A DNA stretch of 64,000 bases, from NCBI GenBank assembly GCA_903845045.1, contig CAIMWA010000029.1:32-64031 (forward strand), written 5' to 3'. Below, in pieces: positions 1 to 64,000 of this stretch. The notes under the pieces are model-generated. The model was not told the origin of the DNA, did no database searches, and saw only the letters and a list, made by a program, of their open reading frames with translations. The stretch's first letter is position 1. Every line of letters begins with the position of its first letter. The position numbers and the translations under genes were made by a program. Source of the stretch: an uncultured delta proteobacterium. GTDB taxonomy: Bacteria > Myxococcota_A > Polyangia > Polyangiales > Ga0077539.

Positions 1-1
1 G

Positions 2-259
2 CTCCTCAAGAGCGTGTTCCCGGTGAACCACTGGCTGCACCCGTACATGGGCGTCGGCGCGACGCTGGTGCCCGCCATCGGCCACGACGCGACGCACATC
101 GGCGCCGGCGCGGTGGTGAGCGCGGGCACGTACTTCTGGTTCACGCACCGCGTGGGCGCGCTCGCCGAGCTGAACTACAACCTCGTGCGCATCGACAACA
201 CCACGGTGCACGAGGCCTTCGTCGCCGTCGGCGTGGTCTTCGGCTTCCTCGAGCGCTAA
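2..259 (+). CDS. C-terminal fragment of a hypothetical protein, possibly an outer-membrane beta-barrel (5' end lies outside the window)
   Basis: The frame is open from the window edge to TAA at 257-259. Codons mostly end in G/C. Alternating hydrophobic/polar stretches (GAGAVVSAGTYFWF, AELNYNLV, AFVAVGVVFGF) suggest beta-strands. No family motif recognised. Confidence 0.5.
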   Translation, partial: LLKSVFPVNHWLHPYMGVGATLVPAIGHDATHIGAGAVVSAGTYFWFTHRVGALAELNYNLVRIDNTTVHEAFVAVGVVFGFLER

Positions 260-297
260 TCGGACAGATAAATTGCTAATCGGACCGGTAAACCGGC

Positions 298-313
298 GTT
301 CAGCCGGCTGAAC
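298..313. terminator. Perfect 16-bp palindrome GTTCAGCCGGCTGAAC between convergent genes; candidate bidirectional terminator hairpin
   Basis: Read directly: gttcagcc/ggctgaac are exact reverse complements. It lies in the 59-bp gap between the stop at 257-259 (+) and the stop at 319-321 (-). There is no U-tract. Confidence 0.35.
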
Positions 314-318
314 GTCGG

Positions 319-3120
319 TCAGCGCTCGCAGACGAACACCTGCGACCCGATGAAGCCCGCCGAGCTGTCGACCTCGAGGCGCAGCGCGTTGGCGCCGTAG
401 CCCGCGGGGCACGAGCATCCGCCGGTGACGGGGTTCGCCGCGCGGCAGGCGACGCCGCCGGGCACCGCGTCGTCCTGCTGGTACGCCCCGCCGAAGGCAG
501 GACGCGCCCCGCTGGACCGCACGCAGATCGCCGGGTTCGACCCGATGATCCCGCGCGACGAGTCGGCCAGCGCGCGGAACCCGATGGCCGTGTAGCCCCC
601 GGGGCACGAGCACCCGCCGGTGTACGGGTTCGCCGCGCGGCAGCCCAGGCCGCCGGGCACGCCGTCGTCCTGCTGGTACGCCCCGCCGTACTCGCCCGCC
701 GCGGAGGCGCCGCAGAACGTCACGTTGGCGCCGGCCTGCGTGCCGCGCCCGCGGCAGTCGTTGATGACGCGCCAGCCCACCACGGTGCCGAAGCCCGACG
801 GGCACCCGCAGCTCCCGCTGTTCTCGGCGTTGCCGTTGTTGCACGACGCGCAGCCCGGGTCGCTCGTCTCGTAGCCGCCGCCGAAGGACTGGCACGACCC
901 CTCGCGGCACACCCCCGACGGGCACCGCGTGCCGCAGCCGCCGCAGTTGTTCGCGTCGTTGGTGGTGTTCACCTCGCAGCCGTCGCCGGCGCCGCCGTTG
1001 CAGTCGGCGTAGCCCGCGGCGCACGTCACGACGGTGCACGCCGAGCCGCCGCAGCCCGCCACGGCGGTGTTCGGCAGCGAGCACGCGCGCCCGCACGCAG
1101 CGCAGTTGCGCGCGTCGTTGGTGGTGTTGACCTCGCAGCCGTTGGACGCGACGCCGTCGCAATTCGCGAAGCCCGCGTTGCAGCCCGCGACGGTGCACGC
1201 GCCGCCGGTGCAGCCCGGCGTGCCGTTCGCCGCGGAGCACGCGTTGCCGCACGTTCCGCACGACCCGACGGTCACGAGCACGTTCGTCTCGCAGCCGTTC
1301 GCCGCGACGCCGTCACAGTCGGCGAAGCCCGTGTTGCAGGCCGCGACGGCGCAGCGACCCGCGCTGCACGCCGCCGTGGCGTTGCCGAGGGCGCAGCGGC
1401 TGCCGCAGGCCCCGCACGACGCCGCCGTGGTGTTCAGGTTCGTCTCGCAGCCGTTCGACGGATCGCCGTCGCAGTCGCCGAAGCCCGCGTTGCACGACGC
1501 CACGGTGCACCGCCCCGCCGCGCACCCCGTGGTGGCGTTCGGGAGCACGCACGCCGTGCCGCAGGCGCCGCAGTTCGTCGGGCTCGTCGTGAGGTCCGTC
1601 TCGCAGCCGTTCGATGACATCCGGTCGCAGTCGCCGCGGCCCGCGCTGCACGACGAGAGCCCGCACACCCCCGCCACGCACGCGGGAACGCCGCCCGCGG
1701 CGGTGCACGCGGTGGCGCACGCCCCGCAGTGGCCCACGTCGGTCTGGAGGTTCACCTCGCAGCCGTCGGCGGGGTCGCCGTTGCAGTCGGCGAAGCCAGT
1801 GTTGCACGCAGTGACGGCGCAGCGACCGGCCATGCACGCCCCGCTGCCGTTCGCGGGAGCGCACGCCCGCCCGCACGTCCCGCAGTTCGCGGCGTCGGTG
1901 CGCAGGTCCGACTCGCAGCCGTTGGCGGCGTTGCCGTCGCAGTCCTGAAAGCCCGTCACGCAGGACCACACGCACGCGCCGGCGAGGCAGCCCGGGAACG
2001 CGTTGTCGCGGTCCGGGCACGCGCGCCCGCAGCCGCCGCAGCTCGCCGTGCTGCGCCGCACGTCGGTCTCGCAGCCGTTGCTCGCGTTGCCGTCGCAGTC
2101 GCCGAAGCCCGTGACGCACGTGGCCACGGCGCACACGCCCGCGGTGCACGCGGGGGCGGCGTTGGGCGGGTTGCACGCGCTCGTGCAGCTTCCGCAGTGC
2201 GCGATGTCGCCCTGCGTGTCGACCTCGCAGCCGTTCGCGGGGTTGCCGTCGCAGTCGGCGAAGCCCGCCACGCAGGCGAAGCCGCAGGTGCCGCCGACGC
2301 ACGTGGACGTGGCGTGGGCCGGCACCGTGCACGCCATGCCGCAGCCGCCGCAGTGCGCGGTCGACGTGAGGGTGTTGGTCTCGCAGCCGTTGCCGTTGTC
2401 GCCGTCGCAGTTGCCGAAGGGCGCCGCGCACATGCCCACGGTGCAGATGCCGTTGAGGCACACCGGGCTGCCGTTGGGTACGGCGCAGCGCGCGTCGCAG
2501 GCGCTGCAGTGCGCGGTGTTCGAGAGCGTGTCGACGCACGCGCCGGAGCAGCACGTCTGGCCCGTGGGGCAGCGGCTGTCGGCGGTGCAGCCGGCCACGC
2601 AGAGGTTGCCCACGCAGAGCGTCCCCGCGGGGCAGTCGGCGCTGGCCAGGCAGTCGACGCACGTGCGCGACGAGCGGTCGCAGCGCCGCGAAGGACCGGT
2701 CCCGCCGTCGGCCGTCGAGGCGCCGGCGCAGGCGCGGTCGTCGCGGCACCCGGGCACGCACGAGTGGCTCGCGTCGTCGCAGTACCGTCCGTCGGGGCAC
2801 ACGTCGTCGGTGGCGGTGCAGGGCACGCAGCGCCCCGTCGCGACGTCGCACGCGGGACCCGCGGCGTTGCCCACGCAGTCGCCGTCGGAGACGCAGCGAA
2901 AGGCCGCCTCGACGTCGGCGCCGCGGTCCGTCGCAACGTCCATGGACGGCGCATCGAAGGCGTCGACGGGCACGTCGAGCACGGCCGGCACGTCGAAGCC
3001 CGCGTCGGCGCCGAGGTCGTTCACCGCCGGCACGTCGTCGCCGCCGCCGACCACGGAGAGGCCGGAACAGCCGAAGATCCCGCCGAAGAGCACCACTGCG
3101 AGGAGCCTGGAGACGCGCAT
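319..3120 (-). CDS. Secreted cysteine-rich repeat lipoprotein (933 aa) with about 11 CGxCG modules and a triplicated C-terminal module
   Basis: I trimmed the track ORF 319..3309 to the ATG at 3120 (MRVSRLLAVVLFGGIFGCSG), which gives a signal peptide plus lipobox. About 45-aa modules repeat: NCGxCGxxC...C..G.C....C..GF.DCDG...NGCE.N. The tail has three roughly 57-65-aa units (GGAYQQDD.VPGG..CRAANP.TGGCSCP.GY). Confidence 0.85.
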   Translation of the reverse strand: MRVSRLLAVVLFGGIFGCSGLSVVGGGDDVPAVNDLGADAGFDVPAVLDVPVDAFDAPSMDVATDRGADVEAAFRCVSDGDCVGNAAGPACDVATGRCVPCTATDDVCPDGRYCDDASHSCVPGCRDDRACAGASTADGGTGPSRRCDRSSRTCVDCLASADCPAGTLCVGNLCVAGCTADSRCPTGQTCCSGACVDTLSNTAHCSACDARCAVPNGSPVCLNGICTVGMCAAPFGNCDGDNGNGCETNTLTSTAHCGGCGMACTVPAHATSTCVGGTCGFACVAGFADCDGNPANGCEVDTQGDIAHCGSCTSACNPPNAAPACTAGVCAVATCVTGFGDCDGNASNGCETDVRRSTASCGGCGRACPDRDNAFPGCLAGACVWSCVTGFQDCDGNAANGCESDLRTDAANCGTCGRACAPANGSGACMAGRCAVTACNTGFADCNGDPADGCEVNLQTDVGHCGACATACTAAGGVPACVAGVCGLSSCSAGRGDCDRMSSNGCETDLTTSPTNCGACGTACVLPNATTGCAAGRCTVASCNAGFGDCDGDPSNGCETNLNTTAASCGACGSRCALGNATAACSAGRCAVAACNTGFADCDGVAANGCETNVLVTVGSCGTCGNACSAANGTPGCTGGACTVAGCNAGFANCDGVASNGCEVNTTNDARNCAACGRACSLPNTAVAGCGGSACTVVTCAAGYADCNGGAGDGCEVNTTNDANNCGGCGTRCPSGVCREGSCQSFGGGYETSDPGCASCNNGNAENSGSCGCPSGFGTVVGWRVINDCRGRGTQAGANVTFCGASAAGEYGGAYQQDDGVPGGLGCRAANPYTGGCSCPGGYTAIGFRALADSSRGIIGSNPAICVRSSGARPAFGGAYQQDDAVPGGVACRAANPVTGGCSCPAGYGANALRLEVDSSAGFIGSQVFVCER

Positions 3121-3220
3121 GACGCTCACCGTACCAGAGCCCGGACGGCGCTCCGAGCGCGCGCAGGTGCGGGCCGACGCCCCCTTCCAACGGTGCGGCG
3201 GGTGCGGTAACGGGTGCCCC

Positions 3221-6200
3221 ATGAAGGCCCTCGCGGTTCGAAGCTTGCTCTGGATGAGCCTCGCGGCTCCGGTGCTCCTGTCGTGTGCCCAGGAACGGGC
3301 GCCCATCAACCAGGTGCAGCCCGACTACCTGGACAAGAACGACTTCATCCCCGCGCAGTACGCGCTGCTCGCGTCGGGGACGGCGCAGCCCGGGTCGCTC
3401 ACCGACGCCGTGATCGCGCGGGAGCCGGTCTACTACACGCAGACCACGATGATCGCGAAGCCGGCGAGCACGGGCTTCGTGGGCCTCACGTCGTACTCGA
3501 ACCTCGAGAAGATCCGCTGGGAGGTCACCGAGCACGCTCTCATCGCGCGGCAGTCCTACGACTTCGTGCAGAACGCGCCGCTGGGCTCCGCGGGCATCGG
3601 CATCACCCCGCGCAGCGGCGAGATCGTGGCGGCGTTCGAGATCACGTCGCACTTCGACATCCGGCGCCAGTACAACTCCACCACCGGCGAGGAGATCAAC
3701 GTGGTCTCCGAGAACACCACGGACCGCCCCTGGTACCAGCGGCAGTTCATGCACGTCGACTGGTCCAAGAACCTCGTCGACGGCTACAACTCGGTGCTCT
3801 CCGACGAGAACTGGGACGGCCGCATCTCCGCCGAGCCCGTGCCGGTGTTCGTGAACACGCCCGATGATCCGAACGCGCCGGTGTTCGACCACGGAACCGT
3901 GAACGGACAGAACGTGCTGCGGTACTTCGACGTGGTCACCCGCGCGATCCTGCACCCCGAGAGCGTCGACCTCGGACCGGGGCTCAGCAACGTGCCGGTG
4001 TGCTTCCTCGGCGAGGGCGAGACGGCGTGCAACCCGGCCGAGGTGACGTTCCGCTTGTCCTTCCGCCGCGCCGACGGGCGCGACTACGAGCCCGCGAGCC
4101 TGAGCCCCGCGCTGCCCGGCGTGGCGACGCCGGTGCCCTCCCTCGACATGGAGCGCTTCGGCTTCTTCGACGCCGTGCGCATGGGCTTCGACACGCAGCG
4201 CCACTCGGTGCTCGACACCCAGCGCGTGCACTGGGCCGCGCGGCACAACCTCTGGGTGCACCACCACGTGCCCGCGTACGGCGCCGCCACGGGGCGCGAC
4301 TGCAACGCCGACGCCGACTGCGGCGACGGAAACCTCTGCCAGATCGGCGCGACGGCGCGCTCCTCCACGGCCCGCGGAACCTGCGTGGCCTGGGGCGCGT
4401 CGCACCTGACCGGCGCCACCGAGCCGCGCTGCACGCAGGACTCGGACTGCGCGGCGGTCTCGTCCACGGCCGTGTGCGACACGCGCGCGGGGACGTGCGG
4501 CGACCACTACGTGCGCTGCGCCGCCGACGACGAGTGCCGCGCGCTCTCGCCGCTCTCGACCTGCGACCTCGCCATCGCGCACAACCGCGCCGACAACCGC
4601 GGCCTCTGCCTGCTGCCGTTCTCGCAGCGCCAGGTGCGTCCCATCGCGTACTGGGAGAGCCCGAACTACCCCGCGCGCGTGCAGCCCGTCACCGAGAGCA
4701 TCGTGACCGAGTGGAACACCGCCTTCGCCGAGGCCGTGCAGGCCGCGCGGCGCCACGAGTGCCACATCGCGCGCAACCTCGACGCGTCGGCGATGACCCC
4801 GACGGCGGACCCCTGCAACGCGCCCGAGGTGCTCGGCACCGACGCCCCGCACGGCGCCGACGCGGTGCACGTCTACGTGGGCTGCCACGCCCCGGTGTGG
4901 GGCTCGGACCCGACGAAGCCCGGCTTCCACCCGGCCGGCGACGTGGCGGCCACGCAGCGCGCGGGCTGGGACCTCCCGGCGTGCGGACCGCAGGGCACGC
5001 AGGCCCGCCTCGGCGACCTCCGCTACAACATGATCGGCGCCATCACCGACCAGGACGCGCAGGGCTACTGGGGCCTCGCGAACATCGCGTCGGACCCCGA
5101 GACCGGCGAGATCATCGCGGGCCGCGGCGCCGTCTGGCAGAACATCACCGACAACTACGGCGCGTGGGTCGTGGACCTCGTGAAGCTCCTCAACGGCGAC
5201 ACGACGGCCACGGCGCTGAGCGACGGCGCCAACGTCATCGCGTCGCTGCGCCAGGTCGGCGGCGGCGCGCAGAGCCCCAGCGCGCAGTCCCTCGACGCCC
5301 CGTTCCGCCGCGCCGGTGCGCTGCGCTCGCTGACCACGGCGACGACGCCCGCCTTCGAGCGCCTGCGCCTCGGCGACGCGGGCTGGTTCTCGCCCGGCGG
5401 CAGCGCCACGCTCATGGGCACCGCCGACGAGCCCGGCGTCATCGCCCGCGCGTCGCAGCGCATCCTCCAGGGACGGCTGCTGGGTGACGGGAGCAACCGC
5501 GCGGCGGCGCGTCGTGCGGCGCTCGTGGGCACCGACGTCGAGTCGTCGCTCATGGGCGGCGCGCAGGCGCTGCTCGCGCCGACGTCGCGGCAGGATCCGT
5601 CGGGGCTGCTCCCGGCGACGCTGAACGCCGCCTCGCCGCTGCGCGCCCAGGACCCCGCGCGGCGCCGCGTGATGCAGCGCATGCGCGACCAGCTCACGGC
5701 GTGGGAGTGCGGCCACGAGGCGGCCTTCGACGACGACATCCTCGCGGGCCTCGCGCAGCGCGTGGTGACCGGCGCGCCGATCTCTCCGGACGACCCCATC
5801 GACGCCCCGGTGGCCTTCGGCCGCACGTGGAACTTCCGCGACGGCAACGGCGCCGTCGACTACGAGCTGGTGCGGCAGTACGCGGTGCAGTTCGTCCACC
5901 ACGGCGTGCTCGCGCACGAGCTCGGGCACTCCGTCGGCCAGCGGCACAACTTCACCGCGAGCGCCGACGCCATCAACTACGACGACCACTACTGGGACGT
6001 GCGCGGCCGCGGCCACGCCGCCGGCCTCGCGCCGCGGTGGAGCTACCTCGCCGACCCCGCCGACGGGCACTACGAGAGCCCCGAGGAGGTCACCGGCCGC
6101 GTCGACGAGTTCGCCTACTCGTCGGTCATGGACTACAAGGGCCTCAACGAGGACGCTCACGGTCTGGGGCGCTACGACCGCGCCTTCGTGAAGAACGGCT

Positions 6201-7792
6201 ACGTCGGCCTCGTCGAGGCGTTCCGCCACGTCGCCGACCGCAGCGGCGCGCTCTACTACTCGGTGAACACCGCGGGCAACGGCCTCTCGACGCCGCTCGA
6301 CCTGCGCCAGTGGTCCACCGGCGGCGCGCCGCACGGCATGCACTACACGCAGATCCCGACGCTCTTCGGCGCCCGCGCCGACGGCACGCCGGACATCCGC
6401 AACGACAACCGCTACGACGTGTTCCTGCGCGAGACGCACAACGAGTCGCTCCCGGGCTGGGGCGACGCGTCGTTCACCAACGTGACCAACGACGGCCACG
6501 TGCTCGTGCCGTACCGCTTCGACTCCGACGAGCGCGCGGGCCTCATCTGGCAGGACCAGCGCTACGACGCCGGCGCCGACGCCTACGAGTCGCTCCACTA
6601 CGTCGCGTCGCACTGGATGGACTACTACTTCCAGAACAGCTACGCGCGCCTTCGCTCGGGCTTCTCCACCGAGGCGTACGTGAGCCGCATGTTCGGGCGC
6701 TACCTCGAGCAGCTCCGGCAGTGCGCGCAGACGCTCGCCTTCGACCTCATCGAGTTCCAGGATTTCCTCGCGACGTCGCCCGGCTGGACGGCGTACCGCG
6801 ACGACCCTGCGGAGGCCGGCGGCTTCGTGAACCAGGCCGCCATGAGCCTCGTCGCCGACGCCTTCACGTCGATGATCGCGATGCCCGAGATGGGCCTGCA
6901 CCAGGTCACCACGCGGCAGGACGGCCAGCGCGTGGCGGCCTACAACGTCGACGCGCGGTCGGGCTTTCCCGTCGCCATCAACGTCGGCCGCGCCTTCGAG
7001 ACCAACTGGCGCCAGGACGCCGGCTTCTGGTGGTACGAGGAGCTGAACCGCGCCGGCTCGTACTACGACAAGGTGCTCAGCATCGACTCGTTCACGGACC
7101 CCGAGCTGCTGCTCCTCGGCCGCGACACGCCGGTGGACCTGCGCCTCTTCCAGCTCTCGTTCTACACGATGTACCCCGCGCAGACGCTGCGCCTCTGGGG
7201 CGCGCTGCTCTCCGAGGACCTCGACGACTACGCGCCCATCGTGGAGGTCGGCGGCACCCACGGCATCACGCGCCCGCACCTCGCCACGCTCAACCTCCCG
7301 CGCGGCAACGGCGCGGGCCAGAGCGGACGCGTGCTCGACGCCGGCCACGTCGCGCTCGACCCGCAGGCGGCGTTCACCGTGCAGCTCCGCGCGGCGATCA
7401 TCGGCACGGCGAATTTCCCCGCCACCTTCGACCAGCGCTACATGGACTACGCGCGCCTCTGGATCGACGGCAGCACCGAGTCCATCGACACCGCGGACCC
7501 GGCGCACGACACCGTGAGCTTCGCCGACCCGTGGTCGCACACCACGTACCGCGCGCTGCATTTCTCCGCGCTCCCGGGCGCGACCGGCGCCGTGGCCGAC
7601 GAGGCCGGCGTCGCCGCGCGCATGATCCTCCGCCTGCGCGACCTCGACGCGCTCCGCACGCGCGCCATCGCGCAGCACCAGGACACCCTCGCCACGTCGC
7701 TCGAGACGCAGCTCCGCGCGTACATCGACGTCATCCACGTCATGCGCCGACTGACCTCGATCTACGGCACCGGGACCGCGGTGACCCACTGA
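3221..7792 (+). CDS. Large secreted zinc-dependent metalloprotease lipoprotein (1523 aa)
   Basis: I trimmed the track ORF 2003..7792 to the ATG at 3221 (MKALAVRSLLWMSLAAPVLLSCAQ), which gives a lipoprotein signal. The upstream part of that ORF is antisense to the previous gene. The HELGHSVGQRHNF zincin motif resembles, from memory, the HExGHxxGxxHNF signature of the DUF4953-type zinc-dependent metalloprotease family. Confidence 0.85.
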   Translation: MKALAVRSLLWMSLAAPVLLSCAQERAPINQVQPDYLDKNDFIPAQYALLASGTAQPGSLTDAVIAREPVYYTQTTMIAKPASTGFVGLTSYSNLEKIRWEVTEHALIARQSYDFVQNAPLGSAGIGITPRSGEIVAAFEITSHFDIRRQYNSTTGEEINVVSENTTDRPWYQRQFMHVDWSKNLVDGYNSVLSDENWDGRISAEPVPVFVNTPDDPNAPVFDHGTVNGQNVLRYFDVVTRAILHPESVDLGPGLSNVPVCFLGEGETACNPAEVTFRLSFRRADGRDYEPASLSPALPGVATPVPSLDMERFGFFDAVRMGFDTQRHSVLDTQRVHWAARHNLWVHHHVPAYGAATGRDCNADADCGDGNLCQIGATARSSTARGTCVAWGASHLTGATEPRCTQDSDCAAVSSTAVCDTRAGTCGDHYVRCAADDECRALSPLSTCDLAIAHNRADNRGLCLLPFSQRQVRPIAYWESPNYPARVQPVTESIVTEWNTAFAEAVQAARRHECHIARNLDASAMTPTADPCNAPEVLGTDAPHGADAVHVYVGCHAPVWGSDPTKPGFHPAGDVAATQRAGWDLPACGPQGTQARLGDLRYNMIGAITDQDAQGYWGLANIASDPETGEIIAGRGAVWQNITDNYGAWVVDLVKLLNGDTTATALSDGANVIASLRQVGGGAQSPSAQSLDAPFRRAGALRSLTTATTPAFERLRLGDAGWFSPGGSATLMGTADEPGVIARASQRILQGRLLGDGSNRAAARRAALVGTDVESSLMGGAQALLAPTSRQDPSGLLPATLNAASPLRAQDPARRRVMQRMRDQLTAWECGHEAAFDDDILAGLAQRVVTGAPISPDDPIDAPVAFGRTWNFRDGNGAVDYELVRQYAVQFVHHGVLAHELGHSVGQRHNFTASADAINYDDHYWDVRGRGHAAGLAPRWSYLADPADGHYESPEEVTGRVDEFAYSSVMDYKGLNEDAHGLGRYDRAFVKNGYVGLVEAFRHVADRSGALYYSVNTAGNGLSTPLDLRQWSTGGAPHGMHYTQIPTLFGARADGTPDIRNDNRYDVFLRETHNESLPGWGDASFTNVTNDGHVLVPYRFDSDERAGLIWQDQRYDAGADAYESLHYVASHWMDYYFQNSYARLRSGFSTEAYVSRMFGRYLEQLRQCAQTLAFDLIEFQDFLATSPGWTAYRDDPAEAGGFVNQAAMSLVADAFTSMIAMPEMGLHQVTTRQDGQRVAAYNVDARSGFPVAINVGRAFETNWRQDAGFWWYEELNRAGSYYDKVLSIDSFTDPELLLLGRDTPVDLRLFQLSFYTMYPAQTLRLWGALLSEDLDDYAPIVEVGGTHGITRPHLATLNLPRGNGAGQSGRVLDAGHVALDPQAAFTVQLRAAIIGTANFPATFDQRYMDYARLWIDGSTESIDTADPAHDTVSFADPWSHTTYRALHFSALPGATGAVADEAGVAARMILRLRDLDALRTRAIAQHQDTLATSLETQLRAYIDVIHVMRRLTSIYGTGTAVTH

Positions 7793-7979
7793 AAAGTGGG
7801 GCATTTTGGGACTTGAGGCGGCTTCCCGCCGCGTGTAGCCATCATCCCTGCGAGGCACTCCGGCCGCGGATTTCCGCGGACCGCGATCGCTGGTTCGTGA
7901 CGTGCACGGTGCGGGGCCCGTGAGGCCCGAGGACGCGCCGTGATGGTGCCCTCCGCCCCGTATCCCAGGAGACCACCCC

Positions 7980-9092
7980 ATGCCGATGAATCTCCGCTGC
8001 GTGGCGCTCGCCATCGCGGCTCTCTGGTCCGCTGGATGTCATCCCCACGAGGCTGCGGAGCACTCGACCCATGAGCGGCGTCCCGGCCGCACCGTGGTGC
8101 TCACGGGTCCCAGCACGAATTACGTGACGGTGGAGCCCGCCGCGCCGGCGTCGCACTCGAGCGCACGCACGCTCGTCGCGCGCGTCGCCTTCAACGATCG
8201 CCAGGTCGCGACGCTCGGTCCGCCGGTGCAGGGGCGCGTGGCGAACGTGAACGTCGTCGTCGGCGACCACGTCGACCGCGGCGCCGTGCTGCTCACCATC
8301 CACGCGCCGGACATCGCCGCGGCGCGCGCACAGGCGGCGCAATCCCACACCGCGCGGGCCCTCGCCGAGCAGAACGCGGCGCGCGCGGCGAGCCTCGTGG
8401 AGACCGGCGCGGGCAGCCAGTCCGATCGTCTCGCGACGCAGGCGGCGCTGCTCCAGGCGCGGTCCGAGGAGGCGCGTGCGACGGCGGCGCTGGCGGCCCT
8501 CGGCGGCGGCCGCGGCACCGGCGACTACCAGCTCGTGGCGCCGATGTCGGGCATCGTCGTCGAGCGCAACGTCTCCCTCGGCACCGAGGTGCACGTCGAC
8601 CAGGACCAGCCGGTCATCACCATCGCCGACCTCTCGACGGTGTGGGTCATCGCCGACGTCTACGAGCAGGACCTCTCCCGCGTGCACGTCGGCGACGAGG
8701 CGGTGGTCGACGTGGTGGCCTTCCCGGGGCGGCAGTTCCAGGGGCGCATCACCTACGTGGGCAACACCGTCGACGCGCAGACCCGCGTGTCGCGCGCCCG
8801 CATCGAGCTGCCCAACACCGACTTCGCGCTGCGGCCCGGGATGTTCGCCAACGTGCAGGCCCGCGGCATCGCCGAGGGCGCCGTCGAGGTGCCGCTCAGC
8901 GCCGTGCTCGCGCGCCGCGACCAGTACTTCGTCTTCGTGCGAAACGCCGACGGGAGCTACACGCAGCGCGAGGTGCGCCCCGGCGAGCAGCGCGGACAGC
9001 ACATCGCGATCCTCTCGGGGCTCCACGTGGGCGACCCGGTGGTGACCGAGGGGGCGATCCTCCTCGACGCCGAAGCCAACGAGGCGCTGTAA
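7980..9092 (+). CDS. Efflux RND periplasmic adaptor subunit (HlyD/CzcB/CusB-like) lipoprotein
   Basis: AGGAGA lies 8 nt upstream of the ATG. The lipobox is LWSAGC. The protein has a coiled-coil Ala/Gln-rich hairpin segment and then beta-barrel-like motifs (YQLVAPMSGIVVERNV, VWVIADVYEQD, GMFANV). Its stop is 4 nt before the RND pump gene. Confidence 0.85.
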   Translation: MPMNLRCVALAIAALWSAGCHPHEAAEHSTHERRPGRTVVLTGPSTNYVTVEPAAPASHSSARTLVARVAFNDRQVATLGPPVQGRVANVNVVVGDHVDRGAVLLTIHAPDIAAARAQAAQSHTARALAEQNAARAASLVETGAGSQSDRLATQAALLQARSEEARATAALAALGGGRGTGDYQLVAPMSGIVVERNVSLGTEVHVDQDQPVITIADLSTVWVIADVYEQDLSRVHVGDEAVVDVVAFPGRQFQGRITYVGNTVDAQTRVSRARIELPNTDFALRPGMFANVQARGIAEGAVEVPLSAVLARRDQYFVFVRNADGSYTQREVRPGEQRGQHIAILSGLHVGDPVVTEGAILLDAEANEAL

Positions 9093-9096
9093 CCCG

Positions 9097-12000
9097 ATGA
9101 TCCATCGCATCGTCGAGTTCTCGCTCCGGCAGCGGGGGGTCATCCTCGTCGCCGCGCTCGTGGTGGTCCTGCTCGGGATCAACGCGTTCAACAACCTGCC
9201 CATCGAGGCGTACCCCGACGTCGCCGACACCTGGGTGCAGATCATCACGCAGTGGCCCGGCCACGCCGCCGAGGAGACCGAGCGCCAGATCACGCTCCCC
9301 ACGGAGCGCGTGATGAACGGCGTGCCGCGGCAGACCGCCATCCGCTCCACCAGCATCGCCGGCCTGAGCGTCGTGACGCTCATCTTCGAGGACGGCACCG
9401 ACAGCTATTTCGCGCGCCAGCAGGTGCTCGAGCGCCTCGGCCAGATCGACCTCCCGGACAACGTGTCGCCGACGCTCGGCCCCCTCGCGAGCCCCGTCGG
9501 AGAGATCCTTCGGTACCGCCTCGTGAACTGCGCGCAGACCCGCGCGCCGCAGTGCCACGACGAGGACTACGCGACGGCGCCGCGCTCGCTCTCGGAGCTC
9601 AAGGACCTCGAGGAGTGGGTCGTCGAGCGCGAGCTCCTCGCCACGCCGGGCGTCGCCGACGTCGTGAGCTTCGGCGGCACCGTGAAGCAGTTCCAGGTGT
9701 TCCTGAACCCGTCGCTGCTGGCCGCGCGCGGGCTGACCCTCGTCGACGTTCAGCACGCGCTCACCGAGGCCAACGGCAACGCCGGCGGCGGCGTCATCGC
9801 GTACGGACCCGAGGCTCTCAACGTGCGCGGCCTCGGGCTGCTCCACCCCGAGCAGATCGCCGACGTCACCGTGGCGACGCGCAACGGCACCCCCATCCGC
9901 GTGCGCGACGTCGGACAGGTGCAGGTGGGCTACCAGCCGCGGCTCGGTCGCGTGTCCGTGAACCGCGACACCGACGTCGTCGCCGCGACGATCCTGCTGC
10001 GCAAGAACGAGCAGGCGCAGACGGTCCTCGACCGCGTGCACGAGCGCATCGAGGACATCAACCACCGCGTGCTGCCGCGCGGCGTGAAGCTGAGCCCGTA
10101 CCACGACCGCACCGAGCTCATGCACCTCACCACGCACACGGTGATGGAGAACCTGCTCGTCGGCATCGGGCTGGTGACGCTCATCCTGTTCGTGTTCCTC
10201 GGCAACGGGCGCGCGGCGTTCATCGTCGGCATCACCATCCCGCTGTCGCTGCTCATCGCGTTCATCTTCATGGACGTCGCGAAGATCCCCGCGAACCTGC
10301 TCTCCATCGGCGCCGTCGACTTCGGCATGATCGTCGACGGCTCCATCGTGATGGTGGAGAACATCTTCCGGCTGCTCACCGAGAAGCAGGAGAAGAACGA
10401 GCCCTACGACCTCGCCGAGCTCGTGCGGGCCGCCGCGCGCGAGGTGGCCCGGCCCATCGTCTTCGCCATCGGCATCATCGTGACGGCGTACCTGCCGATC
10501 TTCACGCTGCAGCGGGTCGAGGGAAAGCTCTTCCGCCCCATGGCGTGGACCGTGGCCTTCGCGCTGCTCGGCGCGCTGCTGCTGGCCATCACCGTGGTGC
10601 CTGTGCTCTGCACGTACCTCTTCCGCTCGAAGGTGAAGGAGTTCCACAACCCGCTCCTCGGCCTCGTGCGGCGCGTGTACCTGCCGTCGCTCACGCGCTT
10701 CCTGAAGTTCCCGAAGTTCGCGCTCATCGTCGGCGCGGTGCTCCTCGTCGCCGACGGAGTCGCCGCGCGGCACATCGGCAGCGAGTTCCTCCCGCACCTC
10801 GACGAGGGCGCCATCTGGATGCGCGTCTCCATGCCGTCGAACATCTCCCTCGCCGAGGCCGAGGCGCTCGTCGACGGCGTGCACACGCCGCATCGCAACA
10901 TCACCGGCGTGCGCGAGATCCTCCAGCGCTTCCCCGAGATCCGCATCGGCAGCGCGCAGATCGGGCGGCCCGACGACGGCACCGACCCGACGGGGTTCTA
11001 CAACGCCGAGTTCCTGATGATCCTCCACGACCGCCACACCTGGCGGCCGCAGTTCCATCAGCACAAGGACGAGCTCATCGACGCCGTGAACCGTGCGGTG
11101 GCCGTGATCCCCGGCGTGAGCCTCGGGTTCTCGCAGCCCATCTCCGACAACGTCGAGGAGGCGCTCACCGGCGTGAAGGGGCAGCTCGCGGTGAAGATCG
11201 TGGGCGACGACCTCAACGCCCTCGACGACATCGCCGACCACATCGCGCGCTCCATCGCCACGGTGCCGGGCGTGGTGGACCTCGGCATCTTCCGCGAGCT
11301 CGGGCAGTCGAACCTGCACATCGAGATCCTTCGTGACCGCGCCGAGCGCTACGGCCTCACCGTCGACGACGTCGAGGACGTCATCGAGGGCGGCATCGGC
11401 GGGTCGTCGGTCACGCAGATCGTCGAGGGCGAGCGGCGCCACGACCTCGTGGTGCGCTACGCCGCCGAGAACCGCGACAGCGTCGACGCCGTGCGCCGGC
11501 TGCTCATCCCGCTGTCCGACGGGCGCACCGTGCCCCTCGGACAGGTCGCCGAGGTGAGCATCATCGGCGGCGCGTCGCGCATCTTCCGCGAGTCGAACCG
11601 GCGCTACATCGCCATCAAGTTCGGCGTGCGCGACCGCGACCTCGGCTCCACCGTCGCCGACGCGCAGGCGAGGGTCGGGCGCGCGGTTCGCGTCCCGCCG
11701 GGCTACCAGGTCACCTGGGGCGGCGAGTTCGAGAGCGCGCGCCGCGCCGGCAAGCGCCTCGCCCTCGTCATCCCCGCGACGGTGGTGCTCATCTTCGTGC
11801 TGCTCTTCGCCATGTTCCGGCGCGCGCGCGAGTCGCTCATCATCCTCGCGAACGTGCTCCTCACGTCGCCCTTCGGCGGGCTCGTCGCGCTGGTGCTCAC
11901 GCGCACGAACTTCTCGGTGAGCTCCGGCGTCGGGTTCCTCGCGCTCTTCGGGGTGTCGGTGCAGACCGGCGTGATCCTCGTGGCGTACATCAACGAGCAG

Positions 12001-12294
12001 CGCGCCGAGGGGCTCGCCCTCGACGACGCCATCAAGAAGGCCGCGGACCTCCGCCTGCGCCCGATCATGATGACGGCCCTCGTGGCCACCCTCGGCCTGC
12101 TGCCCGCCGCCATGAGCACGGGCATCGGCTCGGACTCGCAGAAGCCCCTCGCCATCGTCGTCGTGGGCGGACTCGTGTCGTCGCTCACGCTCTCGCTGAT
12201 GATGCTGCCGCTCCTCTACAAGCTCTTCGCGCCGACCATCGTGATGTCGGAGCAGCGCATGCTCGAGGAGTCGAAGGCGCCCGACGAGGCCTGA
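9097..12294 (+). CDS. CusA/CzcA-family heavy-metal efflux RND transporter (1065 aa)
   Basis: The N-terminus MIHRIVEFSLRQRGVILV...LPIEAYPDVADTWVQIITQWPGHAAEE is the typical CzcA/CusA start. There are 12-TM-like hydrophobic blocks and two large periplasmic loops. No outer-membrane factor gene is adjacent. Confidence 0.9.
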   Translation: MIHRIVEFSLRQRGVILVAALVVVLLGINAFNNLPIEAYPDVADTWVQIITQWPGHAAEETERQITLPTERVMNGVPRQTAIRSTSIAGLSVVTLIFEDGTDSYFARQQVLERLGQIDLPDNVSPTLGPLASPVGEILRYRLVNCAQTRAPQCHDEDYATAPRSLSELKDLEEWVVERELLATPGVADVVSFGGTVKQFQVFLNPSLLAARGLTLVDVQHALTEANGNAGGGVIAYGPEALNVRGLGLLHPEQIADVTVATRNGTPIRVRDVGQVQVGYQPRLGRVSVNRDTDVVAATILLRKNEQAQTVLDRVHERIEDINHRVLPRGVKLSPYHDRTELMHLTTHTVMENLLVGIGLVTLILFVFLGNGRAAFIVGITIPLSLLIAFIFMDVAKIPANLLSIGAVDFGMIVDGSIVMVENIFRLLTEKQEKNEPYDLAELVRAAAREVARPIVFAIGIIVTAYLPIFTLQRVEGKLFRPMAWTVAFALLGALLLAITVVPVLCTYLFRSKVKEFHNPLLGLVRRVYLPSLTRFLKFPKFALIVGAVLLVADGVAARHIGSEFLPHLDEGAIWMRVSMPSNISLAEAEALVDGVHTPHRNITGVREILQRFPEIRIGSAQIGRPDDGTDPTGFYNAEFLMILHDRHTWRPQFHQHKDELIDAVNRAVAVIPGVSLGFSQPISDNVEEALTGVKGQLAVKIVGDDLNALDDIADHIARSIATVPGVVDLGIFRELGQSNLHIEILRDRAERYGLTVDDVEDVIEGGIGGSSVTQIVEGERRHDLVVRYAAENRDSVDAVRRLLIPLSDGRTVPLGQVAEVSIIGGASRIFRESNRRYIAIKFGVRDRDLGSTVADAQARVGRAVRVPPGYQVTWGGEFESARRAGKRLALVIPATVVLIFVLLFAMFRRARESLIILANVLLTSPFGGLVALVLTRTNFSVSSGVGFLALFGVSVQTGVILVAYINEQRAEGLALDDAIKKAADLRLRPIMMTALVATLGLLPAAMSTGIGSDSQKPLAIVVVGGLVSSLTLSLMMLPLLYKLFAPTIVMSEQRMLEESKAPDEA

Positions 12295-12323
12295 CGGCCG
12301 CGGGCCGCGGGAAGGTCCGGTCC

Positions 12324-12356
12324 GCGCCGTCGCGCTCCCGAGGGAGCCGGCGGCGC
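12324..12356. terminator. Imperfect GC-rich hairpin between the convergent RND gene and the Cys-rich gene
   Basis: The outer arms gcgccg (12324-12329) and cggcgc (12351-12356) pair, as do the inner arms gctcc/ggagc, with an internal loop. There is no U-tract. Confidence 0.25.
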
Positions 12357-12372
12357 GGGGTCCGGAGCAGGA

Positions 12373-13314
12373 TCAGTAGCCGCACATCGAGGGATCGCCG
12401 CCGGTGCCCGCCACGCAGGTGAGCGGCGCGGTGCAGTCGGCGTTCGTCGTGCAGAGCTTGAAGAGGCACACGCCCTCGTTGTCGAGCACCTCGCCGGTGT
12501 CGCTCGTCGCCGAGTCGACCTGGATCACCGACGGGCTGTCGGGGCACGCCGTCGTCACGCCGAGGTTGATCATGCTGCCGCACTGCCCCTGGTTGGCGTT
12601 GTCGCCGATCTGGTAGCAGAAGCCGCGGCACTGGTGGTTCGTCGCCGGCGTGCCGCTGGTGATCGTCGGATCGCAGGGCTCGCCGTCGGCCCGCAGCGTC
12701 ATGTCGAGGGCGGCGCCGCACTCGCCAGTGCGCGGGTTGCAGTGGTCCGGCGGAGCGCACTGGCTGTCGTTCGCGCAGAAGCGGTCGCAGCCGGTGACGT
12801 CGGGCTGCAGGTCCATGTGCGTGTCCCACCAGCCCGTGCAGATCTGCCCCGCGGGACAGGCGTTCGGCGTGCCCGCGCGCGCCGTCGGGACGCACGTGCG
12901 CGTGCAGATCGAGAAGTCGTTGGGCGAGTCGTTGAAGGTCAGGCACGTGCTGCCCGTGCCGCCGCACTGCATCTGCTCGTTGGCCTGGCTCGGGTTGTCG
13001 GTGCAGTCGCCGCTGCAGAACCCGCCGGGCACGTAGTCCTGGCACGTGAGCACGGTGCCGCAGCCGACGCCGCCGTCGTCGCTGCACGAGCGCCCCGCCG
13101 TCGACGGACCGAGGTCCTGCGCCACGCCCGCGTCGCGACCCGCATCGATGCGGCCTGCGTCCGCGCGCGGGGCGTCGCTGGCGGACGGCTGGTCCGTCGC
13201 GGGGTAGCCGAGGTCCGTCGCCGTCGACGCGTCCTGCGTCGAGGTGTTGTTGCCGCTCGAAGAGCAGGCCGTCGCGGCGAGGAGCACGAGCACCGAAGAG
13301 AGAGCGGATCGCAT
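12373..13314 (-). CDS. Secreted cysteine-rich lipoprotein (313 aa) of unknown function
   Basis: MRSALSSVLVLLAATACSS gives a lipobox, followed by an acidic Asp/Thr/Ala linker and then a Cys-rich domain of about 240 aa. That domain is clearly paralogous to the C-terminal half of the 32211..33809 product (GGFCSG.C, Q.QCGG.G.TCL, CTG.W, FC..D.QCA, C...DC..PL.CV). Confidence 0.8.
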   Translation of the reverse strand: MRSALSSVLVLLAATACSSSGNNTSTQDASTATDLGYPATDQPSASDAPRADAGRIDAGRDAGVAQDLGPSTAGRSCSDDGGVGCGTVLTCQDYVPGGFCSGDCTDNPSQANEQMQCGGTGSTCLTFNDSPNDFSICTRTCVPTARAGTPNACPAGQICTGWWDTHMDLQPDVTGCDRFCANDSQCAPPDHCNPRTGECGAALDMTLRADGEPCDPTITSGTPATNHQCRGFCYQIGDNANQGQCGSMINLGVTTACPDSPSVIQVDSATSDTGEVLDNEGVCLFKLCTTNADCTAPLTCVAGTGGDPSMCGY

Positions 13315-13468
13315 GAAGGGCCTCGAGGTGAATAGGGTGGAGAGGGGCGCGCCGAGCGCGAATGGCCGCGGAATCTACACGAACGCTCGCGCTCTGCGAG
13401 CCTCGGCATGCTAAGCGACAGGCTCCGTTGGAGACGCGGCGATGGCGCCGCACGCACTGGAGATGACG

Positions 13469-14134
13469 ATGCGAACGAAGATCATTCTTGGAACGAGCCT
13501 GCTCCTCTCTGCCTTCGCGGCCGGCTGCGGCGACAGCGCCTCGACGGCGGACGCCTCGGTGACCGACGTGGGAACGCCCAGCGACACCGGCTCCGCGACG
13601 ACGGACACCGGCGCGGTGACCGATGCGGGACCGCACGCCGACAACCCCGTGGTGACGGACGTACCCGCGGTGACGGACGTGCCGGTCGCGACCGACGTTC
13701 CTGCGGTGACCGACGTCCCCGCGGTGACGGACGTTCCCGCCGCGACGGACGTTCCCGCCGCGACGGACGTTCCCGCTGCGACGGACGTTCCCGCGGTCTT
13801 CCCGGTGCTGCACGGCTGCGCGGCGACGGACTACGTCGACCAGAGCGCCGCCGCCGGTGTGCGCACGGTGTCCTTCGGTGGCGTGGCCTACACGCCGAGG
13901 TGCCTGACCATCGCGGCGGGCCAGTCGGTGAGCTTCTCCGGTTCCTTCGCGGCGCACCCGCTTCGCGGCGGCCTCGCGCCGGGACAGACCGGCACCGCGA
14001 CGACGCCGAACCCCATCGCGAACACCGACACCGGATCGACGGCGGCGTTCACCTTCGCCACGCCTGGCTTCTACCCGTTCTACTGCAACGTGCACTTCGC
14101 GTCGGGCATGACCGGCGTCGTGCAGGTCCGCTGA
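13469..14134 (+). CDS. Cupredoxin (plastocyanin/azurin-like type-1 copper) lipoprotein with a VTDVPA tandem linker
   Basis: The lipoprotein signal is MRTKIILGTSLLLSAFAAGC, with GGAG 6 nt upstream. The track ORF starts at 13442, and 13463 is another possible start. The C-terminal domain has candidate T1Cu ligands: FAAHPL ... FYCNVHFASGM, i.e. C-x2-H-x4-M. Confidence 0.8.
   Translation: MRTKIILGTSLLLSAFAAGCGDSASTADASVTDVGTPSDTGSATTDTGAVTDAGPHADNPVVTDVPAVTDVPVATDVPAVTDVPAVTDVPAATDVPAATDVPAATDVPAVFPVLHGCAATDYVDQSAAAGVRTVSFGGVAYTPRCLTIAAGQSVSFSGSFAAHPLRGGLAPGQTGTATTPNPIANTDTGSTAAFTFATPGFYPFYCNVHFASGMTGVVQVR
13652..13795 (+). repeat. In-frame 18-bp tandem repeat, 8 units, encoding (V/A)TDVP(A/V)
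   Basis: Read directly: gtgacggacgtacccgcg and its variants occur 8 times consecutively inside the cupredoxin gene. Confidence 0.9.
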
Positions 14135-14144
14135 ACCCGACCCG

Positions 14145-14166
14145 GGGCGCTCCGGCCGGGGCGCCC
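14145..14166. terminator. GC hairpin in the 40-bp gap between convergent genes
   Basis: The arms gggcgc (14145-14150) and gcgccc (14161-14166) are reverse complements around a 10-nt loop. There is no U-tract. Confidence 0.25.
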
Positions 14167-14174
14167 GCGAAACC

Positions 14175-15788
14175 TCACCGCATGCAGAGCGAGAGCGGCG
14201 TGCCGTCGTAGGCGGTGCCGTCGGCCATGCAGTGCATGCCGGTGGGGCAGAGGCGGTCGGGACAATACCGGGTGCAGTAAGCCGTTCCGCCGGTGCCGGG
14301 CAGGCACAGCCCGGTGGCGCAGTCCGCGGCGCGCGCGCAGGTGCCGTTGACGGCCACGGAGCCGAACACGGCGCGCTGGCAGGTCATGTAGACGTCGGCG
14401 CCGTCGGGCATGGGCTTGCACGCGAAGCCCGGCGGGCACCCGCCGGTGGGGGTGCACCCCTGCACGCAGGTGCTCGTCGAAGGATCGCAGATGCCGCTGA
14501 TGCAGAGGTTCGAGGCGACGCTCCCGCAGGCGCCGCCCAGGGGGTGGTTGCCGATGATCCGGTCGACGCCGGTCGCGACGCCGGTCACCGGCGGAACGCA
14601 CACGGTCTGTGGAACCCCCGAGAGCAACTGGCACTGGTACGGCGAGAGGTGCGTCGGGACGCCGGTGCCGGGGTTGACCGTCATGCGCACCGGGCAGTCC
14701 GTGGCGGAGCGGCAGAACGAGCTGCAGAAGCCGGTGCCGTTGGAGACGTAGCAGAGCCCGGAGACGCAGTCCGCGCCGCTGTTGCACGGCTGCTCGACGA
14801 CGATGCAGAGGCGAACGCCGGCGAGCCCGGGCGCGTCCTGGCAGCCGAAGCCCGCGGGGCAGTCGGCGGCGACGCGGCACTCGCGGGTGCAGTGGCCCGT
14901 GCCGATGCTGTTGCCGAGGCAGTACCGCGCGCACATCGACGACGTGGCGGGCGTGCAGACGACGCCGGTGTCGTCGGGCACGCAGAGTCCCGGACCCCCG
15001 ACGCCCATGGCGCACTCGAAGCCCACGCCGCAGTCGCTGTTTGCGGCGCAGGTCTGCGTGCACCAGCGCGCGCCGGTGGGGTTCGTGTAGCAGTGGTTGG
15101 TGATGCAGTTCGCGTCCGTCGTGCACGGATCGAGGTAGCCCCCGCGCACGCCCGTGTCCGGCGGACCGGTGTCGACGGGGCCGGTGTCGGCGGGTCCTGT
15201 GTCCCGCGGACCGGTGTCGACGGGGCCGGTGTCGACGGGCCCCGTGTCCCGCGGACCGGTGTCGACGGTGCCGGTGTCGATGGGTCCTGTATCCGCAGGA
15301 CCTGTGTCGGCAGGGCCGGTGTCCGTCGTACCGGCGTCGACGACGACGTCCATCGGCGGCGTGTCCATCGGAGCGACGACGTCCGTCGGCGGAGCGCTGG
15401 TGTCCGCCGGCGGGCCGGCGTCGGCCGGGGTCGTTGCGTCGGGGTCCGTCGTCACCACGTCCGCGGCGGGTGCGTCGGCGATCGGGTTCCCCGCATCCCC
15501 AGCGTCGTCGGCGGATCCCGCGTCCTTCTTCGTGCCGGCGTCGTCCGGCGAGCTGCAGCGACCGCGGGCGAGGTCGCAGACGCGGCCGCCGGTGCACTCG
15601 GTGTCCGTCGTGCAGTCGACGTGGCAGACGTTCGCGACGGTGCAGTACGTGCCGTTGGCGCAGTCGGTGTCGCCGAGGCATCCGCCCGACGCCGCGCACC
15701 GCGCCGTGACCACCGCCGACGCCACCGCGAGCGCGCCCACGCGCAGCATCGCGGACCATCCCGAGCGCCACCCGCGTCCACCAGCCAT
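14175..15788 (-). CDS. Secreted cysteine-rich repeat protein (about 537 aa) with a DTGPx pentapeptide tandem tract
   Basis: I trimmed the track ORF 14175..16151 to the ATG at 15788; 15749 (MLRVGALAVASAVV) is an alternative. A signal peptide is present. DTGP(A/V/R/I/P) occurs about 12 times, followed by about 6 modules of the type C...(A/S)DC..G..C.......G.C...C....DCP.G..C. Confidence 0.8.
   Translation of the reverse strand: MAGGRGWRSGWSAMLRVGALAVASAVVTARCAASGGCLGDTDCANGTYCTVANVCHVDCTTDTECTGGRVCDLARGRCSSPDDAGTKKDAGSADDAGDAGNPIADAPAADVVTTDPDATTPADAGPPADTSAPPTDVVAPMDTPPMDVVVDAGTTDTGPADTGPADTGPIDTGTVDTGPRDTGPVDTGPVDTGPRDTGPADTGPVDTGPPDTGVRGGYLDPCTTDANCITNHCYTNPTGARWCTQTCAANSDCGVGFECAMGVGGPGLCVPDDTGVVCTPATSSMCARYCLGNSIGTGHCTRECRVAADCPAGFGCQDAPGLAGVRLCIVVEQPCNSGADCVSGLCYVSNGTGFCSSFCRSATDCPVRMTVNPGTGVPTHLSPYQCQLLSGVPQTVCVPPVTGVATGVDRIIGNHPLGGACGSVASNLCISGICDPSTSTCVQGCTPTGGCPPGFACKPMPDGADVYMTCQRAVFGSVAVNGTCARAADCATGLCLPGTGGTAYCTRYCPDRLCPTGMHCMADGTAYDGTPLSLCMR
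15147..15330 (-). repeat. In-frame 15-bp tandem repeat, about 12 units, encoding DTGPx
   Basis: Read directly on the + strand as repeated ggaccggtgtcgacg / gggccggtgtcg variants. Confidence 0.9.
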
Positions 15789-15846
15789 CCTTGCTTGTAT
15801 ACAGTTCTTTCCGGTGCTCCGCGACCGGGTGCTAGGGTCGGTTCCG

Positions 15847-16887
15847 ATGGCGAGCGTCGTGGCGAGAGGCTTGGTCGCGGTGGCGCTGGCGACCGCATGT
15901 GGCGTGGGCGCGGCGCAGGCGCACTCGCGGCACCACCACCACCACGCGAACCACGGGCACCACCACACCCGTCGCGACGGCGCGAGCGCCCGCCCGGCGG
16001 CCGCCGAGCCCGCGAGACCTCCGACCAGCGTCGCCCCGGCGGCCACCGCTGGCGCCGCGCGCACCTTCCGCGGCCACGACGAGGACGCCCTGCTCCACGA
16101 CATGGCCACGCGGCCCGTGCTGCGCGTCATGGAGCGCTTCAGCAGCAGCACCCTCGTCTACCACTGCGACCTCGGCAACGGCCTCGAGGTGGCCTTCAAG
16201 CCCGCCCGCCGCGGCGAGCACCAGTGGTGGAAGCACGAGGTGCTGGGCTACCGCCTCGCGCGCGTGCTCGGCATCACCGGCCGCGTGCCTCCCGTCGTGA
16301 GCCGCACGGTCCCGCTGTCGGCGCTGCGCGGCTACACCCACGGCGCCGACCTCATCGTCGAGCGCGACGGCACCGTGCGCGGCGCGGCGATCTTCTGGAT
16401 GCCCGTGCTGCACCACGCCGGGCTGCACACCGGCGCTCCCCGCGCGCAGTGGGAGCACTGGCTCGACGCCCGCACCGACGTGCCCCCGGCGAACCGCCGC
16501 CGGGCGTCGCAGATCTCGGCGCTGCTCGCCTTCGACTACCTGCAGGCCAATTTCGACCGGTGGAACACCGCGAACGTACCCGTCGACGAGCACGACGACC
16601 TGGTGTTCCGCGACAACAACCGCGGGTGGTTCATGGAGAACCTCGCGCGCACCGACATGGGCACCGTGGTGCCGCCGCAGCGGGTGCCGTCGTGGATGCT
16701 CGCGGGCATCGAGCGCGCGACCCCCGAGGCCGTGCGCGCCGAGATCGCCCGCGACGGCCTCCCGTTCCATCGGCTGGCGCAGCGGTCGTACTGGGACGCC
16801 TACGCCGCCCGCCGCGAAGCGCTGCTCCGGCAGCTCCGCGAGGCCATCACCCGCTTCGGCCGCGACCGCGTGCTGTTGGACGAGTGA
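15847..16887 (+). CDS. Secreted atypical kinase-like protein (Fam20/Fjx1-like motif blocks, tentative) with an N-terminal His-rich tract
   Basis: I trimmed the track ORF 15154..16887 to the ATG at 15847 (MASVVARGLVAVALATACGVGAAQA), which gives a signal peptide. A His tract follows (HSRHHHHHANHGHHH). The motif blocks are LEVAFKP, HEVLGYRLARVLGITGRVPPVV, LLAFDYLQANFDRWN and VFRDNNRGWF. Confidence 0.8.
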   Translation: MASVVARGLVAVALATACGVGAAQAHSRHHHHHANHGHHHTRRDGASARPAAAEPARPPTSVAPAATAGAARTFRGHDEDALLHDMATRPVLRVMERFSSSTLVYHCDLGNGLEVAFKPARRGEHQWWKHEVLGYRLARVLGITGRVPPVVSRTVPLSALRGYTHGADLIVERDGTVRGAAIFWMPVLHHAGLHTGAPRAQWEHWLDARTDVPPANRRRASQISALLAFDYLQANFDRWNTANVPVDEHDDLVFRDNNRGWFMENLARTDMGTVVPPQRVPSWMLAGIERATPEAVRAEIARDGLPFHRLAQRSYWDAYAARREALLRQLREAITRFGRDRVLLDE

Positions 16888-16915
16888 TCGGTTCGTCGGG
16901 TATGTGCGCGCGGCC

Positions 16916-18514
<1,599 letters not shown>

Positions 18515-18632
18515 CGGCGGTCCCGCCGCCCGCCCTTCGCCCGCCCTTCGCCCGCACCGAGGCCGAAAAGACGCGGAACGTGGTACGGATTCGCTGGCAC
18601 ACTCGCCCCATGCTCTCGCCCAGGCAACGCAC

Positions 18633-20093
18633 TTGAGCGCACCGCGCGCGCGCACCGTGGCCATCGTCGGCGCCGGTCCGGCCGGCATGACCGCGGCGTT
18701 CGAGCTGTCGAAGCGCGGCGTCGAGGTCGACGTCTACGAGGCCGGCGCCCACGAGGGCGGGCTCTCGCGCTCCATCGACCTCTGGGGCCAGCGCGTCGAC
18801 CTCGGTCCGCACCGCTTCTTCAGCCAGGACGCGCGCGTGAACCGCGTCTGGCTCGAGGCCGTCGCCGAGCGCTACGCGATGGTCGACCGGCTCACGCGCA
18901 TCTATTACCGACAGAAGTATTTCCACTACCCCCTCCGCGCCGCCGACGCGCTCCGGCAGCTCGGGGGCGTCGAGGCCGCGCGCTGCGTCGCGAGCTACGC
19001 CGTGGAGCGGGGCCGCGCGCTGCGCCACCGCCCCGACGCCGAGACCTTCGAGGACTGGGTCGTCTCCCGCTTCGGGCGCCGCCTCTTCGAGATCTTCTTC
19101 AAGTCGTACAGCGAGAAGCTCTGGGGCATTCCGTGCAGCGAGCTCGACGCCGACTTCGCCGCGCAGCGCATCAAGAAGCTCTCGCTCCTGGAGGCCGCGA
19201 AGAACGCGCTGGGCGCCGGACGCACCACGCACGCGACGCTCGTCGACCGCTTCGCGTACCCCCTCGAGGGCGCCGGCAGCGTCTACGCGGGCATGGCCGA
19301 CGCCGTGCGGCGCCGCGGCGGGCGCATCCATTTCAACGCACCGGTTCGTCACGCCGTGCGCGAGGGCGGGCGCGTGGTGGGCGTCGCCCTCGAGAGCGGC
19401 GAGGTGCGCCGCGTCGACCACGTCGTCTCGACGATGCCCCTGACGCTGCTCGTGCGCTCCCTCGAAGGAACGCCCGACGCGGTGCACGCCGCGGCGTCGT
19501 CGCTGACGTTCCGAAACACCGTGCTCGTCTATCTCCGCGTCGATGCCGAGAGGCTCTTTCCCGACCAGTGGCTCTACATCCACTCGCCGGACCTCATGGC
19601 CGGGCGCGTGACGAACTTCCGCAACTGGGTGCCCGACATCGTGCGCGGCGAGCGGTCGACGATCCTCGCGCTCGAGTACTGGTGCAACGACGCCGACGCC
19701 CTCTGGCGCGAGGACGACGCGACGCTGATCACCCGCGCCCGCCGCGAGCTGGCGCGCACCGGCCTCGCCGCCGAGGCGCTCGTGGGGGCCGGCCACGTCG
19801 TGCGCATCCCGCGGTGCTACCCGGTTTACCGGCGCGGGTATCGCACCGCCCTCGACACCGTCGTCGCGTACCTGCGCGGCGTCGACGGCCTCACCCCCAT
19901 CGGCCGCTACGGCGCCTTCAAGTACAACAACCAGGACCACAGCATCCTCATGGGCCTGCTCGCCGCGCGGAACATCGCCGACGGCGAGCACAACGACCTG
20001 TGGTCCGTGAACACCGACTACGAGAGCTACCAGGAGGCTGCCGTCATCACGGCGACGGGCCTCGAGCCCGCCAAGGGCCCCGACCCGGGCTGA
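18633..20093 (+). CDS. NAD(P)/FAD-dependent oxidoreductase (amine-oxidase / protoporphyrinogen-oxidase-like fold)
   Basis: The N-terminal dinucleotide-binding motif is VAIVGAGPAGMTAAFELSKRGVEVDVYEA..EGG. The start is TTG at 18633; GTG at 18657 is an alternative. Substrate unknown. Confidence 0.8.
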   Translation: MSAPRARTVAIVGAGPAGMTAAFELSKRGVEVDVYEAGAHEGGLSRSIDLWGQRVDLGPHRFFSQDARVNRVWLEAVAERYAMVDRLTRIYYRQKYFHYPLRAADALRQLGGVEAARCVASYAVERGRALRHRPDAETFEDWVVSRFGRRLFEIFFKSYSEKLWGIPCSELDADFAAQRIKKLSLLEAAKNALGAGRTTHATLVDRFAYPLEGAGSVYAGMADAVRRRGGRIHFNAPVRHAVREGGRVVGVALESGEVRRVDHVVSTMPLTLLVRSLEGTPDAVHAAASSLTFRNTVLVYLRVDAERLFPDQWLYIHSPDLMAGRVTNFRNWVPDIVRGERSTILALEYWCNDADALWREDDATLITRARRELARTGLAAEALVGAGHVVRIPRCYPVYRRGYRTALDTVVAYLRGVDGLTPIGRYGAFKYNNQDHSILMGLLAARNIADGEHNDLWSVNTDYESYQEAAVITATGLEPAKGPDPG

Positions 20094-20285
20094 CCGGGCC
20101 GCCCCTTTCCCGGGTCGTTTCCCGCAGCAATTCCCGGGTCTCGCGGGCTCCGTCGGAACGCGCCATTCCCGATGCCAACGCGGGCCGCGGTTGGAGTATC
20201 TTCCGCGGTCGCAGCGAGTCTGACGGCCCAGCTCTGCACCGGTGGAGACCCGTGCGCGTGCAGGCCGCGAAGGATCACTACCGCG

Positions 20286-23200
20286 ATGAGCACCCACGCC
20301 GAGCACGAGGAACTTCTCCGCAACGCCCTTTCCGATCTCGCGGGGGATCCGTCCCGCGAGGCGGCGTGGGATGCCGCCGAGGCGAGCGCGCGGTCTCTGC
20401 AGCGCCCCGACGAGGTCATCGCGCGGTACCGCGACGCCCTCGCGCGCACCGACGTCCCGGGGCTCGCGGCGTCGCTCGGCGAGCGCGCGCTCGCGTTCGT
20501 CGAGGAGTGGTCCGGCGACACCGACGCCCGCGCGTCGATCCTGTCGGCGGTGCTCGCTGCGGAGCCGGCGTCGGCCTGGGCCTTCGAGCGGCTCACCATG
20601 GTCTACACCGTCGACGAGCGGTGGAACGACCTCCTCGCGCTCTACGACCGCACCCTCGCGTCGACGCCCGCCGACGACGCCGCGCGGCGCCGCGCCCTCC
20701 TCGAAGAGGCCGCGAACATCGCCCGCGAGTTCGCCGCGCAGCCCGACCGCGCCGCCACGTACCTCGAGTCGCTCTTCGCCCTCGACCCCGCCGACGGGCA
20801 GACGGCGCGCGCGCTCGAGCGTCTGTACGAGCGCCAGGGCCGGCACCGTGAGCTCATCCACCTCCTCACCGCGCGGCTTCCGCACCTCGGCGCCGACGCG
20901 CAGCGGGCCCAGCGCGCGCGTGTCGCCGGGCTCTTCCTCGACGCGCTCGGTGATGCCGCCGGGGCCCTCGAGGCCGCCGAGGGCATGCTCGCGTCGGGCG
21001 GCGACCGCGCCCCCGCGTGGGGTGTGCTCGAGCGCCTCGGCGCCGTCGAGGGCGACGCCGGCCGCAGCGCCCTCGCGCGCCTTCGAGCCGAGTACGACGC
21101 CGCGGGCCGCCACGAAGACGTCCTGCGCGTCCTCCACCGCGTGCTCGAGGTCTCTCCGTTGGACACCGACGGGGCCACGCGCCGCGAGCTCGCCGACCGG
21201 CTCCGCGCGCTCGGCCGCGAAGGCGACGCCATGCCGCACCTCGCGCGGCTTCTGGTGCTCACCCCCGACTCCGCCGAGGCCCTCGCCGAGCTCACCGCCG
21301 CCGCGGAGCGCAACGGCCGCCTCGACGTCCTCGCCGCCGCCCTCGTCGAGGCCGCCCGCCGTCCCGGCGTGGACGCCGCGCGCCGCCTCGAGCTGCTCGA
21401 GACCGCCGCGGGCGTGCACGCCGACGTCCTCGGAGACCCCGCCGGCGCCGTCGCGCTGCACCGCGAGATCGTCGATGCCCCCGAGGCGGGCGCCGCGGTG
21501 GCGCTGCGCAGCGCGCGGAGCCTCGAGTCGCTCCTCGGCGCAGCGGGCGATGACGCCTCGCACATCGAGGCCCTCGAGCGCCTCGCGCGCCTCGAGGACG
21601 GCGTCGACGCACGCATCGCGGCGTGGGCCAAGGCGGCCTCGCTGGCGTCGTCGTCGGGCGACGTCGATCGCGCCGTGAAGGGGTGGCGCGCCCGCCTCGA
21701 GCTCGCCGCCGGCGACCGCGTCTCCCTCGACGCGCTCGCGGGTCTTCTCCGCACTGCGGGACGCTGGAGCGAGCTCGTCGACGTGCTGCGCGCCCGCGCC
21801 GAGGTGTCCGACGCCGAGCAGCGCCGCGCCGACCTCGAGGCCGTGGCGCAGATCCAGTCGGCGGAGCTCGGCGAGGTCGCCGCGGCCGTCACGACGTGGG
21901 AGGCGATCCGCGAGGCCTTCGGCGAGGACGCCGCGGTGGTCGACGCGCTCGCCGAGCTCTTCGGCCGCGCCGAGCGCTGGAGCGACCTCCTGTCCCTCCT
22001 CGACCGCGCCTGCGAGGGCGAGCAGGACGCCGCGCGCCGGTCCTCGCTTCGGGCGAAGGCCGGAGACGTGCATCGGGCCCGGGGCGACGAGCCCGCGCTG
22101 GCGCTGGCGCAGTACCGCGCCGCCCTCGACGACGAGCCCGCACAGCCCGACGCCCGCGCGGGGATGCAGGCGCTGCTGGCCGATGCGTCGGTGCATCACG
22201 CGGCCACCGAGGCGCTCGACAAGGCGTTCCGCAAGGGCGACGACTGGGCGTCCATCGTCGGGCTCGTCGAGGACCGTCTCGCGGCAGCGCCCGACGCCGC
22301 GGCCACCATCGCGGTGCTCGAGGAGTCTGCGTCGCTGGCCGAGGGGCGTCTCGGTGATGCAGCGAAGGCCCTCGCTCTCCGTGCGCGGGCGCTCCCCGTC
22401 GCGGCGCGGAACGGCGTCTCGTCCGAAGAGCTCGAGCGCGAGATCGAGCGTCTGGCCTCCGCGGCCGGCGAGTGGCGCGTCGTGGCCGATGCCTACCGTG
22501 CGGCCCGCGATGCGAGCGAAGGAGCCGTGTCGCAGCGCATGGCCCTGCGCCTCGGCGAGGTGCTCGACGACACCCTCGGCGACCACGAGGGCGCCCTCGA
22601 GGCGTTCTCCGCCGTCGCTCGCGCCGATCGGTCCGACCTCCGCGCGGCCGCCGCGACGGTGCGCGTGAGCCTGGGCACCTCGAAGTGGGACAGCGCGGCC
22701 GACGCCTTCGTGGCGAGCTGCGTGGCCCTCGATCGCCTCGACGGCGACCTCGTCGAGACCTTCGACGCCGCCGTCGACGCGAGCGCCGAGCCGTCGGTGG
22801 CGTGGGGCAGCGCCCTCGCGGCCGTCGATGCGACGTTGCATGCTTCGGAGCCGCCCGCGCCGCTGCGCGCGGCGTTGCTGACCTGGGCGGCCCAGCGCCA
22901 CGCCGACGGGCGCGGCGACCTCGACGCCGCCGAGGCGTTCCTCGGCCGCGCGGTGGCCCTCGACAAGACCGACGTCGCGCGCCTCGAGCGCTATGCGGCG
23001 CTGCAGCGGCGTCACCCCGGCCACGCGCTGGTCAAGACGCTCCGGGCCCTCGACGAGGCCCAGGGCGACGTGCCCGCAGGGCTCGCGGCGCTCCGCGAGG
23101 CGGCCGAGGTCGAGCTCGCCACCGCCGACGATCGCACCGAGGCCCGGACCATCCTCCGCGACCTGCTCGCGCGCAGCGCGGCGCACTGGGAGCGAGGCGA

Positions 23201-26200
23201 CGCCGCCGCGCGCGACCACGCCACGTGGACCATGCGCTCCCTCGTGGACCTCTATGCATCGGGCGGAGAGCACGAGTACGCGGTGCAGCTCCTGCTGGCC
23301 GCGGCGAAGCTCCCGTTCGCGCCCGACGAGGCGCGGGTGCTCCGCTCCGAGGCCGCGCAGCGCGCCGCCCGGGACCTCGCCGATGGCCCGCGCGCCATGG
23401 CGATCTACGAGTCGCTGCTCGCCGAGGTCCCCGACGACGCGGCGGTCATCGCGGCGCTCGCGTCCCTCTACGACGCGGCGTCGATGAGGGCGGAGCTCCT
23501 GACGCTGCGGCAGCACGAGCTGTCCCTCGCCACGGAGCCCGCGCAGCGCATGCAACTGCGCATGGACATCGCGCGGAACCAGCGCGCCCTCGGCGACGAC
23601 GACGCCGCGCTGGCGTCGTACCGCGACAACCTCGCCGAGCGCCCCGGCGACGCGGCGACCATCGAGGCCGCCCGCACGCTCCTCGAGGGCGCGCGCAGCG
23701 CCGAGCTCCACGGCATCCTCGTCGCCCAGGCCGCGGCCCTCGACGAGGCCTCGGAGCACGGCGGAAGCGCGCTCTGGCTCGCGGCGGCGACGGTGGCCGA
23801 GCGCGACCTGCACGACGCCGCGGCGGCCATCGATGGCTTCGAGCGGCTCGCCGCGCGCGGCGACGACCCCTCGGCGCTCGACGCCCTCGCGCGGCTGTAT
23901 GCCGCCAAGGGCGAGCCGGCGACGGCGGCGGGCTTCCTCGAGCGTCGCCTCGCGCACGCCGACGGGGCAGACCGCCGGGCCGTCGTCGCGGCGCTGTCCC
24001 GCGTGTACGTCGCCTGCGGCGACACCGACCGCGCCCGCGCCGTGCTCGAGGCCCAGCTCCACCACGACGAGGACGCCTCGGAGCTGCGCGGCCACCTCGC
24101 GTCCCTCTATCGCGAGGCCGGCCGCTGGGAGTCCCTCGCGGCGCTGCTCACCTCGTCCGAGGGGCGCGCGCCGACCGCGGCGGACCTCCGCGAGGCTGCC
24201 GAGATTCTTCACCGCCGCCTCGCGAGCCCCGAGCGCGCGGTGCCGGTGCTCGAGGCCGCGGCTGCTGCTTCGCCCGACGACCGCGCGCTGCGCGTGGCCC
24301 TTGCCGATGCGCTGCGCGCTTGCGGACGCCTCGACGAGGCCGCCGCGATGCTCGAGGCCCTGGTCGAGAGCTACGGGCGGCAGCGCCCCGCGGAGCGCGC
24401 CCAGGCCCACCACCAGCTCGCGCTCATCGCGCGCAGCCGCGGCGACGTGACCGCCGCGCTCGTGCAGCTCGACCTCGCCACCGGCGTCGACATCGGCCAC
24501 GCGGCCGCGTTCCGGCTCCTCGGCGAGCTCGCCCGCGAGGCCGGCCTCCTCGACCGCGCCGAGCGCGCGTACCGCGCCCTGCTCCTCATCGTGCGACGGC
24601 ACGCCCCGTCGCCGTCCGACGACCTCCCGGCGCCGTCGGAGGTGCTCCTCGAACTGTATCGCGTCGCGCGCGAGCTCGGTCAGCACGACCGCGCCGCGGA
24701 GACCCTCGAGACGGCCTTCGAGACCGCCCAGCGCTCCGACGCCGACGCGCTCCGCTTCGAGCGCGCGCTGCAAGCCGCCGGCGAGCACGATCTCCTTCTT
24801 CGCGCGGTGCGTGCGCGCGCCGATCGCGAGACGACGCCCGCGGCCCGGGCGGCGGCCCTCGCCGCTGCGGCAGAGCTCCTCGAAGGCCCCCTCGGACGTC
24901 CCGCCGAGGCCCTCGACGTCCTCCTCGACGCCGTCGCGTTGCAGCCCGGTGATGCGACGTTGCATGACACCGCGCTTCGCGCTGCCCGGTCCCTCGATGC
25001 TGTGCCGCGGTACGCCGCGGTGCTCGGCGCCGCCCTCGACGCTGCGCGCTCCGGCGGCGGCGCGGACTTCGGCGCCCTGGCCCTGCGCATGGCCGACGTG
25101 CGCGCCCTGGACCTCGGCGATCCCGCGGGCGCCGTGGCGCTGTGTCGCGAGGCCGAGGCGTCCGACGACCGCGCCGTGCGCGTCGCCGCGTGGGAGGGAC
25201 TCGACCGTGCCTTCGCGGCGCTCGGCGACACCGCCCAGCGCGTCGCCGTCCTTCGTGCCCTCACCGAAGAGGACCCCGACGGCGCCGGCGGCCACGCGTG
25301 GCGCCTCGCCGAGCTGCTCCTGGCTTCGGGCGACGGTGAAGCTCTCGACGAGGGGCTCGCGTGGGTGGCCGCGGCGCACGAGCGCGCACCGGACCTCGCC
25401 CGCGCCTCGGGGCTCTTGCAGGCCGCCGCGGCGGCGTGGCCGGATCGTGCGCCGGTGCTCGACCTGTACGAGCGTGTGGCCCGGGAGTCCGGCGGCGGCG
25501 AGGCCCTCCTCGACGTCTACGAACGCCGCGCGGCGCTGCCCGACGCGTCCTGGGAGACGCTGCATCAGGCCGTCGAGCTCGCCATGGACCTCCGCTCCAC
25601 CGAGCGCGCCGAGGCGCTGCTGCGGCAGGCGGTGTCGCTCGGCGCCGAGCGCGGCGACGAGGTGTCGTCGGCGTGGGCGATGGTGGCGCTGGCCCGCATC
25701 CGGGAGTCCGCCGGCGACCCCGACGAGGCGGTGCGATGGCTCCGCCGCGCGGCGGCGCACCTCGAGCCCGGCGAGGCGACGCAGCTCGAGCTGCACGTCG
25801 CGGCGCTCGCGGCCGGGGCCCTCGGCGACCTCGCCCTCGCGGCGGACACGTATGCACGGCTGCATGCTGCGGATCCGGCGAACCGCGCGGTGTGGGAGCC
25901 GCTGCTCGCGGTGTACCGGCGCCTCGGCGACGACGCCCGCCTCGAGGCGCTCATCGACGAGACCGTGGGCAACGTCTTCGACCCCGCGGACCGCAAGCAC
26001 CTGCGCATGGAGCGCGCGCGCATCCTTCTCGGGCGCCCCGGCGGCGACGAGGCGGCCATGGAGGCGCTCCGAGCCCTCCTCGACGAGGACCCCGACGACA
26101 CCGCGGCGACGACGATGCTCGCGGATCTCTACGAGCGGGCGGGCCGCTCCGACGACCTCGCCGAGCTGCTCTTCGCGCGCTTCGACAGCGCCCGCGACCG

Positions 26201-28034
26201 CGCCGACGCCGAAGGCGTGAAGGTGCTTGGACTGCGCCTAGCGGGCCTCCTCGCCGAGGCGCGTCGCGAGCGCGCCCTCGACGTGCTTCGCAGCGCCTGC
26301 GAGGTGGCCCCGGACGACGCGGACCTGCTCTCTGCGCTTCAGGCTCAGCTCACCTCCGACGACCCCGTGGACGAGCGTGCGTCGGTGCTCGAGCGGCTGT
26401 TGACGAAGCGCGTCGGCGTCGAGGCGGCGTCGCTGGCGCTGGCCCTCGCGGCGCTGCGCGAGCAGCAGGACGACGCGGCGGGCGTCGAGCGCGCCCTCGA
26501 GGCGGCCTTCGCGGCGACGCCGGGCGACGCCGTGGTGCGCGGGCAGCTCGAGGAGCGGTATGCAGCACGTGGTGCGCACGCGGAGCTCGCCTCGGTGCGC
26601 GAGCGTTACGCCCGCCAGATCGAGGTCCCCGAGGAGCGCGCGGCGGTGCTCGTCGAGGCGGCGCGGATGCACCGCGACGTGCTCGGCGATTCGTCCCGCG
26701 CGGCGGTGCTGCTTGGCGAGGCGCGGGAGCTCCTCCCCGCCGACCGCGGGCTGCTGGGCGAGTACGCCCGGGCGCTCGCCGCGGCGGGACGTCACGCCGA
26801 CGCCATCGCCGCGGTCTCCGGGGAGCTCGGCGCGGTGGACGCCGCCGATGCGACCGGACTGCTTCGGCTGCGCGCAGAGCTCCGCGGTGCCTCCGGCGAT
26901 CGGGCCGGCGCCGTGGAGGATCTCGAGGCGGCGTATGCAACGTCGCCGGGTGACGTGGCGGCGGAGTTCGCCGGCGCCCTCGAGGCCCGGCGTCGCGAGG
27001 CGCGGTCGTCCGGTGACGTCTCCGCGGCGCGCGTGGCGACGCTGCGCCTCGCGGAGGTGCTCCCGGCGCTCGGGCGCTCCGACGAGGCCGCGCAGCTCCT
27101 CGTGGCCTGGGTGGCCGACGAGCCCGAGGACCGTGCGGCGCTGCGGGTTCTCGCCGCGCTCCACGGCGACGCCGCGCGATGGACCGAGGCGGCGGCGCTC
27201 TTTCACCGCCTCGTCGCGCTCGAGGAGGGGCCCGCGCGCGCCGACGCCGCGGTGCGCCTCGCCGACGCGTGCTCGCAGGCCGGCCGCCCGACCGATGCGC
27301 GGGCGGGGCTGCAACGTGCCTACGAGGCCGACCTCGACAACGCCGTGCTGCGCGACCGCCTGCGCCGGCTCTACGAGGCCATGGGCCTCTTCCACGACGC
27401 CGCGAAGCTGTGGACCGACGCCGCCGAGCGCAGCGCCGATCCGGCGCAGCAATTCGAGGGCTTCAAGCGCGCCGGCGAGATCTTCATGGACAACGCGTCG
27501 GAGCCCGCGATGGCGGTGGAGCCGCTGCAGCGCGCGCTCGCCCTGCGCCCCACGGACCACGACGTCACCGTGCTCCTCGTCGACGCGTACACGGCCGCGC
27601 AGCGCCTCGAGGACGCCTCGAAGCTGCTCAACGCCGCCATCGCGACGCACAAGAACCGCCGCTCCAAGGAGCTCGCGACGCTGCAGCACCGCATGGGGCG
27701 CCTCGCCTACGCCGCGGCCGACCACGCCGTGGAGATGGCCTGGCTCAACGCCGCCCTCGACACCGACCCGCAGAACGGACAGGTCGCGGCCGAGCTCGCC
27801 GACGCCGCGATGGAGCAGTCGAACTTCGAGATCGCGCAGAAGGCCCTGCGCGCCATCGCGCTCATGAAGAACCCCGGTCCCATGAGCCGCGCCATGGCGT
27901 TCCTGCGCCAGGGCATGATCGCGCGGAGCCAGGGTGACGCGAAGAAGGCCGTCTTCCTCGCGCGCAAGGCCCTCTCCGAGGACCCGGCGCTCGAGGAGGC
28001 GCGGGTGTTCCTTCGCGAGATCGGCGCCGAGTGA
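20286..28034 (+). CDS. Giant all-helical TPR-like repeat protein (2582 aa)
   Basis: I trimmed the track ORF 20172..28034 to the ATG at 20286 (MSTHAEHEELL). The frame is continuous with balanced A/L/E/R/D composition. Helical-hairpin repeats of about 34-40 aa recur (A...Y...L...P.D..A...L). I see no signal peptide, TM segment or P-loop. Confidence 0.85.
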   Translation: MSTHAEHEELLRNALSDLAGDPSREAAWDAAEASARSLQRPDEVIARYRDALARTDVPGLAASLGERALAFVEEWSGDTDARASILSAVLAAEPASAWAFERLTMVYTVDERWNDLLALYDRTLASTPADDAARRRALLEEAANIAREFAAQPDRAATYLESLFALDPADGQTARALERLYERQGRHRELIHLLTARLPHLGADAQRAQRARVAGLFLDALGDAAGALEAAEGMLASGGDRAPAWGVLERLGAVEGDAGRSALARLRAEYDAAGRHEDVLRVLHRVLEVSPLDTDGATRRELADRLRALGREGDAMPHLARLLVLTPDSAEALAELTAAAERNGRLDVLAAALVEAARRPGVDAARRLELLETAAGVHADVLGDPAGAVALHREIVDAPEAGAAVALRSARSLESLLGAAGDDASHIEALERLARLEDGVDARIAAWAKAASLASSSGDVDRAVKGWRARLELAAGDRVSLDALAGLLRTAGRWSELVDVLRARAEVSDAEQRRADLEAVAQIQSAELGEVAAAVTTWEAIREAFGEDAAVVDALAELFGRAERWSDLLSLLDRACEGEQDAARRSSLRAKAGDVHRARGDEPALALAQYRAALDDEPAQPDARAGMQALLADASVHHAATEALDKAFRKGDDWASIVGLVEDRLAAAPDAAATIAVLEESASLAEGRLGDAAKALALRARALPVAARNGVSSEELEREIERLASAAGEWRVVADAYRAARDASEGAVSQRMALRLGEVLDDTLGDHEGALEAFSAVARADRSDLRAAAATVRVSLGTSKWDSAADAFVASCVALDRLDGDLVETFDAAVDASAEPSVAWGSALAAVDATLHASEPPAPLRAALLTWAAQRHADGRGDLDAAEAFLGRAVALDKTDVARLERYAALQRRHPGHALVKTLRALDEAQGDVPAGLAALREAAEVELATADDRTEARTILRDLLARSAAHWERGDAAARDHATWTMRSLVDLYASGGEHEYAVQLLLAAAKLPFAPDEARVLRSEAAQRAARDLADGPRAMAIYESLLAEVPDDAAVIAALASLYDAASMRAELLTLRQHELSLATEPAQRMQLRMDIARNQRALGDDDAALASYRDNLAERPGDAATIEAARTLLEGARSAELHGILVAQAAALDEASEHGGSALWLAAATVAERDLHDAAAAIDGFERLAARGDDPSALDALARLYAAKGEPATAAGFLERRLAHADGADRRAVVAALSRVYVACGDTDRARAVLEAQLHHDEDASELRGHLASLYREAGRWESLAALLTSSEGRAPTAADLREAAEILHRRLASPERAVPVLEAAAAASPDDRALRVALADALRACGRLDEAAAMLEALVESYGRQRPAERAQAHHQLALIARSRGDVTAALVQLDLATGVDIGHAAAFRLLGELAREAGLLDRAERAYRALLLIVRRHAPSPSDDLPAPSEVLLELYRVARELGQHDRAAETLETAFETAQRSDADALRFERALQAAGEHDLLLRAVRARADRETTPAARAAALAAAAELLEGPLGRPAEALDVLLDAVALQPGDATLHDTALRAARSLDAVPRYAAVLGAALDAARSGGGADFGALALRMADVRALDLGDPAGAVALCREAEASDDRAVRVAAWEGLDRAFAALGDTAQRVAVLRALTEEDPDGAGGHAWRLAELLLASGDGEALDEGLAWVAAAHERAPDLARASGLLQAAAAAWPDRAPVLDLYERVARESGGGEALLDVYERRAALPDASWETLHQAVELAMDLRSTERAEALLRQAVSLGAERGDEVSSAWAMVALARIRESAGDPDEAVRWLRRAAAHLEPGEATQLELHVAALAAGALGDLALAADTYARLHAADPANRAVWEPLLAVYRRLGDDARLEALIDETVGNVFDPADRKHLRMERARILLGRPGGDEAAMEALRALLDEDPDDTAATTMLADLYERAGRSDDLAELLFARFDSARDRADAEGVKVLGLRLAGLLAEARRERALDVLRSACEVAPDDADLLSALQAQLTSDDPVDERASVLERLLTKRVGVEAASLALALAALREQQDDAAGVERALEAAFAATPGDAVVRGQLEERYAARGAHAELASVRERYARQIEVPEERAAVLVEAARMHRDVLGDSSRAAVLLGEARELLPADRGLLGEYARALAAAGRHADAIAAVSGELGAVDAADATGLLRLRAELRGASGDRAGAVEDLEAAYATSPGDVAAEFAGALEARRREARSSGDVSAARVATLRLAEVLPALGRSDEAAQLLVAWVADEPEDRAALRVLAALHGDAARWTEAAALFHRLVALEEGPARADAAVRLADACSQAGRPTDARAGLQRAYEADLDNAVLRDRLRRLYEAMGLFHDAAKLWTDAAERSADPAQQFEGFKRAGEIFMDNASEPAMAVEPLQRALALRPTDHDVTVLLVDAYTAAQRLEDASKLLNAAIATHKNRRSKELATLQHRMGRLAYAAADHAVEMAWLNAALDTDPQNGQVAAELADAAMEQSNFEIAQKALRAIALMKNPGPMSRAMAFLRQGMIARSQGDAKKAVFLARKALSEDPALEEARVFLREIGAE

Positions 28035-28055
28035 CCGCCGGCGCCCGCCCGGGCG

Positions 28056-28574
28056 TCAGCTCTTCGCGAAGATCCGCAGCGCGACGTTCTCCGCGCTGAC
28101 GCCGAGGCCCTCGCGGCGCAGCGTCGCGACGGCGTCGAGCCACGCGCGGGCCACGCGTCCCCGGTCTAGCCGGCCGACGGCGCGAGGGTCCGTCGCGCGG
28201 AGCAGGTCGAGCGTGCGACTCGCGTCGACGAGCAGGTGATGGCGCTTGGCGTCGAAGGCGAGGCTGACCGGAAGCATCCACGGATCCGACGCCACGCCGT
28301 CGTCGTCGGCGGGCGCCGTGGCGGCCGGCGCGCTCGAGCCCTCGGCGTCGTCGTCGGCCTCGCCCCGAAGCCACGGAACCGACGTGCCCAGGGCCGTCGC
28401 GAGGGCGTCCTGCGTCGACTGCAGCAGCCCGCGGATGTGGCCGTTCTCGATGCGCGAGATCGCCTCCTGCGAAAGCCCGCTCCGCGTCGAGAGGTCGGCC
28501 TGCGTGAGGCCCAGCGCCAGCCGCCGCGCGTGCACCCTCTCACCGTCGAGCCCCGCCGCGATCGATCGAGCCAT
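28056..28574 (-). CDS. XRE-family helix-turn-helix transcriptional regulator with an uncharacterised C-terminal domain
   Basis: I trimmed to the ATG at 28574. RRLALGLTQADLSTRSGLSQEAISRIENG is a classic XRE/Cro HTH. An acidic linker follows, then an unknown domain of about 85 aa. The gene is divergent from the kinase gene. Confidence 0.85.
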   Translation of the reverse strand: MARSIAAGLDGERVHARRLALGLTQADLSTRSGLSQEAISRIENGHIRGLLQSTQDALATALGTSVPWLRGEADDDAEGSSAPAATAPADDDGVASDPWMLPVSLAFDAKRHHLLVDASRTLDLLRATDPRAVGRLDRGRVARAWLDAVATLRREGLGVSAENVALRIFAKS

Positions 28575-28682
28575 GGGTCGAAGCCTAGGTTGATCAGATT
28601 GCATCGGGCAAGCGCCTGCGGCGCGCGCAGCGCATCACTGGCGGCCGTCCGCGCCCGAGGACTATGCTCCGCCGCGCCCGTC

Positions 28683-30305
<1,623 letters not shown>

Positions 30306-30395
30306 CGCCGTGCCGACCCGGATGCGTTCGTCCAGACGTTGCGTTCCCGGCCCGAGGGTGAAATCCTGCGGCGGGGTCGAAGCCCCGCGCCCTCG

Positions 30396-31694
30396 ATGAG
30401 CGAAGCACCGCACACCCGAGCCGGAGGACCGCTGAGCGCGGCCGAGAACGACGAGGTCCTCTCGATGTTCGCTCGGCTCTCGGGCAGCTACTACGAGGTT
30501 CTCGGGGTGCCTCCGGGGTGCGATCGCGCGGCCCTCCGAGCCGCCTATTTCGACCAGCTCGATCGCTTCGGCACGCGCCGCTACGAGGGCCGCGACATGG
30601 CCGCGCAGGGATGGCGCGTCGAGGCCATCGTGCGCGAGATCGAGGCGGCGTTCAGCGTCCTCGGCGACCCCGACCAGCGCATGCGCTACGACCGGCTCCT
30701 CGCCGTGCGGGCAGGCATCGCAGGCCTCGACGCCCCCGCGGCGCCGAAGCCCGGAGCCGATCCCCACCCGAAGGCGCCCCGCGCGTCCGCCGACTCGCGC
30801 ATCCCGCCGCCGCTGCGACGCACCGCGGGCCCGCGAACGCCTCCGACGATGCGGGTTCGCGACGTGCGCACGCCGCTGCCGATGATGGCCCGCGACGCCC
30901 TCGGCGCGGTGTCGCCGCCGCCGCGCCCGTCCCCGCACGAGTCCGCGCCGGTGCACCGCCCGTCGGCCCCGCCTCCGCCCATCGCGGCCACGAGGAGCGC
31001 CGAAGGGTCCTCCACGCCCTCGTTGCCGCCGCCGCGCAGGCCGTCGCCGGTGCCCCCGCGCCGAAGCTCGGTGCCCCCGCCGCCGCTGGTAGCCAGGTGT
31101 CCGACGCCGGAGCCTCCGCCCGCGGGGCTGGCCCTCGAGTCGTTGGCGCGCGCCCGCGCCGAGCAGCGCGGCGCGTCGGCGCAGAAGAACCTCGACGAGG
31201 TCGAGCAGCTCATCGAGCGCGCCGCCCGCAACGACGACCACGCCGAGATCGTCCGGCTGCTTCGGCATGCGCTCACGCTCCGGCCCGACGACGCGACGTA
31301 CCGCACGCGCCTCGCTCGGGCCGAGGAGTCCGTGCACGACGCGTCGGTGCAGAAGCTCACCGGCGAGGCGCGCGCCGCGGAGAAGCTTCAGCGCTGGCAC
31401 GCGGCCGGCGACCTCTGGGCCAAGGTCGCGGACCACCGCGCGGCCGACGCCGGCGCCGCCCTGCACGCCGCGCAGACGCTCTGCGAGGCCGGCGAGGATT
31501 TCGCCCGCGCAGCCGACTATGCGAAGCGGGCCATCCGCATCGCGCCGGACATGATCGGCGCCCACGTGTGCCTCACGCGCGTCTTCTTCAAGGCCGGACG
31601 CACCGCGAGCGCGCGCGGCGCCCTCGAGGCCGCCATGAAGCTCGACCCGCGGCACCCCGACCTCCTCGACCTCAGCAAGAAGCTTCGGGGCTGA
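30396..31694 (+). CDS. J-domain-like (no HPD motif) / Pro-rich / TPR protein
   Basis: YYEVLGVPPGCDRAALRAAYFDQLDRF....FSVLGDPDQRMRYD matches J-domain helices I-III, but DRFGTR replaces the HPD tripeptide. A Pro-rich central region follows, then C-terminal TPR-like repeats. Confidence 0.8.
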   Translation: MSEAPHTRAGGPLSAAENDEVLSMFARLSGSYYEVLGVPPGCDRAALRAAYFDQLDRFGTRRYEGRDMAAQGWRVEAIVREIEAAFSVLGDPDQRMRYDRLLAVRAGIAGLDAPAAPKPGADPHPKAPRASADSRIPPPLRRTAGPRTPPTMRVRDVRTPLPMMARDALGAVSPPPRPSPHESAPVHRPSAPPPPIAATRSAEGSSTPSLPPPRRPSPVPPRRSSVPPPPLVARCPTPEPPPAGLALESLARARAEQRGASAQKNLDEVEQLIERAARNDDHAEIVRLLRHALTLRPDDATYRTRLARAEESVHDASVQKLTGEARAAEKLQRWHAAGDLWAKVADHRAADAGAALHAAQTLCEAGEDFARAADYAKRAIRIAPDMIGAHVCLTRVFFKAGRTASARGALEAAMKLDPRHPDLLDLSKKLRG

Positions 31695-31733
31695 CCGCTC
31701 GACGACGTCGCGGCGTTGGGGTAATCCCCGGCC

Positions 31734-32141
31734 GTGTCGTCGCGATCCGAGCCTGGTCGTCTCGTGCTGGCTGCGGCCTTCGGCGCCGCCTTCGCTTCGT
31801 CGGGATGCGACCCGACGACGGTGACCCGCACGCCGGTGGCCGCCGCGGTGACGTCCGGCGGAGCGCGTTCGGCTCCGGCACCGTCGAACGATCCGGTCGA
31901 GCTCGTGCGCGAAGGCCGCATGCGCTTCGAGGCGGCGTGCGCGCGATGCCACGGCGGCGAGGCCGACGCGGGGTCCCTCGCGGGCGCCGCGATCACGACG
32001 CAGCACCTCGAGGCGGCGCTGCACGTCGGGGCCGACGACGGCGGGCTGCTTCCGGCGGTGGCGCCGACGGAGCTGACCGAGGCGCAGCTCCCTGCGCTGC
32101 GCGCGTATCTCCGCTCCATCGGCGCGCTGCGCAGCGAGTGA
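31734..32141 (+). CDS. Small c-type cytochrome lipoprotein
   Basis: The start is GTG. The lipobox is AFASSGC. There is a single haem-binding CxxCH motif (CARCH). Confidence 0.7.
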   Translation: MSSRSEPGRLVLAAAFGAAFASSGCDPTTVTRTPVAAAVTSGGARSAPAPSNDPVELVREGRMRFEAACARCHGGEADAGSLAGAAITTQHLEAALHVGADDGGLLPAVAPTELTEAQLPALRAYLRSIGALRSE

Positions 32142-32210
32142 CGGCGGCCTGCGGTGCGGTAGCCGCGCGCTCGACTCTCTGATACCAAGCCTGCACTTGG
32201 AGGACCCTCG

Positions 32211-33809
32211 ATGACCTTACGTGGAACGACCCTGGTCGGCGCCGTCGCTCTGTGCCTCGCCTCTGTCGGCTGTGGAGCCCGCGGGAGCTTCAACACCATC
32301 GTGAACACCGACGCGGGCTCGCCGGTGACGGACACGGGCAGCACGCCCCCGACGGACACCGGTGCCACCCCGCCCACGGACACTGGCACCACGCCGCCGA
32401 CGGACACCGGCACCACGCCGCCGACGGACACCGGCACCACGCCGCCGACGGACACCGGGGTCGTGGTCCCGACGTGCTCGGCGCCCAACACCATGTGCGG
32501 CGCCGACTGCGTCGACACGCGGGTGAGCATCACGCACTGCGGCTCCTGCGGCCACGCGTGCGGCGCGGCCTCGTCGTGCACCAACGGCACGTGCACGTCG
32601 ACGACGACGTGCCCGGCGCCCGGATCGCTCTGCAGCGGCGTGTGCGTGAACACCTCGACGGACATCGCGAACTGCGGCGCCTGCGGCCGCGCGTGCAGCG
32701 CCGGGCAGTACTGCAACGCCGGCACCTGCACCGCGACGTCGACGTGCTCGGCGCCCCGCATGACGTGCGGCGCGAGCTGCATCGACATCACCACCGACGT
32801 GTTCAACTGCGGCGCGTGCAACCGTCCGTGCAACGCGGGGCAGACGTGCTCCGGCAGCCGCTGCGTCGGCGGCACGCCCACGTGCCCGTCGCCCACGCTG
32901 CTCTGCGGCACCGCGTGCGTGAACGTCACCGACGACCCCGCGAACTGCGGCTCCTGCGGCCACGCGTGCGGCGCCGGAACGACCTGCACCGCAAGCACCT
33001 GCGTGACCGTGGCCGCCGTGGCCGCGGGCGGAACGTGCTCGGGCATGATGTGCGGACCGGGCAACGCGCTGTCGTGCGCGACGGGCTTCACCGCAGGCGG
33101 GTTCTGCAGCGGCGTCTGCAACAACGGCGCGACCGCGAGCGAGCAGACGCAGTGCGGCGGCGCCGGCACCACCTGCCTCAGCGGCGTGCCCCTGGACCCG
33201 AGCGTCGTCGGCGCGGGCCAAGGCCTCTGCACCAACTCGTGCAACCCCGAGGCGACGTCGGCCACCACCGGCGGATGCCGTCCCGGGCTGGTCTGCACGG
33301 GGTACTGGATGACCCAGTCGTCGGGCGTGCCCGACAACCCCGGGTGCTTCCCGTTCTGCACCAGCGACGCGCAGTGCGCGGGCGTCTCCTCCGGCGGCAC
33401 CCCCTACACGCACTGCAACACGCGCCTCGGATACTGCATGACGGCCGGCGCGAACCTCACGCTCTCGCCCGACGGCTCGGCGTGCAACCCCGACGCGATC
33501 ACGGCAAGCGGCGTGACGACCTGCCGCGGCACGTGCTTCACCGTCGACACCGACCCGACGCACGGCCTCTGCGGCAGCTACATCAACACCGCCGTCACCT
33601 CGGCGTGCCCGGACCCGACGTCCGCCGTCGCGCCGCGCGCCCCCGCGGGCGACAACCTCGCGATCTGCGTGTACCGCAGCTGCGCGCACAACACCGACTG
33701 CGGGAGCCCGCTGCACTGCGTGTACCCCGAGTCCGCCGGCGCCGTGCGCAGCGACCTGCCGCCGATCTGCTCCTACGCGACGCCGTCGCAGCCCAGCGGC
33801 ATCCTCTGA
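32211..33809 (+). CDS. Secreted cysteine-rich lipoprotein (532 aa): TDTGxTPP linker, 4 CGxCG modules, and a C-terminal domain paralogous to the 12373..13314 product
   Basis: GGAGGA lies upstream of the ATG. The lipobox is LASVGC. The protein has five TDTGxTPP units, the modules HCGSCGHAC / NCGACGRAC / NCGACNRPC / NCGSCGHAC, and then the shared Cys-rich domain of about 240 aa. Confidence 0.85.
   Translation: MTLRGTTLVGAVALCLASVGCGARGSFNTIVNTDAGSPVTDTGSTPPTDTGATPPTDTGTTPPTDTGTTPPTDTGTTPPTDTGVVVPTCSAPNTMCGADCVDTRVSITHCGSCGHACGAASSCTNGTCTSTTTCPAPGSLCSGVCVNTSTDIANCGACGRACSAGQYCNAGTCTATSTCSAPRMTCGASCIDITTDVFNCGACNRPCNAGQTCSGSRCVGGTPTCPSPTLLCGTACVNVTDDPANCGSCGHACGAGTTCTASTCVTVAAVAAGGTCSGMMCGPGNALSCATGFTAGGFCSGVCNNGATASEQTQCGGAGTTCLSGVPLDPSVVGAGQGLCTNSCNPEATSATTGGCRPGLVCTGYWMTQSSGVPDNPGCFPFCTSDAQCAGVSSGGTPYTHCNTRLGYCMTAGANLTLSPDGSACNPDAITASGVTTCRGTCFTVDTDPTHGLCGSYINTAVTSACPDPTSAVAPRAPAGDNLAICVYRSCAHNTDCGSPLHCVYPESAGAVRSDLPPICSYATPSQPSGIL
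32328..32459 (+). repeat. In-frame 24-bp tandem repeat, 5.5 units, encoding TDTGxTPP
   Basis: Read directly: acggacaccggcaccacgccgccg occurs identically twice in a row and with 1-5 mismatches in the neighbouring units. Confidence 0.9.
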
Positions 33810-33827
33810 GGATCGCCCCCCCGCCCG

Positions 33828-33851
33828 AGCCCGCGGCGTCGCCCGCGGGCT
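33828..33851. terminator. 9-bp GC-rich stem-loop between convergent genes
   Basis: agcccgcgg (33828-33836), loop cgtcgc, then ccgcgggct (33843-33851), which is the exact reverse complement. It overlaps the stop codon of the minus-strand gene. There is no U-tract. Confidence 0.45.
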
Positions 33852-34725
33852 ACTTCCCCTTCGATCGACCCTTCGGCTTCGCCTTGGACTTCGCAGGCGC
33901 CTTCACCGGAGCCTTGGCGGGCTTCGTCGTGGACTTCTTGGCTGGCGTCTTCGCGGGCGCTCCGGTGCCGGCGCGGAACCGCGCGTAGGCCTCGCGTCGC
34001 CCCCGGTCGCCGACGGCGAGGTAGCGCCCCGCCGTGCGCACCCGGGCGAGGGCTCCGTGCACGAGGGTCCAGAGCCGGTGCGCGTGCTCGCGCGCGTCGC
34101 CGAGGGCCTCGTTCTCCGGCGAGCGCGACGCGAGCTCGAGCAGGTCGTTGTGCTTCTCCCAGAGGCGCTGCGACGCCGCGTGCTCGCCGCCCGGGAGCCG
34201 CCGCAGCCACCACTCGTGGTCCACGCTGTTGCAGAGCGCGAGGAGCTCGTAGTTGTCCTGCAGGGCGTCGCGGGCGTCGTCGGCGTCGCCGCGGGAGATG
34301 CTGCGCACCAGCGCGAGGCCGATGCGGTTGCCGCGGAAGCGAAGCATGCGGAACGCGCGCAGCACCGCCCGCTGGTCGGCGCGGATGCCCTTGAGGAACA
34401 GCGCGTCCTGCGGGGTCAGGCGAGCGGTGCGGGTGCGAAGCGCGTCGAGCTGACGTTGGTTCGCCGCCGCGTACTCGACCAGCGGCGCGAGGCCGAGAAG
34501 CTCCTCGCTCGAGAGCGATCCGTCCTCGAGGGGCACGCGCGCCAGCATCGCTTCGTCGCGTGCAGCCTGCTGCGCGAGGGCCGCGGCCCACTTCGCGTAC
34601 GCCGCGGGGCGCGCCGGCGAGGGGCGCACGGCCTGGGCGTCGAGGGCCCGGGCCGCGAGGTCGAAGCGATGGGCCTGCCGCGCGGCGGGGGTGGCCGCGG
34701 ACTCTTGCGTGGATGCGTGGTTCAT
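33850..34725 (-). CDS. Hypothetical helical protein with a Lys/Ala/Pro-rich histone-H1-like C-terminal tail
   Basis: I trimmed the track ORF 33850..36225 to the ATG at 34725 (MNHASTQESAA). The tail is GAPAKTPAKKSTTKPAKAPVKAPAKSKAKPKGRSKGK. No signal peptide. It lies 35 bp downstream of the M20 gene on the same strand. Confidence 0.7.
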   Translation of the reverse strand: MNHASTQESAATPAARQAHRFDLAARALDAQAVRPSPARPAAYAKWAAALAQQAARDEAMLARVPLEDGSLSSEELLGLAPLVEYAAANQRQLDALRTRTARLTPQDALFLKGIRADQRAVLRAFRMLRFRGNRIGLALVRSISRGDADDARDALQDNYELLALCNSVDHEWWLRRLPGGEHAASQRLWEKHNDLLELASRSPENEALGDAREHAHRLWTLVHGALARVRTAGRYLAVGDRGRREAYARFRAGTGAPAKTPAKKSTTKPAKAPVKAPAKSKAKPKGRSKGK

Positions 34726-34760
34726 GGCGCGCACACTGTAGGTCAGCGGCGCCGCGGTTG

Positions 34761-35954
34761 CTACGCCCCGCGCCGCGCCACGAAGGCGCCGTGCACGGCG
34801 TCGCGGAGCTCGGCGTCGATGAGGAATTCGGCGCCGGTGCGGGCCATCGCGCGGGCCGCGTCGAGCATGGTGCCGAGGCCCCGGGAGCCGCACGCCGCGC
34901 GCGCGAAGGCGTGCTGGTGGCAGAGCGTCTCGCCCTTGTCGCAGATCGCCATCCATGGGTGGATCGACGGGACGGCGTGCGACACGTCGCCCATGTCCGT
35001 GCTCCCCATGCCGACGTCCTCGTCGGTCTCGGCGGCGTCGCGGCCGAGGGCGCGCAGGTGCGTCGCGAAGGCCCGCGCGAGCGGAAGGTTCGTGACCAGG
35101 TCGCGGTAGCCCTTGCGCGCCGTGATGACCACCTCGCAGCCCGTGGCGAGCGCGGCGCCGCGGGCCGAGCGCTCGACGATGGCCCGCACCCGCGCGAGCT
35201 CGTCGAGGGTGCGGGCGCGCACCGAGAACTCGCACGCCGCGCGCTCGGGGATGATGTTCACCGCCTGGCCGCCGTCGGTGATGAAGCCGTGCACGCGCAC
35301 GCCATCGCGAAAGTGCACGCGCTGCGCGTCGACGAGGTGGAAGGTCTGCATGCACGCGGTCAGCGCGCTCGCGCCGTCCCAGGGCGCCGCGGCGGCGTGC
35401 GCGGCGGTGCCCGCGAAGGTCATCGTGAGCCACACGTTGGCGAGCGTTCCGTGCGCCACGAGGTCGCGGTCGAAGGGGTGGAACATCATCGCCGCGTCGA
35501 CGCCCTCGAAGACGCCTGCGTCGAGGAGCAGGGCCTTGCCGCCGCCGCCCTCCTCGGCGGGCGTTCCCACGAGGTCGACGGAGAATCCGTGCGTCGCGGC
35601 CAGCGGCGCGAGCGCGAGGAACGCCCCGACGGCGCCCGCGGCGATGAGGTTGTGCCCGCACGCGTGGCCGATCTCCGGCAGCGCGTCGTACTCGGCGAGG
35701 ATCGCGAGGCGTGGTCCCGCGGTGCCCGCTCGCGCCCGCAGCGCCGTCGACAGCCCGCCCAGCGGACGCTCCACCGGGTGTCCGTGCGCCGCCACGAGCT
35801 CGCCGATCCAGGTCGCAGCGCGGTGCTCCTCGAAGCGCAGCTCGGGGTGCGCGTGGATGCGCAGCGCGAGCTCGCGGAGCGCCTCGGCGTCGGCGTCGAG
35901 GGAGCGGTCGATGGCCTCGGCGAGCGGGTGCGGGAGCGTCATGGGCCGTCCCAT
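34761..35954 (-). CDS. M20-family metal-dependent amidohydrolase / peptidase
   Basis: LRIHAHPELRFEEHRA, ILAEYDALPEIGHACGHNLIAAG and GTPAEEGGGGK are typical M20D/amidohydrolase blocks. ATG at 35942 is an alternative start. Confidence 0.85.
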   Translation of the reverse strand: MGRPMTLPHPLAEAIDRSLDADAEALRELALRIHAHPELRFEEHRAATWIGELVAAHGHPVERPLGGLSTALRARAGTAGPRLAILAEYDALPEIGHACGHNLIAAGAVGAFLALAPLAATHGFSVDLVGTPAEEGGGGKALLLDAGVFEGVDAAMMFHPFDRDLVAHGTLANVWLTMTFAGTAAHAAAAPWDGASALTACMQTFHLVDAQRVHFRDGVRVHGFITDGGQAVNIIPERAACEFSVRARTLDELARVRAIVERSARGAALATGCEVVITARKGYRDLVTNLPLARAFATHLRALGRDAAETDEDVGMGSTDMGDVSHAVPSIHPWMAICDKGETLCHQHAFARAACGSRGLGTMLDAARAMARTGAEFLIDAELRDAVHGAFVARRGA

Positions 35955-36031
35955 CGCGATACACCGGCGTCGGGGCGGCGGTCCAACGCGGCGTTGAGAA
36001 GGGCGCGAGGAGGAGTAGAGTCCGCGCCACG

Positions 36032-37438
<1,407 letters not shown>

Positions 37439-37550
37439 AGGCACGCATCGAAGGGGGCTGCTGGCCCTCGTCCTCGCGGCGCCGGCCTGCGAGCGCGACC
37501 GTCCGCCCCCCGCGCCGCCGCCCGCCGTCGTTCCCGCCCACGATGCAGCG

Positions 37551-38102
37551 ATGCATCCCGCCGTCGCCGCGCACGACGCGGGACCGACGGAGCGCGTGGT
37601 GCTCCGCGTGCGCGTGAAGAACATCGACACGGTGCCGCTGCGCATCCTCACGAACCCCGACTCCAACGAGATGATCTGGGCGTACCGCCTGCGCGTCTCG
37701 CCCGAGGCGTCGGACCGCGCCGCGATGTTCGCCGACGGCGACCGCGTGAAGGCCTTTCCCATCGGCCAGATGGCGCTGTGCACGGCCGACGGCGGCGCGG
37801 GCTACGGCGGCCTCGGCCAGCCCGGCGACGTCACCCTCGCGCCCGGCGAGAGCTTCGAGGCCGCGCACTGGGACGGCATCCTCCGCGAGGAGGTGCTCGA
37901 TCCGCAGCGCGGGGTGTGCGCGCGGGAGATCGCGCCGACGCCGGGGCGCTACCGCTTTCAGCTCGACCAGCCGCAGCTCGAGGGGCGCCCGCAGTGCCAG
38001 CGCGCCATCGCGGCCTGGCCCATCGCCGCCGACGCGGGAGCTCCCGTGGTGCTGGAGCTTCGGTGCCGCAACGCGCCGCGCGATGCCGGTCCACGCTCTT
38101 GA
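37551..38102 (+). CDS. Hypothetical protein, probably a lipoprotein whose true N-terminus lies upstream across a frameshift (see findings)
   Basis: The first canonical start in this frame is ATG 37551. The same frame upstream reads [21 protein letters not shown] (signal peptide plus lipobox) but has no start codon. The ATG at 37435 is in the adjacent frame. Confidence 0.65.
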
Positions 38103-38128
38103 CGCGGGAGCGGTGCTTCGCATAGGTT
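38099..38128 (+). promoter_or_regulatory. Candidate sigma-70-type promoter for rplU-rpmA
   Basis: TTGACG (38099-38104), an 18-nt spacer, then TAGGTT (38123-38128), about 70 nt upstream of the rplU ATG. This is a pattern match only. Confidence 0.25.
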
Positions 38129-38197
38129 CCGCGCCCTTCCGTCGAGCCCGCCGCACACGCGGTGCCGGCGACTCGAGACAACTTGGAGGATTCGTTC

Positions 38198-38506
38198 ATG
38201 TACGCAGTCATCAAGACCGGCGGAAAGCAGTACCGGGTCGCCCCCGGTGACCACCTTCGCGTGGAGAAGCTCGCCGGCGACAAGGGCTCCAGCATCACCT
38301 TCGACCAGGTGCTCCTCGTGGGCGGCGACGCCGTGCGCGTCGGCACCCCGAGCGTCGCCGGCGTGAAGGTCAACGCGACCATCGTCGCGCAGGACCGCGC
38401 CAAGAAGGTCATCGTCTTCAAGATGAAGCGCCGCAAGAACTACCGCCGCAAGAACGGGCACCGTCAGCCCTTCACCGAGATCCAGATCACGGGCATCGAG
38501 GGATAG
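38198..38506 (+). CDS. rplU: 50S ribosomal protein L21
   Basis: [14 protein letters not shown]...[21 protein letters not shown] is a canonical L21 sequence. GGAGGA lies 8 nt upstream of ATG 38198, whereas the track ORF starts further upstream at 38162. Confidence 0.95.
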
Positions 38507-38510
38507 CGCC

Positions 38511-38771
38511 ATGGCACACAAAAAGGGTCAGGGATCGTCTCGCAACGGCCGCACGAGCAACGCTCAGTACCGCGGCGTGAAGGTGTACTCGGGCGAGGAG
38601 ATCCGCGCGGGCGGCATCATCGTCCGCCAGGTCGGCAGCACCGTGCACGCCGGCACCAACGTCGGCACCGGCAAGGACTACACGCTCTTCGCCCTCGTCG
38701 ACGGCGTCGTGAAGTTCGACCGCACGAAGAACGACCGCAAGCGCGTCTCCATCGTCGCCGCCTCGGCCTGA
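38511..38771 (+). CDS. rpmA: 50S ribosomal protein L27
   Basis: [29 protein letters not shown]...[19 protein letters not shown] is a canonical L27 sequence. It starts 4 nt after the rplU stop. Confidence 0.95.
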
Positions 38772-38962
38772 TCGGCCGCGCGCCGCACGGCGCATCCTCC
38801 CCTTCCAATCCCCTTCATCGAACCGCACGCAGCGCACACCGCGGGGCGACCTCGATGCCGCATGCGACGTCGCATGACTGTCCGCGCGCATCCTTGACGC
38901 GACGGCGCCGAAGGGCGACACGCGACCCGGTCATCCAGCAATTCCTGAGGAGGAACACGTCG

Positions 38963-39751
38963 ATGCGGAGAAGACTTCCGGTGGTGGACGGGATCGATCG
39001 TCGGCAGCTGTTGCTGCTCGGCGCGGCGGTGGGCGTGACGGCGTGCGGAAGCAACGTCACCGACGGGCTGCTCGGCGACGACGCAGCGTTCGTCGACGAC
39101 ACCGGCGATCCCAACGCCACCGACGACACCGGATCGGAGCCCCAGGACGCGGGAGCTCCGCCGGAGGACCGGGGCTTCGTGACGCGCGACGTTCCGTCCA
39201 CGGGCAACGACGCGGGCAGGCCGTCGTCCGACGCGGGGTCTCCTTCCGTCGATGCGGGCCGCCCGGGCTTCGACGCCGGATCGCCGGCCACCGACGCGGG
39301 ACCGCCGCGCGCCGACGCTGCGATGCCGCCCACGGACGCTGGACGCCGCCGCGATGCCGGCCCCGCCGACACCGGTGTTCCGACGGACACCGGCGTTCCC
39401 GCCGACAGCGGCGTGCGCTGCCCGACCACCGGCGGCATCGGCTCTTCGACGGCCCTCGCGGTAGGGAGCTTCCGCTCGGTCACCGTCGGCACGCGCCGGC
39501 TGATCATCGGCCGCGACGCCGCCGGGCTGTATGCATTCTCCGCAACCTGCACGCACCAGGGCTGCACGCTGCCCACGCCGGTGCGCGGCACCATCACGTG
39601 CCCGTGCCACGGTGCGCAGTTCGATGCGAACGGCGCCGTGACCCGCGGACCGGCCCGCACGTCCCTCGCGCACTACGCGGTCACGGTCTGCGCCGGCCAG
39701 GCGTACGTGGGCACCGCCACGGTCCCCGCCACCACCCGCACCGCCGTTTGA
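38963..39751 (+). CDS. Tat-exported Rieske [2Fe-2S] lipoprotein
   Basis: GAGGAGGA lies upstream of ATG 38963. The twin-arginine signal is MRRRLPVVDGIDRRQLLLLGAAVGVTAC, with a lipobox. A D/A/G/P linker follows, then the Rieske motifs CTHQGC and CPCHG. Confidence 0.85.
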   Translation: MRRRLPVVDGIDRRQLLLLGAAVGVTACGSNVTDGLLGDDAAFVDDTGDPNATDDTGSEPQDAGAPPEDRGFVTRDVPSTGNDAGRPSSDAGSPSVDAGRPGFDAGSPATDAGPPRADAAMPPTDAGRRRDAGPADTGVPTDTGVPADSGVRCPTTGGIGSSTALAVGSFRSVTVGTRRLIIGRDAAGLYAFSATCTHQGCTLPTPVRGTITCPCHGAQFDANGAVTRGPARTSLAHYAVTVCAGQAYVGTATVPATTRTAV

Positions 39752-39785
39752 CCCTCCTCGAGGCCGAGCGCGGTCGTCGCCGCTC

Positions 39786-41507
39786 GTGCAGAATGGGCCC
39801 GTGTCCGACACCCCTCCAAGGCTGCTTCGCGCGCTGACGGCGCTCGCCGGCGCGGCGCTCGGCGTCGGGATCTTCGCGGCGGGCCACCGGCTCGTGCGGC
39901 GTTCACGGCCCGGCGCGGCCGCGCATGCGGCGGTGGTGACGGCGGCGCGGGACTACCACGCGTGGGCCGAGGGTCCGTGCTACCGCGTCGACGGGGATCG
40001 CATCGTCCGGGTGCCGCCGCCCGAGGGTCCGGTGTTCCGCCCCGAGGCGCCGGGCGCGTCGTTCGCGCGGGAGCGTGGGCCGGGCGTGCGTCGCATCGCC
40101 GTGGTGGGCGAGTCGACGGCGGAGATGCTCGAGCGCGCGCTGACCGCGCTCACGGCGGGGCCAGGGTGCGGCGGGCGCGTCGAGGTGCTGCAGTGCGCGG
40201 CGTCGGGGTCGCTGCCGTGGGTGGCGGTGCGGCGCGCCGAGGAGGCTCTCGGATATGCACCCGACGCCGTGGTGGTGGCCATCGGGCACAACTTCCTCCT
40301 CCCGGGTCCACCGCCGCCGCCGGGACCGACCTGGGCCGCCGCCGGGGCGGGGTCGCCGCCGCCCCCTCCCGGTGCGAATTCGCAGGAACCACTGCCCGAT
40401 CCGACGCGCGATGCGCCGGAGCTCGGGCGCGTGGCGTACCGCGCGATCGTCGCCGCAGCGCGGTCCCGGGGGGTGCCCGTGGTGGCCGTGGTGCTCGCCT
40501 CGAACCTCTGGATCCGCCCCCGCACCGGAGCGGCGTATGCAACCTCGCCGGGTCGTGCGGCGGCGTGGGTGCGCTGGGCCCGCGGGGACGCCGCCGGAGC
40601 CGCTGCGGCGCTCGCGTCGACCGGCGCCGAGGACCCGCTGCAGGCCTGGGAGCGCGCGCGCTTTCGCGTCGCCTCGGGGAGCTGGGACGGCGTGTCGTCG
40701 GATCTCGCGCAGGCGCGGGACCTCGAGCCCGGGTCGTTCCGCGCGTCGACGGCGACCACCGACGCCATCCGCGATACCGCGCGCGCGAGCGGTGCGGCGC
40801 TCGTCGACGTGCCCGTGCTCTTCGCGTCCATGGCCGACCACGGGGTGCCCGGGTGGGACGTCTTCTTCGACCACTGCCACCCGAACCCGCTGCCCTTGGA
40901 CGCCCTCGGCCGAGCCGTGCTGCGCGCTTCGGCGCCTGCGCAGGCCGCGGCGTGCGGGGCCGGCGAGGGCGTCGAGGAGGGCGCGCGGCGGGCCTGGGAG
41001 GCGCTCTTTCGTCCCACCGGGGGCGACGGCGCCGACGGGGCGTGGCATCGGCTCGTCGACGGTCCGTCGCGCGTGTTCCTGCCGCCCGACGCGGCCGCCC
41101 TCGGGTGGGACCACGCTCCCGACGACGGGGCGTGGCGGCGGCTCCTCGACGGGCCCTTCGCGCCGGTGTGGCGGCTCCCGACGGCCGACGCCGAGCGCGT
41201 CGCGTTGCGCTTCGACGCCGAGGTGCTGGATCGTCTCGCAGCGACGGAGCGCGCCGCGGCCCTCGACGCCCTCGCCGGCTCCGCGCGGGACGGGGGACAC
41301 GAGGCCCTGGCGGTGACGCTCCTCGAGCGCTCGCTGCGCGCCGCGGCCTCGCCCGGAGCCCGCGCGGACCTCGCGCTGATGCATCTACGCATGCACGACG
41401 AGACCGCCGCCGCCGCCGACATCGCCGCCGCGGCGTCGCCGGGACCGGGGGAGGGCTGGGCGCGCGCCGTGGTGGGCGCCTTCGCCGCCGCCGCCCTCCG
41501 ACGCTGA
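39786..41507 (+). CDS. Membrane-anchored SGNH/GDSL-type hydrolase-like protein with helical (TPR-like) segments
   Basis: There is an N-terminal TM segment (LTALAGAALGVGIFAA). Candidate SGNH blocks are VVGESTA (I), CAASGS (II), VAIGHNF (III) and FFDHCHPN (V). The start is GTG; 39801 is an alternative. Confidence 0.6.
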   Translation: MQNGPVSDTPPRLLRALTALAGAALGVGIFAAGHRLVRRSRPGAAAHAAVVTAARDYHAWAEGPCYRVDGDRIVRVPPPEGPVFRPEAPGASFARERGPGVRRIAVVGESTAEMLERALTALTAGPGCGGRVEVLQCAASGSLPWVAVRRAEEALGYAPDAVVVAIGHNFLLPGPPPPPGPTWAAAGAGSPPPPPGANSQEPLPDPTRDAPELGRVAYRAIVAAARSRGVPVVAVVLASNLWIRPRTGAAYATSPGRAAAWVRWARGDAAGAAAALASTGAEDPLQAWERARFRVASGSWDGVSSDLAQARDLEPGSFRASTATTDAIRDTARASGAALVDVPVLFASMADHGVPGWDVFFDHCHPNPLPLDALGRAVLRASAPAQAAACGAGEGVEEGARRAWEALFRPTGGDGADGAWHRLVDGPSRVFLPPDAAALGWDHAPDDGAWRRLLDGPFAPVWRLPTADAERVALRFDAEVLDRLAATERAAALDALAGSARDGGHEALAVTLLERSLRAAASPGARADLALMHLRMHDETAAAADIAAAASPGPGEGWARAVVGAFAAAALRR

Positions 41508-41512
41508 GGCCG

Positions 41513-43498
41513 TCAGCGCGTCGGGTCCTGCATCCACGCCGGGTCGTCCGGGGTGGCCTCCCAGACGCACGGCAGCTGCTGGCCGGGGAACGGGTCGAAG
41601 CAGTCCGGGGCGCCTACGAGGCGCTCGACGACGACGCTCGCGGGGGCTCCCTCGGGCGAGCTGAGGCGCACGGGGTTCGCGGGCAGCGGCCGGTCGGCGA
41701 GCACGCCGGTGACGGCGGTGACCTGCCATCCGCAATGGGCCCGCGCGGCGTTCGGCGGAGGCATGGACGGGTCGCGCGGGAGCGGGACGTCACCGTCCGG
41801 GAGCCACAGGAGCCGCGGCGCGCCCGGCGTCGGACGCAGCGCGAGGGTGTAGACCATGCGGAACGGAGGCTGGAAGTACGCGTCGCCGTACCCGAGCTGC
41901 AGGCGCCGCGAGAAGAGGAACGGCGCGGCGTCCGGGGCCTCCGGGCGGTGGCACGTGCGCGGCGCGACGGCGTCGCCGAGGGTGAGGTCCGGCGTGGTGC
42001 AGACCTCGATGTCGGAGGTGTCGATCCAGGAGTCGACGGCGCTGAGCACGACGCGGTCTCCGCCGGCCACGGGCAGCACCCGCGCGTTGTGCGGGAGCGC
42101 TGGAAGCTCGCCGCCCGGCGCGAGCCACGCACGCCACGCACGCCGGTCGTCGAGGGCCCCGAGGTCGTCGCCGCCGAAGCATGCATACGGCATCACGGCG
42201 TAGGTGACCGGGGTGCATTGCGGGGTCTGGAGCCGACCGAAGACCCGGTCGTAGCACGCGCCCTCGCGGCGCAGCGCGGCCGCCACGACGCGCCCGTCGT
42301 CGTAGGTCCAGACGCGCGGCGGGGGTGGGGCCTCGACGGCGAAGAGCGCGGCCATCGCGGCCAGCGGCGGCAGCGCGAAGGCTGCGGGGCGCAGCGCCGG
42401 TAGCGCGCGCGCGGCCAGCGACGGGAGCGCCGCGGCGAGGGCGCCGGCCATCATGGCGAGCGGTGCGATCACCGGCGCGAGGTACCGCGGGGAGAACTCG
42501 CGATGATCGCGCAGCAGCATCGCCGCAGCCGCGGCCACCGGGAGCACCAGCGCGGCTCCCACGACGGCGCTGCGGAGCGCCGGCCCCGCGCGCACGAACC
42601 GCGGATGCGCCACGCGGCACACGGCGACGAGCACGGCGATGCCCGACGCGATGGCGATGCGCTCGGACCGATCGATGTGGGAGAGGCTGACCGCGAGGGC
42701 CGCGGGCGAGGTGACGAGGGTGGTCGCCGCGTGCGTGGCGAGGGCGAGCGCGGCGAGGGGCACCGGCCACCGCCCGGCCAGCGCGGCGGCGGCGACGAGA
42801 CCCGGGACCAGCGCCGCCCCGGCGACGTGGGTGTTCATCGCGTGCGAGGCGAACACCGCGGCGAGCAGCAGCGCCGGGGTGCGCCGCGTCCGCACGAACA
42901 CGAGGAGCGCGCAGGCGAAGAGCGCCGTCGGAAGGCACGCGGCGCTGGCGTCCACGAGGTTCGACGGTCCCGGGTCGCCGGGACCCGCCGAGGGGCCTCC
43001 GCCGGCGCCGAAGCCCGCGACGGCGAACACCGCGGCAGGAAGCGCTACGGCCGGACGCAGCCACCGCCACGACGTCAGGAACACCAGCCCCGCCGAGACG
43101 GCGGCGAACGCGACGAGGGTGCCCCGCAGCGTCGCCGCGGTGCCGTGCAGCGCTGCGACGACGGTGAGCAGGTGCGGCCAGAGGGCACCGTTGGTGAAGC
43201 CGCGGATGCCCGAGTCGACGCTCGTCAGGTGGCACGTGTCGCGCTGCAGGCAGTCCTGGGCGAGGAGCAGGCCGGTGGTCTGGTCGTGACCGGTCCACGG
43301 GCCGCCGTGGACGTGCGAGAGCCACGCTGCGGCAGCGAGGGCAACGAGGGTGGCGAGTCCGAGGTCCGCCTTGGTGTCGTCGGGGCGCCGCGCGGCGCGC
43401 AAACATGCAGCGGCCAACGCGAGCGCCACGAGCACCGCGACGGCGTGCAGACCCGGCGCGAGGAGCCACGGCGCGATCTCCTGGGGCTGCGGGTTCAT
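41513..43498 (-). CDS. Polytopic integral membrane protein (about 10+ TM) with a C-terminal extracytoplasmic domain; a GT-C-like fold is possible
   Basis: I trimmed the track ORF 41513..43771 to the ATG at 43498 (MNPQPQEIAPWLL). The first 400 aa or so are Ala/Leu/Val-rich TM helices. The last 260 aa or so are soluble and Cys-containing. The ATG overlaps the stop of the upstream lipoprotein gene (ATGA). Confidence 0.7.
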   Translation of the reverse strand: MNPQPQEIAPWLLAPGLHAVAVLVALALAAACLRAARRPDDTKADLGLATLVALAAAAWLSHVHGGPWTGHDQTTGLLLAQDCLQRDTCHLTSVDSGIRGFTNGALWPHLLTVVAALHGTAATLRGTLVAFAAVSAGLVFLTSWRWLRPAVALPAAVFAVAGFGAGGGPSAGPGDPGPSNLVDASAACLPTALFACALLVFVRTRRTPALLLAAVFASHAMNTHVAGAALVPGLVAAAALAGRWPVPLAALALATHAATTLVTSPAALAVSLSHIDRSERIAIASGIAVLVAVCRVAHPRFVRAGPALRSAVVGAALVLPVAAAAAMLLRDHREFSPRYLAPVIAPLAMMAGALAAALPSLAARALPALRPAAFALPPLAAMAALFAVEAPPPPRVWTYDDGRVVAAALRREGACYDRVFGRLQTPQCTPVTYAVMPYACFGGDDLGALDDRRAWRAWLAPGGELPALPHNARVLPVAGGDRVVLSAVDSWIDTSDIEVCTTPDLTLGDAVAPRTCHRPEAPDAAPFLFSRRLQLGYGDAYFQPPFRMVYTLALRPTPGAPRLLWLPDGDVPLPRDPSMPPPNAARAHCGWQVTAVTGVLADRPLPANPVRLSSPEGAPASVVVERLVGAPDCFDPFPGQQLPCVWEATPDDPAWMQDPTR

Positions 43499-43989
43499 CG
43501 ATCCCCTGGCGCCGGGCGCGCGCGCAGCAGGAACGCCACGCCCAGCGCGAGCGACGCCGCGATGGAGAGCGCGATGGCGGCCTCGGGCCTCCGCCGTACG
43601 GCGTTGGAGGCGTCGAAGGTGCCCATCGGCGGCTGCCACGGGTCGAGGGCGAAGGTCCGGTCGAGGAGGCGCGTCGCACGCGTCGGGTCGCGCACCCCGC
43701 TCGCGGGCTCCAGGTGATAGAACCGCGCGCTGCCCTCGCGGGGGCCAGGCCCGACCCCGCGGACGTGCCACGCCTCGCGCACCCCGTCGCAGCGCAGCGT
43801 CAGCTCCGCCGACCGAGGCTGCGAGCCCTCCACGAGGACGGCTTCATCGCAGGGCGGCGTCTCTCGCGCGGCGAGCCGGGCGAGGCGGCGGGCTCCGTCG
43901 CCGAACGGGTCGTCGCGCTGCTCCGGGGCATCGCACCCCGCCACCGTCGCGACCACGAGGAGCGCGGAGAATGCACGAAAACGGCTCAT
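43495..43989 (-). CDS. Small lipoprotein with a C-terminal TM anchor, translationally coupled to the downstream membrane protein
   Basis: The ATG is at 43989 (MSRFRAFSALLVVATVAGC), giving a lipobox. The C-terminal hydrophobic helix is AAIALSIAASLALGVAFLL. There is a 4-nt ATGA overlap with the next gene. Confidence 0.7.
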   Translation of the reverse strand: MSRFRAFSALLVVATVAGCDAPEQRDDPFGDGARRLARLAARETPPCDEAVLVEGSQPRSAELTLRCDGVREAWHVRGVGPGPREGSARFYHLEPASGVRDPTRATRLLDRTFALDPWQPPMGTFDASNAVRRRPEAAIALSIAASLALGVAFLLRARPAPGDR

Positions 43990-44100
43990 CCGCAGGCTCG
44001 CCGAGCACGCTCGCACGGAGCGCGCGGGAGCGTCAACGCCGCGAGGCTGGCCGTCGCCGCCGCGGGGTGATAGCGAAGAAGGGTGCGACGGACGGCAGTG

Positions 44101-44913
44101 ATGCAAGGAGTCTTCGGGGGCGCGGCGCTGGTCGTGCTTCTCGGGTCGACGATGATCGCGGGGTGCACCGTGGAGCCGTGCCCCGGCGATGCCGCGGTCG
44201 ATGCGGCCGACGCGGCACCGGCGCTCGATGCGGTCGTCGCGCCCGATCGCGGGTTCGTCGTCGATGCCCCGGCGGCGAACGACGGCGTCGCGGTGACGGA
44301 CGCCGGCACACCCACGGATGCTCCCATGATCGGCGACGGCGGCTCGGCGCCGGACGTCGTGGGTCCGATCGACGCGGGCGTTCCCATCGACGTCGTCGCC
44401 GCGACGGACGGGGCGCCGACGGACGTCGCGTCCACCGGCGACGCCGGAGCGCTGTGTCACTTCCCGGTGGCGGGTCGCGGGTGCGCCATGCTCGCCCAGG
44501 TCGGGTCGCCGGTGACGGAGATGCAGGTCGCGACGGCCCCGCCGGCGACGACCGCGGGATGGTACCCCGCGGGGCTCTACGTGCTCACGGCGGCCACGGT
44601 GTACACCGGAGTCGGCGGCGCGTCGGGGCCCAGCGGCGCGCGCTACGCGGGCACCCTCGACCTCCATGGCATGGGCTCCGTGGACTACTACCAGGGCGTG
44701 CAGACGCAGCCCGGGTGCGCCGACGTGTCGTACGCGTTCCACGGCGACACCTTCGGCGGCTCGACCTCGCTCCACGACGTGGGCTGGACGTGCCCGCCGT
44801 GCCCGACGTGCGCGACGGCGCTGGCCTACACCGGCACGCTGACCACGTTCACGATGTACCTCCCGCAGGCCGACGGGAGCACGCTCGCGCAGGAGTTCAC
44901 GGTACGTCCGTGA
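44101..44913 (+). CDS. Hypothetical secreted lipoprotein with a D/A/V/P/G linker
   Basis: MQGVFGGAALVVLLGSTMIAGC gives a lipobox. An acidic linker follows (DAADAAPALDAVV...TDAGTPTDAP...), then a globular domain of about 150 aa with CPPCPTC. A GTG at 44083 is an alternative start. Confidence 0.7.
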   Translation: MQGVFGGAALVVLLGSTMIAGCTVEPCPGDAAVDAADAAPALDAVVAPDRGFVVDAPAANDGVAVTDAGTPTDAPMIGDGGSAPDVVGPIDAGVPIDVVAATDGAPTDVASTGDAGALCHFPVAGRGCAMLAQVGSPVTEMQVATAPPATTAGWYPAGLYVLTAATVYTGVGGASGPSGARYAGTLDLHGMGSVDYYQGVQTQPGCADVSYAFHGDTFGGSTSLHDVGWTCPPCPTCATALAYTGTLTTFTMYLPQADGSTLAQEFTVRP

Positions 44914-45775
44914 GGGCGGTCCCGCGACCGAGGCGGGCGAACTCCTCGGTCCACCGGAGCACCACCCGCGCGGTGCGGTCGCAGTCGTCGAGGTGGGCGC
45001 AGTGCCCGATGCCGCGCACGACCTCGACGCGTCCGTGCGGCGGCAGGTGGGCCTCGAAGAACGCCCGGCCGCTCGCAGGGAACACGCGCTCCTCGGCGCC
45101 CCAGAGCACCCGCGTCGGCACCCGCAGTCCCCGAAGCTCCGCCGCGGTGACGGCGTGCTCCGGGGTGATCGCAGCGAGAAGCTCGCGCATCGCGGGGCGG
45201 CGGAACCCGGCGTGGATGCCCGCGGCGTACACCTGCCGCATCGCGCCGGGCCGCACCATCACGCGGTCGACGAAGGCGAGGGCGTCGGCCCGCGAGCGCA
45301 CCTCGAAGAGGCGCTTGAGGCCGGCGAGCTCCGCGGGGGTCATCGGGGCGCCGCCGGGCGCGATGAGCGCGAGGCCCCGCACGCGCTCGGGCCGGTCGAG
45401 GGCGTAGCGCAGCGCCACCGCGCCGCCCATGGAATTGCCCACGAACACCGCGGGCTCGACGACGGTCGCGTCGAGGGCCTCGCGCAGGCCCTGGTAGAGC
45501 GCGTCGGGGTCGAGCTGCGGGGGTACGTCGGAGAAGCCGTGGGCCGGGAGGTCCGGCGCGACGACGAGCCCGGCTGCGGAGCGAAAGCGCTCGAGCAGCG
45601 GTCCGTAGTGGCAGCCCGCCGACGTGAACCCGTGCAGGAACACCATCGTCGGCAGCACGCCGGCGCCCGCGGCCTCGAGCAGGTGCACGGCGCCCGCGGA
45701 CGTCGGGACGTGCCGGCTTCGCCAGCCGCGCAGGCCGAGTCCGAGGCGCGTCGCGTGTTCGGTGAGTCCTGCCAT
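44897..45775 (-). CDS. Alpha/beta-fold hydrolase
   Basis: MVFLHGF is an oxyanion-region motif. The nucleophile elbow is GNSMGG. The C-terminus has GHCAHLDD (catalytic His). The 3' end overlaps the convergent gene by 17 bp. Confidence 0.85.
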   Translation of the reverse strand: MAGLTEHATRLGLGLRGWRSRHVPTSAGAVHLLEAAGAGVLPTMVFLHGFTSAGCHYGPLLERFRSAAGLVVAPDLPAHGFSDVPPQLDPDALYQGLREALDATVVEPAVFVGNSMGGAVALRYALDRPERVRGLALIAPGGAPMTPAELAGLKRLFEVRSRADALAFVDRVMVRPGAMRQVYAAGIHAGFRRPAMRELLAAITPEHAVTAAELRGLRVPTRVLWGAEERVFPASGRAFFEAHLPPHGRVEVVRGIGHCAHLDDCDRTARVVLRWTEEFARLGRGTALTDVP

Positions 45776-45921
45776 GGGTTCCGTCGTCGGTGTGCCGGAG
45801 CTTCCTCGGATCGCCCCTCGGAGGCCAGAAATGGGGTGTTCGCCGACAGCGCCCTTGCCCCGGCGCCGCGGGTGGCGCTTGACTACGCCGCCGCGGGCCA
45901 GGGTCCGAGGCCGCGCCGCCG

Positions 45922-47685
45922 ATGTCCGAACCGCCTGCCTCGCGTCGCTCCCGCCGCCCTCGTCGCGCCCGATCGCGGAGCACCGACGCCGCTCCGCGTG
46001 CGCCGCGCTGGTTGCCGTGGGTGCCGGGGCTCGCCGCGGTGGCGACGTACGCGAACGCCGTCGTCGATCTCCTGGTCTTCGACGACCGATCGTCGCTCCC
46101 GGTGCCGCTGCGTGCCGGCGACGGCTTCACTGCTTCGGTGTTGCGGGCGTTTCGCGACAACCCGTGGGACTCCGTGCGCCAGGGCGTCGATCCGTACCGG
46201 CCGCTCGCGACGGCGACGCTGCTCGCCGACCGCGCGATCTGGGGCGTCGCGCCGCGGGCGTTCCATGCGACCACCGTCGCGCTCCACGCCGCGGCGTCGG
46301 TGCTGGTGTTCGTCGTCGCGCGGGCGCTCCTCGGCTCCCGGGCCTGGATCGGTCCGCTCGTGGCGTCGGTGCTCTTCGCGGTGCACCCGCTGCACTCCGA
46401 GGTGGTCGACTGCGCGTACAACCGCTCGGAGATCCTCGCGACGCTGGGCGTGCTCGGCGCCCTGTGGCTCGTGGCGCGCGCCTCCCCGCGGGACCGCCCT
46501 CGGGCGTGGCTCGGCGCCGGAGCGCTCTACGCCGCGGCGCTGTGCTGCAAGGAGAGCGCGGCGACGCTGCCCGCGCTGCTGGGACTGTGGATGGTGCTCC
46601 GCGCTCCGGACCAGCCCCTGCGCGAGCGCCTCCGCGCGGCGGCGCCGAGCCTCGCCGGTGCGGGCGTGCTGGCGTCGTACCTCGCGCTGCGCTTCGGCTG
46701 GGCGCGATACCCGACGGCTCCGCGGCCGGCGCGGGTGCTCGACCCCGAAGCGCTCGCGCAGACCCTCGCGGCGGCGCGCGACGGGCTCCGCTGGACCCTC
46801 TGGCCGGACCCGCTCTGCGTCGCCCGCGTCGACTACCCCGCCGACGCCGTGCCCGTGGCGGTGGTGGTGCTCGGCGCGCTGCTCGCGGTCGCGTGGCGCC
46901 TGCGCGCGCGGCTCCCCGTCGTGACCTACGGGCTGCTGTTCTACGTCGTGGCGTTCGTGCCGTCGTCGCCGCTTGTGACGCGCCTCGCGAGCGCTCAGCC
47001 CGTGGCCGAGCGGTACTTCTATCTCCCCACCGCGGGCCTCGCCATCGCCCTCGCCGCGGCGCTCGGGTCCCTCTCGCGTCGGGTTCGTCCGGCGGCGGTG
47101 CTGGCTCCCGCGGCGGTGCTCTGCGTACTGCTCGCGGGCGTCACCCGGGCGCGCAACGAGGTGTGGCACGACGAGGTCCGGCTCCTCACGGCCAACGCCG
47201 ACGCGCAGCCCGGCAGCGGCGGGGCGCTGCTGTTCCTCATGAACACCGTGCGGTATTTCCGCGGCGAGCGCGCGATGCTCGCGCTGTGCAACGCGCACCG
47301 CGACGAGGCGGGGCTCCGGAGCGCGCAGTTCTACGTGCGCTGCGCGGGTGAGTTCGACGCGCGGGGCGACGCCGACGCGGCCGAGGCGTTCCACCGTCGC
47401 GCGGTCGAGTCCGAGCCGACGGAGGTCGCGCGCTACACCTACGCGCGGATCCTCGCGCGCCGGGGTCGCATCGCCGAGGCCGACGCCCAGTACCGCGCGG
47501 CGCTCGAGACGATGACCGAACCCGCGCGGAGGCACACGTTCCGCGGCGAGTGGCTCTTCAAGTGCCACCCCGAGCAGCTCGCCGAGGCCCTCGCCGAGGA
47601 GGACGCCGCGCTCGCCGCGGACCCCCGCAACGCCATCGCCAAGGACCTTCGCCGCCGCATCGCCGCGGCCCTCGGCGCTCCCTAG
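45922..47685 (+). CDS. TMTC-like GT-C membrane protein (PMT_2/DUF1736-type N-terminal domain plus C-terminal TPR)
   Basis: YANAVVDLLVFDDRSSL, YRPLATATLLADRAIWGVAPRAFHATTVALHAAASVLVF and FLPSSPL..........ERYFYLP fit, from memory, the bacterial TMTC/PMT_2-like family pattern. The C-terminal 150 aa or so are TPR-like. Confidence 0.75.
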   Translation: MSEPPASRRSRRPRRARSRSTDAAPRAPRWLPWVPGLAAVATYANAVVDLLVFDDRSSLPVPLRAGDGFTASVLRAFRDNPWDSVRQGVDPYRPLATATLLADRAIWGVAPRAFHATTVALHAAASVLVFVVARALLGSRAWIGPLVASVLFAVHPLHSEVVDCAYNRSEILATLGVLGALWLVARASPRDRPRAWLGAGALYAAALCCKESAATLPALLGLWMVLRAPDQPLRERLRAAAPSLAGAGVLASYLALRFGWARYPTAPRPARVLDPEALAQTLAAARDGLRWTLWPDPLCVARVDYPADAVPVAVVVLGALLAVAWRLRARLPVVTYGLLFYVVAFVPSSPLVTRLASAQPVAERYFYLPTAGLAIALAAALGSLSRRVRPAAVLAPAAVLCVLLAGVTRARNEVWHDEVRLLTANADAQPGSGGALLFLMNTVRYFRGERAMLALCNAHRDEAGLRSAQFYVRCAGEFDARGDADAAEAFHRRAVESEPTEVARYTYARILARRGRIAEADAQYRAALETMTEPARRHTFRGEWLFKCHPEQLAEALAEEDAALAADPRNAIAKDLRRRIAAALGAP

Positions 47686-49124
47686 GAACGCCGTCGCCGC
47701 CGCCGCGACCACAGCGCCAGGGCCGTCGCGAGCAACGCCGCGCCGCGACCGTCCGCGGCCGTGGAGACGTGACATCCGCAGCCTCCCGAGGTCGTCGTCG
47801 AAGGCGCACCGGCGTCACGCAGCCCCGCGTCGAAGCCGGCGTCGGCGGCGTCGGGGATGCCGGCGTCGGCGGGCGTCGTCGCGGTGTCTACGGCCGGAGC
47901 GCCGGCGTCGCGCGCGGCGGGTCCGAGGTCCGTCGGGGGCGCGGGCGCGTCGGCGCCGGCGTCGAGGTACACGGGCGTCGGCGGCGCGCCGGCCTCGGTG
48001 GTGCGCAGCGGCCTCGAGACCGTGTCCCAACGCGGCCCGCAGAGCGTCGTCACCGGCGACGACGCAGGGCACTCCGCCGACGGACCTTGGAGCGTACGCA
48101 GCGAGAGGAGCGGCGCGATGTGGTCGCCCGCGTCCGCGGACCACCCGAGGGACCACCCGTCGACGACCTCGTCGGCGCACACGAAGAGCACGCCGGCGTG
48201 GTAGCGCAGGCACTTCACCGAGACGCTGCCGCCGACGCGCGTCCAGGGCCCGCCGGCGACGGAGCGCTGCAGCCCCTCGGTCGCGTCGGTGCTCGCGGTC
48301 CACACGGTGCGCCCGTCGTCGGAGAGCGCGAAGCCGAGCATGGTGCCGCGGGTCGCGCCGATGCCGCGCAGCGTGAAGCCGCCGTCGTCGCTCTCGAAGA
48401 GCACCGTGCCGAGCCCGTCGTTGCCGCGGAGGTAGAGCACGTCGGGCCGGTGCGCATCGACGCCGGCGACGTACACGCTGCCGTCGACGCCGAAGGTCCG
48501 CGTGACCTCGTGCACCGACATGCCGCCGTCGTCGCTGCGAAGGAGCACCGCCACGCCGCCGGACGCATACGCGGTCACGTAAACCCTCCGCGGGTCCGAC
48601 GGGGCGACGTCGACGGTCTCGCCGAAGAACCCGTGGAGCCCGGCGCCCGCGCTCCAGCTCTGTCCGCCGTCGGCCGAGACGTAGAGCGCGTTCTCGCCCG
48701 ACGGGCCCAGCAGCGCCACGAGGTGCGTGCCATCGGCGGTGTTCGCGAGGTCGCCGAAGCCCTGCGCCGGCGCCCCGGCAGCCGCCGGCCACGCGCAGTA
48801 CGGCGACGCGCTCGCGAAGAGGCCCGCGAAGGTCGCCACCACCGCGGTGCCCCCAGCGCCGATGGCGAGCGACGGGTCCCCGGAGCCCGCCGAGGCGAAG
48901 GCCTCCTCGCACACCCAGGACCAGTCGCGCCCGCCGTTGCGCGAGACCTGCAGCCCGAAGGTCGTGCGGAGCAGCAGCACGTCGTTCGTCGCGCCCGGTC
49001 CAGCGACGAAGTAGTTCGCCGCCGGAAAGCGGCCGTTGGCCTCCGCCGCGGACGCTCCGAGGACGCTCAGCGCTGCGACGCAAACCTTGAAAAACACGGA
49101 GAACCGACGCGCGGCGGGCTGCAT
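47682..49124 (-). CDS. Secreted BNR/Asp-box beta-propeller protein with a MYXO-CTERM-like sorting tail
   Basis: I trimmed the track ORF 47682..50906 to the ATG at 49124 (MQPAARRFSVFFKVCVAALSVLGASAAEA), giving a signal peptide. Asp-box motifs: SRNGGRDWS, SADGGQSWS, RSDDGGMSV, ESDDGGFTL, LSDDGRTVW. The tail is SGGCGCHV..GAALLATALALWSRRRRRRS. Confidence 0.85.
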   Translation of the reverse strand: MQPAARRFSVFFKVCVAALSVLGASAAEANGRFPAANYFVAGPGATNDVLLLRTTFGLQVSRNGGRDWSWVCEEAFASAGSGDPSLAIGAGGTAVVATFAGLFASASPYCAWPAAAGAPAQGFGDLANTADGTHLVALLGPSGENALYVSADGGQSWSAGAGLHGFFGETVDVAPSDPRRVYVTAYASGGVAVLLRSDDGGMSVHEVTRTFGVDGSVYVAGVDAHRPDVLYLRGNDGLGTVLFESDDGGFTLRGIGATRGTMLGFALSDDGRTVWTASTDATEGLQRSVAGGPWTRVGGSVSVKCLRYHAGVLFVCADEVVDGWSLGWSADAGDHIAPLLSLRTLQGPSAECPASSPVTTLCGPRWDTVSRPLRTTEAGAPPTPVYLDAGADAPAPPTDLGPAARDAGAPAVDTATTPADAGIPDAADAGFDAGLRDAGAPSTTTSGGCGCHVSTAADGRGAALLATALALWSRRRRRRS

Positions 49125-49326
49125 CGCGACGGCACGATCCCACGGTGCGGACGCAGCGGAGGTCCAATTCGTCGCGCGCTCGGTGTGGCCCACCTGCACC
49201 CACATCGCGTCGTCAGCGCGGCCATTGTTGGAGGTCCACCCAGGCTTCTCTGCGCGGGCAATTCGCGGTATTCCGCGAGGACTCGGCCTGCGCGCAGCGA
49301 GCGCGCACGCCGCGGGAGGCTTGCGC

Positions 49327-52300
49327 ATGAATAGACGCTTCAACGGTAGACTGTGGGAGGCCGCTACACTGGTCGCGGCGATGGTGTTGGCGAGCTGTAC
49401 CGGCGACTCCGTCGTCGGCGAGCGCACCGGAATGGACGCCGGCGCGGACATCGCCTGCACGGGGTCGGCGACGCGGTGCGGAGCGACCTGCGTCGACACG
49501 CGCAGCGACACCGCGAACTGCGGCGCCTGCGGCAACGCCTGCGGCGCGTCGATGCTCTGCACCAACGGCACGTGCCAGCTCTCGTGCCCCGGCGGCGCGA
49601 CGGCGTGCAGCGGCACCTGCGTGAACGTGCAGACCGACAACGCCAACTGCGGCCGCTGCGGCCAGGCCTGCGCCGGCGGCCAGGTGTGCAGCCTCGGACG
49701 GTGCTCGCTGACGTGCGCTTCGACGTTGGCGACGTGCGGCGGCGGCGACGCCGGGGCCGACGCGGGCTCGACGCAGCGCTGCGCGGACCTCACCACGGAC
49801 AACAACAACTGCGGCGCCTGCGGCACCGTGTGCCCCTCGGGGCAGCGCTGCCTCGACCGGCACTGCCAGGTCTCCTGCGCCGTCGGCCAGACCACGTGCA
49901 ACGGCACGTGCCGCGACCTGCAGACCGACAACAACAACTGCGGCGCGTGCGGGAACGCCTGCCTCGCGGGCACGACGTGCACCGCCGGGGTCTGCGCGGT
50001 GTCGTGCTCGGCCGCCCTCACGCAGTGCGGAAGCACCTGCGTCAACCTGCAGACCGACAACGACAACTGCGGCAACTGCGGCCTCGCCTGCGCCTCCGGG
50101 CAGGTCTGCTCCCGCGGCACCTGCGCGACGAGCTGCGCCACGTCGCTCGCGACGTGTCCGTCGACGGACGGCGCGTACTGCGCGAACACCGCCGTCGATC
50201 CGGCCAACTGCGGCATGTGCGGCCGCGCCTGCTCCCTCCCGCACACCACCACCGCCGGCTGCTCCGCGGGATCGTGCAGCGTCGTGCGCTGCGCGACGGG
50301 CTTCGGTGACTGCGACGGCGACCCGTCGAACGGCTGCGAGAGCAGCACCACCGACAACGTGAGCAACTGCGGCGCCTGCGGACGCGCGTGCGTCCTTCCG
50401 CACGCGTCGGCGATGTGCGCGGCGAGCACCTGCGCCATCGGCGCCTGCGCGCCCGGCTTCGCGGACTGCGACGGCGTCGCCGCCAACGGCTGCGAGGTCA
50501 ACACGCAGGCCGACAACGGCAACTGCGGCACCTGCGGCACGAGCTGCCCGGCCGGCCAGGTCTGCTCCGGCGGCACCTGCGGAACCACCTGCGCCGCCCC
50601 GCTGACGGCGTGCACCGGCTCGGCGTCGGCGTACTGCGCCAACACGCAGAACGACCCGACGAATTGCGGCGCCTGCGGCCGCGGCTGCGCCCTCGCGCAC
50701 ACCGCCGTGACGACCTGCGCCAGCGGCGGCTGCGCCGTCGCGAGCTGCTCCATGGGCTTCGCGGACTGCGACCACGACGCGACGACGGGCTGCGAGGCGA
50801 GCCTCCTCACCGACACCGCGAACTGCGGCGCGTGCGGCCGTCTCTGCGTCCTCGCCAACGCGGCCTCGACGTGCTCGTCGGGCGCGTGCGCGGTCACCAC
50901 GTGCAACGCCGGCTACGCGGACTGCAACGCCATGGCGGCGGACGGCTGCGAGGTGAACACGCAGACCGACAACGCGAACTGCGGCGCGTGCGGCACCACC
51001 TGCGGGGCCGGCCAGGTGTGCTCCGGCGGCATGTGCCGAACCACCTGCGCGTCGCCGCTGGCGACCTGCGGCACGGGCTCGGCGCAGTTCTGCGCGAACA
51101 CCTCCATCGACCCGTCGAACTGCGGCGCGTGCGGCACCGCCTGCGCGCTGCCGAACGTCGCGGCGAACGGCTGCGCGAGCGGCGCCTGCACCGTGCACGT
51201 GTGCAACGCGTCCTTCGGTGACTGCGACGGCACCGCGGCGAACGGCTGCGAGTCGAACCTCCAGGCGGACGAGGCGAACTGCGGCACCTGCGGCCACCTC
51301 TGCGCGCTGCCCAACGCGGCGTCGACCTGCATGGGCGGGAGCTGCGCCCTCGGGGCGTGCTCCGTGGGCTTCGCGAACTGCGACGGCAGCGGCGCCAACG
51401 GCTGCGAGGTGAACACCAACACCGACAACGGCAACTGCGGCGCGTGCGGGACCTCGTGCCCCGCGGGCCAGGTGTGCTCGAGCGGCCACTGCACCACGAC
51501 CTGCGCGTCGCCCCTCGCGACCTGCGGCACGGGCTCGGCGCAGTACTGCGCGGCGACGGCCAGCGACCCGGCGAACTGCGGCTCGTGCGGGACCACCTGC
51601 GCGCTCGCGCACGCGTCCAACAGCGGCTGCAACGCCGGCGGCTGCGTGGTCATCGGGTGCCTCACGGGCTTCGCGAACTGCAACGCGGCCGCGTCCGACG
51701 GCTGCGAGGCGAACCTCAACACCGACATCGCGAACTGCGGCGCCTGCGGCCGCGCGTGCGTCGGCACGCAGACCTGCGTCGGCGGGACGTGCACCTGCGG
51801 CGCCGGCCGCACCCTCTGCGGCAGCACCTGCGTGAACACCGCGACGGACTCGTCGAACTGCGGCGTCTGCGGGCACGCGTGCGCGCTCTCCAACGCGACC
51901 AGCGCGTGCACCGCCAGCGCCTGCGCGATCACCGCGTGCGGCACCGGCTTCGCCAACTGCGACAGCGACCCGACGAACGGCTGCGAGATCAACACGCAGA
52001 CCGACAGCGGCAACTGCGGCGGCTGCGGCGTCACCTGCGGCGCCGGTCAGGTCTGCTCCCGCGGCGCATGCACCACGACGTGCGCGGCGCCGCTGAGCAC
52101 CTGCGGCACTGCCCCGGCGCAGTACTGCGCGAACGTGTCGGTGGACCCGGCGAACTGCGGCAGCTGCGGCAACGTCTGCACGCTGGCCCACGCGACCGAG
52201 GGCTGCGGCGGCGGAGCCTGCACCGTGCAGCGCTGCGACGCCGGCTTCGGCGACTGCGACAACGTCGCCAGCACGGGCTGCGAGGCCAACCTGAACACCA

Positions 52301-54081
52301 GCGCGGCGAACTGCGGCGCCTGCGGCCGCGCGTGCGCCCTCGCCAACGCGACGTCGGCGTGCACGTCCGGCGCCTGCACCGTGAGCGCCTGCTCCACGGG
52401 CTACCTCGACTGCGACGGCATCGCGGCGGACGGCTGCGAGGTCAACACCCGCACGGACCTCAACAACTGCGGCGCGTGCGGCGTGTCGTGCTCGGCCGGC
52501 CAGGTGTGCTCGGCCGGCGTGTGCACCGCGACCTGCGCCAGCCCGCTCAGCACCTGCGGCGCCGCGTCGTCGGCGTACTGCGCGAACCTCTCGTCGGACC
52601 CGCTGAACTGCGGCGTCTGCAGCCTCGTGTGCGCGCTCTCCGGCGCGGCCACGAACGGCTGCAGCGGCGGCGCCTGCACGGTGCTCACGTGCAACGCCGG
52701 CCTCGGCAACTGCGACGCCATCGCGGCCAACGGCTGCGAGACGAACCTCAACACCACCGCGGCGAACTGCGGCGCCTGCGGCCGCGCCTGCTCGCTGTCG
52801 TTCGCCACGGCGACCTGCGTCGGCGGCGCCTGCGCCGTCGGCTCGTGCACGACGGGGCACCGCGACTGCGACGCGAGCCCGTCGAACGGCTGCGAGGTGA
52901 ACATCCTCACGGACAACGCCAACTGCGGCGGCTGTGGCACGCCGTGCGGCGCCGGCCAGGTGTGCTCCTCGGGCGTGTGCACGGCGACGTGCGCCTCGCC
53001 CCTCACGGCGTGCAGCGGCGCCTGCGTGAACCTCGCGACGGACCCGACGCACTGCGGCCTCTGCACGACGACCTGCCCCGCGCGGACCAACGCCGCGCCG
53101 GTCTGCAACTCGAGCGTCTGCGGCTACGTGTGCTCCGCGGGCTTCGCCGACTGCGACCTCGCGTCGGCCAACGGCTGCGAGGTGAACGTCACCACGTCGC
53201 TCACGAACTGCGGCGCCTGCGGCAACGCGTGCCCGGCGCGCGCCAATGCGACGGCCACCTGCGGCAGCGGCACCTGCGGGTTCACCTGCAACAGCGGCTT
53301 CGCCGACTGCGACGGCGTGGCCAGCAACGGCTGCGAGGTCGACCTCAGCAGCAACGCCGCGCACTGCGGCACCTGCGCGACGAGCTGCGGAACCGGCGCC
53401 TGCACGGCCGGAAGCTGCGGTCCGGCCTGCTACACGGGCGCGGCCCGGGTGCTCATGCTGAGCTCCGGCGGGAGCGCGTCGACGACGTACTTCCCGGCGG
53501 GCACCGTGGTCACCACGGTGACGGACGCGATGTGGTCGTCGATGACGGCGGCGCAGTTCGGCAACTACGACCTGCTCTGGGTCGACGGAGCGAGCTGCAG
53601 CGGCACGCTGACCCCGTACTCCACGCTGACGTCGACGGTCGCGGCCTGGGGCCCGGCGGTCACCGGCCGCGTCGCTCTCACGACCTCGGACGCGGACCTC
53701 CACGCGCCGGGCAACGGCAACGCGCAGACGTTCATCGCGAACAGCGTGCGCTACCTCGCGGGCCTCGGCCGCAACGTCGACGGCGGCCGCACCGGCATGT
53801 ACCTCTCCACGGGGTGCTCCGGCGTGACGCTGGGCAACTACACCGGCGCCTTCGGCAGCCCGCTCACGAGCTCCACCGGGGTCTCCTGCGTCGACCCGAC
53901 GGCGGTGACCACGGCGGGCCTCACGCACCCGATGCTCTCGGGCATCGCGACGACCAGCGCGCTGTCGTGGGGCTGCTTCGGGCACACGTACATGTCCGCG
54001 TACCCCGCGGCGTTCACGGACCTCGCGGACCTCGGCACCGGCCAGGCCGGGCTCGTCGTCCGCTCCGTGACCTGCCACTGA
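49327..54081 (+). CDS. Giant secreted cysteine-rich repeat lipoprotein (1584 aa, about 27 CGxCG modules plus a non-repeat C-terminal domain of about 215 aa)
   Basis: I trimmed the track ORF 49036..54081 to the ATG at 49327 ([26 protein letters not shown]), giving a lipobox. By my own count, about 27 copies of (N/H)CGxCGxxC are embedded in two module types. The last 215 aa or so have a different composition. Confidence 0.9.
50500..53100 (+). repeat. Higher-order super-repeat of about 456 bp (152 aa) inside the giant Cys-rich gene
   Basis: The landmark gc(c/g)gg(c/t)cagg (AGQVCS) recurs at 50551, 51007, 51463, 52042, 52495 and 52951. The spacings are 456, 456, 579, 453 and 456 bp. The 579-bp unit carries one extra module of about 41 aa. 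Confidence 0.85.
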
Positions 54082-54102
54082 CCCTCCTGCCCCGCACCGA
54101 CG

Positions 54103-54125
54103 CCCCCGGGGAGAGCTCCCGGGGG
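54103..54125 (+). terminator. 8-bp G/C stem-loop 22 nt after the giant gene's stop codon
   Basis: cccccggg (54103-54110), loop gagagct, then cccggggg (54118-54125), which is the exact reverse complement. No U-tract follows. Confidence 0.4.
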
Positions 54126-54136
54126 CCGCCGGTCCC

Positions 54137-54165
54137 TTGAACCTGCCCCGCCCCGGTGGTATCCA
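54137..54165 (+). promoter_or_regulatory. Candidate sigma-70-type promoter for rpsB-tsf
   Basis: TTGAAC (54137-54142), a 17-nt spacer, then TATCCA (54160-54165). It would give a leader of about 180 nt that contains a 7-bp hairpin cccggag-cgt-ctccggg (54277-54293). This is a pattern match only. Confidence 0.25.
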
Positions 54166-54349
54166 GCACGCCCTCGCGACGCGGGCGTTGGTGCCCTCGA
54201 TCGCGAGAATCCACACCTTCCGGCAGTGCGAAAGACCTTGGAAACAAGGGTTTTCGCGACGGTGCGCGGGTGGGTGCCCGGAGCGTCTCCGGGTCCTGCG
54301 CGCCGGCCGGCAAAGGGAGGTTCAACCCGATGCCACGGAGTCTCCGACC

Positions 54350-55339
54350 ATGACGATGGAAGCCTCGATGCCCCTTCCGGGCGAAGCCCCGCTCCCCGTT
54401 CGCGCGCTGCTCGATGCCGGCGTGCACTTCGGCCACCAGACCAAGCGCTGGAACCCGAAGATGCAGCAGTACATCTACGGCGCCCGCAACGGCATTCACA
54501 TCATCGACCTCGACCAGACCGCTCGTCTGTTCACCCGCGCCTACAACTTCATCAGCGACGTGGTGGGCAAGGGCGGGCACGTGCTGTTCGTCGGCACGAA
54601 GCGCCAGGCCCAGGAGATCGTCCAGGAAGAGGCCGCCCGGTCGAACATGCACTTCGTCACGAACCGCTGGCTCGGCGGCACGCTGACGAACTTCCGCACG
54701 ATCCGCACGGGCATCGCCCGCCTCCGCGACATCGAGAAGATGAAGGAGGACGGCACCTACGAGAACCTTCCGAAGAAGGAGACCCTCGGCCTCGAGAAGG
54801 AGCGCATCCGCCTCGAGGAGTACATCGGCGGCATCAAGAACATGAACGGGCTCCCGTCCGCCGTGTTCCTCATCGATCCGGCGCTCGAGGACATCGCCGT
54901 GAAGGAGGCCCGCAAGCTGGGCATCCCGATCGTCGCGATCACCGACACGAACTGCGACCCGGACGTCATCAACTTCCCGATCCCGGGCAACGACGACGCG
55001 ATCCGCTCCATCAAGCTCGTGACGGCGCGCATCGCCGACGCGTGCATCGAGGGCGTGCAGAAGCGCCGCGACGTGCCGGGCGGCGACCACCGCGGCTCGC
55101 GCGAGGTCGAGATGTCTCCCCGCGAGCGCGACCGCGAGCGCGGCCGTGAGCGCGGCGGCGGCGGCCCCGGCGGCCGTGGTCCCGGTGGCCGTGGTCCCGG
55201 CGGCCCCGGTGGCCGTGGCCCCGGCGGCCCTGGCGGCCGTGGTCCCAGCGGCCCGATCGTCACGACGACGCCGGCCCCGGCGAGCACCGGCCCGCGCGGC
55301 CCGAGCTCCTTCGGCGGCCCGACCGAGCCCACGAGCTGA
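54350..55339 (+). CDS. rpsB: 30S ribosomal protein S2 with a low-complexity C-terminal extension of about 85 aa
   Basis: [53 protein letters not shown] and [13 protein letters not shown] are canonical S2 blocks. I trimmed the track ORF 54137..55339 to the ATG at 54350. The tail is [45 protein letters not shown]... Confidence 0.95.
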
Positions 55340-55411
55340 GCTCCCGCGGCGAAGGGCCTCGGCGCCCTCGCGACCCCTTTCACGTTACGACACCCGGTAA
55401 ATTGATTCCGA

Positions 55412-55435
55412 CCGGGGAGCCCATGCGCTCCCCGG
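55412..55435 (+). other. 9-bp stem-loop in the rpsB-tsf intergenic region
   Basis: ccggggagc (55412-55420), loop ccatgc, then gctccccgg (55427-55435), which is the exact reverse complement. It lies 33 nt upstream of the tsf ATG. It could be an attenuator, a processing site or a stabilising element. Confidence 0.4.
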
Positions 55436-55468
55436 CGGAACGGCGACTGAACCCCATCGAGGAAGACA

Positions 55469-56578
55469 ATGGCTGAGATCACCGTTGCAATGGTCAAGGA
55501 GCTCCGCGAGCGCACGCAGGCGGGCATGTCCGACTGCAAGAACGCCCTCAAGGAGGCCGACGGCGACATGGCGAAGGCCGTCGAGGTCCTTCAGAAGAAG
55601 GGCGCGATCAAGACCGCGAAGGCCGCGGGCAAGATCGCCGCCGAGGGCGCCGTGTCGGCGCTCGTCGACGGGGGCGCCGGCGTGGTGATCGAGCTGAACT
55701 GCCAGACCGATTTCGTCGCGCGCGGCGACGACTTCAAGGACCTGCTCAAGGCCCTCACGACGGCGGCGCTGGCCCACGGCACCGGCGACGCGGCGGCGCT
55801 CGAGGCGGTCTCCATCGACGGCGTGACCTTCAAGGAGCGCATCGACGGCCTGACGGCGCGCTCCGGCGAGAAGCACGCGCTCCGTCGCGTGTCGCTCTTC
55901 CAGGGCGCGGCGGGCGCGCACCTTCACACCTACGTGCACTCGAACTTCCGCATCGGCGTGCTCGTCGAGGTGGCCAGCTCGAACGTCGGCGACGCCCGCG
56001 TCGTCGATTTCGCCGACGACGTCTGCCTGCAGGTGGCCTCGATGGCGCCGCGCTTCCTCGACAAGAGCGAGGTGCCCGCCGACGTCGTCGCCAAGCAGCG
56101 CGAGATCTTCTCGGCGCAGATGGACAAGGAAGACGCCGAGGCCGCCGCGGCGCCGGGCGAGTTCCTCACGCGCGTGCAGTCGCTGATCGCCGAGCGCTCC
56201 CAGGAAGAGGGCCGCGAGATCGGCGACATGGACGCCGCGGTGAAGGCCCACTTCGAGCAGTCGGAGAAGGACCGCGCCACCCTCGACGGCTTCAAGAAGG
56301 CCGCCGACAAGGCCAAGGGCCGCGCGCCGACGGCGAAGGAGAAGATCCTCGACGGCAAGGTGGCGAAGTGGCTCACGGAGATCGTGCTGCTCGACCAGAT
56401 CTCCGTGAAGGAGTCGAACACGGCGATCTCGAAGGTGCAGTCGAACGTCGCGGCGGCGGTGCCCGGCACCAAGGTCGTGCGCTTCGTGCGCTACGAGGTC
56501 GGCGAGGGCATCGACAAGGGCCAGGCCAAGGACTTCGCCACCGAGGTCGCCGAGATGGCGGCGCAGGCGAAGGGCTGA
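55469..56578 (+). CDS. tsf: Elongation factor Ts (369 aa, with an internal insertion)
   Basis: MAEITVAMVKELRERTQAGMSDCKNALKEADGDMAKAVEVLQKKG is the UBA-like N-domain. ELNCQTDFVARGDDF is the core signature. Confidence 0.95.
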   Translation: MAEITVAMVKELRERTQAGMSDCKNALKEADGDMAKAVEVLQKKGAIKTAKAAGKIAAEGAVSALVDGGAGVVIELNCQTDFVARGDDFKDLLKALTTAALAHGTGDAAALEAVSIDGVTFKERIDGLTARSGEKHALRRVSLFQGAAGAHLHTYVHSNFRIGVLVEVASSNVGDARVVDFADDVCLQVASMAPRFLDKSEVPADVVAKQREIFSAQMDKEDAEAAAAPGEFLTRVQSLIAERSQEEGREIGDMDAAVKAHFEQSEKDRATLDGFKKAADKAKGRAPTAKEKILDGKVAKWLTEIVLLDQISVKESNTAISKVQSNVAAAVPGTKVVRFVRYEVGEGIDKGQAKDFATEVAEMAAQAKG

Positions 56579-56582
56579 TCGC

Positions 56583-57353
56583 ATGCGGTCCACCCCGTCG
56601 AGGCCCTGGTCCCGGGGCCTCCTGCGGTGGACCGCGCTCCTCCTCGTCGTCGACGCCGGGGCTTTCTTTCTCGGCGCGCAGGTCTTCCACGACATCTCCC
56701 GCGCGCTCGGCGCCGTGATCCTCTGGGGCGCGGCGTCGCTCCTTGCGGTGTGCGTGCTCTACGTCGCCGCGGCGGCGGGCGGTGACGCGGGCCTCGTGCT
56801 CAAGGGCGAGCGCTGGCCGTGGCTGCAGCCGCTGTTCTTTCCGTTTCGCCTGGTGAGCTTCGTCGTCTTCGCCGTGTCGCGGGTGCTGCGGCGCGGCGGT
56901 GACACGGTGTGCGAGGTGGTGCCGGGCCTCGCCATCGGGCCGCGGCTCTTCGCGTGGGAGGCCGAGGAGCTTCGTTCGCGGGGCTACACCGGCGTCGTCG
57001 ACCTCACGAGCGAGCTCCCCGTCGCGCGGGTCTTCACAGCCACGCCCTTCGAGCGTCACGCCGGTCCGACGCTGGACCGCGCGCCGCCGACGGACCCCGC
57101 CCTCGACCGCGCCGTCGCGTGGACCGTGGAGCGCATCGCGTCGGGCCGCGCCGTCTACGTGCACTGCGCCTTCGGTCGCGGACGCAGCGCGCTGGTCACC
57201 GCCGCCGTGCTCGTGCGCCTCGGGCACGCGACGACCGCCGACGAGGCCGTGGCCAAGGTGGCGGCGGCGCGTCCGCAGGTGCGCGTCGCGGGCGAGCAGT
57301 GGGATGCCCTCGTCGCGTGGGTCGCGCGGCAGGAGCCTCGGCCCACGCCGTAG
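56583..57353 (+). CDS. Membrane-anchored Cys-based (CX5R) dual-specificity / PTP-like phosphatase
   Basis: It starts 4 nt after the tsf stop. The N-terminus has about 3-4 TM helices. The active-site loop is VHCAFGRGRSA, i.e. HCxxGxxR(S/T). Confidence 0.8.
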   Translation: MRSTPSRPWSRGLLRWTALLLVVDAGAFFLGAQVFHDISRALGAVILWGAASLLAVCVLYVAAAAGGDAGLVLKGERWPWLQPLFFPFRLVSFVVFAVSRVLRRGGDTVCEVVPGLAIGPRLFAWEAEELRSRGYTGVVDLTSELPVARVFTATPFERHAGPTLDRAPPTDPALDRAVAWTVERIASGRAVYVHCAFGRGRSALVTAAVLVRLGHATTADEAVAKVAAARPQVRVAGEQWDALVAWVARQEPRPTP

Positions 57354-57403
57354 AGACGCCGACCGGGTTGGCGTTCCGGCGGCATTCGCGATACCTCCGC
57401 GCC

Positions 57404-60400
57404 GTGACCACGCCGCCGTCGTCTTCGGGCCGCAGCGCAGGCATCCGCGCGCTCGCGGTGCCGTTCCTCTGCTTCTTCCTCTCCGGCGCCTCGGGCCTCG
57501 TCTTCGAGGTCATCTGGACGCGCATGCTCACGCTGGTCTTCGGCGCCTCGACGCCGGCCATCAGCACCGTGCTGAGCGCGTTCATGGGCGGCCTCGCGCT
57601 GGGCTCGTGGTTCTTCGGGCGCTTCACCGATCGCCTGAAATTCCCGATCCTCACGTACGCGGCGATGGAGGCCGGCGTCGGCGTCCTCGCGCTGATCATC
57701 CCGGCGGTGGTTCACGGGGTCTATCCGCCGTTCTCGCACTGGGTCACGAACCACGGCGGCAACCGCTTCGACGTCTTCACGATGCTGCGCTTCGTCGTCG
57801 TCGCGCTGGTGCTGCTGCCCCCGACGACGCTCATGGGCGCCACGCTGCCGCTGCTCGCCAAGCACCTCGTGCGGCAGGGCGGCGGCCTCGGCCAGCGCGT
57901 CGGCGCGCTCTACGCCACCAACACCTTCGGCGCCGTGGCGGGAACGTTCCTCGCGGGCTTCTTCCTGCTCCCGGGCTTCGGTCTGCGCTTCACCAACGCC
58001 ACGGCGGCATGCACGAACCTCGCGCTCGCGGGGCTCATCGTGCTGTTCCGCAAGAGCCTGCTGGGCGCGGCGTGGCCGAAGTCGTGGCGAGATCTGCTGC
58101 CCGCGCGCACGGCCGAAGAGGCCGACGCCGAGACCCCCGCGGCGCCCGCCGAGCCCGAGGCCCCGGACGCCGTCGCGACGCCCGACGAGGACTCCCTCAT
58201 CGACGAGGCCAGCACGCCCCTCACGCGGCGCTTCGTGCTCCTCGCCGCCGCCGGCTCGGGCTTCGCCGCGCTCGCCTACGAGGTGATCCTGTCGCGCGCG
58301 CTCGACATGGTGATCGGGTCGTCGATCTACTCGTTCACCATCATCCTGATGGGGTTCCTCATCGGCATCGGCGGGGGCAGCGGCGTGGCCTCGACGATCC
58401 TGCGGCTGCGCCCGTCGGTCACGGCGACGCTGGCCGTGGGAGGCGCCCTCGAGGCCGTCGCGGTGCTGCAGTTCCTGGTCTACCAGACGACGCTGTCGCG
58501 GCTGCTTTGGGCCGTGATCACGCTGGTCGTGCTCCTCGGCACGGCGATCGCCACGACGTGGCGGCGACCGACGCTGGCCCTCGCGCTGACGCAGCTCCTC
58601 ATCGCCGCCGGCGCCATCGTCACGTACTTCTTCCAGGACCGCGTGCCGCGGATGTTCGTGTACCTCGCGCTGTCGTCGACGACGAACTGCGACGCCCACG
58701 AGGCCATCCACTTCTCGCAGCACGTCGGCGAGATCCAGTGGCTCAGCTTCGTCGTGGCGTTGCTCTGCGCGCTGCCCGCGGCGGTGGGCATGGGCGCGGC
58801 GTTCCCCCTCGGCATCCGCGCCTACGCGACGGACAAGGAGCACGTCGGCCGGGACACCAGCGCCGTCTACTCGGTGAACACCATCGGCTCGATCCTCGGG
58901 TCGCTGCTCACGGGCTTCGCCATCATGCCGTGGGTCGGCATGGAGACGGCGATGTACGTGGCCGTCGCGGTGAACCTCGCGCTCGCCCTCGCGCTGCTGC
59001 TCGTGTCACCGGGCGAGGAGCCCGTGAAGTACCTTCTCGTGCCGCTGTGCGCGGTGCTCCTCGCGGTGACCACCGTGGGCGCGACGCTGGGCCGCGACGG
59101 ACGCCTCGCGCGCTCCCGCGGCACCGTGCGCGTGTTCCCGCGCCCCTGGGACCAGGGCGAGATGACCACCGGCGTGTTCCGCCTCTCGCTCGCCGACGGG
59201 ATGATCCAGCGGCGCAACGGGCGCTGCATCGAGACCGGTCCCGCCGACCGCACGCAGCACCTCGGGAGCGACAACCCGATCTACTACCACGACGGCGTGA
59301 CCACCACGGTGACCGTCGAGCGCTGGGCGCTCGGCGCCGACCATGTTCACTACGCTTTGAAGAACAACGGCAAGGTCGACGCGTCGAACGGCGACGACAT
59401 GCCGACGCAGGTGCTCGTCGCGGGCTATCCGCTGCTGCTGCACCCGCGCGGACCGCAGAACCTCGACGTCGCCATCGTGGGCTTCGGCTCCGGCGTGACC
59501 ATCGGCACGACGCTGCAGTTCCCCGTGCGCCGCGTCGACGACGTCGAGCTCGAGCGCTGGATCCCCGACGCCGCGCGGTACTTCCAGGACGTGAACCACC
59601 TCACGTTCCTTCCGCAGCGCGCGTACCCCTTCGTCGAGATGCCGCGGCTCACGCTCATCAACAACGACGGGCGCAACTACCTCGCGGGCACCGACCGCCG
59701 CTACCACGTGGTCATCAGCGAGCCGTCGAACCCGTGGATCACCGGCGTCTCGAACCTCTTCACCGAGGACCACTTCCGCGCGGCCACGCAGGCCCTCACG
59801 CCGGACGGGATCTTCGTGCAGTGGGTGCAGCTCTACGAGATGTCGCCGAACAACATCAAGACGATCTACCGCACCTTCGCGACGGTGTTCCCGTACGTGC
59901 GCGTCTTCGCCGCCGACGCTTACAGCTCCGACACCATCATGCTCGGATCCTTCCGTCCGATCCCGGTGGACCCCGAGCACATCGACGCGCTGCTCGCCGA
60001 CCGCTCCATCCGCGCCGCGGTGGACCCGTCGCACGCCGCGTCGGCGTCGGACCTGCTCGCCCGCATGCTCTTCGCGAACCGCGAGGAGGTGCTGCAGTTC
60101 GCGCACATCGACGAGCGCCTCGAGCGCGGCGCGTGGCGTCCCGATCTGCGCGCCAACGGCCTCGGCGAGTGCGTGATGCCGTCGTGCCGCCGCACCGCCG
60201 CGCCGGTGAACACCGACGACAACGCGCGCATCGAGTTCGCCGCGCCGCGGGACCTCATCGGCTTCGACGCGTTCTCGGGCTACGTCGAGACGATGTACTC
60301 CGAGGACTGGTCCTACGGGCGCGTGGAGCGCGAGCTGCCGCCGATGGCGGACCCGAACCGCCGCGCGCGCACCCTCGCGAACCTCGCCGTGTCGCTCCTC

Positions 60401-61072
60401 GCCGCGGGGCGTCCGAGCCGCGCGGGCAACGTGCTCAACGACGCCGTCGCCGCAACGCGCTCGCCCGGCGGCACCATGGACCTACCCGAGCTGAGCCGCG
60501 CCGCGGGCATCTGGGACAGCATCACCACGCCGCGGGAGCCCACCATCCGCCTCGAGCCGCCGGTGCCTGGCCCGGACATGTCCCGCGAGGGCGCGCGGCT
60601 CCTCGAGGAGACCGTCGCGCGGGCGCGGCGCAGCATCGACGAGGGTCACTACGACCAGGCCCTCGAGGCCATGGCAGCGTTGCCCGCGAGCGTGCGCGAC
60701 CACTCGGGCCCGAGCCTGCGGCTCATGTACGGCTACCTGCTCTACCGCGCAGCCCTTCTTCAGGACCGCGACAGCCGCTTCGTCGACGCCGCCGAGGCCC
60801 TCGAGTCCCTCGTCGCCGAGGAGCTCGCCTGGGTCGATCGGCACCCCGAGGTCTACTACCTCATCGGGCGCTCGCGGTTCCGCGCCGGCGACTTCTCCAT
60901 GTCGGTGCAGGCCATGTCGCGCTTCATCGAGCTGGCGCGCAACCCGGTGCACGGCGAGCACGACATGCCCGCGGTGGCCCACGACATCGACGAGCCCGCC
61001 GCGGGCGCGACGCCGAACACCGACGGCGCCGGCGAGAGCGTGAAAGACTCCGCCGCGCACCCCGCGAACTGA
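57404..61072 (+). CDS. Fused polytopic-membrane / spermidine-synthase-like protein with a C-terminal TPR-like region (1222 aa)
   Basis: I propose the GTG at 57404 as the start (the track ORF 56909..61072 overlaps the previous gene). The N-terminal part is FLCFFLSGASGLVFEVIWTRMLTLVFG plus many TM helices. The methyltransferase-fold block is VAIVGFGSGVT...DGRNYL....YHVVISEPSNPW.TG..NLFT.E.F. Confidence 0.8.
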   Translation: MTTPPSSSGRSAGIRALAVPFLCFFLSGASGLVFEVIWTRMLTLVFGASTPAISTVLSAFMGGLALGSWFFGRFTDRLKFPILTYAAMEAGVGVLALIIPAVVHGVYPPFSHWVTNHGGNRFDVFTMLRFVVVALVLLPPTTLMGATLPLLAKHLVRQGGGLGQRVGALYATNTFGAVAGTFLAGFFLLPGFGLRFTNATAACTNLALAGLIVLFRKSLLGAAWPKSWRDLLPARTAEEADAETPAAPAEPEAPDAVATPDEDSLIDEASTPLTRRFVLLAAAGSGFAALAYEVILSRALDMVIGSSIYSFTIILMGFLIGIGGGSGVASTILRLRPSVTATLAVGGALEAVAVLQFLVYQTTLSRLLWAVITLVVLLGTAIATTWRRPTLALALTQLLIAAGAIVTYFFQDRVPRMFVYLALSSTTNCDAHEAIHFSQHVGEIQWLSFVVALLCALPAAVGMGAAFPLGIRAYATDKEHVGRDTSAVYSVNTIGSILGSLLTGFAIMPWVGMETAMYVAVAVNLALALALLLVSPGEEPVKYLLVPLCAVLLAVTTVGATLGRDGRLARSRGTVRVFPRPWDQGEMTTGVFRLSLADGMIQRRNGRCIETGPADRTQHLGSDNPIYYHDGVTTTVTVERWALGADHVHYALKNNGKVDASNGDDMPTQVLVAGYPLLLHPRGPQNLDVAIVGFGSGVTIGTTLQFPVRRVDDVELERWIPDAARYFQDVNHLTFLPQRAYPFVEMPRLTLINNDGRNYLAGTDRRYHVVISEPSNPWITGVSNLFTEDHFRAATQALTPDGIFVQWVQLYEMSPNNIKTIYRTFATVFPYVRVFAADAYSSDTIMLGSFRPIPVDPEHIDALLADRSIRAAVDPSHAASASDLLARMLFANREEVLQFAHIDERLERGAWRPDLRANGLGECVMPSCRRTAAPVNTDDNARIEFAAPRDLIGFDAFSGYVETMYSEDWSYGRVERELPPMADPNRRARTLANLAVSLLAAGRPSRAGNVLNDAVAATRSPGGTMDLPELSRAAGIWDSITTPREPTIRLEPPVPGPDMSREGARLLEETVARARRSIDEGHYDQALEAMAALPASVRDHSGPSLRLMYGYLLYRAALLQDRDSRFVDAAEALESLVAEELAWVDRHPEVYYLIGRSRFRAGDFSMSVQAMSRFIELARNPVHGEHDMPAVAHDIDEPAAGATPNTDGAGESVKDSAAHPAN

Positions 61073-61079
61073 CGCCCGC

Positions 61080-61592
61080 TCAGCGCGTCGGCAGCGTCGC
61101 CTCGAGGCGCCGGTACAGCTCGTCGGCGCGCGCCTCGCACGTGTCCCACTCGAGGTGCCGACGGTTCGCGCAGTTGTAGTCGGGCTTCGCGAGCTTGTGC
61201 TTCGGCAGCCCGAAATGCGGCGCGAGCTTCGCCTCGAGCAGCGAGACGGTGACCTCCTCGTTGTCCTGCACGAAGTCGTCGACGTGGCGGAACGGTCCCG
61301 GCCCGAGGCCGTAGTTCACGAGCTTGCGGCGCTCCGCCGGAGCCACGAGGAAATGACACGCCTCGTGCAGCACCTTCTCGGTGTCGCAGCCGTGGTCCGC
61401 GGCGACGAAGAAGCTCCGCCCGTCGAAGCCCACGGGCTGCGCGAAGAACGGGGCCTTGCCCTGCTCCTCGCCGTGCAGCTCGAGCACGCGAATACCCTTG
61501 CCGGTATGTTTACCGACCCAGGCGGTGAGCGCGGGCCAGTCGGTGCCGCAGCGGTTGGACGGGACGAGGCAGCAGGGCACGCGCTTTCGCAT
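61080..61592 (-). CDS. Hypothetical cytoplasmic protein (170 aa) carrying an HExxH motif
   Basis: It is a single clean ORF with balanced composition. The only recognisable feature is LHEACHFLV (HExxH). No signal peptide. Confidence 0.6.
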
Positions 61593-61670
61593 GGCGATGG
61601 GCGCACGCGTGCACCGCCGCGGCCCTCGCTGTCAACGCCCGCGCGAGGAGTTGGTGTAGGATGCCGCGCG

Positions 61671-63674
61671 ATGAAGCGCCGCGGACTCGGTGTGCTCTCC
61701 CTCCTCGTCGCGGCGGGCTGCAGCGGCTCGACCCCGGCGGCGCCCGGCATGGACGCGTCCGTCGCCGATCGCCCCGCCGTCGACACGGGCCCGGTGCTCC
61801 CGCCCATGGTGTGCCGCACCGGCGCGCCGTGGAGCGCCTCGATGCCGGCGTTCCGCGAGGCCACGGCGGAGTGGGGCCTCGGCGACCTCACGGCGAAGCG
61901 CCTCTCCACCGCCGACATCGACGGCGACGGCTGGGCAGACCTCATCGCGTGGAACGATGTCGTGAACTCCCGCACGGACTTCTCGCGACCGGTGACCGCG
62001 TGGCTCGTGCGCGTGCTGCTCAACCGACCGCGCCCCGCCGACGCCGACGCCGGCGTGGGGCGGAGCTTCTCGGAGTTCACGCGGGCCTCGAACTTTCTCG
62101 CCATCGCGGGCGGCGACGGGTCCCACGGACGCCTCGTCACGGTGGTGGCCTTCGCCGACGTCGACAACGACGGCGACCTCGACGCGTACACCGGCAACAG
62201 CCCCACCGCGGCGCCGGCCATGGGCCAGGACCCGGACCCTGGCGACCGCGGCACCGTGCTCCTCAACGACGGCCACGGCGTGTTCAGCCTGGCGCCGTCG
62301 AGCGACGCGACGCCTGGCGCCGATTCGTCCCCGCAGACCATCAACGCGATCTTCAACGACCAGAACGCCGACGGCACCATCGACCTCGCCGTGGGCTACC
62401 AGGCCGAGGTCTTCGGCAACCCCATCGGCCAGCAGGCGCAGATGTTCCGCGGCGCCGGCGACGGCACCTTCGCCGAGGTGACGGACCAGGTCGGCATGAC
62501 CCTCGAGTCGTCGCAGGCCTCGCTCACCACGGTGACGAACAACCGCCCGCTCTACGGCCTCTCGATGTGCGACGTGAACGGCGACGGCCGCCTCGACCTC
62601 CTCGGCGCGGCCTACGGACGCCAGTTCAACCTGCTCATGACGTCGCGCGGCGACATGTTCCGCGACGAGTCCGTGGCGAGCGGCGTCGGCGGCGACGCCA
62701 ACCACGACTTCAGCGACAACCAGACGTACCGCTGCTACTGCCAGACGCACCGCGGGAGCTGCCCGACGACGGTGCCCGCCCCATCGAGCAGCTTCACCTG
62801 CGGCGTGCGCGGCGACTGGCGCCCCGGCGTCGACGACCAGCCCTGGCGCCTCAACGGCAACGGCTTCTCCATCGCCTGCGGCGACATCGACAACGACGGC
62901 GACGTGGACCTCTACACCGGCGAGATCACGCACCCCGACGTCGGCGCCAGCAGCGACCCGTCGGAGCTTCTCGTCAACGACGGCACCACCGACGCCGGCA
63001 CGCGGTTCTCGCGACCCGGGCGCATGCCCACGGGCATCGTTCCGCGGTCCCTCGGCGGCGACGAGGGCATCCTCACCAACGCGATGTTCGACTTCGACAA
63101 CGACGGCCGCCTCGACGTGTGGGCCGGCGGCAGCGATTACCCGAACATGTATGGCTGGCTCTTCGCGCAGGACGCCGCGGGGCACTTCAGCGAGGTCTCG
63201 CGCCAGGCCGGCATCCACCACGCGTGCCCCACGGGCTTCGCCCTCGCCGACTACGACCACGACGGCGACCTCGACGTGATCCTCGGCACGTCGATGATGC
63301 GCACGTGCAGCCAGGCGTGGGGCGGGCGCTCCGTGGTGCGCATCTACGAGAACATCGCCAGCGACGCCAACTGGACCACCGTGCGCCTCGTCGGCCGCGG
63401 CGCCGGCGGCGCCAACCGCGCGGCCATCGGCGCCCGGGTGCGCGTCACCGCGGGCGGCGTCACGCAGCAGCGCGAGGTCGTGAACAACTGGGGCCTCGCC
63501 GGCGTGGCCACGGAGCTGCCCGTGCACTTCGGCCTCGGCGCGACCTGCGCCATCGACCGCATCGAGGTGCGCTGGCCCGACGCCGCCGGCACCGTCGAGA
63601 CCTTCCCGAACGTGCGCGCGAACTACGCCGTGGAGATCGTCCAGGGCGTCGGCGTCGTGCGTTACCTGCAGTAG
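61671..63674 (+). CDS. CRTAC1/ASPIC-family lipoprotein (FG-GAP/VCBS repeats plus a UnbV_ASPIC C-terminal domain)
   Basis: I trimmed to the ATG at 61671 ([19 protein letters not shown]), giving a lipobox. The motifs [46 protein letters not shown] and DYDHDGDLD recur. The C-terminus reads IGARVRV..GG..Q.REV....G........HFGLG....[10 protein letters not shown]. Confidence 0.9.
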
Positions 63675-63700
63675 TAAAAACCCGTCACGAGGCCCCTGCC

Positions 63701-64000
63701 ATGCGCCGCCCCCACGTCCTCATCCTCGACTTCGGATCGCAGTACACGATGCTCATCGCCCGCCGCATCCGCGAGATGTCGGTGTACTGCGAGATCCACC
63801 CCTGCACGATGAAGCTCGAGGAGATCCGCGCGCGCGAGCCCGTGGCCATCATCCTCTCCGGCGGACCGTCGAGCGTCTTCGACGTCGGCGCGCCGGCCAT
63901 CCACCCCGGGGTCTTCGCCCTCGACGTGCCGGTGCTCGGCATCTGCTACGGCGAGCAGCTCCTCGCGCACCTCTGCGGCGGCCGCGTGGAGCCGTCGACG
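63701..64000 (+). CDS. guaA: GMP synthase (glutamine-hydrolysing), N-terminal GATase part (3' end lies outside the window)
   Basis: This ORF is not in the track because no stop codon falls within the window. [35 protein letters not shown]....[11 protein letters not shown]....[12 protein letters not shown] is a canonical GuaA amidotransferase domain with its Cys nucleophile. Confidence 0.9.

Follow-up and report, generated by a model that had tools for sequence, protein, structure and literature searches.

Among the five cysteine-rich proteins (C1-C5, Table 1) encoded in the window, namely the whole 64,000-nucleotide stretch of DNA analysed here, C3 and its divergently oriented neighbour, a Fam20-like kinase, look like a conserved and functional two-gene unit. 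We favour as fairly probable a joint reading in which C1-C5 belong to three families, the C3-kinase pair is a conserved unit, and the other three head-to-head arrangements of a cysteine-rich gene with a secreted enzyme would be accidents of local gene order. The principal lead is this kinase, a secreted bacterial enzyme that is Fam20-like and uncharacterised and has a cysteine-rich neighbour dedicated to it.

The window is part of the chromosome of an uncultured myxobacterium from lake water: the myxobacterial source is indicated by a MYXO-CTERM tail on one window protein and by the relatives, which are all Myxococcota MAGs, many of them labelled Polyangiales (as are most of the closest genome matches), and the lake water by metagenomes from such water that hold contigs identical to the window. 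As all relatives compared are MAGs, errors of assembly and binning may enter the comparisons. Housekeeping genes (prfC, rplU, rpsB, tsf) are interspersed here with lineage-specific genes for exported disulfide-rich proteins. The frames of C1-C5 are open throughout, with a GC3 of 0.92-0.98, 8.6-14.1% Cys and N-termini that by eye are signal peptides or lipobox-like, gene calls and export signals in the window having been assigned without dedicated predictors; together they cover 11,712 bp, that is 18.3% of the window, in agreement with the 18% estimated before. One could object that in a genome of 73% GC such frames are mere antisense shadows of real genes on the opposite strand, where long ORFs are in fact present (e.g. 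1949-7792 on the plus strand, 47682-50912 and 31517-33403 on the minus strand) and show the more typical GC1 > GC2 plus high GC3. We regard this as scarcely credible and rejected the antisense ORFs as real genes, because the cysteine-rich frames, besides their GC3 and export signals, match the curated families Stig1 and NF041328, repeat their modules at regular intervals, have dozens of homologues in which Cys columns are invariant, include in C3 a protein with a confident AlphaFold2 model, and are represented by C2 and C3 in the public gene calls on the identical metagenome contigs; their odd GC1/GC2 is explained by many TGC, GGC and GCC codons.

Table 1. Features of the window discussed in the text
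Feature	Position	Strand	Description
C1	319..3120	-	933-aa lipoprotein; GC3 0.97, 13% Cys
C1/metalloprotease divergent intergenic region	3121..3220		100 bp
Metzincin-type Zn-metalloprotease	3221..7792	+	1523-aa lipoprotein; DUF4953/PF16313 family
C2	12373..13314	-	313-aa lipoprotein; class-B cysteine-rich domain; 27 Cys in protein; no CGxCG
Cupredoxin lipoprotein	13442..14134	+	Pfam Copper-bind 2.1e-6, 28.5 bits (cutoff 21.2)
C3	14175..15788	-	537-aa exported protein; family C
C3/kinase divergent intergenic region	15789..15846		58 bp; aligned with 7 relatives
Fam20-like kinase	15847..16887	+	346 aa; lipobox-like signal; His-rich tract; core ~72 to 346
Ser/Thr protein kinase, DnaJ+TPR protein, cytochrome c lipoprotein	28683..32141	+	Pfam matches
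C4	32211..33809	+	532-aa lipoprotein chimera; Pfam Stig1 7.5e-15
BNR/Asp-box beta-propeller protein	47682..49124	-	Signal peptide; TIGR03901 MYXO-CTERM sorting tail
BNR/C5 divergent intergenic region	49125..49326		202 bp
C5	49327..54081	+	1584-aa lipoprotein; Pfam Stig1 3.9e-44; NF041328 475 bits

C3 and the kinase lie head-to-head in nine related MAGs and in two genomic contexts, one with prfC downstream (L004-L010) and the other lacking prfC and having another gene upstream (L019, L051); moreover, paralogues of both are linked on the same strand in a third context (L040, L058). The intergenic region is conserved as well, while the proteins themselves are only ~45-70% identical, and in its alignment with seven relatives TGTA(T/G)A and TGCTAGGGT stand out as conserved elements that resemble -10 boxes and may be promoters. 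It is this conservation, across two contexts and between the genes, that makes the pair look like a functional unit. The length of the gap depends on the start of C3 at 15788, and since this ATG is invariant in the same seven relatives, the start chosen in the preliminary description is right and the public gene call, which begins at 15749, too short. The coupling is limited to one clade, as seen from kinase orthologues of 55-62% identity (L011-L018, L020) and about 30 kinase paralogue loci, all without a C3-like neighbour, and from two C3 paralogues with no kinase within 8 kb.

C3 is assigned to a family of its own (family C), neither its sequence nor its predicted fold having a known relative. 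At its N-terminus it carries two small Cys modules, and it further has a disordered linker of DTGP repeats and a beta-rich domain of 320 aa in which about 40 Cys are invariant; AlphaFold2 modelled residues 205-524 of the 524-aa query with pLDDT > 90. Its homologues (~50) are all from uncultured Myxococcota and none carries a Pfam domain; the PDB yielded neither a fold nor a sequence match. The best structural matches of the model, all non-significant, are the cysteine-rich domains of Dkk4 and Dkk1 (the Dickkopf N-terminal type) and small knottins, and C3 does repeat short C...DC...C units; however, with E ~1 or worse and TM < 0.1 over the query these are no evidence of homology, and the domain in C3 is a composite 320 aa long.

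For the kinase, the earlier Fam20-like call was borne out by profile as well as by fold. In the PDB the family profile found no chains other than Fam20C/A/B (2e-10 at best), and the top 28 Foldseek PDB matches of its AlphaFold2 model (pLDDT 84) are all Fam20 (E 4e-11, TM ~0.6). K118, D230, N235 and D256 do not vary within the family, nor do the catalytic-loop and metal-binding motifs, which align to FDFLMGNMDRH and HLDNGRGF of Fam20C (in general form FDFLxGNxDRH and hxDNGRGF); with the Fam20 catalytic residues kept, the enzyme is probably active. Some family members pass the Pfam Fam20C cutoff, the window kinase being below the Pfam thresholds. It shares an N-terminal export signal with the secretory Fam20 kinases (the Golgi casein kinase Fam20C, the pseudokinase Fam20A and the xylosylkinase Fam20B), but it is bacterial, much smaller (core ~275 aa), provided with a His-rich tract and almost Cys-free, hence without the Fam20 disulfide pattern. 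Bacterial homologues are not discussed in the Fam20 papers PMC5865150 and PMC7948968. Both proteins are presumably exported, and at the cell surface or beyond the cell the kinase would probably act on C3 or in concert with it; it may either modify C3 or be bound, positioned or regulated by it; C3 contains no S-x-E site, the canonical motif of Fam20C. No ATP source is evident for a periplasmic or extracellular kinase.

The preliminary description had counted five CGxCG-type genes of a single module family, which could not be upheld. CGxCG occurs 7, 0, 0, 3 and 24 times in C1 to C5, and these counts, together with family matches confined to C1, C4 and C5, pairwise BLASTP and module dissection, divide the proteins into three unrelated families; neither C2 nor C3 matched Stig1 or NF041328 in family searches, and C3 has no similarity to C5 (E 0.7). 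The earlier guess of a Stig1-like nature holds for C4 and C5 and, through homology, for C1 as well. To family A, namely arrays of Stig1/MXAN_6577-type modules starting CGxCGxxC, are assigned C1, C5 and the N-terminal half of C4, with 42 module cores of two kinds, type A and type B. C1 contains ten type-B CGxCG modules, each of 52 aa and ending NGCE, and a single A-like module that is terminal; its N-terminal region shows CxxDxDC motifs, its C-terminal domain of ~75 aa is duplicated, and its DNA has a tandem repeat of 156 nt; it has no Pfam match and reaches 84 bits against NF041328, under the cutoff of 100, and is 42% identical to C5 (E 4e-113, BLASTP). In C4, which scores 106 bits against the same cutoff, a PPTDTGTT linker and four type-A Stig1 modules (residues 110-270) precede a class-B domain (residues 284-504); as noted earlier, C4 closes a same-strand run of Pkinase, DnaJ+TPR and cytochrome c genes, with gaps of 90, 39 and 69 bp. 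C5 has 27 CGxCG module cores, 13 of type A (41-54 aa) and 14 of type B (52-53 aa), many of them in A-B-B super-repeats of 152 aa (456-nt tandem repeat in the DNA), and a C-terminal domain of ~215 aa that is not cysteine-rich and has a weak DUF6345 match only. Family B is a ~240-aa domain present both in C2 and in the C-terminal half of C4 (C2 and C4 residues 284-504 are 40% identical, 1e-40).

C4 and C5 score above both curated cutoffs, those of Pfam PF04885 (plant stigma-specific STIG1) and NCBIfam NF041328 (MXAN_6577-like cysteine-rich protein). The likeness lies in being secreted and disulfide-rich and in the type-A module, CGxCGxxC...GxC...C...C, which matches the C-terminal part of the Stig1 profile. 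The window proteins, however, are bacterial and lipid-anchored, have up to 27 module cores against a single domain, include the second module type (ending GF.DCDG...NGCE), which Pfam Stig1 does not report for C1, and are fused to unrelated C-terminal domains. The plant Stig1 proteins serve as ligands of pollen receptor kinases, a function that is not transferable to the bacterial ones, for which, as stated before, the searchable literature yielded no functional study; both the Pfam and the NCBIfam families are uncharacterised. Anchored by lipid and stapled by disulfides, the arrays would most likely be rigid stalks or binding surfaces bearing the C-terminal domains.

The identities of all four partners (metzincin, cupredoxin, Fam20-like kinase and BNR propeller) and the short gaps (100, 127, 58 and 202 bp for the C1, C2, C3 and C5 junctions, respectively) were confirmed; as to the conservation of the pairs, only that of C3 and the kinase stood. 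The metalloprotease has the motif HELGHSVGQRH at residue 899, as HEXXHXXGXXH of the DUF4953/PF16313 metzincins of Myxococcota, and 233 homologues, many with PF16313 (among them those of 1300-1600 aa); yet it gives itself no Pfam match at E 0.01 or better, carries a cysteine-rich insert (aa 361-450), and is paired with a Stig1-type gene in the genome of the window specifically. Upstream of its homologues of 64%, 54% and 39% identity lie genes other than C1, a further homologue of 65% (L080) has no Stig1-type gene within ~4 kb on the upstream side, and the C1 orthologues in L032 and L020 have no adjoining metalloprotease. The cupredoxin, with a VTDVPA-repeat linker (18-nt tandem repeat in the DNA) and ...FYCNVHFASGM readable as C-x2-H-x4-M copper ligands, is present in L004-L010 and adjoins C2 in only one of these seven relatives (L010). 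For the BNR protein, the profile points to GH74 xyloglucanases (5e-15) and also to BNR glycosyl hydrolases, HCF136, sortilin and sialidases, with a weak NF045728 match; no Stig1 gene adjoins its closest homologues (51-53%) or those of the 29-37% group, and in the 41% subgroup, which alone has such a neighbour, the two genes are convergent, that is tail-to-tail, and cannot share a promoter.

That all four are functional pairs, in which a scaffold, inhibitor, substrate or matrix protein is co-regulated with its dedicated secreted enzyme from a shared divergent promoter, is consequently improbable in our estimate, and the model is largely refuted by this non-conservation in relatives. It would draw on the short gaps, on the C3-kinase conservation, on CxxDxDC motifs common to the metalloprotease and C1-C4, and on the finding that of the eight divergent junctions in the window four have a cysteine-rich gene on one side and a secreted enzyme on the other, but it has against it that the cysteine-rich proteins are of unrelated families, that no motif beyond chance is shared by the four intergenic regions, and that Stig1-type genes, about one per 60 kb in relatives, have varied upstream neighbours, mostly on the same strand. 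Among RNA runs none was found to hold the window sequence. At the other extreme, all five could be fast-turnover accessory surface or secreted genes between conserved operons, with every pairing incidental and that of C3 and the kinase inherited synteny. In fact C2 comes and goes among relatives, after prfC they carry a giant Stig1-type gene and the window another gene, many kinase homologues have no C3 beside them, and seven of the nine head-to-head cases share the prfC context and could be plain synteny. We still think this unlikely, though a little less so than the four-pair model, since the pair persists with different flanking genes in L019 and L051, its paralogues are linked in the third context, and its intergenic sequence is conserved in spite of the protein divergence. 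Moreover, copies appear to be few, with two or three kinase loci per MAG and, on contigs of one assembly, three proteins of the C3 family, and chance proximity within 3 kb is estimated at well < 1% per event, assuming ~10 Mb genomes. Under the favoured reading, with C3 and the kinase as the one conserved unit, cysteine-rich genes would be gained, lost and moved between relatives, and being mostly on the minus strand of a mainly plus-strand region rich in secreted proteins, they would give rise to divergent junctions automatically. Stig1-type proteins and secreted enzymes could conceivably be linked in function in some looser way, considering the BNR-Stig1 adjacency in a second lineage and a nominally strong shuffle of labels over the 34-gene map (P ~6e-4 for at least four cysteine-rich/secreted divergent pairs, in a post hoc test on one window with categories assigned by eye).

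The preliminary description read four of the five genes for cysteine-rich exported proteins (C1 to C5, see the table) as a repeated scaffold-plus-enzyme arrangement, each lying head-to-head with the gene of a secreted enzyme and being co-regulated with it. Our comparison with relatives revealed that one pair, C3 and the Fam20-like kinase, is conserved, while C1/metalloprotease, C2/cupredoxin and BNR propeller/C5 are not kept head-to-head; the observation is therefore partly confirmed and its interpretation partly supported. With an alignment of kinase homologues as the anchor, 49 loci from about 20 metagenome-assembled genomes (MAGs; related loci carry handles between L004 and L097) were collected, and all loci were searched by tblastn with the window proteins and their ORFs called. 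C3 and the kinase stand head-to-head in nine MAGs and in two genomic contexts: seven (L004-L010, kinase identity 65-70%) share the block cupredoxin(+)/C3(-)/kinase(+)/prfC(+), and in L019 and L051 the upstream gene encodes 2600-2700 aa and prfC is absent. Moreover in L040 and L058, a C3-like gene has a kinase paralogue 2.5-3 kb upstream on the same strand. Since the association is found in three independent contexts and each family apparently has just a few copies per genome, a functional link between C3 and the kinase can be argued. The intergenic region of the pair is conserved too, including TGTAGA and TGCTAGGGT directly upstream of the kinase ATG.

This link is confined to one clade. A C3 neighbour is absent from kinase orthologues at 55-62% identity (L011-L018, L020), from about 30 paralogue loci and from two distant homologues, one of which (L096) has no Cys-rich neighbour and the other (L097) a convergent, unrelated Cys-rich protein of the DUF4215 type; likewise, two C3 paralogues have no kinase within 8 kb. 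A weak first match to C3 at L046 was lost in a domain-only search. The sequencing runs holding the C3-kinase region are five DNA metagenomes (lake or other), with no RNA run listed.

Coordinates of the cysteine-rich genes, their neighbours and other genes in the window, with scores against two family models
Feature	Coordinates (strand)	Divergent neighbour (gap)	CGxCG count	Stig1 (PF04885)	MXAN_6577-like (NF041328)
C1	319-3120(-)	metalloprotease (100 bp)	7	no match at E <=0.1	84.4 bits, under cutoff
C2	12373-13314(-)	cupredoxin (127 bp)	0	no match at E <=0.1	no match
C3	14175-15788(-)	Fam20-like kinase (58 bp)	0	no match at E <=0.1	no match
C4	32211-33809(+)		3	55.6 bits, 7.5e-15, passes	106.2 bits, passes
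C5	49327-54081(+)	BNR propeller (202 bp)	24	149.5 bits, 3.9e-44, passes	474.9 bits, passes
Metalloprotease	3221-7792	C1 (100 bp)
Cupredoxin	13442-14134	C2 (127 bp)
Fam20-like kinase	15847-16887	C3 (58 bp)
FAD amine oxidase	18633-20093
TPR-repeat protein	20172-28034(+)
Protein with Lys/Ala/Pro-rich tail	33853-34722(-)
Rieske lipoprotein	38963-39751(+)
BNR propeller	47682-49124	C5 (202 bp)
rpsB	54350-55339

As for the other three pairs, all seven close relatives carry the cupredoxin and only one of them (L010) has C2 as well, and no case of C1 with the metalloprotease was kept in the relatives examined. Genes other than C1 lie upstream of the metalloprotease homologues with 64%, 54% and 39% identity, and about 4 kb of upstream sequence at another (L080, 65%) contain no Stig1-type gene; the C1 orthologue of L032, one of the closest relatives, lies head-to-head with an unrelated 562-aa protein without signal peptide, and that of L020 is preceded by a same-strand gene. 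For the BNR protein, a metagenome scan with the single sequence gave no relatives, and a second scan with an alignment made from locus translations gave 37 loci. The closest homologues (51-53%) and a large group at 29-37% have no Stig1 neighbour in any case; in a subgroup at 41% (L053, for example L053:1-2991, and L062-L064), a Stig1-type gene adjoins tail-to-tail. The pair thus recurs only in a convergent form, and because of this orientation a shared promoter cannot account for the adjacency. About 4 kb separate the BNR gene from a metalloprotease orthologue in L053 and L080, so that BNR, Stig1-type and metalloprotease genes loosely co-localise in another genome.

It remains to weigh how far the pairings reflect shared regulation and how far mere gene order. 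On our map, the window has 34 genes, 14 of them for exported proteins, and four of its eight divergent junctions join a Cys-rich gene to another exported protein; a shuffle of category labels gives P ~6e-4 for this, a value that is post hoc, comes from a single window and uses categories assigned by eye. Three of the nine minus-strand genes are Cys-rich genes, and as the region is mostly plus-strand, their divergent junctions arise automatically. The sole sequence common to the four divergent intergenic regions is the GC-rich 8-mer CCGAGCGC, which was considered as a shared regulatory motif, yet the window contains 33 copies where 30 are expected, it is unconserved in the orthologous C3/kinase regions, and it was taken as chance. 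In relatives, there is roughly one Stig1-type gene in every 60 kb, with varied upstream neighbours, mostly on the same strand. They also relocate, for the place between prfC and a giant TPR gene, occupied in the window by the FAD amine oxidase, holds a giant Stig1-type lipoprotein gene (L004:12965-18739, 1925 aa in L004) in L004-L007 and L009, five of those seven close relatives. Altogether most Cys-rich/enzyme pairings are accidents of local gene order, and there is no call to seek four scaffold-enzyme systems here.

The assignment of the kinase holds, as profile, motifs and predicted fold agree. In the PDB, a profile of 19 family members matched chains of Fam20C, Fam20A and Fam20B only, the best at 2e-10, and the AlphaFold2 model (pLDDT 84, pTM 0.78) had in Foldseek, as its top 28 PDB matches, only Fam20C, Fam20A or hydra/C. 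elegans Fam20 (E 4e-11 to 8e-7, TM ~0.6). In the catalytic-loop motif, D230 and N235 in FDYLQANFDRWN align with FDFLMGNMDRH of Fam20C, and in the metal-binding motif D256 in FRDNNRGW aligns with HLDNGRGF; K118, judged by its position rather than by alignment, would be the equivalent of the ATP-binding lysine; all four residues are invariant across 44 kinase sequences. By the Pfam Fam20C model (PF06702, cutoff 26.8 bits) the window kinase has no match and four of 19 close homologues have weak ones, and the more distant members P0275 (28.6 bits) and P0330 (28.5 bits) pass. The full profile search extends the family to 1029 representative clusters at E <=1e-3. Bacterial homologues are unmentioned in two papers on Fam20 (PMC5865150, PMC7948968). 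The MAGs have 2-3 kinase paralogues each, and a His-rich tract is N-terminal in the window kinase and C-terminal in other members.

The C3 protein has two small Cys modules, then a disordered linker of DTGP repeats and a beta-rich domain of 320 aa with about 40 invariant cysteines. Its homologues, about 50 and all from uncultured Myxococcota, bear no Pfam domain in any case. A confident AlphaFold2 model of C3 had no significant Foldseek match in the PDB, and the family profile matched no PDB sequence.

Animal Fam20-type kinases phosphorylate secreted proteins and proteoglycans, and to our knowledge little is understood of phosphorylation outside the cytoplasm in bacteria. The sequences suggest that C3 and the kinase would make up a functional unit of two exported products, one of them an active kinase, where C3 is the predicted substrate, docking partner or regulator of the kinase. 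Against the role of a substrate in the Fam20C style, a search of C3 for S-x-E, the canonical Fam20C motif, found none, and a substrate of this acidic-motif kind is therefore unsupported; for an exported active kinase, moreover, the source of ATP beyond the cytoplasm is a difficulty. We consider it rather unlikely that the C3/kinase unit corresponds in prokaryotes to the secretory-pathway kinase system of animals, with an exported, catalytically competent kinase that phosphorylates, or is docked or regulated by, a disulfide-rich extracellular protein dedicated to it, at the myxobacterial cell surface or in lysed prey, where there is ATP. If true, bacteria would have a form of extracytoplasmic protein phosphorylation that has gone unrecognised, in a family of about 1000 representative clusters. 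The remaining lead is a set of small exported Fam20-type kinases in a myxobacterial lineage, one clade of which pairs the gene head-to-head with that of a novel 40-Cys protein, and such a natural kinase-partner pair offers a direct route to testing extracytoplasmic phosphorylation.

The five Cys-rich genes form three families, and not the single CGxCG-type family previously supposed: C2 and C3 have no CGxCG, C3 shows no similarity to C5 in pairwise comparison (E 0.7), and the similarity of C2 to C4 (40% identity, 1e-40) is restricted to the C-terminal half of the latter, which is not Stig1-like. The homology of C1 and C5 is clear, with 42% identity across about 680 aa (4e-113). The suggested likeness to Stig1 stands for C4 and C5, which exceed the gathering cutoff of Pfam Stig1 (24.1 bits), but C1, C2 and C3 do not match; the NCBIfam cutoff for NF041328 is 100 bits. 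Dissection at every CGxCGxxC core gave two kinds of module, a Stig1-like type A of 41-54 aa and a type B of 52-53 aa terminating in GF.DCDG...NGCE. C1 has ten B modules and one A-like, C4 four A, and C5 13 A and 14 B, many as A-B-B super-repeats of 152 aa; the DNA tandem repeats (456 nt in C5, 156 nt in C1) agree with these periods. This dissection can serve as a basis for improved family models.

The Cys-rich module proteins add new members to families that are known but uncharacterised. A PDB sequence search with C5 gave nothing, a literature search for MXAN_6577 gave no papers, the nine papers retrieved for PF04885/STIG1-like proteins dealt mostly with plants and none with bacterial proteins, and the sole match for 'Stig1 + myxobacteria' was false, coming from names of Stigmatella peptides. 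The Stig1/MXAN_6577 arrays, plentiful in related genomes and without assigned function, would on the simplest reading be stalks or binding surfaces, anchored by lipid and stapled by disulfides, that bear variable C-terminal domains. The C-terminal domains of C5 (aa 1365-1584, window 53400-54081) and C1 (aa 745-933, window 319-885) are mutually unrelated and belong to no known family; the former has only a weak DUF6345 match, and the latter contains a stretch of about 75 aa duplicated in tandem, with GGAYQQDD...CRAANP.TGGCSCP. A CxxDxDC...C motif recurs in a metalloprotease insert (aa 361-450), in C1 (aa 76-175), in C3 (aa 24-60) and at the C-terminal ends of C2 and C4, and not in C5, and could represent a small disulfide unit common in the lineage.

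The identities proposed for the partner enzymes were all upheld by motif, profile or fold. The metalloprotease is a metzincin whose HEXXHXXGXXH motif appears as HELGHSVGQRH (residues 899-909); its family has at least 233 proteins, many with PF16313 (DUF4953 group), and the protein itself has no Pfam match at E <=0.01. The cupredoxin matches PF00127 (28.5 bits, cutoff 21.2), with type-1 copper ligands Cys, His and Met in the C-terminal CNVHFASGM and the upstream His in AAHPL. For the BNR protein, which likewise has no Pfam match at E <=0.01, a pattern search found one exact SxDxGxxW (SADGGQSW), beside several degenerate SDDGG-type boxes seen by eye, and a profile with four relatives matched GH74 xyloglucanases (5e-15) as well as the BNR glycosyl hydrolase 3b7f, HCF136, sortilin and sialidases; its C-terminus is a MYXO-CTERM sorting signal. 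C4, as previously described, closes a same-strand run, with genes for Pkinase, DnaJ+TPR and cytochrome c upstream.

The five genes themselves are borne out, with the coordinates and gaps as described and a joint length of 11,712 bp, or 18.3% of the window against the estimate of about 18%. As the GC content of 71-77% opens long ORFs in most frames, genes were called by third-position GC and homology; the five ORFs are open, with GC3 of 0.92-0.98 and 8.6-14.1% Cys. It could be supposed that they are shadows of real genes on the opposite strand, where the antisense ORFs have more ordinary GC1/GC2. We rejected this, despite that composition, because the Cys-rich frames show export signals (assigned by eye), curated family matches, regular modules and numerous homologues sharing invariant Cys columns, and because C2 and C3 agree with public gene calls on identical metagenome contigs; the antisense ORFs are then the shadows. 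For C3, the ATG at 15788 is a better start than the public call at 15749, since it and the added N-terminal residues are kept in seven relatives. Identical contigs were found in several lake-water metagenomes, and every relative retrieved is a MAG of uncultured Myxococcota, in many cases with the label Polyangiales. Scanned with Rfam and for tRNAs, the window gave no RNA genes.

Several other features of the window merit mention. Within the cupredoxin gene, an 18-nt tandem repeat (13646-13797) codes for a VTDVPA linker, and the protein is called at 218, 224 or 230 aa across metagenome samples of the same population, which points to a polymorphic copy number. The Rieske lipoprotein, the third exported redox protein beside the cupredoxin and cytochrome c, combines a Tat-type signal (RRRLPV...) with a linker rich in D, A, G and P and the [2Fe-2S] motif CTHQGC...CPCHG. 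The S2 protein encoded by rpsB has a C-terminal tail of GGRGP/RERG repeats, with several overlapping tandem repeats at 55120-55254, and a protein of about 290 aa without export signal (33853-34722) has a tail resembling histone H1 (KTPAKKSTTKPAKAPVKAPAKSKAKPKGRSKGK). The TPR-repeat protein has 2620 aa and a very high GC1 of 0.84, and its gene follows prfC and the FAD oxidase gene, a position conserved in relatives.

Follow-up and report, generated by a model that had tools for sequence, protein, structure and literature searches.

A probable exported kinase of the Fam20 type in an uncultured member of the Polyangia

The 64,000-nucleotide stretch of DNA analysed here (the window), from an uncultured bacterium of the Polyangia, encodes a homologue of the secretory-pathway kinases Fam20A, Fam20B and Fam20C. 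The gene is real, and its product is probably an active, exported Fam20-type kinase, as judged from its sequence and predicted fold. Fam20-type kinases are responsible for most extracellular protein phosphorylation in animals. These enzymes have been treated as eukaryotic or metazoan inventions (PMC9758233). The results described below suggest that the "eukaryotic" Fam20 kinase family has a bacterial branch, and that some bacteria may phosphorylate targets outside the cytoplasm.

Results

The kinase gene (Table 1) is not a chance open reading frame of 73% G+C DNA, since its product has 59 homologues in the databases and 28 alignment columns are invariant. An earlier interpretation made from the nucleotides alone (the sequence-only reading) had placed an open reading frame for a 346-residue product at this site; both are present, and every string that it quoted is found in the translation. 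The gene occurs in single copy in the window, as determined by hmmsearch of the six-frame open reading frames. A scan of positions 15500-17100 for consensus promoters and terminators found neither.

Table 1. Positions within the window of the kinase gene, its divergent neighbour and the features of the kinase product.
Feature	Residues	Position	Strand	Basis or remark
Divergent neighbour, 537-aa secreted Cys-rich protein with acidic D/T/G/P linker		14175..15788	-	Candidate partner or substrate
Whole gene, probably exported Fam20-like kinase, 346 aa		15847..16887	+	ORF and translation, 59 homologues; stop codon 16885-16887
Predicted N-terminal export signal MASVVARGLVAVALATACGVGAAQA	1-25	15847..15921	+	Alignment of N-termini
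His-rich tract HSRHHHHHANHGHHH	26-40	15922..15966	+	Read directly
Ala/Pro-rich low-complexity linker	41-71	15967..16059	+	Low pLDDT, variable among homologues
Fam20-like kinase domain	72-346	16060..16884	+	hhalign, AF2 model, Foldseek
ERFSSSTL, nucleotide-binding loop equivalent	95-102	16129..16152	+	hhalign, against Fam20C MKSGGTQL
LEVAFKP, beta3 strand with ATP-binding Lys118	113-119	16183..16203	+	Lys118 codon 16198-16200
Helix alphaC with Glu131 (HEVLGYRLARVLG), then RVPP turn	127-141; turn 146-149	16225..16293	+	Helix as in model
Catalytic loop FDYLQANFDRWNTAN: D230, N235, catalytic Asp237, R238, N243	229-243	16531..16575	+	Alignment with Fam20C
FRDNNRGWF, DFG-equivalent metal-binding Asp256	254-262	16606..16632	+	Alignment with Fam20C HLDNGRGF

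The 275-residue domain of the protein is preceded by an export signal, then a His tract and a low-complexity linker. The His-rich tract described in the sequence-only reading is present. An N-terminal His tract was not detected in any other member of the close-homologue alignment; in nine others, the majority from the clade that lacks a lipobox, a His-rich tail is present at the C-terminus instead. The linker varies in both length and sequence among homologues, and in the AlphaFold model of the full-length protein (pLDDT 83.8) pLDDT is below 50 at residues 1-48 and 55-57, up to about residue 70.

The sequence-only reading described motif blocks resembling those of Fam20 kinases and proposed a search with Pfam family PF06702 (Fam20C). 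The window protein alone does not match this family even at E<=10. Single-sequence searches of Pfam and NCBIfam returned only noise from the His tract and signal peptide, and phmmer against the PDB returned only His-tag artefacts. A profile HMM of 54 homologues, searched against all PDB sequences, matched only Fam20C, Fam20A, Fam20B-type proteins and Fam20 of C. elegans (E 2.3e-8 to 5.6e-5), with Fam20C at 2.3e-8 and Fam20B at 5.6e-5. Aligned by hhalign with Fam20 kinase-domain sequences taken from the PDB alignment, the family matched at 97.4% probability (E 9.4e-12) over 264 of 275 columns. Pfam Fam20C is also matched by 9 of the 54 close relatives at E<=1 and by 44 members of an extended set of 120 diverse relatives at E<=0.01 (best E 3.9e-11); one relative, P0075, exceeds the PF06702 gathering score (28.6 versus 26.8 bits).

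High-confidence structural matches to the predicted fold come from Fam20 alone. Each of the 27 best Foldseek matches to the AF2 model of the domain (pLDDT 94.9, pTM 0.93) is a Fam20 structure (TMq 0.68-0.75, E 1e-10 to 7e-8), and when both AlphaFold models, full length and domain, are considered the top 27-28 matches are all Fam20. The next fold follows at E 4e-3, a gap in E-value of about five orders of magnitude, and the best non-Fam20 match by TM-score is CtkA of H. pylori (3akk), at 0.47. Neither the profile searches nor the fold searches scored a non-kinase family. The window protein is homologous to Fam20A/B/C, and the proposed resemblance is borne out by profile, hhalign and predicted fold.

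The sequence-only reading had also assigned catalytic roles to individual residues, and hhalign places all four of the Lys, Glu and two Asp positions opposite their Fam20 counterparts. The proposed ATP-binding residue, K118, stands opposite the Lys of Fam20C LFKP (K285 by our own count); it is invariant in 54 sequences, and in the extended family the position is Lys in 101 of 120 members (84%) and Arg in 16 (13%). The string HEVLGYRLARVLGITGRVPPVV (residues 130-151), taken to supply the Glu helix and the RVPP turn, does so: E131 is aligned with E311 of Fam20C, RVPP with RVPP of Fam20, and the E131 position is acidic in 120 of 120 relatives. Similarly, LLAFDYLQANFDRWN (residues 226-240) had been likened to an FDFL.GN.DR-type catalytic loop. 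The loop FDYLQANFDRWNTAN aligns with Fam20C FDFLMGNMDRHH, which brings D237 opposite D458, and conservation among the 120 relatives is 100% for D230 and R238, 97% for N235 and 98% for both D237 and N243. In VFRDNNRGWF (residues 253-262), identified earlier with the metal-binding DN.RGF motif, D256 lies opposite D478 of Fam20C and is 99% conserved. The nucleotide-binding loop equivalent contains R97, F98, S100 and T102, which are nearly invariant in the close-homologue alignment. The domain has a single, non-conserved Cys (C107); in the family it contains 0-2 Cys, none of them conserved, with a median of 0 per domain among the 120 relatives.

The N-terminus was described in the sequence-only reading as a cleavable signal peptide spanning residues 1-25. 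An export signal is indeed predicted there, but cleavage by SPase I, for which a site is available after AQA25, seems less likely than processing by SPase II. A probable, imperfect lipobox (A-T-A-C) ends at Cys18 (codon 15898-15900), and the lipoprotein signal is the likelier of the two because this residue shares its alignment column with the Cys of the lipoboxes in the nearest homologues (VIGC, LAGC, LASC and VIAC). A lipobox-like motif was found by regular expression in at least 29 of 54 family members, and an AxAQ-type signal in about 12 of 54, whose N-termini were read by eye. Most full-length homologues begin with one of these two forms, lipobox or signal peptide, followed by a flexible linker. 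The window protein is probably a lipoprotein and not a substrate of SPase I. A Tat signal was considered since close homologues begin with M-x-RRR, and was rejected for the window protein, which has no twin arginine.

The gene lies head-to-head with that of a secreted Cys-rich protein. The minus-strand gene starts at 15788, which agrees with the spacing of 58 bp given in the sequence-only reading. Among 24 distinct loci, orthologues of the Cys-rich protein are encoded divergently beside the kinase at 10, which belong to two non-sister clades, and are absent at 14; the other flanking genes differ between the two clades that keep this neighbour. The Cys-rich protein has no family-level match in Pfam or NCBIfam: NCBIfam returned nothing, and a match to Extensin_1 is sub-threshold (21 bits against a cut-off of 105). 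The DTGPx tract to which the sequence-only reading drew attention exists, as an acidic D/T/G/P linker, but is not conserved in the orthologues, which have linkers of DAG, DVP or PPPPDTG type. It was rejected as a specific phospho-acceptor and looks like a generic linker, because the orthologue linkers differ and the adjacent cupredoxin has similar ones. Downstream, prfC (identified by Pfam GTP_EFTU and RF3_C) starts at GTG 16904 or ATG 16916, leaving the gap of 16 or 28 bp noted previously. A functional link to prfC was rejected because synteny of prfC, like that of the cupredoxin gene, is limited to the closest clade, of roughly 70% identity. No universally conserved neighbour was found for the subfamily of the window protein.

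The family is large. An exhaustive profile search recovered 516 clusters at E<=1e-10, and clustering at 50% identity puts the size of the family at about 500 clusters. Every named source is a metagenome-assembled genome, nearly always of Myxococcota/Polyangia, and every member is annotated as "hypothetical". Loci of the broad family were sought with a degenerate-codon DNA pattern, and the broad alignments held no sufficiently conserved stretch. The catalytic residues are under strong conservation across this Myxococcota-restricted family.

Discussion

It is reasonably probable that the gene product is an exported enzyme of the Fam20 (Golgi casein kinase / xylosylkinase) fold, cut down to the catalytic core, and we propose that this enzyme carries out phosphotransfer outside the cytoplasm. 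The protein would be exported by Sec and then lipidated on Cys18, so as to hang from a membrane on a flexible linker of roughly 50 residues, towards the periplasm or the cell surface. There the exported domain would bind a nucleotide-metal complex, for which the His tract may store metal locally; the metals preferred by Fam20C are Mn2+/Co2+ (PMC7948968). Phosphate would then pass to an extracytoplasmic substrate. The substrates are most likely Ser/Thr residues of secreted or envelope proteins, and the first candidate would be the divergently transcribed Cys-rich secreted protein. Protein substrates are favoured because Arg259 occupies the position of an Arg in Fam20C, which in Fam20B must be Lys for disaccharide binding (PMC5865150), although this argument is weak because R259 is subfamily-specific. 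The phosphate donor poses a problem, since the periplasm is considered to contain no ATP (PMC11986105). The site of action may be the cell surface, vesicles or the surroundings of lysed prey cells, or the enzyme may use a different donor.

An alternative that we regard as unlikely, though deserving of serious attention, is that the protein is an exported kinase of glycans, lipids or small molecules, similar to Fam20B, that acts on exopolysaccharide, lipopolysaccharide or another envelope molecule. Fam20B phosphorylates xylose in the proteoglycan linker, and many bacterial kinase-fold families act on small molecules. Structures of the Fam20B type (5xom, 5xoo) match the model almost as well as Fam20C, and Myxococcota stand next to eukaryotic FAM20B in the gene trees of a 2026 preprint (10.64898/2026.05.08.723234). 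The extended family also matches HipA_2, PI3_PI4_kinase and the SCO1664 family weakly; the sub-threshold matches to HipA_2 and the SCO1664 family suggest kinship with bacterial kinase-like families, possibly with small-molecule substrates. Glycogen-metabolism genes lie directly upstream at two loci. However, no conserved glycan-synthesis genes adjoin the kinase gene among the loci compared, the disaccharide-binding Lys of Fam20B is replaced by Arg as in Fam20C, and Fam20C outscores Fam20B in the profile search. Phosphorylation of proteins is still the reading that we prefer.

It is also conceivable, if rather improbable, that the kinase fold serves another role, as a pseudokinase scaffold like Fam20A or in AMPylation or glutamylation like SelO or SidJ. 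In Fam20A, the residue at the position of Glu306 of Fam20C is Gln. Loss of this Glu makes Fam20A a pseudokinase, and kinase-fold enzymes with other chemistries are documented (PMC7948968). The Mn-coordinating Glu306 is not conserved in the bacterial family: hhalign sets it opposite an invariant Trp128, although the alignment of this loop is uncertain, and conservation of Glu124, which lies close by, is limited to the close subfamily. An ATP-poor compartment would likewise suit a non-catalytic binding role. Against this, K118, E131, D237, N243 and D256 are 84-100% conserved over 120 representatives that share 23-62% identity, a pattern of active phosphotransferases, and the window contains no active paralogue for a scaffold to regulate. 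E131 could replace the Fam20-specific Glu306, because the canonical alphaC Glu is kept. An active kinase remains the preferred reading.

Very improbable, finally, is a protein that is not exported, its N-terminal hydrophobic stretch being a mis-called start or a cytoplasm-facing anchor, and that works as an ordinary cytoplasmic atypical kinase; use of cytoplasmic ATP would remove the donor problem, and the imperfect lipobox and the position of the gene 16 bp upstream of a cytoplasmic factor, with no terminator-like site, are consistent with it, but a signal or lipobox and flexible linker recur in most full-length homologues, any in-frame start further upstream would run into the divergent gene, all eukaryotic relatives are lumenal or secreted proteins, and adjacency to prfC is confined to one clade.

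A broader proposal can be made only tentatively. In the Myxococcota, class Polyangia, minimal Fam20 kinases that carry a lipoprotein anchor and no disulfides may form an old and diversified family, whose members phosphorylate proteins beyond the cytoplasmic membrane. If so, no dedicated system for extracytoplasmic protein phosphorylation would have been described before in a Gram-negative bacterium, and an unrecognised supply of ATP or another phosphate donor to the envelope or cell surface would therefore be needed. The eukaryotic secretory-pathway kinases (Fam20, Four-jointed and Fam198) would then have in this family their prokaryotic sister group or their source, and the contributions that myxobacteria are proposed to have made to eukaryotes would gain a concrete endomembrane enzyme; in the 2026 preprint, FAM20B receives no more than a passing mention among possible contributions of the Myxococcota (10.64898/2026.05.08.723234). 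The bacterial family is a candidate origin of secretory-pathway kinases. It also makes it possible to test directly whether proteins or glycans are phosphorylated by bacteria outside the inner membrane, in a space regarded as free of ATP. Myxobacteria are predatory and social, and an enzyme of this kind could act in them on matrix, adhesin or prey-directed proteins. The disulfide-free Fam20 fold would serve as a simple model and should express easily.

Comparison with known kinase systems

HipA_2 (PF20613), the SCO1664 family (TIGR03843) and CtkA (3akk) have a GN.DR-type catalytic loop in common with the bacterial family. They are cytoplasmic or effector proteins that are not known to carry lipoprotein signals. 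HipA_2 matches 34 of the 120 extended-family members, all below threshold (best E 6e-6), and TIGR03843 likewise reaches only 31.8 bits against a cut-off of 172 (E 9e-8). Both are weaker than the matches to Fam20C, and the window protein itself matched neither HipA_2 nor TIGR03843 in the Pfam and NCBIfam searches.

CotH of the Bacillus spore coat (PF08757) is recognised as a bacterial kinase distantly related to Fam20C, and its site of action is likewise outside the cytoplasm proper. Its gene is clustered with those of its repeat-rich substrates, CotB and CotG (PMC7821199), an arrangement that the pairing of the kinase with the Cys-rich protein resembles. However, CotH was found neither in Pfam (E<=10) nor in the PDB profile search (E<=10), nor among the top 50 Foldseek matches or in the families listed for 54 and 120 relatives. 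CotH is described as having no DFG-type motif (PMC12189002), whereas the bacterial family has an invariant Asp aligned with D478 of Fam20C, and the two belong to different phyla with different biology, the present one without endospores.

The bacterial domain is predicted to share its atypical kinase fold with Fam20A/B/C (PDB 5yh3, 5yh0, 4kqa, 5wrr and 5xom; PF06702; TMq 0.68-0.75) and can be aligned with them across its whole length, at about 16-22% identity. Unlike the eukaryotic enzymes, which have about ten conserved Cys and disulfides, it has no disulfides. It lacks the N-terminal wrapping segment of Fam20. In addition, 11 residues are missing from the beta3-alphaC loop, and a gap of 27 residues corresponds to the Cys-rich N-lobe insertion; both gaps coincide with places at which Fam20 has its disulfides and insertion domain. 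A further trait of the Fam20 kinases is Mn2+/Co2+-dependent phosphorylation of secreted proteins (S-x-E) or of xylose. Trp128 replaces Glu306, the window protein falls below the Pfam threshold, the host is a bacterium, and a lipoprotein anchor probably takes the place of the type II membrane or signal anchor of Fam20. Common to both are the xFKP Lys, the HE/AE alphaC Glu, the RVPP turn, the FD[FY]L.[GA]N.DR loop, the DN.RG[FW] Asp and a C-terminal helical bundle that ends in a conserved RR...G motif, together with an N-terminal signal that is predicted to direct the enzyme out of the cytoplasm.

Results

The 346-aa product of the plus-strand ORF under study is encoded by a real gene, because it has 59 homologues in a collection of 5.8 billion proteins, all unnamed or "hypothetical", and 28 columns are invariant in the 54-sequence alignment. 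The window has a G+C content of 73.5%, and long spurious ORFs are plentiful. The motifs quoted in the sequence-only reading were all found in the translation where it had placed them. The reported 58-bp head-to-head gap to the minus-strand Cys-rich neighbour and the distance from the kinase stop codon to prfC (16 or 28 bp, depending on the start) were likewise confirmed.

Profile methods were decisive for the predicted homology to Fam20, and single-sequence searches were blind to it. With the window protein alone, Pfam and NCBIfam returned only noise, and phmmer against the PDB returned only His-tag artefacts. An HMM built from 54 homologues and searched against all 177,635 distinct PDB sequences (E≤10) returned eight chains. 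Six were significant (E 2.3e-8 to 5.6e-5): human and zebrafish Fam20C, human Fam20A (two constructs), C. elegans Fam20 and a Hydra Fam20B-type xylosylkinase. Alignment by hhalign of the domain-only family alignment with four aligned, PDB-verified Fam20 kinase-domain sequences covered the whole domain (264 aligned columns, 97.4% probability, E 9.4e-12). Member by member, the Pfam Fam20C model matched 9 of 54 close and 44 of 120 extended relatives (best E 3.9e-11); one relative reached the gathering score and the window protein did not. Weaker secondary Pfam/NCBIfam matches of relatives were to FAM198, HipA_2, PI3_PI4_kinase, actin-fragmin kinase and TIGR03843, all kinase-like families.

AlphaFold2 with the 54-sequence alignment gave pLDDT >90 over most of residues 72-346, and the first 70 residues scored <60; a domain-only model (120 sequences) had pLDDT 94.9 and pTM 0.93. 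In a Foldseek search of the PDB, the 27-28 top-ranked matches were all Fam20 structures (E 1e-10 to 7e-8, probability 1.00, query-normalised TM-score 0.68-0.75), and the best match after them had an E of 4e-3. CotH was not found in the top 50 matches. The Fam20 likeness first claimed from sequence motifs is thus borne out by the family HMM, hhalign and the structure search.

Residue correspondences come from the hhalign alignment, after a check of the numbering on human Fam20C (584 aa). The Lys, Glu and Asp proposed earlier do align: beta3 K118 with K285, E131 with E311 at the canonical alphaC Glu position, catalytic D237 with D458, and D256 with D478. The usual kinase-dead form of Fam20C carries a mutation of D478. 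N257 and R259 of the DFG-like segment correspond to N479 and R481, catalytic-loop D230, N235 and R238 to D451, N456 and R459, the nucleotide loop SSST (99-102) to SGGT, and the turn RVPP (146-149) to RVPP. Among 120 cluster representatives (23-62% identity), D230 and R238 are conserved in 100%, D256 in 99%, D237 and N243 in 98% and N235 in 97%; position 131 is 100% acidic, and position 118 is Lys in 84% and Arg in 13%. This pattern is the mark expected of a working phosphotransferase.

A signal peptide had also been proposed. N-terminal signals are indeed conserved among homologues; in the window protein, Cys18 lines up with the lipobox Cys of its closest relatives, and the protein is probably a lipoprotein, tethered by some 50 residues of disordered linker. 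A lipobox-like motif occurs in at least 29 of the 54 members, with an AxAQ-type signal instead in about a dozen, and 67 of 107 Met-starting members of the extended family have such a signal. The His tract of the window protein lies at the mature N-terminus, and no second N-terminal tract was detected in the 54-member alignment. Nine homologues (P0018, P0022, P0025, P0028-P0030, P0033, P0040 and P0043), mostly of the non-lipobox (AxAQ-type) clade, have long Arg/His-rich C-terminal tails ending in His runs (alignment columns ~650-807). His-rich tails at opposite termini in different clades suggest some function; metal capture would be a guess.

When 1.84 billion representatives were searched exhaustively with HMMER, 1,137 clusters matched at E≤1e-3; tightening the threshold to E≤1e-10 left 516, and to E≤1e-30 left 168. 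The close subfamily occupies 20 loci in 185,579 species genomes, all Myxococcota/Polyangiales MAGs. A degenerate-codon pattern for FDxLIxNxDRFSGxN, the motif of a distant subfamily, found 84 loci, nearly all from Polyangia, Polyangiales, Sandaracinaceae or unclassified "delta" MAGs. One motif-bearing locus (L081, CAXMND010000168.1) is binned as Coxiellaceae, probably by mis-binning, and two others come from MAGs labelled "uncultured bacterium". Neither locus list contains an isolate genome. MAG NC_groundwater_1661_Pr3_B-0.1um_73_23 encodes two paralogues (L023 and L026) that are 53% and 41% identical to the window protein, and therefore the family has duplicated within genomes.

Genes and features in the window and at loci of family members (L-numbers)
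Location	Strand	Feature
1313-8014	-	ORF overlapping the next; the pair about 1,900-2,200 aa, no Pfam match
2003-7792	+	ORF overlapping the preceding
7980-12291	+	RND efflux pair upstream of cupredoxin gene: HlyD-type membrane-fusion protein, AcrB-family transporter (E 2e-252)
13442-14134	+	Lipoprotein (LSAFAAGC lipobox), long TDVP/DTG repeat linker, C-terminal plastocyanin/azurin-type copper domain (Pfam Copper-bind, E 2e-6)
14175-15788	-	Cys-rich neighbour
15847-16887	+	Predicted Fam20-like kinase
16888-16915		Kinase stop to prfC, 16-28 bp, no terminator-like hairpin
16904 (GTG) or 16916 (ATG)		prfC start; Pfam GTP_EFTU (E 2e-51), RF3_C (E 1e-43)
20172-28034	+	2,620-aa ORF
L001:5495-6925	-	Neighbour orthologue
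L006:5554-6756	-	Neighbour orthologue
L007:5369-6895	-	Neighbour orthologue
L008:4436-6988	+	Glycogen phosphorylase, directly upstream of family member
L016:4364-5215	+	Starch/glycogen-synthase domain, directly upstream of family member unrelated to that of L008
L030:3669-4715	+	Distant-subfamily example

The block of cupredoxin lipoprotein, divergent Cys-rich protein, kinase and prfC is syntenic only in a clade of roughly 70% identity (8 loci, the window among them). Versions of the Cys-rich neighbour (43-47% identity, about 36 invariant Cys) also adjoin kinases of the P0037 and P0050 types, where other flanks differ; 14 other loci lack it. The two neighbour-bearing clades are not sisters in a rough neighbour-joining tree. 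The pairing is either ancestral with repeated loss, or selected. The neighbour is a secreted 537-aa protein whose invariant Cys lie within the last 320 residues. Its acidic linker, made up of D/T/A/G/P, is hypervariable; the DTGPx tract singled out earlier is not conserved in orthologues. Searches of Pfam and NCBIfam gave no family-level match, only a sub-threshold Extensin_1 match from the linker, and the neighbour seems to represent a Cys-rich family of myxobacteria not described before.

The prfC arrangement implies that a predicted exported enzyme and a translation factor may be co-transcribed in the closest clade. Linkage to prfC was dismissed as functional evidence because it is not general across the family. 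At L001, the gene past prfC encodes a >1,800-aa protein without a Pfam domain. In the distant subfamily (L029-L108), an acyl-CoA dehydrogenase gene lies upstream, and a small same-strand ORF with an HDLRNP H-box and weak HisKA and HATPase_c matches lies directly downstream in 52 of 81 loci; this adjacency could be a functional pairing or mere conserved synteny. The glycogen-metabolism genes at L008 and L016 are possibly a coincidence.

Discussion

The computed basis of the proposed mechanism comprises Fam20 homology, the predicted fold, conserved catalytic residues and conserved N-terminal signals. The window protein would be exported by Sec and lipidated at Cys18, K118, E131, N243 and D256 would bind a nucleotide-metal complex, and D237 would serve as the base when phosphate is passed to an acceptor outside the cytoplasm. 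A protein acceptor is favoured because the Arg at position 259 is as in Fam20C, and because the gene for the CotH kinase lies in a cluster with those for its substrates, which are repeat proteins (PMC7821199). A glycan or small molecule is a serious rival to the protein acceptor. The mechanism does not account for the phosphate donor, since the bacterial envelope is described as an environment without ATP (PMC11986105).

The literature found takes FAM20 to be specific to eukaryotes or metazoans (PMC9758233) and counts CotH as a distant relative of it in bacteria (PMC12189002; PMC7821199). In our literature search, the only myxobacterial link to FAM20 was a single line in a 2026 preprint, which places FAM20B among possible Myxococcota contributions (10.64898/2026.05.08.723234), and no paper describing these bacterial Fam20-like proteins was found. 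The fold itself is already known, and the Pfam Fam20C model is passed by some relatives.

In Fam20C, Glu306 coordinates Mn, and Gln in its place makes Fam20A a pseudokinase (PMC7948968), whereas the bacterial family has an invariant Trp128 opposite this Glu. Relative to Fam20, the beta3-alphaC loop of the bacterial domain is 11 residues shorter, the Cys-rich N-lobe insertion is missing 27 residues, and no Cys is conserved. Because of these differences, the bacterial domain is predicted to be a minimal, disulfide-free Fam20 core.
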